Source: Lachnospiraceae bacterium (lineage in GTDB: Bacteria; Bacillota; Clostridia; Lachnospirales; Lachnospiraceae). Taken from it: a DNA stretch of 53,117 nt. The stretch is taken from the NCBI GenBank assembly GCA_017453965.1, contig JAFTEI010000134.1:1-53117 (forward strand), written 5' to 3'. A program made the position numbers and the translations under genes. Shown piece by piece: positions 1-53,117 of the stretch; the first letter of the stretch is position 1; each line of letters starts with the position of its first letter. The notes under the pieces are model-generated. The model ran no database searches, was not told the origin of the DNA, and saw only the letters and a list, made by a program, of their open reading frames with translations.

Positions 1-810
1 CTTAAGTATAGCCCTCGCATCCTCCGGGTCCATGGCGTGATAGTGGTCATTACCTTTAAGGCTCTTGTCCAGGGTAAAGTGCTTTTCCACCAGGACCGCC
101 CCCAGGTTATAGGCTGTATTCACGACCCGGCAGTCGGCCGTGGGCTTAGTATGGTCCGAGTAGCCTATGTACTCCTCCGGGTACTCCTCCTTAAGGCTCT
201 TTATCTTCAATAAATTCGCGTGCTCCAAGGGGGTAGGATATTCCAGGACGCAGTGCAGCAGCACCAGCTCCTTATGATTATTCCGTCTGATAGCCTCTAT
301 CGCCCGGTCTATCTCCTCCTTGTTGGAGGCCCCTATGGACAAAAGAATGGGCTTGTCCTTCCTGGCCTGGTGCTCTATGAACGGAATATTCGAAAGATCC
401 GACGAGGATATCTTGTATACGCCCATGAGGTCATTCAGATAATCCGCCGATTCAAAGTCAAAGGCAGTGGAAAGAAATTCTATTCTTAAGGAATCGCAGT
501 ATTCCTTCAGCTCCCGGTATTCCCTTTCCCCGAAGGAATCGAATTTTTTAAAGAGCTCATACTGCGAGGCCGTGGGCTCCTCGCTCCTGTCCCAGTATGA
601 GGGCGAATCGTGGGCAGCAAGGGTCCCGGCCCTGTAGGTCTGGAATTTTACTGCGTGAATCCCGGCGTCGCGAGCCTCCTTACACATGAGCTTTGCCGCC
701 TCCATATTGGATATCCCCAGCTTGGCGGCGATGTCGTAATAATTGACCCCTATCTCGGCAATCAGGACAAATTTCCCGTCTCTTACCCTCTCGATGATAT
801 TTCCTGCCAT
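1..810 (-). CDS. N-acetylneuraminate synthase family (NeuB/PseI/LegI-like) nonulosonic acid synthase, 3' end beyond window
   Basis: Not in the ORF track. Manual translation from ATG at 810 gives MAGNIIERVRDGKFVLIAEIGVN...AVKFQTY...LLHCVLEYPTP...GYSDHT...GAVLVEKHFTLDK...DHYHAMDP, the NeuB signature motifs. The frame is open to position 1. Confidence 0.92.
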   Translation of the reverse strand, partial: MAGNIIERVRDGKFVLIAEIGVNYYDIAAKLGISNMEAAKLMCKEARDAGIHAVKFQTYRAGTLAAHDSPSYWDRSEEPTASQYELFKKFDSFGEREYRELKEYCDSLRIEFLSTAFDFESADYLNDLMGVYKISSSDLSNIPFIEHQARKDKPILLSIGASNKEEIDRAIEAIRRNNHKELVLLHCVLEYPTPLEHANLLKIKSLKEEYPEEYIGYSDHTKPTADCRVVNTAYNLGAVLVEKHFTLDKSLKGNDHYHAMDPEDARAILK

Positions 811-2390
811 TTTAAATACCCCTTTTCAAACATCTTAAGCAGCTCTCCCAGCTCCCTGTCAAATTCCGGAGTCTCCTTGTGTCTGCCCGCAAAGATTTCC
901 TCCGCCTCATCCATGAGCTCGAAGATCTTAACCTCCTCCCCGGCCTCTCTGACTGCCTCGATATAGGCCGCGGCGGAGCGCATATTGTCTATCTGTCCGA
1001 AGGAACGTATCGCCTCGGGCAACTCTTCATAGGAATGGATCTTTCGCACCCCCTCTATGAGCCCGAAGGGCACCTCCCCGAAGATCAGGGACCTCTTCCC
1101 CAGAAGCGCCGCCTCATAGGCCGCTGTCCCGGTTATGGTGACCACTCCCCTGGCCTTGGTTATCCAGGGCTTGGGGTCCTTGTAGTAATTGATCTGCACC
1201 AGTCTTACGTTGGCTATCTCCCTGACCTTTGAATAAAATTCTATAGCCCTTTCGCCGAGCATGGCCTGGTGCTCCTTTACGTAGAGCTTCCAGCCCACGG
1301 GCAGGGCCTTGGAGACCTGCTCTATGAGATTCAGCTCATCCACGTAAAACGAGGCCTTCACAAAGACCGAGGACTCCGGGATAAGGTGCAGGGGCATATA
1401 TACGTAGTCCTCCCCCTCCACCGGGTCCTCAAAGTATTTATTCTTCACGAGGAACCTCCTCTTGATCCTCATTTCATCCCAGTAATATTTTAAATACGGC
1501 GCCGTCCTGGCATAGAGGAAGGGAGATTTTCTCTTGAGCTTCGCATTACCCGCCCTGATATCCATATCCCAGAAGTAGTTCCACTTTCCCCTCATCACCC
1601 TGAGTATCCAGATCCAGGAATCCCTCTCGTACTGCACCGTAACGGAGCCAGCGAATTCCTTGTTCATGATGCTGGATTTTTCGCGGAATTCCCGCACATA
1701 GTCCAGCCCCTCCTTGAGCTCCTCCTCCGGGGCGGCCAGCTTCCTCTCATATATCTCCTTAAAATACGGATCGACTCCGAAGCAGTTCTGGAAGCTGGGG
1801 TATTTGTAATATCCGTACTTTCCGTACTCCATGGTAATATAGGGGATTCCCTTGCGGTACGCCACCTCGCACATTATGGTCCTCTGCAGCTCCGCATTGT
1901 CCGTATCCAGGATCACATCGGGCTTAAATTCCTCCAATATGCCTATGATTTTTTTGTAATTGAGCTCCAGCCAGTAGTTATTCTCCTCATCGCTGGTCAC
2001 CACCCAGTATTTCCTGTAATGATAGTGCCTCGTATTCTCCTGGGAGCTCATGAGCTGCAGCCCCAGAGTCTTGTAGTGCGTATAGTCTCTCTCGATCTCC
2101 TTTAAGTAGTCCATATCCGCGGGAGAGGAGCTTTTCTCAAAGCCCTCCACGAACCTGTCGCAGATATCTCCTACGTCGTAGAGCTTGACGTCAGGAAGGT
2201 TTTCCCTGAATTCATATATGGTGTGCTCGTTGTAGTAGCATTTTTTATACTTGCTCTCGGAGGACATTATATAGAACGCCGCGACCTCATTGTCCTCCTT
2301 CAGGTCCCTTGCCAGAAAGAAGAGCGGCTTCGAATATGTCTCCCTGCATACAAAGAGTATTCTTTTATTATGAAATATGGAACTTTTCAT
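783..2390 (-). CDS. Capsule polysaccharide biosynthesis protein (KpsS/Capsule_synth-like), putative ulosonic-acid transferase
   Basis: C-terminal motifs YMPLHLIPESS, LYVKEHQ, VVTITGTAAYEAALLGK; adjacent to the NeuB-family gene. Confidence 0.7.
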   Translation of the reverse strand: MKSSIFHNKRILFVCRETYSKPLFFLARDLKEDNEVAAFYIMSSESKYKKCYYNEHTIYEFRENLPDVKLYDVGDICDRFVEGFEKSSSPADMDYLKEIERDYTHYKTLGLQLMSSQENTRHYHYRKYWVVTSDEENNYWLELNYKKIIGILEEFKPDVILDTDNAELQRTIMCEVAYRKGIPYITMEYGKYGYYKYPSFQNCFGVDPYFKEIYERKLAAPEEELKEGLDYVREFREKSSIMNKEFAGSVTVQYERDSWIWILRVMRGKWNYFWDMDIRAGNAKLKRKSPFLYARTAPYLKYYWDEMRIKRRFLVKNKYFEDPVEGEDYVYMPLHLIPESSVFVKASFYVDELNLIEQVSKALPVGWKLYVKEHQAMLGERAIEFYSKVREIANVRLVQINYYKDPKPWITKARGVVTITGTAAYEAALLGKRSLIFGEVPFGLIEGVRKIHSYEELPEAIRSFGQIDNMRSAAAYIEAVREAGEEVKIFELMDEAEEIFAGRHKETPEFDRELGELLKMFEKGYLKWQEISSRG

Positions 2391-3357
2391 GCTCGGCCGC
2401 CTTTCTGACGCTGCGCTCAGTGATAAGCTTCAGCCCCCATTTCATGTAGAGCGCCAGGAAGACCTTTATCTTTACCCTGATATCCACCAGGGGATTGCCC
2501 TTCATGCTTTCCCTGTGCGCCCTTATATAGTCGTAATGCTTCGCCGTGTTTTCCTTTGTAAAAGTGCCGTGAATCAGCCTGTTTTGTATGCAGGTAAGGT
2601 GGTCATAGAGCAAAAAGGCCTCGGCCTCGTTCCTGAGGTTCGGATAGCGCGTCAAAACATAGTCGGCAAAGTCCATATCGGCGTCGGTATTATATTCCGC
2701 CATCTCATCGACGCGGCTTAGGGAATCCGATCTCACCCTGAAATGGTACAGCGGAGTGGTATCGTAAACTATCTTATCGGCCCTCTCGAGCAGGATATTT
2801 ATAACATACCTGTCCTCCAGATATCTGTCGGTCGGGAAGGTGATCCCTTCGAAAAGAGAGGCCTTAAAGAGCTTGTCCCAGCAGTGGAAGAAAAAGCCCG
2901 TGCCCTTAAGTATCATCTCAAAGGCGTCCCGGCTGCTCATCTCCCTTAGCGGCCTTTGCTCATCCGGCACACCTCCGCCCGGGTACTCGCTGAATTTTCC
3001 GCATACCACTATGTCCGCCTCATATTTTTCCAGGTTCAAAAACATCCTTTCAAACATTTCGGGAGAGGCGTAGTCGTCCCCGTCCACAAAGCCTATATAC
3101 TCTCCGGTGGCGGCCTCCAGCCCCCTGTTCCTGGCATCTCCCGTTCCCCTCGGCTCACACACCACGAGCTTTATACGGCTGTCCTTGGCCTCGTATTCAC
3201 GGGCGATCTCAAGGCAGTTGTCTCCCCCGGTCCCCACGACCAGCACGCTCTCCAGCTCCTTATATGTCTGGTTTATCATGCTCTCTATGCTCTCCCGCAG
3301 GTAGGGCTCCACCTTGTAAATAATTGAAATAATGGATATTTTAGGATATTGTCTCAT
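2368..3357 (-). CDS. Glycosyltransferase family 2
   Basis: ISIISIIYKVEPYL, GDARNRGL, FVDGDD, YLEDRY; start moved to ATG at 3357 (MRQYPK). Confidence 0.9.
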   Translation of the reverse strand: MRQYPKISIISIIYKVEPYLRESIESMINQTYKELESVLVVGTGGDNCLEIAREYEAKDSRIKLVVCEPRGTGDARNRGLEAATGEYIGFVDGDDYASPEMFERMFLNLEKYEADIVVCGKFSEYPGGGVPDEQRPLREMSSRDAFEMILKGTGFFFHCWDKLFKASLFEGITFPTDRYLEDRYVINILLERADKIVYDTTPLYHFRVRSDSLSRVDEMAEYNTDADMDFADYVLTRYPNLRNEAEAFLLYDHLTCIQNRLIHGTFTKENTAKHYDYIRAHRESMKGNPLVDIRVKIKVFLALYMKWGLKLITERSVRKAAEHEKFHIS

Positions 3358-4441
3358 CTTGAACCCTTTTGATCTCCTCCAGATACCCGCAGCCAAAATG
3401 CTTTGCGGGCTCTATCATTGCTCCCTCGCCCCACTCATTCCAGGCGTTGACATAGACGAAGTCGTTTTTCCTGCCCTCCGTCTTTTTCTTAAGCTCCGTA
3501 AGCAGCTCTCCGAAAAGCGCCGGGCTTGAACCGGTATATACCAGGCCCTTGTAGCCCCTCCTGGGAGTATTGTCCCAGCCTGCCAGGATACCGGGATATT
3601 CGTTCTGTGCGTACTCCCTTTTAGCTATCCCATCATAGATATGCTTTATTGGTATGCGGCGCTCCAGCAGCTTATTCTTTCTGAAAGTGTTGATAAAGGT
3701 CCTGGCTGCAACGGTCACGTTATACTCTGCCGTGGCAAAAGCCGACATATCGTGCTTTAGAGTATAGCCCGGCTCAAAGTAGTACCAGCCCCCGAAGCGC
3801 TTCCTTATCTCCGGCCTGTCCTCCGTCTGAGCCGCTGTACGCCCTCCTATAAAGTATATCCCTTCGAACCCCTCCTCCACGGCCCTCTTATTAAAATAGT
3901 CCGCCATTGCCGCGAGGGACTCTATCTCAAAGGTCCGGTATATCTGAAATACCGGCTTCCCGTCTATCTTTATATACCTTTCGTCCTTAAAGAACCGCAG
4001 CAGATACCTGAAATGCTCCTCCCAGTCGGCCTCATTGCCGTACTCCTGCTTTAAGAGTACCTCCTCGGCCTTGTCGTACCAGGCCCGGGTCCAGCTCTCG
4101 TTGGCCCAGCATAAAGAATATCTTAAATCTATATCCCTGTTCTCAAGCAGTATCTCAAGAGGAGTCTCCATAAGCTTTTTTCCCTTGAAATAATACTGGT
4201 AGAACATAAAGCCGTAGATGCCGTATTTTTTCGCTAGCTCCGCCTGCCGCCTCAAGGTTCCGGCCCCGTCCTCCTTAAGGTCGTAATATACGCCGTCCAG
4301 CGGCTCCGCAGGCTGTATATGCCCCTTATAAAGCGGTTTGGCGCCCTTTACCGCCGTCCATTCGGTGTAACCCTTCCCCCACCAGCTGTCATTTTCCGGG
4401 AAGCTATGAAATTGGGGAAGATATATGGCTATGACCCTCAT
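3341..4441 (-). CDS. WbsX-like / GH99-like domain protein
   Basis: IAIYLPQFH...WWGKGYTEW, CWANESW, GWDNTPRR, NAWNEWGEG motifs. Confidence 0.88.
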   Translation of the reverse strand: MRVIAIYLPQFHSFPENDSWWGKGYTEWTAVKGAKPLYKGHIQPAEPLDGVYYDLKEDGAGTLRRQAELAKKYGIYGFMFYQYYFKGKKLMETPLEILLENRDIDLRYSLCWANESWTRAWYDKAEEVLLKQEYGNEADWEEHFRYLLRFFKDERYIKIDGKPVFQIYRTFEIESLAAMADYFNKRAVEEGFEGIYFIGGRTAAQTEDRPEIRKRFGGWYYFEPGYTLKHDMSAFATAEYNVTVAARTFINTFRKNKLLERRIPIKHIYDGIAKREYAQNEYPGILAGWDNTPRRGYKGLVYTGSSPALFGELLTELKKKTEGRKNDFVYVNAWNEWGEGAMIEPAKHFGCGYLEEIKRVQDETIS

Positions 4442-4454
4442 TCGTTCCCTCCAT

Positions 4455-4509
4455 TATTAAAGGGGCTTTTATCCCCGGTAATATCTGACTTATAGCTCAT
4501 AGCTACTCC
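4455..4509 (-). repeat. 55-bp junction element, copy 1 (mini-ORF 4438-4500, MSYKSDITGDKSPFNNGGNE)
   Basis: Minus strand reads GGAGTAGCTATGAGCTATAAGTCAGATATTACCGGGGATAAAAGCCCCTTTAATA; near-identical copies at 23452, 39563 and 44750. Confidence 0.95.
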
Positions 4510-5723
4510 ACTACTTTTCCACGCTCCGCCGACGAAAGCCGGCCTAAGGCATAGTAAAAAACCGGAACCGAAAGGGCAAAGGAAAGCGTGTTGGAGCCTA
4601 TGGAGATCACAAGGGTCATAAGCACGATGCAGACCTCGGGGGCAAAACGCCTTATATTCTTAAAGCCCCTCTTAAGGCAGAGCAGCACCAGAAAGACAAA
4701 CAGCGACAGACCTATGATCCCGGTCTCGCAGTAGAGCTTCGCCAGCCCTCCGTCGGCTATGACGTGCTCCGCATAGCCTATCGCCCTGTGCCCATTGGCT
4801 CCAAGCCCATTGCCGGTCCATATGGAGACCATGTTGTTGGCCGCTCCCACCCACTGGTCGGAGCGCTCTCCTATCGCCAGCGGAAGGCTTATCAGCCTGT
4901 AGAAGACCTTCATGAAAACTGCGTTTGCAGCCACAAAGAGGGCCACGGCCCCTGCGATAATTATCCCGACCTCTGCAAATAAATATTTTTTGTCCAGCTT
5001 TTTATACACAAAAAACAGCACTATGTTGAAATACACGATTACCAGGAGCGCCGCACTCATGGACGCTCTCTGATTGCTCATAAAGGCTATGAGGCAGCCT
5101 CCGGCAAAGCCCAGTAGCCACTGCCTCTTTCCGCTGTCCACGAGGAGCCTCAGTGAGACCGGCATGAGGGCCACTCCAAGGTAGCCCAACACCGTACTGC
5201 CCGTGACCGACACCATCCTGACCCTCAGGGTCTGAACATCTGCCTTTGAAATCAGGCCGTGCTCGAAGCAGAAGTCTATATAAAAGCCGGGGGCGCTCAG
5301 ATACAGGATGATACTGAATATTCCAAGGACCAGCACCGCCGCCGCAAACAGGACATAGAACCGCCTTATGCTCTTTTCCCCGGAATAAGCCGCTATATAA
5401 TAAAAGACCATGGGCAGGACGGCCGTAAAGAGCTCCCCTATATATACCGAGGGCGGCATCCCGAAGACCCCCGCCCAGACCGCCGAGGCCAGGTTATAAA
5501 GGAGCCACAGAGACATTATCTTGTCCGGTACGTTAAGGTCCTTAAGCTTCGGGAGAGACCCGGATAAAAACAGCCAGATCCAGGTCAGCACAGCCAGGAT
5601 CGCCGCCGCCGCGCCGGGTCTGAATACCGAATAGTTTAAGAGCGTCAGCATATATACGGCGATTAAAACCGGATAATATAAGGCCGGTATATCTGTTTTA
5701 TTTACCAACATAGTTCTGTTCAT
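4503..5723 (-). CDS. Wzy polymerase / O-antigen ligase family membrane protein
   Basis: About 10-12 hydrophobic segments; SNQRAS, ERSDQW, TGNGLGANG and ETGIIG motifs; lies in the glycan operon. Confidence 0.75.
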   Translation of the reverse strand: MNRTMLVNKTDIPALYYPVLIAVYMLTLLNYSVFRPGAAAAILAVLTWIWLFLSGSLPKLKDLNVPDKIMSLWLLYNLASAVWAGVFGMPPSVYIGELFTAVLPMVFYYIAAYSGEKSIRRFYVLFAAAVLVLGIFSIILYLSAPGFYIDFCFEHGLISKADVQTLRVRMVSVTGSTVLGYLGVALMPVSLRLLVDSGKRQWLLGFAGGCLIAFMSNQRASMSAALLVIVYFNIVLFFVYKKLDKKYLFAEVGIIIAGAVALFVAANAVFMKVFYRLISLPLAIGERSDQWVGAANNMVSIWTGNGLGANGHRAIGYAEHVIADGGLAKLYCETGIIGLSLFVFLVLLCLKRGFKNIRRFAPEVCIVLMTLVISIGSNTLSFALSVPVFYYALGRLSSAERGKVVE

Positions 5724-6850
5724 GCCGTAACTGCCTCTACTACCTCAGCCCACGAGCCGGAGGGCACCTTATCCTCCCCCCTGTCCGCGGGACTCAGCTT
5801 CTTTTCAATAACTTCCTGCATGAGCTTCGCAAGCTCCTCCGGAGAAAAGGAATCAAAATATTCCGCATTCCCGTAGCCCTTAAGTACCTCCCTGCAAAAG
5901 GGGGTGTCCGAGGCCAGCACCATTCCGCCCACGCTCCTTACCTCTGCCGGGGGATAGCCGTAGGTCTCGATATAGGAGGGAAATATCAATGTCCCCGTCC
6001 TGTAAAGGTCAAACAGGTCATTTCGCGGGAGCTTTCCCCTCCACTCTATATTGTTTTCCGTAGCCTTCGACAGCGTTACCAGCCCTTCGCCAGCCTCCTC
6101 CGCCGTCAGGGTAAAGATCACCTTAAAATCAGTGATGCCCCTCTCGTTCAAAAGCTTCGCCGCCCTTATGACGCATTCATGATTTTTGTATATTATGGGT
6201 CCTGAGGGGAAAACAAAGAGCTTTTCGTCAAAGCGCATTTCACCAAAGTCCCCTCCCGCATACCCCTCAGGAGCCGCCGGCAGCGGCGGAAGAATGGCGC
6301 AGACCTTCTCCGCCGGGACATTTAATTTCTCTAAAACCGCCTCTCTCATCCAATGGGTCTGGACTATTACCCTGTCTGCCCTCCTTATGGAGGAATCTAT
6401 CAGCTTCGATATAAAATACTGATATATGGCAAGGTGCCGCTCTTCCCTTTTAAACAGGGAAAACCGCTTTGTCTTCTGAAAGCCCAGGGGCTGGTGTACG
6501 TATAGCGCCGTCCCGGCTCCGAGATTGCCACTCGGTAGGGTATTTTCCATCGAGAAGACCCTGTCCGGCTTAAGGCTCCTTATATAGCCCGCGCCCGTGA
6601 ACCATTCAAACTTAAGCCTGCTGGCCCATGAGCTCTTTACATCCGAGCGCAGGAGGGCGTAAATTCCCGCCTCTCCCTTAAGCTGTCCGGGATTCTCCAG
6701 CTTCTCCGCCGCCGGTATTATCCCGGGGACCCCGGTAATGAAGACCCACTCATTCCCATCGGCCCTTTCCTTAAGGTAGGCGGAAAAGTCCTTCAATATG
6801 GATTCCGCCCCGGTCTTGCTGGCGGCTATGTCCAGGACCACTATCCTCAT
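5720..6850 (-). CDS. Glycosyltransferase family 4
   Basis: YKNHE and LIFPSYIETYGYPPAE (EX7E) motifs. Confidence 0.88.
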   Translation of the reverse strand: MRIVVLDIAASKTGAESILKDFSAYLKERADGNEWVFITGVPGIIPAAEKLENPGQLKGEAGIYALLRSDVKSSWASRLKFEWFTGAGYIRSLKPDRVFSMENTLPSGNLGAGTALYVHQPLGFQKTKRFSLFKREERHLAIYQYFISKLIDSSIRRADRVIVQTHWMREAVLEKLNVPAEKVCAILPPLPAAPEGYAGGDFGEMRFDEKLFVFPSGPIIYKNHECVIRAAKLLNERGITDFKVIFTLTAEEAGEGLVTLSKATENNIEWRGKLPRNDLFDLYRTGTLIFPSYIETYGYPPAEVRSVGGMVLASDTPFCREVLKGYGNAEYFDSFSPEELAKLMQEVIEKKLSPADRGEDKVPSGSWAEVVEAVTA

Positions 6851-7974
6851 TTTTTGAGCCAGACAGTCTCGTTTACTATCTTTGCGTAGCTCTGTATGAG
6901 CCTGACTACCTTGACCGAGACATTTTCATCCGCGTAGTCGGCGGCTTCCACCGCGATCTCGTTATTCTCCGCCATGGATACCGCAAGCTCGGCCGCCTGC
7001 TCCACATCCTCTTTTTTGATCCCGCCTATGACGATCGTGCCCTTGTCCAGCACCTCAGGCCTCTCCGTAGAGGTACGGATAAGAACGGCCGGAAAACCCA
7101 TCATCGCGGACTCTTCTGAAAGGGTTCCGCTGTCCGAGAGTACACACTTCGCGTTCTTTTGAAGCTTATTGTAGTCAAGATAGCCGAAGGGCTCCAAGGA
7201 GCGCACCCTCTTATCGAATTTAAAGCCCCTCTTTTCTATGAACTTCCTGCTCCTGGGATGGGTGGAGTAGATTATTGGCATATCGTATTTTTCAGCCATA
7301 TGATTTACGGCCTCCATAAGCGAGAGGAAATTTTCCTCGTCGTCGATATTCTCCTCCCTGTGAGCTGAGAGCAGTATATATTTCTTTTTTTCAAGCCCAA
7401 GGCGCTCCAATACGTCTGAAGCCTCTATATCCTTTTCAAAGGCCTTGAAGACCTCCTTCATCGGGGAGCCGGTGACGAATATTGTCTTTCCGTCTATGCC
7501 CTCGCTTAGAAGGTAGCGTCTGGAATGCTCGGTGTAGGGCAGGTTTATATCCGAAATGTGATCGACTATCTTCCTGTTTATCATCTCCGGCACGTTCCAG
7601 TCCCAGCAGCGGTTCCCGGCCTCCATATGAAAGATCGGTATCTTAAGCCTCTTGGCGCTTATGGCGCTCAGGGCCGAATTGGTATCTCCGAGGATCAGGA
7701 CCGCATCGGGCCTTACCTCCTGCATGAGCTTATAGGACCTGGAAATAATGTTCCCCATGGTCTCCCCGAGATCCCCGCCTACGCTGTCCAGATAGTAGTC
7801 GGGCTCCCTCAGCTTAAGGTCCTCAAAGAAGACCTGATTTAACGTATAGTCATAGTTCTGCCCCGTGTGCACCAGCACGTGGTCAAAGTACCTGTCCGCA
7901 CACTTTATGACCTCACAAAGCCTTATTATCTCCGGCCTGGTCCCCAGCACCGTCATAAGTTTGAATCTGCTCAT
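6847..7974 (-). CDS. UDP-N-acetyl-sugar 2-epimerase (FnlC/WbjD/Cap5G type)
   Basis: GTRPEIIRL, HTGQNYD, FHMEAGNR, HREEN, SDSGTLSEE motifs; adjacent to the FnlA-type gene. Confidence 0.92.
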   Translation of the reverse strand: MSRFKLMTVLGTRPEIIRLCEVIKCADRYFDHVLVHTGQNYDYTLNQVFFEDLKLREPDYYLDSVGGDLGETMGNIISRSYKLMQEVRPDAVLILGDTNSALSAISAKRLKIPIFHMEAGNRCWDWNVPEMINRKIVDHISDINLPYTEHSRRYLLSEGIDGKTIFVTGSPMKEVFKAFEKDIEASDVLERLGLEKKKYILLSAHREENIDDEENFLSLMEAVNHMAEKYDMPIIYSTHPRSRKFIEKRGFKFDKRVRSLEPFGYLDYNKLQKNAKCVLSDSGTLSEESAMMGFPAVLIRTSTERPEVLDKGTIVIGGIKKEDVEQAAELAVSMAENNEIAVEAADYADENVSVKVVRLIQSYAKIVNETVWLKK

Positions 7975-9011
7975 GCCTCTATACCCATCTCCTTCAGCTC
8001 GTCCCTGATATAGGAGAGCCTAAGCAGCCTTTCCTTCACTCCCTCCACATCGAGGAGCTCGGTATTGTCGGAGTTGAAGGATTCCTCCTCCTTTCTTCCG
8101 GTATTCCCCTCTATAAAGTATTTATCGTAGTTCAAATCCCTGTTGTCAGCGGGCACTCTGAAGAAATTACCCATATCCACGGCCCTTGCCCTCTCCTCGA
8201 CTGTGAGCAGGGTCTCCGACATCTTTTCCCCGTGCCTTATTCCTATTATCCTCGTCTTTACATCCTCGGCATGAAAGAGCTCCTTTACCGCCTGCGCAAG
8301 GGTTCCTATGGTGCTTGCAGGGGCCTTCTGCACCATGATATCACCGCTGTGCGCATTTTCGAAGGCGTAGACCACCAGCTCCACGGCCTCCTCCAGGGAC
8401 ATTATAAACCTGGTCATGGCGGGCTCGGTGATCGTGATATCCTTCCCCTGCTTTATCTGCTCTATGAAGAGCGGCACTACTGAACCCCTTGAGCAGAGGA
8501 CGTTTCCATAGCGGGTGCCGCAGATCAGCGTCTTGTCCGGCTCCACTGTCCGGCTCTTGGCTACGAAGACCTTTTCCATCATGGCCTTGGAGGTACCCAT
8601 TGCATTTATCGGATAGGCCGCCTTGTCAGTAGACAGACAGATGACCTTTTTGACCCCGGCGTGTATGGCCTCGTTCAGCATGTTGTCTGTGCCATATACG
8701 TTCGTCCTCACCGCCTCCATCGGGAAAAACTCACAGCTGGGGACCTGCTTCAGGGCCGCGGCGTGGAAGATATAATCGACTCCCTCCATGGCGTCCCTCA
8801 GGGAGTGCATATCCCTGACATCCCCTATGCAGTATTTTATCTTTTTGTTGTTGTACAGGTGACGCATATCGTCCTGCTTCTTTTCGTCCCTGGAAAAAAT
8901 ACGTATCTCCGCGATATCCGTATTTAAAAATCTGTTCAGCACAGCGTTGCCGAAGGAACCTGTGCCTCCGGTTATCATCAGTACCTTGCCGTCAAACATG
9001 TTGTCCGCCAT
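7971..9011 (-). CDS. UDP-GlcNAc 4,6-dehydratase/epimerase (FnlA/WbjB/Cap5E type)
   Basis: TGGTGSFG, FSRDEKKQDDMR, AALKQVPSCEFFP, STDKAAYPINAMG, DNRDLNYDKYF. Confidence 0.93.
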   Translation of the reverse strand: MADNMFDGKVLMITGGTGSFGNAVLNRFLNTDIAEIRIFSRDEKKQDDMRHLYNNKKIKYCIGDVRDMHSLRDAMEGVDYIFHAAALKQVPSCEFFPMEAVRTNVYGTDNMLNEAIHAGVKKVICLSTDKAAYPINAMGTSKAMMEKVFVAKSRTVEPDKTLICGTRYGNVLCSRGSVVPLFIEQIKQGKDITITEPAMTRFIMSLEEAVELVVYAFENAHSGDIMVQKAPASTIGTLAQAVKELFHAEDVKTRIIGIRHGEKMSETLLTVEERARAVDMGNFFRVPADNRDLNYDKYFIEGNTGRKEEESFNSDNTELLDVEGVKERLLRLSYIRDELKEMGIEA

Positions 9012-9012
9012 C

Positions 9013-10206
9013 TCAACTCTCCTTCATAAAGTTTTCCAGTATATCCACTGACCTTCCGACGTTAAAATTCGCCTTGAGGTATTCTCTTCCGTTATTTCCA
9101 AGCTCCCGCAGATTCTCCTGATTTTCGCAGATCTTCTCCACTGCCTCGATAAAGGCGGTCGGATCGTCCGAGGGACACCACCAGCCGCACCTCGCTTCGT
9201 ATGTCACCAGGGCGTGTATATCCGTCACCCTGTCTGTCACCGCCAGCACAGGCTTGGCGAGCTGCATATAGGACAGCACCCTGGAGGGGTAATTCGGTAT
9301 CGAAAAATCCGGGCTCAGAATCACCATCCCCACGTCCGCCTCCTCCAGGAGCTTCTCATATTCATCTCTGGGCAGAAAGGGTATATAGGTGAGGTTGGCG
9401 GGCTTCTTTTCCCTGATGAAGTCCTCCACCAGCCCCTGCTCCGTCCCGCTGCCGATTATCGTAAAGCTGGCCCTCATATAGCCCTTGAGCCTCTCTATGC
9501 AGAGCAGCAGAAAATCTATGGCCTGGGGCTTCCCCAGGTTCCCCCCGAAAATAAAGCTGATCTGCTCCTTTTCCTGCACCGTCTGACCTTCCCTGGCGGA
9601 GTCCTTTTCAACCTCCCTTATCTTTACCGTATTGGGGAAAAGCTCCAGCCTGGAGACATCCAGCTCCCGGCTATGGCTCTTAAGATACTCTATATTAGCG
9701 TTCGACATACAGCCGATCCGGTCAGAGGCCTCATAGAGCTTTCTCTCCAGATAGGAAAAATATTTGTGCATAAGGCTGTTTTCCCGCATCATCTTTAGGT
9801 CTACCGCGTTCTGCGGGAAAATGTCCTTGAGCATAAGGTAGCTCCTGGCCCTGTAATGCTTCTTAAGCCGGGATACCAGCCTTCCGAAGGTCACCGGGGG
9901 CGTCGGGTAGATTATGAGGTCTATTTTTTCACTCCAGATATTCTTTTTAACGGCCCTGTAAAAGAGCCGTCCCATGGTGAGCTGGATAAAGCCCTTTCTT
10001 ATCTTGTCGGAGCTGAACTGATTATCGAGCCGGACGTAGACAGTGCTTACCCCATGCTCATGGACCACACCCTCAGGAACCTCTGTCTCGGAGGTGCCGG
10101 CCAGGCAAAATACCTTATGTCCCCTGTCCCTGAGCTCCTCCACCAGATCCAGGTATATTGTAGAAGTTTTAAAGCTGAATATCTGAAACAGGCACAATAC
10201 GTTCAT
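9013..10206 (-). CDS. Glycosyltransferase family 4 (WbuB-like L-FucNAc/L-QuiNAc transferase)
   Basis: YPTPPVT, LKDIFPQNAVD, GGNLGKPQ, IPNYPSR motifs typical of WbuB-like enzymes. Confidence 0.85.
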   Translation of the reverse strand: MNVLCLFQIFSFKTSTIYLDLVEELRDRGHKVFCLAGTSETEVPEGVVHEHGVSTVYVRLDNQFSSDKIRKGFIQLTMGRLFYRAVKKNIWSEKIDLIIYPTPPVTFGRLVSRLKKHYRARSYLMLKDIFPQNAVDLKMMRENSLMHKYFSYLERKLYEASDRIGCMSNANIEYLKSHSRELDVSRLELFPNTVKIREVEKDSAREGQTVQEKEQISFIFGGNLGKPQAIDFLLLCIERLKGYMRASFTIIGSGTEQGLVEDFIREKKPANLTYIPFLPRDEYEKLLEEADVGMVILSPDFSIPNYPSRVLSYMQLAKPVLAVTDRVTDIHALVTYEARCGWWCPSDDPTAFIEAVEKICENQENLRELGNNGREYLKANFNVGRSVDILENFMKES

Positions 10207-10886
10207 AAAAACAGCTCCTCCAGGATACCTTTAAGCTCTTTAAGAGAAGTTATCCTCTTATTTTCCCTGCACTCTCCGCCGTAGGGCGCCTCGCTGTACA
10301 CTCCGCCCTCCCTCACTATCCTGACGGTCTTTATCGGTGAGTTTTTCATTATCTCAAAGTCCTTCTTCGGATTGTCTCCCACATAGACAAAGGAGGAGAG
10401 CGGTATCCCAAGCTTTCCGGAAAGCAGCTCAAACCCCCTTATCGAGGGCTTCCAGTACTCCCTCCCCAGCTCGTCCGTATAGACGATGGCCTCAAAATAT
10501 TTATCCAGCTCCACGGCTTTGGCTTTATTTTTCTGAGTCACAAGATAGCCGTCCGTCAGGACACCCAGGCTGCAGCCGCTCCCCTCAAGCTCCTCAAGGG
10601 CGGGAAGCACATCGCCGCAAAAGCCTATGTCCGGTTCATGCTCCCGGTACACCCTGACGAGGCTCTTAATGTCCTCCTCGTCATAGCCGATGCCAAGCCG
10701 GTCATACATGCGGTTAAAAACATTTTGAGCGGAGCTTTCAAACTCCTCCCTGAGGATGCCGTATATCCGCTCCGCACTGAGGCCCCTTCCTACCTCCAGA
10801 TACTTTGCCACAGCGCTGTAGCCGCTGAAAACGAAATCCCTTTCGAGGATCAGAGTATCGTCCAGGTCAAAAATAACTGCCTTCAT
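10203..10886 (-). CDS. HAD-family hydrolase
   Basis: FDLDDTL, LTDG, KP and YVGDNPKKD HAD motifs I-IV. Confidence 0.9.
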   Translation of the reverse strand: MKAVIFDLDDTLILERDFVFSGYSAVAKYLEVGRGLSAERIYGILREEFESSAQNVFNRMYDRLGIGYDEEDIKSLVRVYREHEPDIGFCGDVLPALEELEGSGCSLGVLTDGYLVTQKNKAKAVELDKYFEAIVYTDELGREYWKPSIRGFELLSGKLGIPLSSFVYVGDNPKKDFEIMKNSPIKTVRIVREGGVYSEAPYGGECRENKRITSLKELKGILEELFL

Positions 10887-11868
10887 ACTCTATCTCTCTT
10901 TGCATATTCTCATTGAGCATTATGGACTGGTCAAACCTGAGGTAAGTCAGATTTTCCCTGAAGTTTTCGTTATATTCGAGGGTCTCGCCGCTCAACAGGC
11001 GGTAGAGATTTTCGCAGCTGTCCGCCCCTGCCATTATAGACATGGGCGCACCTCCGCCAAACCTCGGATTTATCTCTATATATTTTATTCCCCTGTCAGT
11101 CTTCATGCACTGGACGGTGATATGACCTATGGGCTTCAGGGCCTGCATGAGCCTCGTCACCGAATTCATTATCTGCCTGTCGCGCCGTATCACTCCCTTG
11201 GCTATCTCTCCGCTCCTCGTGGCGATACGCACCCGGGGCACAACGGTTATGAGCCGGGAATTGAAGTCCAGAAAGGCGTCTATCGTATATTCTGTACCCT
11301 CTATGAACTCCTGGACTATGGGCTTGTCTATCAGGTGCCTGAAGGTCATCAGCTCGTCTATGTTGTTGACCCTGTAGGCATTTATCGAGGAGCTTCCGTC
11401 GAGAGGCTTTATAAATACGGGGAAGCTGACCTCCGCGCAGTCCAGCTCGTGCTCCGTATAGAGCCTGGGCATCTCAAAGCCGTGCTCCTCCAGAAACTTC
11501 TGGGTATTTCTCTTGTCCCTGCAGACGTGCACCACCTTTTCGCTGGATATCAGTACCCTCGCCCGGGTCTTGCTCTCTATCTCCGCCTTTCTCTCAGAAA
11601 GGAGAATAAGCTCCGTGTCTATAGTCGGCACTATGAGGTCCACCCCGAAATTATTGCATATATCCACTATCGAGGCTATGTATGCATCGTTTTCGGATAT
11701 TCTGGGAACGATCTCATTTATATCGGCAAAATAGAGGGCAGGGGCCAGCTCCGAGGCATCCGCGGCTATGACCTGTCCCTTTATTCCGAGCTTGTCCCTG
11801 GCATGCTTAAAGCAGTTTACCAGCTCTACCCTTCGTCCCGCCGAAAGTATCAACACATTTATCATCAT
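10867..11868 (-). CDS. ATP-grasp domain protein (carbamoyl-phosphate synthase-like ligase)
   Basis: LSAGRR, PTIDTEL, FIKPLDGSSS, QEFIEGTEYTID, IEINPRFGGG. Confidence 0.9.
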   Translation of the reverse strand: MMINVLILSAGRRVELVNCFKHARDKLGIKGQVIAADASELAPALYFADINEIVPRISENDAYIASIVDICNNFGVDLIVPTIDTELILLSERKAEIESKTRARVLISSEKVVHVCRDKRNTQKFLEEHGFEMPRLYTEHELDCAEVSFPVFIKPLDGSSSINAYRVNNIDELMTFRHLIDKPIVQEFIEGTEYTIDAFLDFNSRLITVVPRVRIATRSGEIAKGVIRRDRQIMNSVTRLMQALKPIGHITVQCMKTDRGIKYIEINPRFGGGAPMSIMAGADSCENLYRLLSGETLEYNENFRENLTYLRFDQSIMLNENMQREIEYEGSYF

Positions 11869-12488
11869 CAGTCTCCCGTATCTTTATTGCCCATAAACTC
11901 AGGCATCGTTGCATTGTTTTCGGAGCTTATCCCGTCCCTTTTAAGCACCTTCCCTACGGTCATGAAGATTATCTTCATATCCAGGGCGAAGGAAACATTC
12001 CTGGCGTATTCTACGTCGTATTCGAATTTCTTCTCCCAGCTTAAGGCGTTGCGCCCGTTGACCTGCGCAAGTCCCGTAAGCCCCGGAAGTACGTCGTGCC
12101 TGTGCCTCTGCTCCTCATTGTACCTCGGCAGATAGCGCACCAACAGCGGCCTCGGCCCCACGAAGGACATATCCCCTTTAAAAATATTGATAAATTCAGG
12201 CAGCTCGTCCAGCGACGTGGCCCTTAAGGCCTTTCCGAAGGACGTAAGCCTCTCCCCGTCGCTTAGAAGCTCACCGTTTTCATCCCTCGCATCGGTCATG
12301 GTCCTGAATTTATACATCTTAAAGATCTTTTCGTGAAGTCCCGGTCTCTCCTGCGTAAAAAGCACGGGGCTTCCCAGCTTGAGCCGCACCAGCAGAGCCG
12401 TCACCAGCAGTATGGGCGAGCTTACGATGAGGGCCAGCCCCGAAAGCAGTATGTCAAAAAGCCTTTTCACGAACCTGCGGTATATCAC
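11868..12488 (-). CDS. Monotopic phosphoglycosyl transferase (PglC/EpsL-like initiating sugar transferase)
   Basis: [39 protein letters not shown]. Confidence 0.93.
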
Positions 12489-13630
12489 TTTCCGAAGAGC
12501 CCTCTTACGATGCCGATTATCCTGTCCATATCCTCGTCAGTATTCTTGATATCCGAAGGCAGACAGAGCCCCCTGTTATATATATCCTCGGATACCGATA
12601 TCCCCTCTGCCACCTGGATAAAATCATTATCGGCAAAAACGGGCTGCAGATGCATCGGCTTCCATATGGGCCTGGTCTCGATATCCTCCGCCGCCAGCGC
12701 GTCCATGATGTCGTAGGGCTTTACCCTGGAATCTTCGCTTAAGGTCATGCAGGTGAGCCAGAAATTCGGCAGCGTGCCCTCCCTGTACGGATTTAAGGTT
12801 ATCTCGGGGATATCCGCAAAGGCCTTTTTATATCTCTCCCTGATGAGCCTCTTAGCCTCCACATGGCTGTCGAGATATACCATCTGCCCCCGGCCTATGC
12901 CGGCAACAATATTGCTCATCCGGTAGTTGAAGCCGATCTCCTTATGCTGGTAATATCTCTCTGGCTCCCTGGCCTGGGTCGCCAGGAACCTGGCCTTCTT
13001 TACCAGCTCCTCGTCGTGGGAGATGAGCATTCCCCCGCCCGAGGTGGTTATTATCTTATTTCCGTTAAAGGAGAGTATCCCGCAGACACCGAAGGAGCCT
13101 GTATTCTTAAGGTTCCCCTCCGCATCCGGCTCCTTTGAGCCCATGGCCTCCGCCGCGTCCTCGATATAGGGGACTCCGTGCTTTTGGCAGATCTCCTCAA
13201 GCTGTGCATTGAAAGCCGGGGTACCGTAGAGGTCCGCGCTTATTACAGCCTTTACATCCGGATATTTTTCAAAGGCCTTCTCCAGGGCCTCAGGGTCCAT
13301 GTTCCAGGTCTCTGTCTCAGAATCGATGAACACCGGCACCCCGCCGTCATAGGTTATGGGATTTACCGTCGCCGCAAAGGTCAGGGAGGGCCCGAAAACA
13401 ATATCCCCGGGCTTTACTCCTATAAGCCTCATCGCAAGATGGATCGCCGCAGTCCCGGCGCTTAAGGCGGTGGCGTGTATCCCGTCCCCGAAATACTTCT
13501 CCACATCGGCCTCAAAGCCGTCCACATTTGCCCCCAGAGGCGCTACCCAGTTGGTATCAAAGGCCTCCTTGATATACTTCATTTCCATATCGTGCATCGT
13601 AGGCGATGACAAAAATATCTTCTTACTCAT
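12485..13630 (-). CDS. DegT/DnrJ/EryC1/StrS sugar aminotransferase (PglE/EpsN-like)
   Basis: [30 protein letters not shown]; true start is most likely ATG at 13630 ([10 protein letters not shown]), overlapping the upstream stop. Confidence 0.93.
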
Positions 13631-15503
13631 GGTCGTTTGGCGTGTAGTGGTAGGTAGGCACAAGCTCCTCAAGCCACCTGCGCACATCCGCCGTCTCCTC
13701 CTTTGATTCCCGGGCCAGGACCTCCAGCTTTTCATAGAAGCTGTCCTCCTCAAACTCTATGGGCTTGCCTATATGGATGAGCTTATTGGCAGTCTCCTGC
13801 ATCCCCTCCTCCTTCATGAGCATTTCCTCATAGAGCTTCTCTCCGGGTCTTAAGCCCGTAAATTTAATATCTATATCCTCACCGGGCACATAGCCCGAAA
13901 GCCGGATCAGGTTCTTTGCCAGGTCCAGTATCCTGACAGGCTCTCCCATATCCAGCACGAATATCTCTCCGCCCCTGGCATAGGCTCCCGCCTGGAGGAC
14001 AAGGGATACCGCCTCGGGTATGGTCATAAAATATCTTATTATCCTGGGATCGGTCACAGTTACCGGGCCTCCCTCGGCTATCTGCTTTTTAAACAGCGGG
14101 ATAACGGAGCCATTGGAGCCCAGGACATTTCCAAAACGGACAGCGACGAACACCGTATTTCCCCTGTGGTTGTAGGACTGGACTATCATCTCGCAGATGC
14201 GCTTCGTCGCTCCCATGATGTTGGTCGGGTTCACCGCCTTGTCGGTGGAGATAAGGACGAACCTGGAGACATTAGCCTTGACTGCCGCCTCAGCCACCTT
14301 CCAGGTACCCATTACGTTGTTCTTGACCGCCTCGTTGGGGCTGTCCTCCATCAGGGGCACATGCTTATGCGCCGCCGCGTGATAGACGATATCGGGCTTA
14401 TAGGTCTCAAAGATATCGTCCATGCGCTTTGTATTTCTGACCGAGCCGATAAGCACCTTGAGATTGAGCTCGGGATACTTATCCTTAAGCTCCTGCTGAA
14501 TATCGTAGGCGCTGTTTTCGTATATATCCAGGATTATGAGCTGCTTCGGCTTGTGGGTGGCGATCTGCCGGCAGAGCTCGGAGCCGATGGACCCTCCGCC
14601 TCCCGTGACCAGGACCACCTTGCCTATGACGTATTTCATGATGGAATCCAGATCCACGTCTATGGGCTCTCTTCCCAGCAGGTCCACCACGTCCACCTTT
14701 CTCAGCTGGCTTACGTTCACTTCTCCGTTTACCAGCTGGTACATACCCGGCAGGGTCTTCAGCTCGCACTTGGTCTCCTTGCAGATATCGAGTATCTCCT
14801 TGAGCTGCTTCCTGGGTATGGAGGGCATGGCTATTATTATCTCATCTATATCGTATTTTGCCGCGTTCTCGATTATCTCATCCCGGCCCCCGACGACCTT
14901 GACGCCGTGGATATAGCTGCCGATCTTGCTCTTGTTGTCGTCGATGACGCAGCGCACGTCCTTCTGGATAAATCTCGAGGTCTTCATCTCCCTTATTATG
15001 GAGTTGCCGGAATCTCCGGCTCCGATGACCATGACGTTGCGGCTCGTGGCCTGCATGGTCCGCTTCTGTATAAAGGCGCGGAAAACCCTGTAGGCAAAGC
15101 GGCTGGCAAAGACAAAGGCGACGAGGCACATCGCATACAGGAAGAAATAGCTCCTTGGCATGGAGAACCGGAGCAGCATCATCCCCACAGCCTGCGCCAC
15201 CGAGGCTATTATGCACGCCATGACCGTAGAGCCCAGCTCTATGGTCCCGGCATAGCTCCAAAGACTTGTATAAAGGTGAAACAGGTAGAAGATCAGAATG
15301 GTGACGCATACGTTGACGGGGGCATAGTGCCAAAGGTTTTCCCTCCACGTATAACCGCCCACCGTATGCAGGAGCTGGTCATAGCTTAAGTCAAAGCGCA
15401 GCAGCAGCCCCAGCGCACTGGAGGCCAATACGGCCAGCACATCATAAGTTATGAGCCCCATGCGTCTGAAAAACAGGGCCTTATTTTTGATAAACGTTAT
15501 CAT
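13623..15503 (-). CDS. Membrane-bound UDP-GlcNAc 4,6-dehydratase (PglF/CapD/WbpM family)
   Basis: 4 N-terminal TM helices; DLLGR, TGGGGSIGSE, AAHKHVP, STDKAVNPTNIMGATKR, GLRPGEKLYEE. Confidence 0.95.
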   Translation of the reverse strand: MITFIKNKALFFRRMGLITYDVLAVLASSALGLLLRFDLSYDQLLHTVGGYTWRENLWHYAPVNVCVTILIFYLFHLYTSLWSYAGTIELGSTVMACIIASVAQAVGMMLLRFSMPRSYFFLYAMCLVAFVFASRFAYRVFRAFIQKRTMQATSRNVMVIGAGDSGNSIIREMKTSRFIQKDVRCVIDDNKSKIGSYIHGVKVVGGRDEIIENAAKYDIDEIIIAMPSIPRKQLKEILDICKETKCELKTLPGMYQLVNGEVNVSQLRKVDVVDLLGREPIDVDLDSIMKYVIGKVVLVTGGGGSIGSELCRQIATHKPKQLIILDIYENSAYDIQQELKDKYPELNLKVLIGSVRNTKRMDDIFETYKPDIVYHAAAHKHVPLMEDSPNEAVKNNVMGTWKVAEAAVKANVSRFVLISTDKAVNPTNIMGATKRICEMIVQSYNHRGNTVFVAVRFGNVLGSNGSVIPLFKKQIAEGGPVTVTDPRIIRYFMTIPEAVSLVLQAGAYARGGEIFVLDMGEPVRILDLAKNLIRLSGYVPGEDIDIKFTGLRPGEKLYEEMLMKEEGMQETANKLIHIGKPIEFEEDSFYEKLEVLARESKEETADVRRWLEELVPTYHYTPNDHE

Positions 15504-15595
15504 CTATAGTCTCCGGAACAGCTTCCGCTTATATTTCGCCTTTTAATTTTTTCCCTGGCTCATTGCCTTTACAAAATATGCTAATAAATCAACCT

Positions 15596-15624
15596 ATTAT
15601 ATCAACATCTAGATACAGCGTCAA
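15596..15624 (-). promoter_or_regulatory. Sigma-A promoter of the PglF-led glycan operon
   Basis: TTGACG-17bp-TATAAT with extended -10 TG. Confidence 0.75.
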
Positions 15625-15661
15625 ACTTTACATAACATCATTCTGTCTCACTCGGTTTTTG

Positions 15662-15825
15662 CAAGTGTACTGACACGTTCATCTTTGAACTAATCGCGCA
15701 GAATGCATTTTCAGTCTGCAAGAAAGAAAATCACAGGCGTAGCGGGCTACGTCAAGATTTTCTGACGAAGCAGATGGAAATGCAGGCAAGCGATTAGTTC
15801 GATTATGAATGTGTCAGGACACTAG
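15662..15825. mobile_element. ~165-bp palindromic MITE/REP-like element with CTAGTGT-type end
   Basis: Whole segment is an imperfect inverted repeat (gtgtactgacacgttcat..gaactaatcgc / gcgattagttc..atgaatgtgtcaggacac) with a central gcgtagc-gg-gctacgt hairpin. Confidence 0.7.
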
Positions 15826-16914
15826 AACGATCTCAAAGAGCACAAATACTATAAAGCAATAGGGCGGCACTATGAAGCAGTTTTCAAAGAAGGAGGCGAA
15901 GAGATAGCAGTATATTCCCGCTGCCGCGATCCGCTTTTCCGGATAAAAGGCGTAGCCCACAGCCTTGAGCTCCAGAAGCCTTTTTACGAGCAGAAAGACC
16001 AGGAACGCAAAGACGATTATGCCGTGCACGACCAGTATATCCAAAAGGCCGTTGTGCACCTCGAAGATAAAAAAGCTCTTGAGCTTATAGGACGAGCCTA
16101 TTCCCGTAAAGGGCCGCTCCAGAAAGGCTCCCCAGAGCTCCCTCCAGATATCCTGCCTGCCCGAGAGCAGGTCCTTATACAATATCCTTATTTCCATCCC
16201 CCTCTGACCAAGGGCCGTATAGATAAGGGTAAAGACAAGGCTTCCGGCAGTCACGGTGGCAGGGAGCACATAGTAGAGCTTCTTTCCCGCAAGCCCCGGC
16301 AATACCAGCCACACTACGCCGAAGGCCAGGACGCAGAGCGCGGCCGAACGGGCGTGATAGCATATCGTAAACAGCAGAGTGACGGCAAAGAGGAGGCCCT
16401 GTACATATTTGAGGTAATACAATTCAAAATAATTTTTCGCGTACTCCATGAGCAGCTCCCCCATCACCATCAGGGTGATGAAGATGAGTCCGGCCATATT
16501 GAAGTTATAGTACCACCGGACCACCGCATACCAGGGTATCATCAGGGATATTCCCACTGCGCAGATAAAATGCCGGCAACGGTCGCTCAAGGGCACCTTT
16601 CCCGCAAGGTACAAAAGCAGAGCATTATCCGCCGCTATCAGCGCCGCCCCCTTATTCGAGCCTATCAGAAAGAGGTTGACCGCGCCGACCAGGGCCGCGG
16701 CGAGGGCAGCTATGAGCTCCTTATCCCGAGCCTTCAGCCTTTGCACGGGATCGAAGCAGCCCAAAAACACCACTGCCATAAGGATAAAGATAATAAGCGT
16801 CGCATACGGCGTGGTGGCCGCATAGATATCCTGCAGCATAAAGGAGGAAAGATAGAGATATGTAAAAAGGGCGCATATTATAAGCCCTGAATATTTTGCA
16901 ATTCCCTTAATCAT
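15814..16914 (-). CDS. O-antigen ligase/Wzy family membrane protein (paralog A)
   Basis: Polytopic; ARSA, SGRQDIW, PFTGIG, VHNGLLDILVVHGIIVF motifs. Confidence 0.82.
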   Translation of the reverse strand: MIKGIAKYSGLIICALFTYLYLSSFMLQDIYAATTPYATLIIFILMAVVFLGCFDPVQRLKARDKELIAALAAALVGAVNLFLIGSNKGAALIAADNALLLYLAGKVPLSDRCRHFICAVGISLMIPWYAVVRWYYNFNMAGLIFITLMVMGELLMEYAKNYFELYYLKYVQGLLFAVTLLFTICYHARSAALCVLAFGVVWLVLPGLAGKKLYYVLPATVTAGSLVFTLIYTALGQRGMEIRILYKDLLSGRQDIWRELWGAFLERPFTGIGSSYKLKSFFIFEVHNGLLDILVVHGIIVFAFLVFLLVKRLLELKAVGYAFYPEKRIAAAGIYCYLFASFFENCFIVPPYCFIVFVLFEIVLVS

Positions 16915-18386
16915 TCTGCATCATTCCTTATCATTCTCTTTCCGTTTATCCGCTCCACAAGTCTCTTTGCGACGGGCATGAGCTCCCTTAAATAGATCCC
17001 CGTAAGTATCAGCGCTATCACCGCATTCCAGATCTGCCAGCCCGGGAGCCCTCCCATGACACACGCCGATTCTATGAGCAGCAGCGCATAACACAGAATA
17101 TTCATGCCGAAGCCCACGGACAGCCTGACGTGGGAGGATGCATAGACGTAGGCCAGAACAAACATTACAAAATATGAGATCAGCGTCGCTACAGCGGCCC
17201 CCAGCGCTCCTAGCCAGCTTATCAATACAAAATTCAAAACTATATTTACCAGCGCCCCCGTACCCGTGGCCCGTCCCATGCTCTTTCCGTCCTTAAAGGC
17301 CAGGCATATGGAGCCCAGATACCCCTCCAGCGCCCCGAAGATCACGGAGACCAGCAGGGGCGGCACGAGCACCCAGGCCTCGAAGAAGCCCTTTCTGAAA
17401 AGAAAGGCGGCTATGAGCTTCAGAAAATATATGAGCCAGGCGCATAGCACCACCATCAGGGCGTTGTACTTTTTAAAAAGTCCCGAGAAAAATTCCGCCC
17501 TGTCAGCCCCCTGGTATTCCTTGACCGCAGACATCTGAAAGGCCTGGGCAAAGATCCGCTGGAAGGTGGTCAGTATGGCAGGTATCTTGTATGCCACGCC
17601 GTAAAGCCCGTTGGCCGCGCTTCCCAGCATGATCAGGATAAAATACCGGTCTATCGCGTTGTTGGCCCAGCTGGAGGCGGCATAGAGCTGCATATTCCTG
17701 CCGTAGTCACACATGGTCCTTTCCAGCTCCTCATTTTCCTCCGCACTCCTAAGGGCATCCGCCCCCTTGACCAGAATGAACATTATAAGCGCCGCTCCGA
17801 AAAAGGAAATTATCTGGGCGGCGAGATACCCGTAAAGCCCGAGCCTGAAAATAAGCAGCAGACACAGATTCGACGCTATGACCAGGGCCGTGCAGGATAT
17901 GGAGCCGGTTATCATTATCTTTGTCCTATCGCACCCCTGACAGTATAAAAGCATAAATTCATACACGCTGTCCGCGGCAAAAAGGACTATGAACACCGCT
18001 ATATATGTCGCCAGGGGAGCCTGCGTATGGAGTCTTTCGTTTATCAGTGCAAACACGCCCGCATTTCCGACCCCGATAACTGCGACTCCGAGTGCAAAGA
18101 CCAGGCTTACAGCCCGGGTCACATACTTAAGCCCTGTCTTCAAAATGCTTTTTCTATCCTCTCCCGACAGCGCAAACCTGAGGGCCGCCTCCCCGATATT
18201 TATGGAAAGCAGCGGCACCGTCAGCAGGAGGGTTGTCTGCATGACATCGGCGACTCCGTACTCTGCTTCGCTCAAGACCGAGGTATAAAAGGGGACGAGC
18301 AAAAAAACCAGCAGCTTTGAAACAAAGTTACTGACAGTAAAGAGGGCCATATTCGAAAACAGATATCCGTATCTCCCCTTGCTCAT
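16911..18386 (-). CDS. wzx: Wzx-type oligosaccharide flippase
   Basis: Polytopic MOP-family pattern: SKLLVFLLVPFYT...EYG, DRYFI...GLYGVAYKIP, GAAVATLISY. Confidence 0.9.
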   Translation of the reverse strand: MSKGRYGYLFSNMALFTVSNFVSKLLVFLLVPFYTSVLSEAEYGVADVMQTTLLLTVPLLSINIGEAALRFALSGEDRKSILKTGLKYVTRAVSLVFALGVAVIGVGNAGVFALINERLHTQAPLATYIAVFIVLFAADSVYEFMLLYCQGCDRTKIMITGSISCTALVIASNLCLLLIFRLGLYGYLAAQIISFFGAALIMFILVKGADALRSAEENEELERTMCDYGRNMQLYAASSWANNAIDRYFILIMLGSAANGLYGVAYKIPAILTTFQRIFAQAFQMSAVKEYQGADRAEFFSGLFKKYNALMVVLCAWLIYFLKLIAAFLFRKGFFEAWVLVPPLLVSVIFGALEGYLGSICLAFKDGKSMGRATGTGALVNIVLNFVLISWLGALGAAVATLISYFVMFVLAYVYASSHVRLSVGFGMNILCYALLLIESACVMGGLPGWQIWNAVIALILTGIYLRELMPVAKRLVERINGKRMIRNDAE

Positions 18387-19519
18387 AGCTTTTCAGGCCT
18401 GCCCGGACGAAAGATCTCGTAGAGCAGGAACAGGAGAACCGGAGAGTAGTCCGCCCACATAAGATCCATATCTATAAAGGATTCGATAAAGATCGCAAAC
18501 ACCGCCGCCATGCATAGGATCTTCTCCGTACCGGCCCCCTCACGAATCAGCTTCCCGGCCTCGAAAAGCCTTATTATCAGGACTGTAACGGCAAGGGCGA
18601 AAACTATGATTCCGTGAACCGCCAGTATGTCGTACATGGCGTTGTGGATATTGTATTCAAAAAAGGACCTCAGGGCCCTGCCGGAGCCTATACCGGTCAG
18701 GGGCTGTCCGGCAAAGATCTCCCAGACCTCCATCCATATCTGTTCCCTGCCGGAAAAGACATTCTTGTAAAAAAAGGGCATCCTGGGATTGATTCCCGTG
18801 GCGGCCAGCAGCACGTAGGCCAGGACAAAGAGCAGCGACCCGAAGATGGAAAACAGTGTAAGTCCCCGGAAAAATACCTTATTCTGCCACAGCTTTTTCG
18901 GGACCAGATAGAACAGGACCAGGAATACGGCGAGGGCTATAAAGGCCCCCCTGGCCAGATGCCACAATACGAGATTTGTGGTACGTATCAGCGAGATCAC
19001 AATAAAAAAGCCGTATATCTCCTTTGCGGAGCAGAGCCTGTTCAGCAGGACGTAACCCGCCAGCATGGTAAAGACCGTCGCCGTAGCCCCCGTATTCGCA
19101 TTAAACGAAAAGGTCCGGTCATACACGAACCACGAGACGAACATCACGAGAAAGAAGACCTCCAGGGTCTTTACCTGAAGCTCCGTGAGCTTTATCTCCT
19201 TTGACAGGTAGAAGACCATAAGAAAATCCGCCAGTATCAGAAAGCAGCCCTTGTTGGAATCTATAATAAACAGGTTCACCGCCGCCACCACAAGGGCCAA
19301 CGCCAGCGCATAAAAGCTCAGGTCCTTCTCCTTAAGCTTTTTTATGGGGTTTACGTTATTAAAGAAAAGGAGCGCGAGCGCAACAAAGATTATTAATGTA
19401 TTGTAAACTTCCGTTATATGATAAAAGCCGGGAAAGGTCCAGGTACACGCATAAAACACCATCCTTATGATGAGCGCGGCCCAATTTACTACCTCTGCCC
19501 TCTTACTGTTTTCCCACAT
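18383..19519 (-). CDS. O-antigen ligase/Wzy family membrane protein (paralog B)
   Basis: ARGA, SGREQIW, PLTGIG, IHNAMYDILAVHGIIVF; start probably ATG at 19519 (MWENSK). Confidence 0.82.
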   Translation of the reverse strand: MWENSKRAEVVNWAALIIRMVFYACTWTFPGFYHITEVYNTLIIFVALALLFFNNVNPIKKLKEKDLSFYALALALVVAAVNLFIIDSNKGCFLILADFLMVFYLSKEIKLTELQVKTLEVFFLVMFVSWFVYDRTFSFNANTGATATVFTMLAGYVLLNRLCSAKEIYGFFIVISLIRTTNLVLWHLARGAFIALAVFLVLFYLVPKKLWQNKVFFRGLTLFSIFGSLLFVLAYVLLAATGINPRMPFFYKNVFSGREQIWMEVWEIFAGQPLTGIGSGRALRSFFEYNIHNAMYDILAVHGIIVFALAVTVLIIRLFEAGKLIREGAGTEKILCMAAVFAIFIESFIDMDLMWADYSPVLLFLLYEIFRPGRPEKL

Positions 19520-20511
19520 ATTTTCAAAAGCTCCTCTACCGCCCGGTCCCATCCGCTTAAATTCCTGTCAGTGGCCGCCGTTATGCGGGGGTTATTGTGT
19601 CCCTTCAAGGCCCCCGATATTTTCTCCGCCAGCTCCTCAGGATCGTCGGGGTCTGTGATCAGGTCCCCCTCCTCCAATCCGCCCAGCGCCTCCAGGCAGC
19701 CGCAGCGCTTCGAGATCAGAATGTCGTTCCCGCAGCTTAAGGCCTCCAACACCGACAGGCCGAAGGTCTCAAAGACGCTGTTTTGTATATACAGCCTGTG
19801 CTGCCCCAATATTTCAGGTATCCTTGAGCTCTCCACCATGCCGAGATTCCTGACAAAGGGATACTGCGCTATCCTTTCCGAATCCGCTCCGGCATCCCCT
19901 ATCACTGTAAGGGTCAGCTTTTCGCGCCTCTCCCTGTTTATCCGTTCTATCGCCTCGCAGATACGCACTATCCTCTTTCGCGGCATCCCTCCGCCTATTG
20001 AAATTATGGCGGTGTCCGGCGGGTCCTTTTCTGCCCTGGCCTTATTTCCAAGGCTCTCCCAGTCGACCCCGTTTGAAAGATGGCCTATCTTAGCCTTAAA
20101 CTCCGGGTATCTCTCCTTTAGCCACCCCTCGAACCACTGTGAGACAGCCAGCACCAGGTCCGCCTTTTCCAGCATCCTGTATTCGCACCGGGCCATATAG
20201 GGGTCCGGCACCTTATTTATCTCATTCTCATATTCCACCGACCCGTGCATAAGATATACACAGGACTTTTTCAGCCTCTTTGACAGGGACATCCCCAGGA
20301 GGTTCTGCCTCGAATATCCCGAAAAGAAAGTCAGCCCGCTGCCGGGCAGCTTGGCCAGCAGCTCAAAAAATCTCGCCGCCTTTTTCTGTGAAGAGAGGTA
20401 TCTGAAATGCTCTCCCCTTCTCTTAAGGCCGTCAATATATGCGCGCGTGACCTTAGCCGGGCCGGTAGGGCTTCTATAGTCACCTATTATGAAGATTTCG
20501 GGCTCCGACAT
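19489..20511 (-). CDS. Glycosyltransferase family 4
   Basis: NGVD, PRKRI, FETFGLSVLEA (EX7E). Confidence 0.88.
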   Translation of the reverse strand: MSEPEIFIIGDYRSPTGPAKVTRAYIDGLKRRGEHFRYLSSQKKAARFFELLAKLPGSGLTFFSGYSRQNLLGMSLSKRLKKSCVYLMHGSVEYENEINKVPDPYMARCEYRMLEKADLVLAVSQWFEGWLKERYPEFKAKIGHLSNGVDWESLGNKARAEKDPPDTAIISIGGGMPRKRIVRICEAIERINRERREKLTLTVIGDAGADSERIAQYPFVRNLGMVESSRIPEILGQHRLYIQNSVFETFGLSVLEALSCGNDILISKRCGCLEALGGLEEGDLITDPDDPEELAEKISGALKGHNNPRITAATDRNLSGWDRAVEELLKICGKTVRGQR

Positions 20512-21295
20512 ATTCCCTCTTTCCCTCCAGCATATATTTCACCGCCGACAGCAGCCCTATCCCGTCCTTTTTATAAAGAGAATACTTCCTGACCGCAAAC
20601 TGCAGCACCAGAAGGATAAAGCCCGCCCTGGACATCCTGTAATATCCCGCGCCCCTGTTTATAAAGAATTCTCTGTCATAGCCCTTAAACCAGGTGGATT
20701 CCCTCGGAATGAGGGAGGCCAGCTCCTCGCCCACGTACCAGACCGAGAGCCCCCGCCGTATAGCATCGAATAAAAAAATATTCTCCTCTCCCATGCCGTA
20801 AGTGGCTCCGGCTCCGAAGTCCTCGTCCATTTTGAGGCCGGCCCGCTCGAGGCTCTCCTTTTTGAAGGTGATCTCCGGAGAGAAGATCTTCATCGACTTG
20901 AGGTATCCCAGCCTCGCCTCGCCATTTATGACCGGCTCCTGCCTTTCGGACCTTCTTATAAAAAAAACTATGATATCCGCGTCCGGATGCCTTTCGTAAG
21001 CGCTCATAATGCGGCTCTCATAGTCTCCACGGTATTTTACATCGTTATCACAGTATGCGCAAATACCTCCCTCGGCCAGGCTCACAGCCAGATTGCGGCT
21101 CTTCGACAGGCCCCTGTCCCGGCTAGAGACAAAGCGCACCGTCCTTCCCCCCTCCTCAAAGCGCTCGTCGGAATCGGTGTCGCACTGATTTATCACGACG
21201 ACGTTTCCGCTTATGCCGAGCTCCTCCAATATGCTCCTGTCCTTTAGGTGCATGGCCGAAAGCAGCACCGTAGGTCTTTTCCCGATCTTCTCCAT
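20480..21295 (-). CDS. Glycosyltransferase family 2
   Basis: VVINQCD, RGLSKSRN, CDND, GEENIFL. Confidence 0.87.
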   Translation of the reverse strand: MEKIGKRPTVLLSAMHLKDRSILEELGISGNVVVINQCDTDSDERFEEGGRTVRFVSSRDRGLSKSRNLAVSLAEGGICAYCDNDVKYRGDYESRIMSAYERHPDADIIVFFIRRSERQEPVINGEARLGYLKSMKIFSPEITFKKESLERAGLKMDEDFGAGATYGMGEENIFLFDAIRRGLSVWYVGEELASLIPRESTWFKGYDREFFINRGAGYYRMSRAGFILLVLQFAVRKYSLYKKDGIGLLSAVKYMLEGKREYVGARNLHNR

Positions 21296-21298
21296 ATA

Positions 21299-22039
21299 TT
21301 ACAGGCGCCTCAGCACGGCCCTGACCGCATATTTAACAAAATAGTACATACTCTTGAATACCCCGAAGCCCTCCACCTTCCTGTATAAGCTCCAGGTCCG
21401 CCTCAGCGCCTCCAGCTTGTTTGAGGACAGGGTCTTCGCGCTTCTCCTGTAGAGCGTCAAGGGCTCGTCCAGGCCGTAACCTGTGAAACCCGAGCGCAAT
21501 ATCTGCCACCACGTAGCCGTATCCTCGCTGTCGACCTTTGGCATCAGCATCAGCTTGACGGGCAGCTTTTTCCGGTCAAACATGACCGTCGAGGTAAAGA
21601 TCGTGGTATTCCCCAGGGCCTCCTTGTAGCTGATGGTCTCCGGCACCCGGACTATCTTTCCGGTTCCCCGGGCCTTCTCGTCAGCAAATTCATATCCTGT
21701 AAATACAAAGGCCGCCTGCCTCGCTTCGCAGAAGGCCAGCTCCTTTTCCAGCTTGTCCCTCCTCCATATGTCGTCGGCGTCAAGAAAGCACTGATACCGG
21801 CCCATGGCCGATACCGTCCCCGTATTCCTGGCCGCGGCGGCTCCGACTCCGTTGCTCTGCAGGACCCTTATCCTGCCGTCGCCCTCGCTAAGCAGGGTAC
21901 AGACCCTAAGGCTGTCATCTGTAGAGCCGTTTTCTACGAGCAGCAGCTCCCAGTCGGTATAGGTCTGCGCCTTTACCGAAGCCACGGTTTCCTCTATAAA
22001 GCTCTCAGCGTTATGTACGGGAATTATGATGGAGATCAT
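21299..22039 (-). CDS. Glycosyltransferase family 2 (TuaG-like)
   Basis: ISIIIPVHNAE, GSTDDS, FLDADD, SEDTATW, LSSNK; start likely ATG at 22039. Confidence 0.9.
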   Translation of the reverse strand: MISIIIPVHNAESFIEETVASVKAQTYTDWELLLVENGSTDDSLRVCTLLSEGDGRIRVLQSNGVGAAAARNTGTVSAMGRYQCFLDADDIWRRDKLEKELAFCEARQAAFVFTGYEFADEKARGTGKIVRVPETISYKEALGNTTIFTSTVMFDRKKLPVKLMLMPKVDSEDTATWWQILRSGFTGYGLDEPLTLYRRSAKTLSSNKLEALRRTWSLYRKVEGFGVFKSMYYFVKYAVRAVLRRL

Positions 22040-22040
22040 T

Positions 22041-23426
22041 TTATTCAGCTTTCTTTTCTTCAAGGGAGGCCGGGGCGGCGTCCGCGGTGATATGCCCGCT
22101 CACTCCCTCTGTGCTCTCCTTGGTAAAGAGAATCTTGCAGGTCAGAAGTATGAGTTTGGCATCCAGCCATATGGAAAACTGCTCTATATAATAGAGATCC
22201 AGCTTCAGCTTGTCGTAGGGCAGAGTATTATATTTGCCGTAGAGCTGGGCATAGCCCGTTATGCCGGCGCGCACCTTCATCCTGTAGGAAAATTCCGGCA
22301 TGGTCTGCTCATATTTTTCAATGAATTCCGGCCTCTCCGGCCTGGGTCCCACAAAGGACATATCTCCCTTGAGCACGTTAAAGAGCTGGGGCAGCTCATC
22401 TATCCTGAAGGACCTTATTACCCGTCCCACCCGGGTTATCCGGGGGTCCCCCTCGCGGGCCAGCTCGGCGACTCCGTGTTTTTCCGCGTCTACGATCATG
22501 CTCCTGAATTTATAAATGTAAAACCTTCTGGAATTCTTCGTGCATCTTATCTGCCTGTAGAGCACAGGGCCCCCGTCTCCGAGCTTTATCGCCAGGGCCG
22601 TTACAGCCATTATAGGTGAGGTCACTATAATCAACAGCAGGGATAAAATGATGTCAAAGCCTCTCTTGATAACCCTCTCCTCATACTGCAGGGGATTTCC
22701 CTCCGTAAGCAGGAGGGGGGTGTCGAAGAGATGTATCGGCTTCGACCCGTTCAGGATAATGTCGGATATCTTCGGCATGGAATATATCCGCTTGGAGTTT
22801 TCATAGCAGTACTTGAATATCCTGTTTCGCGCCTCCGCCGGAATGTCCCATAGGACAACGGTATCGTGGCTGTCTATGCTCCTGCGGATCTCCTCCTCCG
22901 GTTCATCGGTGCTGATGGAGCCCACAACATGGAACTGATCCCTTCTGGTGGCAAGCTTTTCTACAAAATTATTAATAGAGCTGCCCTTGTAGATAAGAAA
23001 TACGTCATAGGGCTTGAATATCCGCTGATATATACCTGTGGTCACCGATATCCAGATACAGGAAAACACTATCTAGATAAGGAACACCACCAGCAGGGGC
23101 GTCACCTTCGGAAAAGCATAGGAAAGCATTGCGGTTATCAGATAGAAGAAAACCGCGCTGAAGCCCGAAGTAAAGAGCAGCGAAAACATGACCTCTCCCT
23201 TGCGGCGCATCCCCACCGTCAGCCCTCCGAAAACGTTACCAAGGAAAATAAAGACAACGGTATAGAAGGCCATAACAAAGATATGGCCCCTCAGATAGAG
23301 CTGGGTCCTGAAGCCCTGATTATATATATTATGAAGGACGTAATACACCGGAAATATATCTGCCACAAGCATTATGAAGCAGGTCACCAGCGTATAAAGT
23401 CTCCGCCCGGCATTATGTGATATCAT
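22041..23426 (-). pseudogene. WcaJ/CpsE-like polyprenyl glycosylphosphotransferase interrupted by one in-frame TAG (23073-23075)
   Basis: ORFs 23073-23426 and 22041-23069 are in the same frame (…CTT ATC TAG ATA GTG…). Joined, they give a 461-codon protein with N-terminal TM helices and the C-terminal KFRSM/DELPQL/VGPRPER domain. Confidence 0.85.
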
Positions 23427-23451
23427 TTATCTACTCCGAATACATCTCATC

Positions 23452-23506
23452 TATTAAAAGAGATTTTATCCCCGGTAATATCTGACTTATAGCTCATAGC
23501 TACTCC
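23452..23506 (-). repeat. 55-bp junction element, copy 2 (mini-ORF 23447-23497, MSYKSDITGDKISFNR)
   Basis: 52/55 identical to copy 1, no indels. Confidence 0.95.
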
Positions 23507-23555
23507 TCTATTTGATCTAGTGTAGCGTTCTCATTTTCAAGCACGAATCCGCGAA

Positions 23556-24425
23556 TCAGAGCTTGCCCTTGAGCGCCAGCGCGGCGGCTCCCGGAAGCCC
23601 CTTTAAAATGAGTCTCCCCGGCAGCGCATATTCCTGGGCATAGCTTTTATCCACCCTGCCCTTAAACCTGAGATAGTGCGCCGCATATTTCATGCCTAAA
23701 AGCCCTTTCCCTGAAAGAGCCCTCTGATAGTAATAGATAAGCCAACCCGTCGGATTCTTTTCCCTCAGTTCATCCACGCGGTCGGTCAGCCCCTCCGAGA
23801 CAAGCTCACACACCGTAAGTATCTTATCCAGTATCAGGTACTCGTGTCCCTCGTCTATGCGGTCATACACCACATCCTCGGGCACATATTTCTCACCCTC
23901 TATTTCGGGAAAGGGAAAGCCTTTGAGCAGCTCCGTCCTGAAGACCAGCGTCGTTTCTCCCTTAAAGCCGGCTTCATACAGCCCCCTGAGACTTGAGCGC
24001 CCCCTTACCGGAAATTCCGAGCCATAAAGGATATGCTCCGCGTCAGAGCCCTTGTGCGCGACTATGCCGGCGAGCCCTTCCTCTTTCTTCCACGTCCACA
24101 GTGTCAATATATCATCTACCGCGGTCTTTGTAAAATGATCGTCGGAATCCAGACACACAAAAAGAGGCGTATCCGCAAGCCGGACGCCCACATTATGTGC
24201 TCTCATCTTCCCGCCGTTTTCCTGCCTGTAGTATCTAATCTCCAGCCGGCCCTCTCTCTGAAAGGAATGCATAAGCTCGCCCGTCTCGTCGGTGGAGCCA
24301 TCGTCCACCACCAGCCACAAAAAATCACCGTTTGTCTGGGCAAGCAGGCTTTCATACAGCCTTTTGAGCTTATCCGCCCGGTTGTAGGCCGGCGTAAATA
24401 CCGTCAGCAGCTTTCCGTCACGCAT
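23556..24425 (-). CDS. Glycosyltransferase family 2
   Basis: VFTPAYNRA, VDDGSTD, NGGKMRAHN, LDSDD; start likely ATG at 24425 (TGATG overlap with upstream gene). Confidence 0.9.
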   Translation of the reverse strand: MRDGKLLTVFTPAYNRADKLKRLYESLLAQTNGDFLWLVVDDGSTDETGELMHSFQREGRLEIRYYRQENGGKMRAHNVGVRLADTPLFVCLDSDDHFTKTAVDDILTLWTWKKEEGLAGIVAHKGSDAEHILYGSEFPVRGRSSLRGLYEAGFKGETTLVFRTELLKGFPFPEIEGEKYVPEDVVYDRIDEGHEYLILDKILTVCELVSEGLTDRVDELREKNPTGWLIYYYQRALSGKGLLGMKYAAHYLRFKGRVDKSYAQEYALPGRLILKGLPGAAALALKGKL

Positions 24426-25303
24426 CACTGATTCTCCCAAACCTCTGTATAGTCCGCCGGTTCAAAGTCCTCTATGGCCCCGGACTCATATTTCCAGATT
24501 GCCCTGCCCCCCGCGCTGCTCACCTTTTTAAGCCCCGCCTCTTTCAGATAGTCATTGACCGGATTGTCCTCCATAAGCACTACATATTCCGTATCTGTCT
24601 CGTCCAGGCTCTCCTTAAATTCATTGAAGGGCACATCTTCATTTTTTAGGATCACACTCAGGATACGGTTAGGGTGCTTCTGCTTCTCCGCTATAAAAGC
24701 ATCCACCTCTATATTGTTTATCATATTCAGATACTCTTCCCTGGTTCCGGTGAGCAGGATGGTCGCGTCGTACTGCCTGAGCTGCATGGTAAGGCCAAAG
24801 TCGCAAACTGCCTTCGGGAAGCTGCGCTCACTGTCCTTATGGATGGCCTCGCTGACCGCTATCACCTCCTGGGGCATCTTGTAAACGTTGTGCACCCTGA
24901 GATATCCGTCCGAATAAACCAGCTTCCCCGCCCCCAAACGCAGCAGCACGGCAGCGGTAAACCAGGCAATTTTGGCAGCTGCGCTGCGATCCTCCCTGAA
25001 AACGACAAGGGTAAGGGCGAAGGCTATGGCCGGTATTACCGGAGATATCCACAAAAGCCTGTAGTATTCCTGATTGACGTCAAAACTTAAGTTTATCAGC
25101 ACGGGGACAAGCGGGTTATAGACCGTTAGCACGGCGACGATGGCCGGATAGATAAAAACTCCCCTGTATTTCTTATCGGCCTTCAGGTATATGAAAACCA
25201 GGGCAGCGAGGTACAGCAGCATATAAAAACACTGTCCCGAGTATTCCGCTATGCACTTGAAGATATAGACAAGCCCCTCGTCGGCTATGGACAAATTCTG
25301 CAT
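24425..25303 (-). CDS. Conserved membrane protein (DUF6077-partner type)
   Basis: 4 N-terminal TM helices with a YYRLLW motif, then a soluble C-domain (NVYKMP, LRQYD); follows the DUF6077-like gene. Confidence 0.65.
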   Translation of the reverse strand: MQNLSIADEGLVYIFKCIAEYSGQCFYMLLYLAALVFIYLKADKKYRGVFIYPAIVAVLTVYNPLVPVLINLSFDVNQEYYRLLWISPVIPAIAFALTLVVFREDRSAAAKIAWFTAAVLLRLGAGKLVYSDGYLRVHNVYKMPQEVIAVSEAIHKDSERSFPKAVCDFGLTMQLRQYDATILLTGTREEYLNMINNIEVDAFIAEKQKHPNRILSVILKNEDVPFNEFKESLDETDTEYVVLMEDNPVNDYLKEAGLKKVSSAGGRAIWKYESGAIEDFEPADYTEVWENQ

Positions 25304-25305
25304 CT

Positions 25306-26376
25306 CTACCTCGGATAAGTGTAAAACACGAACATTCCCTTAACATAGGCCACGTATAAAAGCAGCAGGATAATACACGGCGCCGCCGACAGGCAGGCCG
25401 AGACCAATATGCGCCTGGCCCTGAATTTGATAAAGGCGGGCAGCAGCGTACAAAACAACATCGCAGGGAGCAGCATATTGGCCGAATTGGACAGGGCCGT
25501 TGCCCCCAGGCAGGTTATAAATAAATATACATAGCTGTCCGTCCGCCTGACATCCTTATATATGAGCAGGGTCAGATATAAGATGAAGGGCAGGACCACA
25601 TTTCCCAGGATCGCCTTGCCCTCATAGCTCCTGGTCACCAGAAACTGCGCCGGAGTATAGATCGAGCTGAAGAAGAAAAGCATCAGCCCCACAAAGAACA
25701 TGAACGCAAGCTGCTTTTGTACCTCCCCCGAAAAGAGCTCTCTGCCTGTCATGAACATCAGCAGATTGAACAGGATCACCGTCGTAAGGCTCATGACTAC
25801 CTTCATGAAGGTAAGCGGATGTATTCCTGTAAGATAGGCTATAACGGCACAGAGCGTCGGATAGGTGGAAAAGAAATATCTGAATTCAAAATGATCCGTC
25901 CACTCTCCGGTGTATGGGTCGTAGATATTTATCGTATTCGTCGTTACGTCTGTGGTCACCCTTGCCACATAATACGAAGCGTCCAGGGTAAAATCGTAGG
26001 ACAGCCCTATTATCACAAGCTGCGCCAGCACCAGCAGGGCCACCGCCGCAGTAAAATACGGATGGTCCGCGATAAACCTTCCTATGCGCTTAAAGCACTC
26101 CGCAAAGAGCCTGCGGTTGACGACCACTGAAACCGCGCATAAACCCAGGGTGACTGCGAGCCATATACCCGACAGCAGGCTTAGCGGCCTCCATTTGAGC
26201 ATTACGGGAAAGCAGCATAAGTCGAACACGATGAGCAGCACAAAAAAACCCGTTATAATCGAAATTGTCGCTGAAAAACCGGTTTTTTTAAACCTTCCGG
26301 TTATCAGCGAGCCATAGAGAAAAAACATTATGAAATTTACAAACACCATTAAAAGCGCTATTGCTAATTTAATCAT
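25306..26376 (-). CDS. DUF6077-like polytopic membrane protein (GT-C-like)
   Basis: DASYYVA...IYDPYTG...RYFFS...IHP and TRSYEGKAIL motifs; about 10 TM segments. Confidence 0.7.
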   Translation of the reverse strand: MIKLAIALLMVFVNFIMFFLYGSLITGRFKKTGFSATISIITGFFVLLIVFDLCCFPVMLKWRPLSLLSGIWLAVTLGLCAVSVVVNRRLFAECFKRIGRFIADHPYFTAAVALLVLAQLVIIGLSYDFTLDASYYVARVTTDVTTNTINIYDPYTGEWTDHFEFRYFFSTYPTLCAVIAYLTGIHPLTFMKVVMSLTTVILFNLLMFMTGRELFSGEVQKQLAFMFFVGLMLFFFSSIYTPAQFLVTRSYEGKAILGNVVLPFILYLTLLIYKDVRRTDSYVYLFITCLGATALSNSANMLLPAMLFCTLLPAFIKFRARRILVSACLSAAPCIILLLLYVAYVKGMFVFYTYPR

Positions 26377-26705
26377 TCATTTTCCAGGATTGTCAGCCTG
26401 TCCATGATATCCACGGTCGCCGCGGAAATGTTATTGAGCTTGGTATTCAGTGTCACTATGGATACGGTGGCAAATATCATAAAGAGGATAAAAATACAAT
26501 ATCCGATAACAAGCAGCCTCCACTTATTTTTATTGCTCAAAATATCCTCCTCTTCAAATATCCCGTCTTGACTCTTTGCAGCCCCGGTTGCTGCTCCGGG
26601 CAGCTTTTTCCTCACAGCCTCTATCAGGCCATTAAGCCTCTTTTCATAGAGAGGGAGAAGGGCTATTATCAAAGCCGCCATAACCAATAATATGATCCTG
26701 AACAT
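26373..26705 (-). CDS. Small membrane hypothetical protein
   Basis: 110 aa, two hydrophobic segments, tightly packed in the operon. Confidence 0.65.
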   Translation of the reverse strand: MFRIILLVMAALIIALLPLYEKRLNGLIEAVRKKLPGAATGAAKSQDGIFEEEDILSNKNKWRLLVIGYCIFILFMIFATVSIVTLNTKLNNISAATVDIMDRLTILENE

Positions 26706-26715
26706 CCCGTTTCAC

Positions 26716-27591
26716 CTATTTAAGCCACTCTATATATTCCCTGATAGCCTCGTGCCAGTCCGCAAAGGCATAGCCTCCCGTGAGCCTCAGCATCATATTG
26801 TCCAGTGCGGAATATGAGGGACGCGGTGCGCTGGAGGGATTCTTTGCGGTATATTCCTCCGTCGTCACATGATTTACCCGGGTAGCTTTCCCGGCAAGAC
26901 GGAATATCTCTTCCGTAAACTCTGCCCAGCTTGTTATTCCCTCGCAGGTTCCGTGGAAAAGTCCGTAATTATCCGTTTCCATCAGGAAGTGTATCGCCCT
27001 GGCAAGCTCGGCTGTACTGGTGGGGTTCCCGAGCTGGTCATCCACCACACTGACCTCGTCATGGGACTCCGAAAGCCTCAGCATGGTCTTTACAAAATTC
27101 TTTCCGTCTCCATAGAGCCAAGCCGTCCTGATTATGGAATATCTCTCGGCCAGATCCCTGACCATCTGCTCTCCTGCGAGCTTGGTCTTGCCGTATACAC
27201 TTTTGGGCGCGGTCGGATCGAACTCATTATAGGGGGTATCTCCGTCTCCCGGAAATACGTAGTCGGTTGAAACCTGAATGAGCCTCGAACCGCTTTCATT
27301 TGCGGCTATGCTTAAATTCCTGGGTCCCAGAGCATTTATCTTATAGGAGAGCTCCACATCCTTTTCCTGCGCGTCCACAGCCGTATAGGCCGCACAGTTT
27401 ATGACCGAATAGGGCTTCACCTGTTTAAAGAGGTCCCTGAGCTTTCCCAGGTCCGTTATATCCGCGGCGTGTACGCCCTCTGACTCTGTGATGTCAGTAT
27501 TGTAGAGCTCGTATTCCCCTCCGGCCAGCTCTATATTGATGGCCCGTCCCAGCTGTCCGTTTGCTCCGGTAACCAAAATCGTCTTACTCAT
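26716..27591 (-). CDS. rfbD: dTDP-4-dehydrorhamnose reductase
   Basis: TGANGQLG, NCAAYTAVD, STDYVF, YGKTK, KNFVKTM, DQLGNPT, APRP. Confidence 0.93.
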   Translation of the reverse strand: MSKTILVTGANGQLGRAINIELAGGEYELYNTDITESEGVHAADITDLGKLRDLFKQVKPYSVINCAAYTAVDAQEKDVELSYKINALGPRNLSIAANESGSRLIQVSTDYVFPGDGDTPYNEFDPTAPKSVYGKTKLAGEQMVRDLAERYSIIRTAWLYGDGKNFVKTMLRLSESHDEVSVVDDQLGNPTSTAELARAIHFLMETDNYGLFHGTCEGITSWAEFTEEIFRLAGKATRVNHVTTEEYTAKNPSSAPRPSYSALDNMMLRLTGGYAFADWHEAIREYIEWLK

Positions 27592-27651
27592 ATTCCCTCC
27601 GAAATATAGTGAACGAAGAAGCTCCGTTCACCTCGATAATATTTGAGATTG

Positions 27652-27687
27652 GTAACTGTTCAGACCCCCTGGGTCCAAAACAGTTAT
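27652..27687. repeat. GTAACTGTT...AACAGTTA REP-like hairpin
   Basis: gtaactgttcagaccc-cct-gggtccaaaacagttat; related to the hairpin at 41484-41519. Confidence 0.65.
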
Positions 27688-27691
27688 TGGA

Positions 27692-27720
27692 ATTGTATCA
27701 TTATTGAGCCCTTATTGCAA
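27692..27720 (-). promoter_or_regulatory. Putative sigma-A promoter of the rfbD operon
   Basis: TTGCAA-17bp-TACAAT with extended -10 TG. Confidence 0.6.
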
Positions 27721-27759
27721 AAGCGGGGCCGGGGCGCTGCGCTAGAGCAGCAGTTCCGG

Positions 27760-29274
27760 CTAGGGCAGCAGCTCCTTCTCCTCTTTCCTGAAATGCCTGT
27801 AGAGAAGGCCGTCGGCCACAAATACCGTCAGGGCATATACCGTAAAATACAGCGGAAAATAATATTTAAAATACGATGCTGGCGCCAGGATAAAAACAAT
27901 GAACCAATGGCACATAAGCCCGCCGCACAGGAAGAACGTCCACCACCTTCTCCGCACAAGGGCATAGACGAGTCCGGTTATAAGCAGGACAAAGGGCGCG
28001 TAGACATTATACGCTATCGTCTTTACGATGCTCACAAGGAAGAGGGCAAAGCCCCTTACCCCACCCTCCTTCCACGCTATGGAATAGGGCGTCGCCGCAT
28101 AATCAAAGGCTCCAATCCTAGTTTTCAGAAAAACCCCGGGATTATTGACAAAGATACTCCGGCAGCCCTCGACATAGGCCCGGTAGTCCTCATCCCCCGC
28201 GCCCTCCTTAAGACCGGTATAACCCGGATAATACAGTATCAGCACATCCTCATAGTTGATATCCCCGAGATCTCTGTTTATCGCCTCTATCGTATCTATG
28301 TCCAGATATCTGCCGACAAGCTCTATCGCCTCCCGATTTTTTTCCCGGTCCAGACCGTTCCTGAACATATTAGTTATCGTGTAGGCATAGAAGGGTCCCA
28401 TCCTGTTTTCAGCCTTATCGCCCATTCTCATGGGAAGGACGCCGTTTTGCGGTATCTGCACCAGATATTGGATAAATATATATATCAGCACCATCGCAGC
28501 GGCCTTCTTTGTGTTCCTGAGAGAGGGATAGGAAAAAAGCAGCAATACCGGCAGCAGGGCGGCGAGGTATATCCCCTCGGTCCTCCACTGGGTCAGAACA
28601 GCTCCCAGAATAAGCAGCCACAGCAGCTTGGGCCGGCTGACAGCTCTTTGCTCAAGCCTGTCCATCAAAAGCGAAAAGACCATAAAGGCATACAGCAGAA
28701 AATATACCGGTATCCTGTGAGCCGAGGTAGTATAGGCCAGGACAGGGGGCAGCAGAAAGGCCAGATACATAAAATAGCCGTATCTCTTATCCAGATAATG
28801 CCTTACCCTGAAAACGATATAGCCGCAGACCAGAAGCTGTATCGCGACCTTGACCAGCACCGGTCCCAGCCACGAGGGGATCAGCATCATGGTCACGATA
28901 TAATAATAGGTCGTGAGGTAGTAAAACCAGGTGTAGTCCGCCAGATTTCCGGCCTCCGCAAAGATGAGCGTCTCGTCGTTGCTTAAGAAGCCCTGGGGCA
29001 GCTTGAATACCATTACAGCCGCCAGCGGAACGAGATAAAGCGCCGAATATTTCAGAATCTCCAATGTAGCCGGACTTCTGAATATCAGCGCCCTGTATAT
29101 GAAAAATAAAAATACAAATAAAATAAGCTTACAGATGAGGTAGTTGAATAAATGTTCTCCGGCCGGAACCTTGAACACATGAGGATCTGTAAAAAAAGTA
29201 ATACAGCAATGAACTGTAGCGAGCACTAACGCTACGATGTTTTGCTTACAAAGCACCGCCGTCCTGGGTTCCAC
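27760..29274 (-). CDS. Polytopic membrane protein, possible GT-C glycosyltransferase
   Basis: About 12 TM segments, acidic SNDE motif in an early external loop, large late soluble loop, C-terminal YFKYYFP. Confidence 0.6.
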   Translation of the reverse strand: MEPRTAVLCKQNIVALVLATVHCCITFFTDPHVFKVPAGEHLFNYLICKLILFVFLFFIYRALIFRSPATLEILKYSALYLVPLAAVMVFKLPQGFLSNDETLIFAEAGNLADYTWFYYLTTYYYIVTMMLIPSWLGPVLVKVAIQLLVCGYIVFRVRHYLDKRYGYFMYLAFLLPPVLAYTTSAHRIPVYFLLYAFMVFSLLMDRLEQRAVSRPKLLWLLILGAVLTQWRTEGIYLAALLPVLLLFSYPSLRNTKKAAAMVLIYIFIQYLVQIPQNGVLPMRMGDKAENRMGPFYAYTITNMFRNGLDREKNREAIELVGRYLDIDTIEAINRDLGDINYEDVLILYYPGYTGLKEGAGDEDYRAYVEGCRSIFVNNPGVFLKTRIGAFDYAATPYSIAWKEGGVRGFALFLVSIVKTIAYNVYAPFVLLITGLVYALVRRRWWTFFLCGGLMCHWFIVFILAPASYFKYYFPLYFTVYALTVFVADGLLYRHFRKEEKELLP

Positions 29275-29279
29275 TCTGC

Positions 29280-29543
29280 CTATTCTCCGAGTCCGCCCTC
29301 AACCGCCGAAACAAGAGCCGTCAACGCGGCCTCTTCATCCTCGCCCTCACACATAAATTCAATCTCATCCCCACACTTTACGCAGGCTCCGAGAACACTT
29401 AAAACACTTTTTGCATTAGCCGTATTATCATTAAACTTGAATGTTATCAATGACTTATACTGCATTGCCTCCTTGCAGAGGATTCCCGCGGGACGAAGAT
29501 GCAGGCCCGTGGGATTCTTGATAACAACCTTCTGACTAACCAT
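29280..29543 (-). CDS. ptsH: HPr phosphocarrier protein
   Basis: GLHLRPA (His15), NAKSVLSV (Ser46), GEDEEAA; start ATG at 29543 after GGAGG. Confidence 0.92.
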   Translation of the reverse strand: MVSQKVVIKNPTGLHLRPAGILCKEAMQYKSLITFKFNDNTANAKSVLSVLGACVKCGDEIEFMCEGEDEEAALTALVSAVEGGLGE

Positions 29544-29617
29544 AACTTCCTCCATAGATAGTCGTAATAAAGATGTGCTGGCTGCGAAATTTTTCCTCCT
29601 GTGTGCCGCACGTAATA

Positions 29618-29646
29618 ATTATACCCCAACATATATTGTTAATCAA
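29618..29646 (-). promoter_or_regulatory. Putative sigma-A promoter of ptsH
   Basis: TTGATT-17bp-TATAAT. Confidence 0.65.
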
Positions 29647-29710
29647 TAAACCTTTTATTAATTCTGTACAATACAGGGGCTGTGCAGCGCTGTTTTATTG
29701 GTGTAACGTC

Positions 29711-29743
29711 ACAATTCAGTGGTAAACCAGACCACTGAATTGT
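29711..29743. terminator. Perfect 13-bp inverted repeat downstream of glmM (terminator/operator)
   Basis: acaattcagtggt-aaaccag-accactgaattgt; no clear U-tract. Confidence 0.45.
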
Positions 29744-29801
29744 TATGGTATAAATGCCTGGATTCTCCCGGGTTCCGGACAGCCATTGCCATTCCTCAAT
29801 A

Positions 29802-31151
29802 TCAAAGCAGGATATTCTCGATCAGCTGTGCCAGCTCCCTTGCATCCTTTTCTATAAGCGCCTGGTCCTTGCCCTCGATCATGACCCTGACCAGGGGCTC
29901 GGTCCCCGAAGGACGTATAAGCACCCTGCCCTCCCCGGCGTATTTTTTTTCGAGCTCGGCAATCGCATCCACTATCTCGCTGTACTCGTTATATTTCTCC
30001 TTTAAATGGTTGGGAACATTGGCATTGACAAGAGCCTGCGGCAGCACCTCCATAATGCCGGAGAGCTCCGAGAGCTTCTTTCCCGAAAGCTTTACCACCT
30101 CCAGAAGATGAAGGGCACTTAAGAGACCGTCACCTGTGGTGTTCTCATCGAGAAAAATTATATGACCCGACTGCTCTCCTCCTAGGGAGGCCCCGATCTC
30201 CTTCATCCTCTCCAGGACGTATCTGTCTCCCACCTTGGTCTGCTCTATCCTGATGCCCTTTTCCTTTCCCATGAGAAGGAAGCCCAGGTTTGTCATCACA
30301 GTGACGACTATTACGTCTCCCTTGAGGTTTCCCTCTTCCCGCATATGGTTTCCGATTATAGCCATTATCTGGTCGCCGTTGACGATCTTTCCGTTTTCAT
30401 CGCAGGCCAGGAGCCTGTCCGCATCCCCATCGAAGGCGAGGCCGAGATCGGCCTTCTCCATCACCACTCTGGCGCAGAGCTCCTCCATATGGGTAGAGCC
30501 GCAGTTGGCATTTATGTTTGTCCCGTCGGGATTGTTGTGGATAGCCACCACCTCCGCCCCGAGCTCCTTCAGGGTCTCGACCGAAGTATAGTGGGCCGCC
30601 CCTTCCGCGCAGTCGACCACTATCTTCATCCCTGCGAGATCCGTCTTGATCTGCTTCATTGAATGGTTAATATATTCTTCCCTGGCATCCTGACGGAACT
30701 TCATCTTTCCGACTCTGGAGCCGGTGGGCTGGGGCAGATCCTTATTGTTATTTCTGACGTAGGACTCTATCTCGTCCTCGAGCTCGTCGGACAGCTTATA
30801 CCCATCCCCGTTGAAAAACTTGATGCCGTTGAACTCCACCGGATTGTGCGAGGCGGAGATGACAACTCCGGCATCCACCTTATATTTTCTGGTAAGATAG
30901 GCTATGGCGGGAGTAGGCAAAACTCCGACGTACACCGCGTTCGCTCCCACTGAACAGATACCCGCCATGAGCGCATTAGCCAGCATACCTCCTGAAATAC
31001 GTGTATCGCAGCCCACCATTATGGTCGGCCTGTACGCCCTCTGCTCGGTCAGCACATAGGCCCCCGCTGCCCCCAGCTTCATAGCCAGCTCCGGGGTCAG
31101 CTCAGTATTCGCGACTCCTCTTACTCCATCAGTTCCAAATAATCTTGACAT
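29802..31151 (-). CDS. glmM: Phosphoglucosamine mutase
   Basis: [38 protein letters not shown]; follows cdaA-cdaR. Confidence 0.97.
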
Positions 31152-31190
31152 TTTATTCCTCCGCTAAGGGGTTTTACCCCTTGTGTTCTT

Positions 31191-32576
31191 TTAATTTACT
31201 TCCTCTGGGGAGCTGCTCTCCTCCGTGGTTCCTGGCAGGATATCCGTTCCCACTGCTTCGGTCGCGGGCAGCTGTTCCGTCACTTCTGGATTTTCAGCCA
31301 CCTGCACCAGCACTGCTATGGTCACAGGCGTATCTCCGGCGTAAACTCCCGACGGATACGTAAAGCTTACGGGCAGCTCATATACATTGGGAACCAGACT
31401 TCCCTCTCCCTCCGGCGGTATTATCGCTTTTACATCCGCCGTGCCTCTGATCGTCAGAGGATTTAGAGATACCAGATTTTGCTCGAGTCCCCTTACCGGC
31501 ACCTGTACCTCTGTTCCCATTTCCGTAACCGTCGCCCTCATGCCCTCGGGCACGTTTTCAATGGTGATATTAGCCACCGGCACGTTGACCGTTATGCTGT
31601 TCAGCCTGGCGATAGGTATCTCTATCTCCGCCTCGGTCTCCTCATCCATTATACGTATCGACGCCGCAAGATACCTTCTCAGATCCAGGGTCAGCTTCAC
31701 GCTTTCCGCGGCCCCGGTGATATCAATGGCGCTTTCGGGCACCTTCAGTACCTCGGTCTCTTCCAGCAGATCGTCATCCGCGGTTATGGTAAGGGTATTT
31801 ATGGAGCTTATGGGACTACCGGATACCGCATAGCCCTCTGCCGGCATACCGGAGTAGCTTATCTCGACCTCTATTTCCTTAGTTCCGTAAATGCCTACAT
31901 TTACAGTAGTCCTCTCTATGGAAAGCTCGAGGCCCTCATCATCTATCGTTTCTTCGTCATCGTCATATAAAACAAGGGCTTCACTGGACCGGATATCACT
32001 GGACATACCCGAGACATCCACCGATACTCCGGCATGGTCTATCCTGTCCACAATGGATTTGGGACCTGATACCCTTACCACATTGCTGTCAGCCTTGATA
32101 TTTCCTATCGTGTACCCCTCCGCAGGCTCCCCCGACGTCGTGGGCCTGATCCTGATCTGCTTGCGGATAAGGTCCTCGACGGTTACGTGGATCACACTGG
32201 TCCGCGGAGTTATATTTGCGATACGATCCGAATACTTCGTTGCCCTTACCTCGACCGGAAGCGTATTATTTTCCAGGTCCGCCATATCCACCGAGGCATA
32301 GAAATTGTCTCTCGAAAGCTGGTTTAAGACCGATCTCTCAGCGCGGACTGATATGCTTATAGTCTGATTGTTGCCGGGAATCTCAAAGGCCTTCCCCTGG
32401 CTTGTCATAAGCTCCGCATTCTCCACATGCAGGGGAATGGCAGTAAAGTTCATCACCATCACGGGATTGTCTATGCTTATCACGACGATCCACAGCAGCA
32501 GGGCGATGATCAGCGATAATATCTTGAGTCCGGCATTCTCAGTGAGCTTCCGGCCTATCTGTTTCAATGCCTTCAT
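31191..32576 (-). CDS. cdaR: CdaR / YbbR-like regulator of diadenylate cyclase
   Basis: N-terminal KILSLIIALLLW anchor, repeated YbbR domains (GEPAEGY, VSGP); position between cdaA and glmM. Confidence 0.88.
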   Translation of the reverse strand: MKALKQIGRKLTENAGLKILSLIIALLLWIVVISIDNPVMVMNFTAIPLHVENAELMTSQGKAFEIPGNNQTISISVRAERSVLNQLSRDNFYASVDMADLENNTLPVEVRATKYSDRIANITPRTSVIHVTVEDLIRKQIRIRPTTSGEPAEGYTIGNIKADSNVVRVSGPKSIVDRIDHAGVSVDVSGMSSDIRSSEALVLYDDDEETIDDEGLELSIERTTVNVGIYGTKEIEVEISYSGMPAEGYAVSGSPISSINTLTITADDDLLEETEVLKVPESAIDITGAAESVKLTLDLRRYLAASIRIMDEETEAEIEIPIARLNSITVNVPVANITIENVPEGMRATVTEMGTEVQVPVRGLEQNLVSLNPLTIRGTADVKAIIPPEGEGSLVPNVYELPVSFTYPSGVYAGDTPVTIAVLVQVAENPEVTEQLPATEAVGTDILPGTTEESSSPEEVN

Positions 32577-33466
32577 TTCCCACCTCCGGAATTCTTCCTG
32601 TCCTTATTCTTCCAGAACTTCAGCTTGCCGTTTTCCGCAGCGGTACTCTTGTTCTGCAGCTGCGAAAGTCTCTCTCTCAAATATATCGAATCCACGTTCC
32701 TGGACAGACTGCCCTCGTAGGCTATCGATATCCTTCCCGTCTCCTCGCTGACGATTATGGTAAGCGAGTCAGTGACCTCTGATATGCCCACACCCGCCCT
32801 GTGTCTCGTACCAAGCTCCTTGGAGAGGTCCATATTGTCCGAGAGCGGAAGATAACAGGTCGCCGAGATCACCCTGTCCCCCCGGACTATGATAGCTCCG
32901 TCGTGAAGTGGTGTGTTGTGCTCAAAAATATTGATGAGCAGCTGGCTGGAAACGATGGAATCCAGCTCTATTCCAGTCCTTATGTACTCGGTCAGATTGT
33001 CGTTCTGCTCTATGACTATGAGGGCTCCTGTACGCGCCTTGCCCATTTCAAGGCTCGCCCGCACTATCTCATTTACTGTCGTATCGGAAAATCTCTCTGT
33101 TGAATTCTGCGCCATCTGTGCAAAGAAGGAGGAAAACAGATTTTTACGGCCTATGACATCCAGGGCGCGCCTCAGCTCGGGCTGAAAGACTACGATCAGC
33201 ATGATCAGCACGACATTGATGGCATTCCTTACGATCCACATTATCGTGTTCATCTGGAAGATATAGGCAAAGAAAATAAAAAAGGCAATGACGATTATGC
33301 CCCGGAGAACCGACCAGGCCTTCGTATCCTTTATCCAGACCAGTATCTCGTAGATCAGAAAGGATATGATAAGTATTTCGACATAGTCGGTTATAACCAT
33401 TCGGGGAATGGAATCAAAGGATATGTACTTTTGCAGGAAGTTTATTAATGAGCTAATCCCTGTCAT
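32573..33466 (-). CDS. cdaA: Diadenylate cyclase CdaA
   Basis: 3 TM helices; FQPELRRAL, TPLHDGA, LGTRHRA, VSEETG. Confidence 0.96.
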   Translation of the reverse strand: MTGISSLINFLQKYISFDSIPRMVITDYVEILIISFLIYEILVWIKDTKAWSVLRGIIVIAFFIFFAYIFQMNTIMWIVRNAINVVLIMLIVVFQPELRRALDVIGRKNLFSSFFAQMAQNSTERFSDTTVNEIVRASLEMGKARTGALIVIEQNDNLTEYIRTGIELDSIVSSQLLINIFEHNTPLHDGAIIVRGDRVISATCYLPLSDNMDLSKELGTRHRAGVGISEVTDSLTIIVSEETGRISIAYEGSLSRNVDSIYLRERLSQLQNKSTAAENGKLKFWKNKDRKNSGGGK

Positions 33467-34403
33467 GTGCCCTCACCCTTGCCCTGCTTATCCTTTTCAC
33501 CTGCCTGTCTGTAGCGGAGACCATGAGCTTGGGGACCGCCTTGACATGATAATAATATTCTTCGTCTTCAAACTGAACATACTCCGTTCTCGTATAGTCG
33601 ACTGAGAACAGGAAAAACTGCAATATCAGGGCTATGATGATGGCGAGTAATACCCCAAGTAAGACAGAGGGTACTGAAATTCTTACATTTAAAGCCGCTC
33701 CGGCAAAGAGCATGGTTATTATCTCAATTACAGCTCCGGTGGCTATCGCTATATACCAGGCATAGTTAATGGAGAGCCGCCTTATTATATAGACAACTAC
33801 CACGGTCACCGCAAAGGTAATGATATACACCAACGCCGTCTTGTCTGACACGATGCCGCTGATCATGGAACGGGCCTGATCCGCCAGCGGGAGATCTCCT
33901 GGATTTTGTATGGCCGATTCGTTGGCCGTCATATAGGTCAGAAGGAAATAGACAGCTGTTCCGCAGGCTGCCGACAGGGCAGAGAGGGGGTTGCTGACAA
34001 GCCCCAGGCATATGGGAATCACATAGGGCACGTGGCACACGAAGGCCAGCGGCGTAAATATCACCGCCACAGCGCTGTCCGAGGAAAATCTCAGGAATAT
34101 CAAAAAGAGTATGATAAATAATAATACCGCTATCGCAGCGGCAATAAGGGATAGTCTGTACAAATGCAGACAGATGATCGCTGCAGCGAAAAGTATGATG
34201 ATATTGACCGGAAGAAAGGCATTTACCAGCGCCATCATTATCGCAAGCACCGGATTGGCCAGATTCTCCATATAGCCGAGTCTTTTATTTATTACGAGAT
34301 ATGTGATAAGGGCAAGGATAAATTTCAATACCGGCGTAATGAATATCTCATATCTGCCGTATATTACCTTCAGCCTTTCCTTTATCAGCAGCAATTCTGC
34401 CAT
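33453..34403 (-). CDS. Conserved polytopic membrane protein
   Basis: Multiple TM segments and C-terminal DYTRTEYVQFEDEEYYYHVKAVPK. Confidence 0.75.
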   Translation of the reverse strand: MAELLLIKERLKVIYGRYEIFITPVLKFILALITYLVINKRLGYMENLANPVLAIMMALVNAFLPVNIIILFAAAIICLHLYRLSLIAAAIAVLLFIILFLIFLRFSSDSAVAVIFTPLAFVCHVPYVIPICLGLVSNPLSALSAACGTAVYFLLTYMTANESAIQNPGDLPLADQARSMISGIVSDKTALVYIITFAVTVVVVYIIRRLSINYAWYIAIATGAVIEIITMLFAGAALNVRISVPSVLLGVLLAIIIALILQFFLFSVDYTRTEYVQFEDEEYYYHVKAVPKLMVSATDRQVKRISRARVRAHDRD

Positions 34404-34427
34404 TTCATGGCTCCTATCATATACGTT

Positions 34428-34829
34428 TTATAATTTAGAATCCGAAGCATCGTACATCGCGGCAAGGCGCCTCAAGGCATTGTTATAGCTTTTTACGCTC
34501 TTTTTTGCCACATTGTACCGATAAGTATAAATCAAAAAAGAAACAAAGAGATAGACGCCAAGAATGACCGCATACAGCGACAACAGCTTTCTGCCGATCT
34601 CCTTGATATCCATCTTATAAACCTCTGCAAGGAGTGTATCTATGTTGCAGAAGATATACAAGCCCAGGACGATACCGAAAGCTATTGTAACGCTTACAGC
34701 GGTCTTTACCATGTTAAAACCCACATAATCGCTTCTGAAATAGTGCGATATGGGTATCATCTTCTTCCCCTCGGTATCCTCATAGGATGCCATCCGGGTC
34801 ATCAGCTTTATCCTGCTTTCATCCAACAT
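34428..34829 (-). CDS. Conserved small membrane protein
   Basis: MLDESRIKLMTRMASYE...YFRSDY, two TM segments. Confidence 0.75.
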   Translation of the reverse strand: MLDESRIKLMTRMASYEDTEGKKMIPISHYFRSDYVGFNMVKTAVSVTIAFGIVLGLYIFCNIDTLLAEVYKMDIKEIGRKLLSLYAVILGVYLFVSFLIYTYRYNVAKKSVKSYNNALRRLAAMYDASDSKL

Positions 34830-34854
34830 GTTCTGTCAAATCCGCTACCTTGAC

Positions 34855-35271
34855 TCAAAGGAATCGCATCTTCGAAGGACCCTTGCCGGTGGGCTTCGGA
34901 GGCTCAGGCTTGGGTGCCGCGGGCTTGGCTATGGCGTTGTTCAGCCCCTTTGCAATGTTGTTCTTGCACTGATCGCAGAAACGCCCGGAAATTATCGGCT
35001 TTCCGCAGTTCTCACAGGTAAGCTCCGAACCTTCGACAGTCGCAAAGGTAAGCCTCTCCTCTCTGAGCCACTGCCTGATCTGTCCGACCTCGACCTCGCA
35101 AGCCTCGGCAGTTACCGCTACCGTAGCCGAAGGGTTATCCATAAGATACTCCTTGACCTTCTGAAAATCATCTTCAGACTTCCTCTGGCAGTCAGGGCAA
35201 ATTCCCATACCTGCTATATAATTGAACAGCTTTCCGCATTTCCTACAGTTTCTTACATCCATAGCTTTCAC
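34855..35271 (-). CDS. Flagellar operon zinc-finger protein (YvyF/TIGR03826-like)
   Basis: NCRKCGKLF...CPDC...VKEYL...CENCG..I.SGRFC..C; directly after comF. Confidence 0.85.
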   Translation of the reverse strand: MKAMDVRNCRKCGKLFNYIAGMGICPDCQRKSEDDFQKVKEYLMDNPSATVAVTAEACEVEVGQIRQWLREERLTFATVEGSELTCENCGKPIISGRFCDQCKNNIAKGLNNAIAKPAAPKPEPPKPTGKGPSKMRFL

Positions 35272-35278
35272 CCCATCC

Positions 35279-36007
35279 TCAATCTTTAGATACGCCTATA
35301 GCCAGCGTGGCAGCGTAGACCTTCTTAGCTCCCGCTTCCTTTAAAACACGGGCAACCCCGTCTATAGTGCTGCCTGTGGTAAATATGTCATCCACCACTA
35401 TAATTGAATCTAATTCTACATCATCTTGCCCTATTTTAAAAGCCTTTTTCAAATTTTTCCGTCTTTCGTAGGCCCCCAATTCCTTTTGTGCCGTAGTGGC
35501 TCTGACTCTCCGGACCAAGTCGGGCTTCATCGGAATCTTAAGCAGCGCTGAGACCTCCTGAGCCAGCAGCTGTGCCTGGTTAAAGCCTCTCTGCAAAAGC
35601 TTTTCCGAATAGAGGGGGACCGGGACTATGAGCCCGGCGGTGCGCATATCCCGCCTTGCGGCTATGGCCTTGGCCAGCTCACGCCCGTAATAAGCGGCAT
35701 ATTCCTGCCTGTTGCCGTATTTGAACCTGTATATTGAGGCCTTCATCTCTCCCCTGTACATATATACCGATACCCCTGAGTCGAAGTCGTGCTTTTCCTC
35801 CCTGCAGTGCCTGCAGAACGCATCTTCTTCCCTGTATATGGGTCTGCCGCATTTAAGACAGTAAACCGGCCCAACCTTTTGCAGGACTTTCGTGCAGTGC
35901 TTATGGATACGGCCCTCTCCGAAGGCCAGTATCCCGTCACAGACAGGACAGCGCCCCGGATAAAGCAGCTCCAGAAGCACCCTCCCTATATTGTTTTTAA
36001 GATTCAT
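35279..36007 (-). CDS. comFC: ComF family phosphoribosyltransferase-like protein
   Basis: N-terminal Cys clusters; VPVPL, RGFNQA, VVDDIFTTGST. Confidence 0.9.
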   Translation of the reverse strand: MNLKNNIGRVLLELLYPGRCPVCDGILAFGEGRIHKHCTKVLQKVGPVYCLKCGRPIYREEDAFCRHCREEKHDFDSGVSVYMYRGEMKASIYRFKYGNRQEYAAYYGRELAKAIAARRDMRTAGLIVPVPLYSEKLLQRGFNQAQLLAQEVSALLKIPMKPDLVRRVRATTAQKELGAYERRKNLKKAFKIGQDDVELDSIIVVDDIFTTGSTIDGVARVLKEAGAKKVYAATLAIGVSKD

Positions 36008-38236
36008 TCAGTTTTCCTCTATCCGATAGGATCTTTCCAGAGCGAATCGCAGGCCCGTGTATCTGAGCTGCTCGCGATCGTTTCTGATCATAGACATGAC
36101 AGTTTTTTTGCTGCCAATAAGAACGACGCACCTTTTGGCCCTGGTGATCGCCGTATATAAGATATTTCTCGTCATAAGCACATCGGGCCCCGACAGGATC
36201 GGAACTACTACCGCCGGATATTCGCTCCCCTGGGATTTATGTATGGTTATAGCAAAGGAGAGCTCCAGCTCCGACAGCCTCTCCCTGGAATAGACCGCGG
36301 CCCGTCCGTCGTCAAAAAGCACCTTAAGGGTCTCTGAATCGTAAATATCGGTGACCGTACCCATGTCCCCGTTAAAGACACCCTTTCCGCTTTCCCGGAG
36401 GGCGCTGTCCGGCCTGTCCATGAGCCAGTTCAGCTCATAGTTATTCTTGATCTGCATAACCTTGTCCCCGATGCGGAAGGAGCCGGAGCTGCCTTTAAGC
36501 TCCTCTCCATCGGAACTTACGGGATTTAAGGCCGCCCTGAGTTTTTCATTGAGATTGACGATACCCAGAGCCCCCTTTTTCATGGGAGCCATGACCTGTA
36601 TCTCGTAGGGATTTATGCCGAGGTATCCGGACAGCTTTTTTTGTACGAGGTAGATTATGCCCTCTATAATGCGGTCCTCATCCTCCATCTCAAGGAAATA
36701 GAAGTCCCCGCTGTTTTTATTGTCGATATGTATGTCGCGCCCTTCGAGCATCGCGTGGGCATTTTTAACGATATCCCTTTTTTCCGCCTGCCTGAAAACA
36801 TGCCTCAGGGGTATTACCTTTATAACTCCGCTGTCTATTATGTCCTTCAAAACGGCCCCCGGCCCCACACTCGGCAGCTGCTTGTCATCGCCGACCATTA
36901 TAAGGCGGGTGCCCGGAGCTATGGCGCTCAGCAGGGCATGAAACAGATAGGTGTCCACCATGGACATTTCATCTATTATCACGACATTGGTCTCCAGGGG
37001 ATTTTCCGCATTTCTGTCGAACTGGATAAAGGTCCTGTCCTCGTCCTCGATCCCCCCGTTTACCTCCAGCATCCTGTGGATAGTCGTAGCCGGAACCCCC
37101 GTGGCCTCCGACAGACGTTTAGCGGCTCTTCCCGTGGGCGCGGCAAGAGTCACAAGCATACCCCTGGAGCCGTAATAGCTTAAGAGCACTCTTATCAGCG
37201 TCGTCTTTCCGGTTCCCGGCCCTCCCGTTATGACCAGGACACCGTTCCTGATGGCTTCGGCGACGCCGTCTCTTTGCACCGGGTCAAGGGTGATGCCCGA
37301 CAGTACCTCGCTGCGCGCTATCTCGTCTTCAACGCTCACCGACTCACTGTCGATGGCTTCATCTATATCGTGGAGCAGCATCGCGCACTCGCTTTCCTTG
37401 CGGTAAAGCTCCGTCGGGTAGATATATGAAACAGCCCCGTAGCGCTTCTGCACAACTCTTCTGTTCATTATGAGGTCAGCGAGTCCGTCCGATACCGCAG
37501 CCTCCGCCTCCAGGAGCTCTGAGGCCCTGTTCATGAGCTCGGAAGCGGGAAGACAGACGTGGCCGTCCGAGCGCGCCCGGCTTAGGACGTAGATCAGGCC
37601 GGCCCTTATCCTCGAGGGGGAATCCTGGGCCACCCCGGCCCTTTTGGCTATGTCGTCCGCGATCTTAAACCCTATTCCCTCCATATCCTCCGTCAGCGAA
37701 TAGGGGTCGTTTTTTATCACGAAAAATATATCCTCGCCGTATTTTTCATAGAGCCTTAAAGCCAGACCACCGGAGATCCCATATTCCGCAAGCTGCATCA
37801 TGACTCTGCGGGTATGGGATTTTTCTTCAAAGGAAAGGGCTATCTGCCTGGCCTTATTTTCGGATATCCCCCTGATCTCGGCCAGCCGTTCCGGCTCCTC
37901 CTCCATTATCCTGAAGGTATCAGCTCCGAATTTCGATACGATCCTCTCCGCAAGGGCCGCCCCGACTCCCTTTATGGCTCCGCTGGCGAGGTAGCGCTGC
38001 ATTGCGGGAGCTCCCTGAGCCTCGAGCTCGCGCCAGGATACGGCCCTGAACTGCCTGCCGTAGCGGGAATCCTCCACGAATTCCCCCTCTGCAGAGATCT
38101 CGATTCCGGCCTCAATAGCAGAAAAGGTGCCCACTACGGTCACCTTTGCGTGATTGCTCTCTACGTTTAAAACTGCATATCCGTTGACGGGATTTTGATA
38201 AATGATGTTTTCTACAAAACCATGAATTTCAGACAT
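36008..38236 (-). CDS. recD2: ATP-dependent RecD2 helicase
   Basis: N-terminal HhH region (IKGVG, GIGFKIAD); GGPGTGKT, IDEMSM, QLPSVGPG, TIHKSQGSEY. Confidence 0.95.
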   Translation of the reverse strand: MSEIHGFVENIIYQNPVNGYAVLNVESNHAKVTVVGTFSAIEAGIEISAEGEFVEDSRYGRQFRAVSWRELEAQGAPAMQRYLASGAIKGVGAALAERIVSKFGADTFRIMEEEPERLAEIRGISENKARQIALSFEEKSHTRRVMMQLAEYGISGGLALRLYEKYGEDIFFVIKNDPYSLTEDMEGIGFKIADDIAKRAGVAQDSPSRIRAGLIYVLSRARSDGHVCLPASELMNRASELLEAEAAVSDGLADLIMNRRVVQKRYGAVSYIYPTELYRKESECAMLLHDIDEAIDSESVSVEDEIARSEVLSGITLDPVQRDGVAEAIRNGVLVITGGPGTGKTTLIRVLLSYYGSRGMLVTLAAPTGRAAKRLSEATGVPATTIHRMLEVNGGIEDEDRTFIQFDRNAENPLETNVVIIDEMSMVDTYLFHALLSAIAPGTRLIMVGDDKQLPSVGPGAVLKDIIDSGVIKVIPLRHVFRQAEKRDIVKNAHAMLEGRDIHIDNKNSGDFYFLEMEDEDRIIEGIIYLVQKKLSGYLGINPYEIQVMAPMKKGALGIVNLNEKLRAALNPVSSDGEELKGSSGSFRIGDKVMQIKNNYELNWLMDRPDSALRESGKGVFNGDMGTVTDIYDSETLKVLFDDGRAAVYSRERLSELELSFAITIHKSQGSEYPAVVVPILSGPDVLMTRNILYTAITRAKRCVVLIGSKKTVMSMIRNDREQLRYTGLRFALERSYRIEEN

Positions 38237-38635
38237 TTATGACAATTCCGAAGACTGATCCTCAGCCTGCAGCTGAGCCGCAGTGACGGCTCCCTCGCCG
38301 TTTCTCTTCATCTGCTCATAGAGCATCTGGGCGATACCCATACCGGACTGCTCCGACGTCGTCGAGGCCATCTCCTTAACCATCTGCTCCTTATAATAGT
38401 CCACGAGAGTGCTGGTGGCCTGTGAGCTGTAGTTCTCCTCGGGAATGGTCTTGATCATCTCTTTATAGACCTGCTCGATAAAATAGGATTCAAACTGCTT
38501 GCAGGCATTCATCAGCTCTTCATCGGTGGCTTTTTCAAAATTTTTATTCACCGCGTTCGATGCCCCGGAGCTAAGCGCCTCCGACGCCGCATTCTTCGCC
38601 AGCAGGGACGAATACATATTAGAGGAAATCTCCAT
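38237..38635 (-). CDS. flgJ: Rod-binding protein (FlgJ N-terminal type)
   Basis: LMNACKQFESYFIEQVYKEM...GMGIAQMLYEQM; follows flgG. Confidence 0.85.
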   Translation of the reverse strand: MEISSNMYSSLLAKNAASEALSSGASNAVNKNFEKATDEELMNACKQFESYFIEQVYKEMIKTIPEENYSSQATSTLVDYYKEQMVKEMASTTSEQSGMGIAQMLYEQMKRNGEGAVTAAQLQAEDQSSELS

Positions 38636-38711
38636 TTATTTATCTCCTATATCAAGGGGGTTATATCCCCGGCAAGACTTATCTACAGCCTTAAAAAAAC
38701 TACCCCGTCAC

Positions 38712-39545
38712 TTACCTCAACTGGTTGGCCTGCTGAAGCATCTCGTCCGTAGCCTGGATCGCCTTGGAATTCAGCTCATATGCCCTCTGTGCTATTATAA
38801 GGTTTACCATCTCATCCGCAACCTGTACGTTGGAATTCTCCAGGTAGCCCTGCCGCACGACGGAATCGTCCAGCGCCGCGTTGGTCGCCTCGTTAAGAGC
38901 CGGGCCGGAGGCCGCGGATACCTCATAGAGGCTGTCTCCCACCTTATTCAGGCCCTTGGGATTCTGAAACTGGAACAGCCCTATGGCAAGGTTGTTGACC
39001 GGCTGGGGATTATTATTTGCGTCGGGATACATTATGGCGCCGTCTGCCGAGACCACTATCTTATTGGCAATTACCTGCTCTCCGTTTACCGTTGCAGGCA
39101 TGGTTATCGGTACGCCCTGGGAGGAGAGCACCTGCTGTCCGTCCGAGGTACTGAGCTGAAGCGTCCCTCCGGGCCCTAAGGAGAAATTGAAATCTCCGTT
39201 TCTGGTGTAATAGGTCTGCCCGTCCTCTCCCCGAACCGCAAAGAAGCCCTTTCCGGAGATTGCAAAGGCCGTATTGCTTTCGGATTCCAAAAGAGAGCCC
39301 TGGGTAAATTGCGAGGTTATAGAGGCGTTCCTCACACCGAGACCTACCTGGGCCCCGATCGGCTTATTGTCTCCGTTGGCCGTAGAGGTCCTGGTCTGTA
39401 TATTCTGATAGAGCAGAGACTTGAATTCATTGGTCTCTGTCTTATAGCCTGTTGTATTTACGTTTGCGAGATTGTTCGCTATCGTATCCACATTATTCTG
39501 CTGGGCGATCATGCCCGTTGCCGCTGTCCACAATGAACGTACCAT
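38712..39545 (-). CDS. flgG: Flagellar basal-body rod protein FlgG
   Basis: SLWTAATGM, IANNLANVNTTGYK, YTRNGDF, LENSNV, AQRAYELNSK; start ATG at 39545 after AGGAGG. Confidence 0.92.
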   Translation of the reverse strand: MVRSLWTAATGMIAQQNNVDTIANNLANVNTTGYKTETNEFKSLLYQNIQTRTSTANGDNKPIGAQVGLGVRNASITSQFTQGSLLESESNTAFAISGKGFFAVRGEDGQTYYTRNGDFNFSLGPGGTLQLSTSDGQQVLSSQGVPITMPATVNGEQVIANKIVVSADGAIMYPDANNNPQPVNNLAIGLFQFQNPKGLNKVGDSLYEVSAASGPALNEATNAALDDSVVRQGYLENSNVQVADEMVNLIIAQRAYELNSKAIQATDEMLQQANQLR

Positions 39546-39562
39546 CGTCAATTACCTCCTAT

Positions 39563-39617
39563 TATTGAAGGGCGTTTCATCCCCAGTAATATCTGACTTA
39601 TAGCTCATAGCTACTCC
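39563..39617 (-). repeat. 55-bp junction element, copy 3 (mini-ORF 39552-39608, MSYKSDITGDETPFNNRR)
   Basis: 50/55 identical to copy 1, no indels. Confidence 0.95.
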
Positions 39618-39626
39618 TCTACTTTA

Positions 39627-40424
39627 TTATACCGGTCTGCCCAGGTTGTTTACCGTGGGCTCCAACGTGTCGTTTATCGTATTGATGATCCTCTGGTTGG
39701 CCTCGTACTGTCTGGTAACAGCTATCATCTCCACCATCTCGCTTACCGGGCTGACATTGGACTGCTCCAGATAGCCCGAATAAATACTTGCGCCGGAAGG
39801 AACCTCCACAGCTCCATCCACCGCTTCATACATATTTTCACCGTATTTTACGAGATAGTCATAATCCAGACCGGATGCATTGCGTTCGAAATCGGTGGTC
39901 CCAATCTGAGCCACCATATTTCCGCCCTGATAGATGTAGCCCTGGCGATCTATCGTTGTATCGCCAGCGTTCACGTCCAAATTGATATGATTCCCCGCAA
40001 CGTCGAGGACGTAATCTCCGTCCTTAGTTACCAGAGCCCCGTTGATATTCAACGTAAAGGCTCCGTCACGGGTATATTTGACCGATGTATTTCCTGCCTT
40101 ATCCGTAAACTCGATCTCAAAGAAACCGCTGTCGGACAGTGCAAGGTCAAAGGTATTTTCAGTCTCACGGAAAGCTCCCTCGGAAAAATCGTTGTAATTT
40201 TCTCCGATCTTGACTCCGGGGTTCATGGTTCCCATCCGCTGGGTGAGGTTGTAGACCGATTTGTCTTTGATCTTGTAAGCCAGCGCGTCCTTAAACGACT
40301 GGCTGGTCGCCCCCTCCTTTTTATATCCGGTAGTGTTTACATTGGCAAGGTTATTTGTCAATGTATCCATTCTGTGCTGTTCGTTGATCATTCCCGAATA
40401 TGCGGTGTAGAGACCTTTTACCAT
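39627..40424 (-). CDS. flgF: Flagellar hook-basal body rod protein (FlgF/FlgG family)
   Basis: GLYTAYSGM, NNLANVNTTGYKK, YTRDGAF, YLEQSNV, RQYEANQR. Confidence 0.88.
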   Translation of the reverse strand: MVKGLYTAYSGMINEQHRMDTLTNNLANVNTTGYKKEGATSQSFKDALAYKIKDKSVYNLTQRMGTMNPGVKIGENYNDFSEGAFRETENTFDLALSDSGFFEIEFTDKAGNTSVKYTRDGAFTLNINGALVTKDGDYVLDVAGNHINLDVNAGDTTIDRQGYIYQGGNMVAQIGTTDFERNASGLDYDYLVKYGENMYEAVDGAVEVPSGASIYSGYLEQSNVSPVSEMVEMIAVTRQYEANQRIINTINDTLEPTVNNLGRPV

Positions 40425-40464
40425 TTTCTTATCCTCTTTTTAATTTGTTTATCGTCCGATACCT

Positions 40465-41460
40465 TTACGTATCGTCCCTGTAGCCCGCGATAAACTCCAC
40501 ATACTTTCCGGTACCGACCGCTACCGCTGTCATCGGGTCCTCGGCAGTCATGGTATTTATTCCCGTTTTATCGGCTATGAGATCCTCGAGACCTCTCAAG
40601 AGACTTCCGCCTCCGGTCAGGACTATTCCCCTGTCGGCTATATCCGCCGCAAGCTCGGGCGGCGTCTTCTCCAGTACGCTGTGTATCGCGTCCACTATCT
40701 GGGAGGTCGTCTCTCTGAGAGCCTCCTCCATCTCTGTGCTGGTAGCTCTTATAGTCTTGGGAAGACCTGTCACAAGGTCCCTTCCTTTTATATCCATGGA
40801 ATCGGCTTCCGTTCTCTTAAAGCACGAACCGATCTTTATCTTCAGATCCTCAGCGGAACGCTCACCAATAAGGAGCTTATGCTTTTTTCTCATGTAACGG
40901 ACGATAGCCTCGTCAAAGTTATCTCCCGCTATCTTTATCGACGTAGAAACGACCGTGCTGCCAAGAGATATTACAGCTATATCGGAGGTTCCTCCGCCTA
41001 TATCTACCACCATGTTTCCACAGGGCTTTGCTATGTCTATTCCGGCTCCGATGGCTGCCGCTATCGGCTCCTCGATTATGGCGACCTCACGGGCTCCGGC
41101 CTGATAAGCTGCGTCTTCTACCGCCTTCTGCTCAACCTCTGTAACTCCGCTGGGAACTCCGACGCAGATACGGGGTTTTCTGAAGGTTCTCCTTCCCACC
41201 GCCTTCTGCATGAAATATTTCAGCATCTTCTCAGTTACCGTGTAATTGGAAATAACTCCCTGTCTCAACGGACGGACGGCCACGATATTTCCGGGCGTAC
41301 GTCCAAGCATGAGCCTTGCGTTCTCGCCTATCGCTTTGATTTTATTTGTATCTCTGTCAAATGCTACAACAGAGGGTTCCTTCAAAACTACTCCCTTGTC
41401 TTTTATATATACAAGGATGCTCGCCGTCCCTAAATCAATTCCTATATCTGTAGCGACCAT
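40465..41460 (-). CDS. mbl: Rod shape-determining protein, MreB/Mbl
   Basis: DIGIDLGTA, DIGGGT, AGDNFD, LTGGGSLL; position upstream of flgF-flgG favours Mbl. Confidence 0.92.
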   Translation of the reverse strand: MVATDIGIDLGTASILVYIKDKGVVLKEPSVVAFDRDTNKIKAIGENARLMLGRTPGNIVAVRPLRQGVISNYTVTEKMLKYFMQKAVGRRTFRKPRICVGVPSGVTEVEQKAVEDAAYQAGAREVAIIEEPIAAAIGAGIDIAKPCGNMVVDIGGGTSDIAVISLGSTVVSTSIKIAGDNFDEAIVRYMRKKHKLLIGERSAEDLKIKIGSCFKRTEADSMDIKGRDLVTGLPKTIRATSTEMEEALRETTSQIVDAIHSVLEKTPPELAADIADRGIVLTGGGSLLRGLEDLIADKTGINTMTAEDPMTAVAVGTGKYVEFIAGYRDDT

Positions 41461-41481
41461 TTTAATCTCCTCTCAAAAAAC

Positions 41482-41688
41482 GCTAACTGTCCAGAACCCT
41501 TCGGGTTCCGAACAGTTACGGAAGCCCGCAATTAAGATTTGCTTCGCAAATGGGCGGGCTTCCTGCCGAATTCGCCCTTTGGTACGCCCTCAGCAGCAAG
41601 TGCAAAACATGCCAGTGGCATGTTTTGAATGCCGTTTAGATGCGCTGAGCGCATCTGGCATCGTTTTCGGGCTGTTCCGAATAGTTGC
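41482..41688. repeat. Array of REP-like hairpins in the mbl leader
   Basis: taactgt..gaaccc-ttcg-ggttc..acagtta; ggaagcccgc...gcgggcttcc; caaaacatgcca-g-tggcatgttttg; agatgcgc-tga-gcgcatct; closing gttccgaatagttgc. Confidence 0.75.
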
Positions 41689-41704
41689 AAAAACGTCATT
41701 AATC

Positions 41705-41732
41705 ATTATAACTTAAAATGGTCGTTTTACAA
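41705..41732 (-). promoter_or_regulatory. Putative sigma-A promoter of the mbl operon
   Basis: TTGTAA-16bp-TATAAT. Confidence 0.5.
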
Positions 41733-41744
41733 TGAATTTTTTGT

Positions 41745-41823
41745 AAAAAAAGGACACGGACATCTCAGGTGCACTGACTCATTCATAGCAGAACGAAAAA
41801 ATACACCGACGGCATCCGTGCCC
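41745..41823 (-). terminator. Long stem followed by U7 downstream of uvrA
   Basis: gggcacggatg...tgtccgtgtcc-TTTTTTT on the minus strand. Confidence 0.55.
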
Positions 41824-41898
41824 GAATCCACTCCTGATATACTAATCGGACAGTGGCTTTAAAAAATTAAGAGTAAAACGAAAATTTTTTTCAGATTG

Positions 41899-44736
41899 TC
41901 ATTCCTTTTCCAACATTTTTTTAATGAAGGGAGCCGTATGGGATTTTTTATCCTTTGCCAGCTTCTCGGGAGTCCCGGTTGCGACAACTGTTCCTCCTCC
42001 GTCTCCCCCCTCGGGACCCATATCTATGATATAGTCCGCGCATTTTATAACGTCCAGGTTATGCTCTATGACGACCACGGTGTTTCCGCTGTCGGACAGG
42101 CGTCTCAATATCCTTACCAGCTTTTCAACATCGTCGAAATGCAGGCCCGTAGTGGGCTCGTCGAGAATATAGATGGTCTTGCCCGTTCCGCGCTTGGACA
42201 GCTCGGTGGCCAGCTTTATCCTCTGGGCCTCTCCGCCGGAAAGCTCAGTGGAGGGCTGCCCCAGCTTGATATAGGAAAGGCCTACGTCATAAAGGGTCTG
42301 CAGCTTCCGCCGCACGCTCTCGATATTTTCGAAGAAGCCCAGCGCCTCCTCGACCGACATATCCAGCACTTCAAATATGTTTTTGCCTTTATATTTTATG
42401 TCCAGCGTCTCCCTGTTGTACCTGTGTCCGTGGCAGACCTCGCAGGGAACGTAGACATCCGGCAGGAAATTCATCTCTATTTTGATTATCCCGTCTCCGC
42501 CGCAGGCCTCGCAGCGACCTCCCTTGACGTTGAAGGAAAATCTTCCCTTGCTGTAGCCCCTGGCCTTGGCTTCCACCGTGGATGCAAAGAGATCCCTTAT
42601 CATATCGAACATTCCCGTATAGGTGGCGGGATTCGATCTGGGAGTACGGCCAATCGGCGACTGGTCGATGGCGATTACCTTATCCAGCTGCTCCAGTCCC
42701 TCTATACCGTCGTGGTCTCCGGGTATCGTGAGCGCACGGTTCAGGATATGCGCCGTGCTCTTATAGAGGATCTCATTTATGAGTGAGGATTTTCCCGAGC
42801 CTGAAACTCCCGTAACCAGAGTCATTATTCCCAATGGTATCTTTACGTCTATATTTTTAAGGTTATTTTCCCTGGCCCCCTTTATCCTGATCCAGCCCGT
42901 AGGCTTTCTACGTTTCTCCGGGAGCTCGATTCTTTTCTTTCCGCTCAGATACTGGCCGGTTATGGACTCCTCGCAGGCTATCACGTCCTCCACCGTACCG
43001 GCCGCGACCACCTCTCCGCCGTGCATACCCGCCCCGGGGCCTATGTCCACGAGGTAGTCCGCTTCTCGCATGGTATCCTCGTCGTGCTCGACCACTACCA
43101 ATGTATTGCCCAGGTCTCTCAGCGCCTTCAGCGCATCTATAAGCTTGGAATTGTCTCTTTGATGCAGGCCAATCGAGGGCTCATCCAGGATATAGGCCAC
43201 TCCCACGAGGCCTGAGCCTATCTGGGTCGCCAGCCTTATTCTCTGCGCCTCTCCTCCCGAAAGCGAGGCCGTCCCCCTTGACAGCGTCAGGTAATCCAGC
43301 CCCACATCTATCATGAATTTTACACGAGCCCGGATCTCCTTAAGGATTCTTGCCCCTATCATTTTCTGGTACTCGGTCAGCTCCAGCTTTTCGATAAAGT
43401 CCATGAGCGCCGTCACCGAATAAGAGGTCACCTCATGGATGTTTTTATCTCCCAGGGTCACCGCCAGCGAGGAGGCCTTCAGCCTCTGCCCGTGACACAC
43501 AGGACAGGGAGTTATCCTCATGTATTTTTCATATTCCGCCTTCTGCGAATCGCTGAAGGTCTCCCTGTAGCGCTGCTCCATATTTTTGATAAGTCCGGGA
43601 AAGGCTTCGTCGTAAACTCCTGCGGAATACCTTCCCTTATACGGCACCTTGACTATCACTCCGTTGGTCCCGTTGATGAACATATCCTTCACCTTTGCAG
43701 GAAGCTTCTCATAAGGCGTGTCCAGCGAGAATTTATATTTTTCCGCCAGAGCCTTTAACAGCGCGTGGGTGAAGCTGCCCTCCTTATTGGAAGACTGCCA
43801 GCCCGTGACCTGGACGCAGCCCTCATTGAAGGACAGGCTTTTATCCGGTATCATGAGCTCCTCGTCGAATTCCATGCTGTATCCCAGACCGGTACATGCT
43901 GGACAGGCTCCGAAGGGGTTGTTGAAGGAGAAGCTCCTTGGTTCTATTTCTTCTATATTTATACCGCAGTCAGGACAGGAGAAGCTCTCGGAAAAATTGA
44001 GGGGTTCGCCGTCCACAACGTCGACTGTAAGCAGTCCCTCCGAAAGCTTGAGCACGCTCTCTATGGAATCCGCAAGCCTGCGCTCGATACCCTCCTTGAC
44101 CACGAGACGATCCACCACGATATCTATATTGTGCTTGATATTCTTATCCAGCTTGATATCCTCGGACAGCTCATACATATTGCCGTCGACCCGTACTCTC
44201 ACGTAGCCGCTCTTGCGGGCCCTTTCGAATATTTTGGCATGTTCTCCCTTCCTGCCCCGGACCACAGGCGCCTCCAGCATTATCTTCGTCTTCTCTGGCA
44301 GCTTCATTATACGGTCGACCATCTGGTCTACATTCTGCTTCTCAATGACCCTGCCGCAATTCGGACAGTGCGGGGTCCCCACTCTTGCGTAAAGCAGGCG
44401 GAAGTAGTCATATATCTCCGTGACCGTTCCCACCGTCGAACGGGGATTTCTGTTTGTAGATTTCTGGTCTATGGATATGGCCGGGGGAAGGCCCTCTATT
44501 GAATCCACCTCCGGTTTTTCCATCTGTCCCAAAAACTGACGCGCGTAAGAGGAGAGGGATTCCATATATCTCCTCTGGCCCTCCGCATAAATAGTATCAA
44601 AGGCAAGTGAGGACTTTCCGGAACCGGAAAGCCCTGTCAGCACTACAAATTCATTTCTCGGTATGTCTATCGAGAGGTCCTTCAGGTTATGAACCTTGGC
44701 CCCTCTTATCTTGATAAACTTCTTTGCGTCTTTCAA
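41899..44736 (-). CDS. uvrA: Excinuclease ABC subunit A
   Basis: Two ABC ATPase modules ([27 protein letters not shown] x2), zinc fingers; TTG start. Confidence 0.98.
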
Positions 44737-44749
44737 ATCATATCTCCAT

Positions 44750-44804
44750 TATTAAAGGGAGTTTTATCCCCAGCAACATCTGACTTGTAGCTCATAGCTG
44801 CTCC
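44750..44804 (-). repeat. 55-bp junction element, copy 4 (mini-ORF 44733-44795, [20 protein letters not shown])
   Basis: 48/55 identical to copy 1, no indels. Confidence 0.93.
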
Positions 44805-44810
44805 ATTCCA

Positions 44811-45587
44811 TTATTTTGAGCTTTTCTGAAGGATCTCGTGTACGGCTGCATCCGTTCTGGAGCTCGTCCAGCGGGTTACCGTTATCCCGCCGCGCTTCGT
44901 AGCTCTGGACATAAGGTTTTTAACCTGCTGAAGGTATTGCATGGTGACCTTGCCGGAAAGCTTTGACTCCCCGCTGGTCCTGTCCTGGAACCCATAGGGT
45001 ATCTCCACCACAGTGGAATAATTCGACATTGCCAGGACCTCTATCATGATCTTCCAGCCCACGGGTCTTAGATCCGCGCCGTCAATGACCTCTTTCCTGA
45101 ACATGAACAGACCGCTGGTGGGGTCCGATATCTTCCTTAAGCAGGGAAGCAGTACCTTTCCGATCCATCTGGCAACCCATGAAACAAACTTCCTGTATGG
45201 GTCCAGACCGCCGTCGCTTCCTCCCGGAATAAAACGGCTGGGAATGCAAAAATCGAAGCCAGACATCACCGCCGCATACATCGATCTCAAAATTTCGGGC
45301 GGATGCTGAAGATCCGCGTCCATACATGCAAGTATCTCTCCGTCCGCAACCTGGAAGCCTCTTATGACGGCTGTCGCCAGTCCTGTCTCCCCTACCCTGT
45401 GTTCATACCTTATCCGGGTATCCTTCATTGACAGAGCCTCCAGCACCTCGGGCGTATTGTCCGTGCTGTCGTCTATGAAAATTATTTCATAATTCACATC
45501 GTAAAGTGCTTTGTTGACCCTTTCAGCCAGCTTTTCCACGTTTCCTGCTTCATTGAACGTAGGTACTACTATTGAGAGTTTTTCCAT
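44811..45587 (-). CDS. Polyprenol-phosphate glycosyltransferase (DPM1/Ppm1-like GT2)
   Basis: VVPTFNEAGN, IDDSTD, GLATAV, MDADLQHPP, SRFIPGG, DPTSG, GESKL. Confidence 0.9.
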   Translation of the reverse strand: MEKLSIVVPTFNEAGNVEKLAERVNKALYDVNYEIIFIDDSTDNTPEVLEALSMKDTRIRYEHRVGETGLATAVIRGFQVADGEILACMDADLQHPPEILRSMYAAVMSGFDFCIPSRFIPGGSDGGLDPYRKFVSWVARWIGKVLLPCLRKISDPTSGLFMFRKEVIDGADLRPVGWKIMIEVLAMSNYSTVVEIPYGFQDRTSGESKLSGKVTMQYLQQVKNLMSRATKRGGITVTRWTSSRTDAAVHEILQKSSK

Positions 45588-45687
45588 TATCCTGATCCTC
45601 TGTTTCCTTCTGGGCCGATTCCTTCCGAATCCAGGCCTGTATTGTTACTATTTTTTCAATATATCGGTTTTCGCGTGTCGGCTTCAT

Positions 45688-45716
45688 ATTATATGGTAAA
45701 TTTTAAAGACTTTCAA
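45688..45716 (-). promoter_or_regulatory. Putative sigma-A promoter of the GT2-uvrA unit
   Basis: TTGAAA-17bp-TATAAT immediately after the uvrB stop. Confidence 0.7.
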
Positions 45717-45718
45717 GC

Positions 45719-47710
45719 CTATATCCTTCCACGCAGTTCATTAAGATTTTTACGCAGCTCGGCGATCTTGTCCCTGTAAACGGCCGCATTTTCGAAGTCC
45801 AGCTCCGCAGCGGCCTTTTTCATCTGCTTCTCCAGCTTTCCTATGAGCTTCTCCAGCTCTGAAGCGCTCATGGACTCAGGGTCCTTTTCAAACCTGAGCT
45901 CGGTCTCCGCAATTTCCTTCCCTATGCTTATCGCATCCCTGACCGCCTTCTGTATAGTTTTGGGCGTGATTCCGTGCTCTTCATTATACGCAGACTGGAT
46001 TTCCCGCCTTCTCTTTGTCTCATCTATACATATCTTCATGGACTCGGTCATGGTATCCGCATACATGACCACCCGCCCCTCTGAATTTCTTGCCGCCCTT
46101 CCGACGGTCTGGATAAGAGAGGTCGCCGAACGCAGGAAGCCCTCCTTATCCGCGTCCAGAATGGCTACGAGCGATATTTCCGGGATGTCCAGCCCCTCCC
46201 TCAAGAGGTTTATTCCCACCAGCACATCAAAGGCGTCTAGCCTCATATCCCTTATTATCTGGCTGCGCTCCAGGGTATCTATATCAGAGTGCAGGTATTT
46301 TACCCTTATTCCTACGCCTTTGAGATAGTCGTTTAAATCCTCGGCCATCTTCTTGGTAAGGGTCGTCACCAGCACCTTGCCCTTGTGCTCCAGCTCTTTA
46401 TTTATCTGCCCCACCAGGTCGTCGACCTGTCCCTCCACGGGACGCACGTCTATATCGGGGTCCAGCAGCCCCGTCGGCCTTATCAGCTGCTCCGCCCTCA
46501 GCAGCTCGTGTTCCTCCTCATACGCCGCGGGGGTCGCGGACACAAACATTATCTGGTTTATCTTCTGCTCAAATTCGTTGAAGGAAAGCGGCCTGTTATC
46601 CTTTGCCGAGGGAAGACGGAAGCCGTAATCTACCAGAGTCGTCTTTCTGGACTGGTCTCCGTTGTACATCCCGCCTATCTGGGGGATCGTCATATGCGAC
46701 TCATCCACGATGATCAGATAGTCGCCCTTGAAGAAGTCCATGAGAGTCATGGGCGGAGTCCCCGGCGCCCTGCCCGAGAGGGGGCGCGAGTAGTTTTCTA
46801 TGCCGTTGCAAAAACCTGTCTCCCTCATCATCTCTATATCAAAATTCGTGCGCTCCGATATCCTCTGCGCCTCTATGAGCCTGTCTTCAGATTTAAAGAA
46901 TTTTACCCTCTCGTCCAGCTCCTGTTTGATTTCGACGATCGCCCGCTCCATTTTTTCTCTCGGAACAACGTAGTGCGAGGCGGGAAAGACTGACAGATGC
47001 TTTAATTCCGTCAAAACCTCTCCCGTAAGAGGGTCAAAGGTCAGTATCCGGTCGATCTCGTCGCCGAAGAATTCCAGTCTCACCGCATGGGAATCGTCCT
47101 CGGCCGGAAACAGGTCCAGCACATCCCCATGAACTCTGAAGGTTCCGCGCTTGAAGTCGATATCGTTTCTTTCATATTGGATATTTACGAGCTCATGAAT
47201 TACCTCGTCCCTGTCCTTCTCCTGTCCAGGGCGCAGCGAGACGATCATGCTCATATAGTCGTCAGGCGAGCCCAGACCGTATATACAGGAAACTGAGGCC
47301 ACGACTACCACGTCTCTGCGCTCCGACAGCGCGGCGGTGGCGGAAAGCCTGAGCTTGTCTATCTCGTCATTGACAGAAGAATCCTTTTCAATATACGTGT
47401 CTGTCGAGGGCACATAGGCCTCCGGTTGGTAGTAGTCATAGTAGGACACAAAGTATTCGACAGCGTTTTCGGGGAAGAATTCCCGGAATTCTCCGTATAA
47501 TTGTCCGGCCAGGGTTTTATTGTGCGCTATCACCAGCGTCGGCATATTCAGGGCCGCTATGACATTCGCCATCGTGAAGGTCTTTCCCGAGCCCGTAACG
47601 CCCAAAAGGGTCTGGCACTGATTTCCCTCCTTAAAGCCCTTAACAAGCTTTTCTATTGCTTGGGGCTGATCGCCGGTAGGCTTATAATCTGAGTGTAATT
47701 TAAAATCCAT
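45719..47710 (-). CDS. uvrB: Excinuclease ABC subunit B
   Basis: [38 protein letters not shown]-terminal UVR domain. Confidence 0.98.
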
Positions 47711-47721
47711 ATATCCTCACC

Positions 47722-48585
47722 TCACTCGCGTATTGACAGAAACGCACACATTCCTCCGCGCTTTCCCTTGCTGGCACGGTGCGAATGCAGCCATAGCGCG
47801 TTGCAGGCCGTACATAGATCGGGCCGTGAAATATTCTCCGGAAGTATCCCGCTGCCCACCATATTTTCGAAATTGGCCTGAGTCAGGTCCAGCAGATATT
47901 TGTCCGCCCTCCCCTCCTCCGGCAAAAGAATAGCTTCCAGCGCCTCCTCTGGATATGCCTTGCGGAACTCCTCCGCCACATCCTCGCCTATCTCATAGCA
48001 TTTTGCTTCGATGGAGGGCCCTATGCACGCGATAATATCGGCGGGCTCTGTTCCGTACAGCTTATGCATTTTTTCAACGGTGTTGCGGCAGATATTCCCC
48101 GCCGTCCCGCGCCAGCCGGAATGGGAAAGGGCTATCGCGCGGTTTTTCGGATCGACAAAATACAGCGGCACACAGTCGGCATAGGAAGTCAGGAGGCAGA
48201 CTCCCGGCACATTCGTCATTATCCCGTCCACATCGCGGTAATCTCTTTCACGGACTACCCCCATGCCGCGGTGCCTGTCCCCGACCTCCATTACGTTTAC
48301 AGTATGCGTCTGGAAGGCCAGCACCATATCCTCTGTATCCACTCCGATGGCGCTCCCGATAATACGGTGGTTTTCCAGCACCCTTTCCGGATCGTCCCCC
48401 ACCGTATGCGCAAGATTCATCTGCTCATATATGCCTTCGCTCACTCCCCCAAGCCTCGTGGAAAAGGCGTTTATGAGCCAGGGCAGCCTGTCGGGCACCC
48501 TGTAGCTCACCCATACAACTCCATCCTTTTCGTGGAGGTCGGTAGTCTCCTCCCCCTCCCGTTTCACGACCTTAAGCTCAACCAC
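47722..48585 (-). CDS. pgeF: Peptidoglycan editing factor PgeF (laccase/purine nucleoside phosphorylase family)
   Basis: FSTRLGGVS, QTHT, ADCVPL, HSGWRGT, IGPSI, SHRAS; start uncertain (GTG at 48585 has an SD; ATG at 48615 is an alternative). Confidence 0.9.
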   Translation of the reverse strand: MVELKVVKREGEETTDLHEKDGVVWVSYRVPDRLPWLINAFSTRLGGVSEGIYEQMNLAHTVGDDPERVLENHRIIGSAIGVDTEDMVLAFQTHTVNVMEVGDRHRGMGVVRERDYRDVDGIMTNVPGVCLLTSYADCVPLYFVDPKNRAIALSHSGWRGTAGNICRNTVEKMHKLYGTEPADIIACIGPSIEAKCYEIGEDVAEEFRKAYPEEALEAILLPEEGRADKYLLDLTQANFENMVGSGILPENISRPDLCTACNALWLHSHRASKGKRGGMCAFLSIRE

Positions 48586-48695
48586 AATACACTCTCCCTT
48601 TCCATCGTACTCCATCCATGTTTCGCTGTATCTCTTCAGAATTGTAACACTACTATCACTATCCTGCACACCCCTTTAAATATACGGCAGTCAGC

Positions 48696-48735
48696 AAAAA
48701 AGCTCCAACCACTGAATACATCAATGTTTGAAGCT
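48696..48735 (-). terminator. Intrinsic terminator after the tRNA
   Basis: AGCTTCAAACATTGA-TGTAT-TCAGTGGTTGGAGCT-TTTTT. Confidence 0.65.
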
Positions 48736-48745
48736 AATTTTTAAA

Positions 48746-48833
48746 CGGAGAAGGAGGGATTTGAACCCTCGCGCCGGTCTCCCGACCTACACCCTTAGCA
48801 GGGGCGCCTCTTCAGCCTCTTGAGTACTTCTCC
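48746..48833 (-). tRNA. tRNA-Ser(GCT)
   Basis: GGAGAAG acceptor stem, anticodon arm CGCCC-CTGCTAA-GGGTG, long variable arm, GGTTCAAATCC T-loop; CCA not encoded. Confidence 0.97.
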
Positions 48834-48870
48834 CAATGCCTGAATAGCGTGTCATGCCAACAGCGTTGTT

Positions 48871-48900
48871 ATTATACATTTGCTCATGCGTATTTGTCAA
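48871..48900 (-). promoter_or_regulatory. Sigma-A promoter of tRNA-Ser
   Basis: TTGACA-18bp-TATAAT. Confidence 0.8.
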
Positions 48901-49066
48901 CTTTAATATGCGGCATATTGCTCAAACTGTAATTTTTGCTGAAATTCTGCTGCATTTCCTCAGGAGCTGTTCATAAATAACTTTTAAATCTGCTTGTCTT
49001 TTTCTCCGACAGTGCTGACCATCCCCTTAATGAGAATTTTTTAACGCATAACCCTCCACGCTTCAC

Positions 49067-49095
49067 TTGAAAATACATATATTATGTATTAGAAT
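49067..49095 (+). promoter_or_regulatory. Ferredoxin promoter with a palindromic spacer
   Basis: TTGAAA-17bp-TAGAAT; the spacer and its flanking bases form AATACATA-TAT-TATGTATT. Confidence 0.65.
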
Positions 49096-49140
49096 AATCA
49101 GAACAATTATTTATTTCAATTGGTAAGGAGGAATTTGAAA

Positions 49141-49311
49141 ATGGCTCATGTAATTTCTGACGAGTGTGTTAGCTGTGGTGCTTGTGCATCAACTTGTCCC
49201 GTAAACGCTATAAGCGAAGGCGATGGCAAGTTCGAGGTTGACGCTGCTACATGTATCGATTGTGGTGCTTGCGAGGGTGCTTGCCCTACAGGTGCTATCA
49301 AGGCTGAATGA
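49141..49311 (+). CDS. fdx: 2[4Fe-4S] clostridial-type ferredoxin
   Basis: Two CxxCxxCxxxCP motifs; ATG at 49141 after AAGGAGG. Confidence 0.96.
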   Translation: MAHVISDECVSCGACASTCPVNAISEGDGKFEVDAATCIDCGACEGACPTGAIKAE

Positions 49312-49334
49312 TCAATATCAAAAACAGCGAAATG

Positions 49335-49370
49335 AAAGCGGAGTCTTGGCTGGACTCCGCTTTTTCTTTT
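49335..49370 (+). terminator. Intrinsic (probably bidirectional) terminator
   Basis: aaagcggagtc-ttggctg-gactccgcttt-ttctttt between convergent genes. Confidence 0.85.
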
Positions 49371-49394
49371 GCTCATAATATTAATGCCGCGACT

Positions 49395-49907
49395 TCACTT
49401 GCCGCTTTCCTTATAGCGTGCCGGAACTATATCCGGCGGAAGGGTCTCATCTCCCTCGACCCAGTCCTTTTCAACATCCACTACCCTGTAATTGTCTTTA
49501 TCGATCCTCTCGTAAACAGTTGTGATCCCTGAATTTATCACATGCCTCTTACACATCGCACAGCAGTCCGTATCCTGGACATATGCTCCGTCGGAAGCTT
49601 CCTTTCCGACGAGAAACAGCGCTGCCCCGAGGGTCTCCTTGCGGGAGGCAGCAATTATCGCATTCGCTTCAGCGTGAACGGAACGGCAGAGCTCGTATCT
49701 CTCTCCCCGGGCAACCCCCAGAGATTCCCTTAAACAAACTCCGAGATCCGTGCAGTTCTTCCTTCCTCTGGGAGCCCCGTTATATCCTGTGGAGATCACA
49801 GAATCATTTGCAACGATGACGGCTCCGTATTGTCTTCTTAAACAGGTGGATCTGGCAAGCACGACCTCCGCAAGATCCAGATAATAGTTGATCTTATCTC
49901 TTCTCAT
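49395..49907 (-). CDS. dCMP deaminase (ComEB-like) family protein
   Basis: RSTCLRR, TGYNGAPRG, VHAEANAI, CAMC zinc motifs. Confidence 0.9.
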   Translation of the reverse strand: MRRDKINYYLDLAEVVLARSTCLRRQYGAVIVANDSVISTGYNGAPRGRKNCTDLGVCLRESLGVARGERYELCRSVHAEANAIIAASRKETLGAALFLVGKEASDGAYVQDTDCCAMCKRHVINSGITTVYERIDKDNYRVVDVEKDWVEGDETLPPDIVPARYKESGK

Positions 49908-50051
49908 AAAATTAATACCATCAAAATTTACTGCTGTTGTCTAATCTGTTTAATCTGATAGAATGTAATAGGTGCAACAAATAATATTGCGCCGCACAAA
50001 AAGGATTATACAAAAAATATTTATTTATCTCAAGCTACAGAGGATTTGATA

Positions 50052-51179
50052 ATGAGTCTCAAAAACACACTGCCGGACCGCGATAAAAAAATAGTACGTG
50101 TAAGCGAAGTCGGCATAGCCGTCAACGTCGGCCTGGCCGCCTCCAAGGCCATCATAGGTTTTGTGACCAACTCCATTGCGATAACTCTTGACGCGGTCAA
50201 CAACTTAAGCGACGTACTGAGCTCCTGCATTACTATATTCGGAGCGAAGTATGCCCAAAAGGCTCCCGACAGGGAACACCCCCTCGGCCACGGCCGGGCC
50301 GAGCAGCTGAGCGCCCTGCTTATTTCTATAATCATTCTCTATGCCGGTCTGACTGCCCTGATAGAATCCGTAAAAAAAATTATCTTCCCCGAGATTCCCA
50401 AATATACAGCCCTTTCGATAGCCCTGCTTTTTATTGCGGTCTTCGCGAAGATACTCCTTGCCCTATTCACTGAACGAGCCGGAAAAAAGCTGAATTCAGA
50501 GGCCCTGATAGGCTCCGGAAAGGATGCCGTATCCGATGTTTTGATCTCCGCTTCAACCATCGTGGCCGCCTTTATTTTTATAGCCTTCAAGATCAGCACA
50601 GAAGCCTATCTGGGCATCATCATCGCCTGCATAATCATAAAATCCGGTATTGAAATGTTGTCCAAAACCTTAAGCCAGATCCTCGGAGCCCGAATCAGCC
50701 CGGAGCTTTCGCGCAATGTCAAGCGTACCCTCACTGAAAATCCCCTGGTGTATGGCGCCTATGACCTCATGCTCCATAATTATGGCCCGGATAAATATCT
50801 CGGCTCTGTTCATATCGAGGTAGAAGAATCCTTAAATGCCGACGAAATAGACGACCTCTCGAGGGAGCTTACACGCAGGGTATATAGTGAGCACGGAGTC
50901 ATGCTGGAAGCTATCGGAATATACGCAGTAAATACCAGCGACCCGCAAACGCTTGAAATGCACAAAAAAATAATGGCCAAGATCCATTCACACGATTATG
51001 TCCTTCAGACTCATGGCTTTCATGTGGATTTCAACCCCAACGTAATTTATGCCGATGTCATAATAGACTTTTCGGCACCCGACCGTGCAGCTCTCTGCGA
51101 GGAGATCCAGCAGGAGATCCAGCAGCTTTACCCTGATTTTGAAGTCAATATGATACTCGATACAGATGTCAGCGATTGA
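50052..51179 (+). CDS. Cation diffusion facilitator family transporter
   Basis: DAVNNLSD, PDREHPLGHGRAE, DAVSD, HNYGP; duplicated C-terminal domain; ATG at 50052. Confidence 0.92.
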   Translation: MSLKNTLPDRDKKIVRVSEVGIAVNVGLAASKAIIGFVTNSIAITLDAVNNLSDVLSSCITIFGAKYAQKAPDREHPLGHGRAEQLSALLISIIILYAGLTALIESVKKIIFPEIPKYTALSIALLFIAVFAKILLALFTERAGKKLNSEALIGSGKDAVSDVLISASTIVAAFIFIAFKISTEAYLGIIIACIIIKSGIEMLSKTLSQILGARISPELSRNVKRTLTENPLVYGAYDLMLHNYGPDKYLGSVHIEVEESLNADEIDDLSRELTRRVYSEHGVMLEAIGIYAVNTSDPQTLEMHKKIMAKIHSHDYVLQTHGFHVDFNPNVIYADVIIDFSAPDRAALCEEIQQEIQQLYPDFEVNMILDTDVSD

Positions 51180-51209
51180 TGAGACTGGCTAAAAAAGGAG
51201 ACGCCCGAT

Positions 51210-52022
51210 ATGATAAAAACAGTGGTATTAGACGACATTTTTGGAATTTCCAAGCTTATAACCGAGCAAAGATACAGAGCTGATCTGGGGCGCTACCGCA
51301 GCCTGCATATCTATCGCGGCATGCCGAACGCGGATTTCGATCTTGTGACCTCCCTGAAACGTATCTGCAAGGATAAAAGCCATTTCCTGGAGCCGACCAT
51401 CCTTGAAACCTTTACAAAATACGCAGCCCTGGAGGATCCCTCGATAGAGACCAGCACCTGGAGACAGATGATCCTCGGGCAGCATCACGGCCTTCCCACA
51501 AGGCTCCTGGACTGGTCTTTTTCCGCACTGACCAGCATTCATTTTGCGGTAACGGAAAATAACCTCGACAATATGGACAAGCATGACTGCGTCGTATGGA
51601 GAATAGACGTGGACGAATTACACTCGCTGCTGCCCGACAAATATCAGCGGATCATGGAGCGGTCAAAAACCACTGTATTTTCGCTGAAAATGCTCCAGGA
51701 GTCCTGTGTCGGACTGGAGGAATATGATCGTGATATGGGCGGAAAGGCCGTACTTATTGTGGAGCCTCCGTCAATAGAACCGAGAATAATAAATCAATAC
51801 TCCTTCTTTTCCATTATTCCGTTAAACATGCCCGACCTTATCACCTTCCTCGATGAGCATACTAATAACACGGTAAAATTTATAATAAAAAAGGAGATCC
51901 GTTGGCAAGTGCGGGATCTCCTTGATCAGCTCAATATCAGCGAAAGAATTATTTATCCGGGCCTCGATGGATTGTCGCAATGGCTGGCCCGGCATTACTA
52001 CGTGAAAGACAAGGCCGAGTGA
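51210..52022 (+). CDS. FRG domain protein
   Basis: IYRG, GQHHGLPTRLLDWS, FAV, RIINQYSFF, LDQLNISERIIYPGLDG. Confidence 0.9.
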   Translation: MIKTVVLDDIFGISKLITEQRYRADLGRYRSLHIYRGMPNADFDLVTSLKRICKDKSHFLEPTILETFTKYAALEDPSIETSTWRQMILGQHHGLPTRLLDWSFSALTSIHFAVTENNLDNMDKHDCVVWRIDVDELHSLLPDKYQRIMERSKTTVFSLKMLQESCVGLEEYDRDMGGKAVLIVEPPSIEPRIINQYSFFSIIPLNMPDLITFLDEHTNNTVKFIIKKEIRWQVRDLLDQLNISERIIYPGLDGLSQWLARHYYVKDKAE

Positions 52023-52562
52023 TCACAGCAATGATTTCACGCACTCCTCAACCTTCTTCATATCTGCAGTGGGCTCAAACCTGGCTACCACATTGCCCTC
52101 GCGGTCGATGACAAACTTGGTGAAATTCCACTTGATGTCGGGTTTCTTTGCCCAATCGGGGTCCTTCTCGGAAAACATCTTCTCAAGGAGGCCCTTAAGC
52201 TCATGCTCGTCAAAGCCCTCAAAGCCTTTCTCGGACTTCAGATAGGTGTACAGGGGAAGCTCATTCTCTCCGTTGACGTCTGACTTCTTCATCTGAGGGA
52301 AGGTAGTGTTATAGTGTACGGTACAGAACTCATGAATCTCGTCATCAGAGCCGGGAGCCTGTCCTCCGAACTGATTGCAAGGTATGTCCAAAATCTCAAG
52401 GCCCTTATCATGGTAATCCTTGTACATCTGCTCGATGGGCGCATACTGAGGTGTGAAGCCGCAGCCGGTAGCAGTATTCACAACGAGAACCACCTTGCCC
52501 TTATAATCCGAAAGATTAACTTTCTCACCCTTGCCTGTTGTTACTTCATAATCGTAGAACAT
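52023..52562 (-). CDS. Glutathione peroxidase family (Cys-type)
   Basis: VNTATGCGFTPQY, PCNQFGGQAPG, IKWNFTKF. Confidence 0.95.
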   Translation of the reverse strand: MFYDYEVTTGKGEKVNLSDYKGKVVLVVNTATGCGFTPQYAPIEQMYKDYHDKGLEILDIPCNQFGGQAPGSDDEIHEFCTVHYNTTFPQMKKSDVNGENELPLYTYLKSEKGFEGFDEHELKGLLEKMFSEKDPDWAKKPDIKWNFTKFVIDREGNVVARFEPTADMKKVEECVKSLL

Positions 52563-52577
52563 CTTGTTGCCTCCTTT

Positions 52578-53042
52578 TTACCTTTCTTGGTTTTTATCGT
52601 TCTTTTCCATGTTGCCGAGTGCCTTGTACGTAAGCATATAGAGCGTCATAAATTCCTCATCGGTAAGCCCCATGCTCTTTGCAATGCAGGATGGGATCTT
52701 TATCGCCTCATCCTTCAGCTCCCTGCCCTTTTTCGCAAGCTTTAAAAGCAGCAGGCGCTCATCCTGGGGGTCCCTTTGTCTTGTGATATACTCCGATGCC
52801 TCGAGCCTCTTTAAAACAGGCGTAAGAGTCCCGTAATCCAAATGCAGGCATTCCGCCAGCTCCCTCGACGAAACGGCCTCCTTCTCCCACATGACCATCA
52901 TTACAATATACTGTGTATACGTGAGGCCCAGCTTCTTAAGATAAGGAGTGTACTGCTTCGTCAGCTCCTTGGAGCAGGCATATAACGGAAAGCACACCTG
53001 GTTATTCAGTTTTAATGCATCGTAGTTTTTCATTGCATCCAT
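52578..53042 (-). CDS. MarR-family regulator (OhrR-like)
   Basis: NQVCFPLYA (reactive Cys), LTYTQY, TLTPVLKRLE, RDPQDER. Confidence 0.92.
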   Translation of the reverse strand: MDAMKNYDALKLNNQVCFPLYACSKELTKQYTPYLKKLGLTYTQYIVMMVMWEKEAVSSRELAECLHLDYGTLTPVLKRLEASEYITRQRDPQDERLLLLKLAKKGRELKDEAIKIPSCIAKSMGLTDEEFMTLYMLTYKALGNMEKNDKNQER

Positions 53043-53062
53043 TTTAATTTTGCTCTATTTGC

Positions 53063-53104
53063 TTTTGCAAAATTGATTATGCCACAAAAATTATTCCTTG
53101 TCAA
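53063..53104 (-). promoter_or_regulatory. Promoter of marR-gpx with adjacent palindrome
   Basis: TTGACA-17bp-CATAAT followed by TTTTGCAAAA. Confidence 0.65.
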
Positions 53105-53117
53105 CACATAATTTCCC

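Follow-up and report, generated by a model that had tools for sequence, protein, structure and literature searches.

Copies of the repeat in the window

The window analysed here is a stretch of 53,117 nucleotides from a Lachnospiraceae bacterium (assembly GCA_017453965.1, contig JAFTEI010000134.1). A repeat search of the window grouped four gap-free 69-nt copies into one repeat family, 86-87% identical to the reference, and among the other repeat families listed for the window none has copies above 81%. A sequence-only reading had described the four as gap-free minus-strand copies of a 55-bp unit. Their positions, strand and lack of gaps are confirmed, but the unit measures 62 nt, starting 7 nt further 5'. 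That reading also missed a fifth copy (38647-38710), which is diverged and lacks the ATG.

4455..4516, minus strand: copy 1, 62 nt, precedes a WbsX-type glycosyltransferase gene (Pfam PF14307); empty in the sister genome G041, with a 62-nt gap
4438..4500, minus strand: 20-codon mini-ORF in copy 1, with its TGA overlapping the following ATG; likely incidental
23452..23513, minus strand: copy 2, 62 nt, precedes a 117-aa ORF without a Pfam match
38647..38710, minus strand: copy 5, 64 nt, diverged, without the ATG (E 4e-9), precedes a rod-binding-domain gene (PF10135)
39563..39624, minus strand: copy 3, 62 nt, flanked by two flagellar basal-body rod genes (Pfam), the downstream gene being flgG
39601..39613, minus strand: hairpin 1 of copy 3 (TAGCT, loop ATG, AGCTA), variable 5' domain
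39556..39598, minus strand: conserved 3' module of copy 3, namely AGTCAGA, hairpin 2 (39563-39591, base TATT/AATA) and then the Shine-Dalgarno (SD) sequence
44750..44811, minus strand: copy 4, 62 nt, precedes uvrA; empty in G041

The unit comprises two internal stem-loops and an SD sequence at its 3' end, and lies upstream of ORFs. It has no terminal inverted repeats, its ends being AAG-NAG-C and TTTAATA. The sites of copies 3 and 5 are likewise empty in G041; the element of copy 2 is absent there as well, but the surrounding spacer differs more widely. Contigs from three of four runs (X1, X2 and X4, from three studies) cleanly skip 62 nt at copy 3 and 64 nt at copy 5. Contigs of the same runs span the site of copy 4, for which there is no skip among those listed.

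Number, placement and empty sites

The genome of this gut bacterium (G000) contains 128 matches at E<=0.01, against 0 in the reversed genome that served as decoy, a copy number far beyond chance. An SD sequence followed by a start codon is found 35-65 nt past the core on the sense strand in 93 of 117 copies and in the opposite orientation in none, while the same spacing occurs at 37 of 3000 random places. Random orientation, which the sequence-only reading had named beforehand as a refuting outcome, was thus not seen, and its idea of a portable module at gene junctions holds for a unit that appears mobile and inserts ahead of start codons. The insertions are often operon-internal, with an upstream stop at most 60 nt away in 76 of 123 copies; of 102 upstream genes, 26 terminate at a stop codon inside the unit. 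By rough gene calls, G000 has 83 occupied GGAG sites and 350 unoccupied AGGAG-plus-ATG sites.

A comparison of G041 with G000 revealed 38 copies for which both flanks are present, of which 22 are empty in G041, 6 are filled and 10 are otherwise rearranged (the automatic tally was 23/5/10; C172:10255 was reassigned as filled on inspection). The reverse is also seen, as units of G041 and of the metagenome loci L198, L204 and L206 occupy sites that are empty in G000. Empty sites in near strains could also be losses between short repeats rather than sites that were never filled.

At the joins, 2-5 letters are shared with the target and AG is the commonest shared dinucleotide. AG is found at most joins, including copy 5, where two letters fit either side; at copy 3 these letters are four (AATA), and longer overlaps occur at a few sites. 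The joins lie within AATA-RAG-GAG, a stretch common to element and target, so that the gene keeps an SD sequence, whereas its start codon and spacer derive from the target. A few sites resemble 4-9-nt duplications (copy 4, C221:20068). No long target duplication was detected as a position-wise left-right correlation of the flanks (largest z 2.3 of 14 positions), which nevertheless display a weak overall excess of similarity (6.07 versus 5.91 matches of 10, P=0.013). The placement before the SD sequence and the frequent absence at the same place in close relatives indicate that this 62-nt gene-less repeat is probably a small jumping element that leaves its target genes translatable.

Shared fold, subfamilies and distribution

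Subfamilies of the unit, which span approximately 56-150 nt, share a co-varying 3' module (AGTCAGA, a hairpin and GAGGAG) and carry 5' hairpins that are unrelated to each other. Hairpin 1 varies in loop and stem across copies and is preceded by GTAG in some subfamilies only. In hairpin 2, 93.1% of the stem positions are paired, against 83.1% after shuffling, and double changes in stem pairs number 24 against 9.7, in an alignment biased toward the structure by its make-up of pattern-selected, related units; the nearly constant TC/GA pairs fall outside this test. The stem base TATT/AATA is swapped for TAAT/ATTA and TATA/TATA in some units, and a complementary stem is present in 74 of 84 distinct units. 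RNAalifold on a plain alignment recovers hairpin 2 only. When ten units were folded as RNA circles, the TATT/AATA-type stem was predicted, as judged by eye, to close across the joined ends into one rod in seven; the predicted energies of these circles are weak (-1.7 to -12.4 kcal/mol), and C108 and the two type-A units of G049 are predicted to fold otherwise.

The 3' module was matched in 23 of the 47 genomes of the genus, and 15 matches were found in G421, a member of another genus. BLASTN with one copy found no match in any of 40 sampled relatives, and models and patterns were needed to find them. An order-wide search with the model R1 gave hits in 6 of 149 genomes, all at E>0.003 and, once inspected, without resemblance to the unit. 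A pattern search across the family matched 13 of 400 genomes, with more than one match in G421 alone; inspection of seven of the 12 genomes' single matches suggests chance. Viral contigs gave 0 matches in one search and 22 in another, the latter without the stem or within coding sequence. Among 26 loci from a metagenome scan, 16 are real units and 10 are chance, and none is a long version with an internal gene. Several loci hold the 3' module alone, and 5'-only copies also occur in G000; the pattern R2 detects 3' modules only, and apparent 5' truncation is thus subject to ascertainment bias. Head-to-tail and mixed stacks of units are present in G049 and G421.

Relation to known systems and mode of spread

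At the gathering score, Rfam 15 identifies only a tRNA in the window and matches none of 12 other-subfamily loci and 8 single units; this includes hairpin, twister, pistol and hatchet ribozymes, group I/II introns and the kink-turn. The consensus of Clostridiales-2 (RF02937) and freshwater-2 (RF02980) shares with the unit a hairpin followed by an SD sequence and start codon, but membership was rejected, since the scores of 15.8 and 19.1 bits fall short of the respective gathering scores, 58.6 and 49.9. A class II MITE with terminal inverted repeats was discarded because the ends are not inverted repeats and the flanks lack a left-right correlation by position. REP/REPINs with their RAYT and miniatures of IS200/IS605 depend on a Y1 (HUH) transposase and a guide tetranucleotide at the hairpin foot. 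Neither assignment was retained: no PF01797 match was found in G000 (82% complete) or G041 (65% complete), and the candidate tetranucleotide GTAG is confined to some subfamilies.

In its way of working the unit resembles mycobacterial MIRUs and Neisseria REP2, without being either. MIRUs are described as mobile repeats of 40-100 bp that lie between genes and for which both empty and filled sites are known; they have short terminal direct repeats and imperfect terminal inverted repeats, insert at the start codon, leave the gene expressed and contain an ORF coupled with a -4 spacing (PMC12548453, PMC3184786). The 62-nt unit, with 128 copies and empty sites in relatives, likewise lands at translation starts; by comparison of descriptions, it differs in joining at the SD sequence, 5-15 nt upstream of the start, in not keeping its ORF and in having no evident terminal inverted repeats. 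Neisseria REP2 and Borrelia IR-A/IR-B are described in PMC3184786, which gives the mode of spread of REP2 as open, as lacking terminal inverted repeats and having two internal stem-loops and a 3' ribosome-binding site directly upstream of ORFs, all of which the unit shares. REP2, however, is 120-150 bp long and carries a promoter and an ATG, whereas the units of 56-150 nt end at the SD sequence without the ATG of the target gene, are often operon-internal, have clean empty sites and form stacks. IS110/IS1111 elements (PMC11208160) resemble the unit in the absence of a long duplication, the single orientation, the inferred circle, the SD-like target and perhaps the short core; the unit differs in that it lacks a recombinase, a bridge RNA and sub-terminal inverted repeats, and in its varying join and conserved inner fold. 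Literature searches, with most subscription papers outside their scope, yielded no match. The units are a new family of SD-targeting non-autonomous elements whose mechanism we infer; the candidate RNAs of PMC5737381 might include an unnamed similar motif.

The four mini-ORF peptides were correctly read at the outset, as was their geometry (4-nt overlaps in copies 1 and 4, and stops 20 nt before the start in copy 2 and 6 nt before the flgG ATG in copy 3), and a GGAG lies 5 nt upstream of the ATG. The supposed start codon is the loop of hairpin 1, however, and it is absent in 50 of 119 copies; of the 69 that bear it, 16 are frameshifted directly after it. The MSYKSD reading is found in 24 of 123 copies, frames range from 3 to 522 codons, and subfamilies in other genomes are without this frame. 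Third positions dominate when changes are counted per copy (69 versus 27 and 38), but among the 48 distinct changes codon positions 1/2/3 receive 15/16/17, and the synonymous ones number 11 (0.23 versus 0.20 expected). Judged by the refuting conditions that the sequence-only reading had itself set, its conserved micropeptide fails as a general role, together with the expected preservation of frame, and the peptide is likely incidental. The ribosome relay proposed alongside it fares similarly as a general role, although MIRUs are described as working so (PMC12548453); a stop-start overlap in 12 of 55 ATG-bearing copies compares with 6.0 under one permutation null (P=0.0125) and 8.2 under another (P=0.09), and some copies may weakly favour coupling. 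As the function of the family, a micropeptide or relay is extremely improbable. Very unlikely, too, is a host-kept cis-regulatory leader, a protein-binding, kink-turn-like fold at the SD sequence that would place many genes under one regulator. The strict sense orientation, a conserved fold that includes the SD sequence and the retention of the 3' module alone at some genes would suit it; site turnover between near strains, downstream genes with no evident common function, 24 of 47 genus genomes without a match, ordinary predicted SD openness (0.54 with the unit versus 0.51 for other genes, P=0.29) and nearly invariant TC/GA pairs argue against it.

Searches for IS110, Y1, reverse transcriptase (RT) and tyrosine recombinase genes did not find a mobilising enzyme; two tyrosine recombinase loci, L459 and L466, have a unit nearby. 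The unit might be a miniature of IS110/IS1111 that a bridge-RNA recombinase, acting in trans, directs to SD sites, with crossover at a CT/AG core; we regard this as quite unlikely. IS900, for its part, targets SD sites. An IS1111-type clade of the same bacterial family inserts at approximately T[AG]NGG, with NGG after the core in 9 of 15 right ends, and did so once within the 3' junction of a unit (L321). AG is also the commonest dinucleotide at the unit's joins, and IS110 elements excise in circular form and recombine through a short core, which is CT in IS621 (PMC11208160). Yet the IS1111-type element has different ends, with sub-terminal inverted repeats that are absent from the unit, and its cut lies 2 nt upstream of where the unit joins, and a miniature would need ends only, while it is the inner fold that is conserved. 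No IS110 transposase was matched in G000 or G041, and a hand tally, mostly from incomplete genomes, gives IS110 matches in 5 of the 12 high-copy genomes and 8 of the 24 without copies. Across 20 IS110 loci from the genus and 21 from the family, again in incomplete genomes, R2 detected only the nested unit of L321 and a weak match in L324; the 21 family loci, further members of the clade, gave no match. A likeness to the 3' end of an IS110 in G005 (E 0.04) was rejected, being lost in 14 relatives. A SINE-like retro-element, whose transcript an RT would recognise by its 3' module and copy into SD sites, has a small chance of being correct; such recognition would give exchangeable 5' domains and common 5'-truncated copies. 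The fixed 3' end with unrelated 5' parts, the several 3'-module-only copies, the short duplications of variable length and the excess of G-U-type over A-C-type pairs on the sense strand (103 versus 61, a count affected by register errors and repeated counting of inherited changes) are consistent with this origin. Against it stand the 5'-only copies and the hand tally, in mostly incomplete genomes, of RTs in 6 of 12 high-copy and 5 of 24 copy-free genomes, so that half of the high-copy genomes are without one; the single RT of G000 lies among phage-like genes, and no unit was found in the RT loci searched.

We consider it rather probable that the units spread through a folded intermediate, either single-stranded or circular; its joined ends (…AATA-RAG-GAG-C…) would exchange strands with look-alike SD sites. 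The unit would be excised, or copied, as a circle, and an enzyme supplied in trans would recognise the fold of the 3' module and not fixed DNA ends. The crossover could fall at any of the few shared letters until the first mismatch is reached, and would leave a working SD sequence, spaced from the start codon as before, as well as a fresh target for the next unit. Insertions at SD-like words within genes would be purged, sharpening the pattern, and little effect on the host gene is predicted. The loop ATG would be a feature of the youngest local subfamily, which a few genes may have adopted as their start. Counting against this reading are the enzyme searches that found nothing, the joins at differing letters, the possible losses at empty sites and the weak circular folds. 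A bolder reading, speculative and on balance unlikely, would make the units a bacterial counterpart of SINEs or retrozymes: structured RNAs of 56-150 nt, perhaps circular, with the 3' module as mobility signal and an enzyme or ribozyme not tied to any insertion sequence. Their SD-copying joined ends would home to ribosome-binding sites genome-wide, and the units would pile up in arrays and take other repeats along as cargo.

For the hunting of small ORFs the family is a caution, since four neighbouring young copies mimic a conserved peptide. The spread of start-site repeats such as MIRU and REP2 is an open question that it makes testable, as it was recently active and its empty and filled alleles are resolved to the base. 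One short co-varying module, common to otherwise unrelated units in half a genus, names what an enzyme must recognise. Translation starts are rewired at scale in this organism, with 83 occupied sites and about a quarter of the upstream genes ending inside a unit (26/102), and a few genes may start at the ATG of the unit itself.

Repeat units ahead of Shine-Dalgarno sites

Five copies of a 62-nt unit that precedes Shine-Dalgarno (SD) sites lie in the window:

4455-4516, minus strand, copy 1
23452-23513, minus strand, copy 2
39563-39624, minus strand, copy 3
44750-44811, minus strand, copy 4
38647-38710, minus strand, copy 5, found with an iterated nhmmer profile

The positions, strand, peptides and stop-start overlaps of the four copies described earlier were all reproduced. 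At E≤0.01 the same profile detected 128 copies in the parent genome (G000; 2.37 Mb, 82% complete) and none in the reversed genome. All 112 full cores differ from one another; similarity to the best-scoring copy is 90% or more for 32 and below 80% for 40, a wide gradation indicating that the family spread over a period of time.

On the sense strand, the 5′ half comprises AAG-NAG, CGGAG, hairpin 1 (YAGC, variable loop, GCTR), TAAR and TCAGA, and the 3′ half consists of hairpin 2 (TATTA-CC-GGGG, loop, CCCC-TT-TAATA) followed by the SD of the next gene. An SD with a start codon was found 35-65 nt past TCAGA in 93 of 117 anchored copies, compared with 0/117 on the opposite strand and 37 of 3000 random places. 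With genes called by ORF rules set in this analysis, a same-strand upstream gene ends at most 400 nt away in 102 of 123 copies; 26 of these genes terminate within the unit, and for 42 the end coincides with its left edge. The window neighbours are a WbsX glycosyltransferase, flagellar rod genes, a rod-binding protein and uvrA, among which no common function was found. The window also contains two intergenic 34-nt inverted repeats separated by 92 nt (15664-15823), and one tRNA gene (48746-48833).

Empty and filled sites

The sister genome G041, a Lachnospiraceae genome with DNA ~85% identical to the parent, carries at least 26 units, mostly at genes other than those occupied in the parent. The comparison covered 0.89 Mb (overlaps included) of 1.9 Mb, in which 75 of 117 parental copies have no orthologue, 4 a single flank and 38 both flanks. 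Of these 38 sites, after one assignment was corrected by eye, 22 are empty in G041, 6 filled and 10 otherwise changed. For the window, G041 has empty sites in place of copies 1, 3, 4 and 5 and a changed spacer without a unit in place of copy 2. At copy 1 (4503-4530), the stop codon of the empty site is missing, and the upstream gene extends into the unit, which lengthens it by a few codons and provides TAG as its stop.

Contigs from three public sequencing runs (X1, X2 and X4; three studies, ~95-97% identical) omit exactly 39563-39624 and 38647-38710; they also span copy 4, where no skip is listed. The comparison rests on three of four runs, the cover of the fourth being too low. Conversely, units occupy the metagenome loci L198, L204 and L206 at positions where the parental genome has an empty site. 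A second multicopy insertion, of 212 nt (41477-41688), is missing from X2 and X4, and has 4 near-full and ~14 partial copies in the parent genome. A hairpin piece resembling its second half is nested within units of the same-genus genome G021 (L263, L283).

The frame within the unit

The sequence-only reading proposed a conserved micropeptide. The ATG constitutes the three-letter loop of hairpin 1. Of 119 copies, 69 have it, and in 16 of these 69 a changed distance to the core alters the frame. MSYKSD is encoded by 24 of 123 copies, and frame length ranges from 3 to 522 codons. The synonymous differences put forward for the peptide stand in part, as third positions dominate when counted per copy, but the 48 distinct changes in 53 in-register copies are even over codon positions, 11 being synonymous (expected share 0.20); the per-copy excess stems from few inherited variants. 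The partial occurrence of the ATG, the frameshifts and this even distribution argue against a conserved micropeptide, which we regard as highly improbable. Among 55 copies with an ATG and a downstream start, the frame overlaps the start in 12, is in frame in 5, stops before it in 27 and runs past it in 11. The 12 overlaps compare with 8.2 when tails were swapped among these copies (P=0.09) and with 6.0 for tails of ATG-less copies (P=0.0125, one of ten comparisons). We take the mini-ORF to be a probably incidental frame, possibly with weak sorting after insertion.

At four parental sites (C147:17459, C169:2908, C179:4063 and C129:1514), the loop ATG shares the reading frame of the downstream gene; from their sequences, we take the genes to be MOSC-like, xseB-like and rpmG-like. 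The C147 and C169 sites have no other SD-led start within ~30 nt, and the unit may supply the start.

Family, joins and mode of spread

Of 47 genomes of the genus, 17 contain matches to a 3′-part pattern, reversed controls being near zero. With the covariance model R2 of the 3′ module, 23 of the 47 have hits at E≤0.05, at 1 to 84 places each, in a scan that scored at most 132 candidates per genome and was run without control genomes. G421, from another genus, has 15 matches; nothing convincing was found in the genomes sampled elsewhere in the family and order, and no Rfam family matches. All units share AGTCAGA, a stem with the base TATT/AATA, TAAT/ATTA or TATA/TATA, and GAGGAG, while the 5′ domains are unrelated hairpins and length varies from ~56 to 150 nt. 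The stem base is complementary in 74 of 84 distinct units, and a 27-row alignment holds 24 double changes, representing few events rather than 24; shuffled alignments give 9.7 and slid controls no more than 5. The same-genus genome G049 and G421 contain units repeated head to tail as well as stacks that combine different subfamilies, in which each unit begins directly past the GAG of the preceding one. Tandem arrays occur at L181 (G049:C69; at least three full copies and one cut by the contig end), L170, L230 (a mixed stack of three units) and L275.

Empty sites read …AAGGAG-N(5-10)-ATG, and filled sites target-left, AAG, NAG-CGGAG…TTTAATA-RAG, GAG, target-right. Join letters fit either side at copy 5 (AG), copy 3 (AATA), and L198, L206, C108 and C97 (AAG; the two contigs by eye), with longer overlaps at copy 4 and C221:20068. 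Left and right flanks show no position-wise correlation, so a long duplication is not a regular feature. At units of G021 and G049, a variable SD with GAG as its last letters forms the left flank; the right end does not vary, a property for which the search pattern selects. A donor with joined ends AATA-RAG-GAG-C would swap strands with a look-alike site, the crossover falling ahead of the first mismatch. This single strand-exchange model would account for both join types, and we consider it a fairly probable mechanism of spread. Folded as RNA circles, most tested units give a predicted rod whose joined ends lie in a purine-rich loop (weak energies, no control).

A search for IS110, Y1, reverse transcriptase and tyrosine recombinase enzymes found none that mobilises the unit. 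An IS1111-type IS110 element (PF01548, PF02371; 377 aa, sub-terminal inverted repeats) lies within the 3′ junction of one unit (L321:820-2520, same-genus genome G022:C78), and its clade favours SD-like sites, about T[AG]NGG. Its ends, however, differ from those of the unit, and its core is placed 2 nt upstream of the unit's; we therefore interpret it as another element that exploits this target. A 370-aa reverse transcriptase amid phage-like genes (L106; G000:C208:1031-4558) has a layout reminiscent of a diversity-generating retroelement.

A literature search returned no description of the unit, which is weak evidence given incomplete coverage. As reported, MIRUs insert at start codons with an ORF coupled at -4 (PMC12548453), REP2 has two stem-loops and an RBS without terminal repeats, its spread being unexplained (PMC3184786), and IS110 circles recombine at a short core (PMC11208160). 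The unit acts like MIRU and REP2 yet lacks a defining feature of each, and may move like IS110 yet lacks a defining feature of that family as well. The unit family is real and recently active, and consists of non-autonomous, structured repeats that target SD sites.
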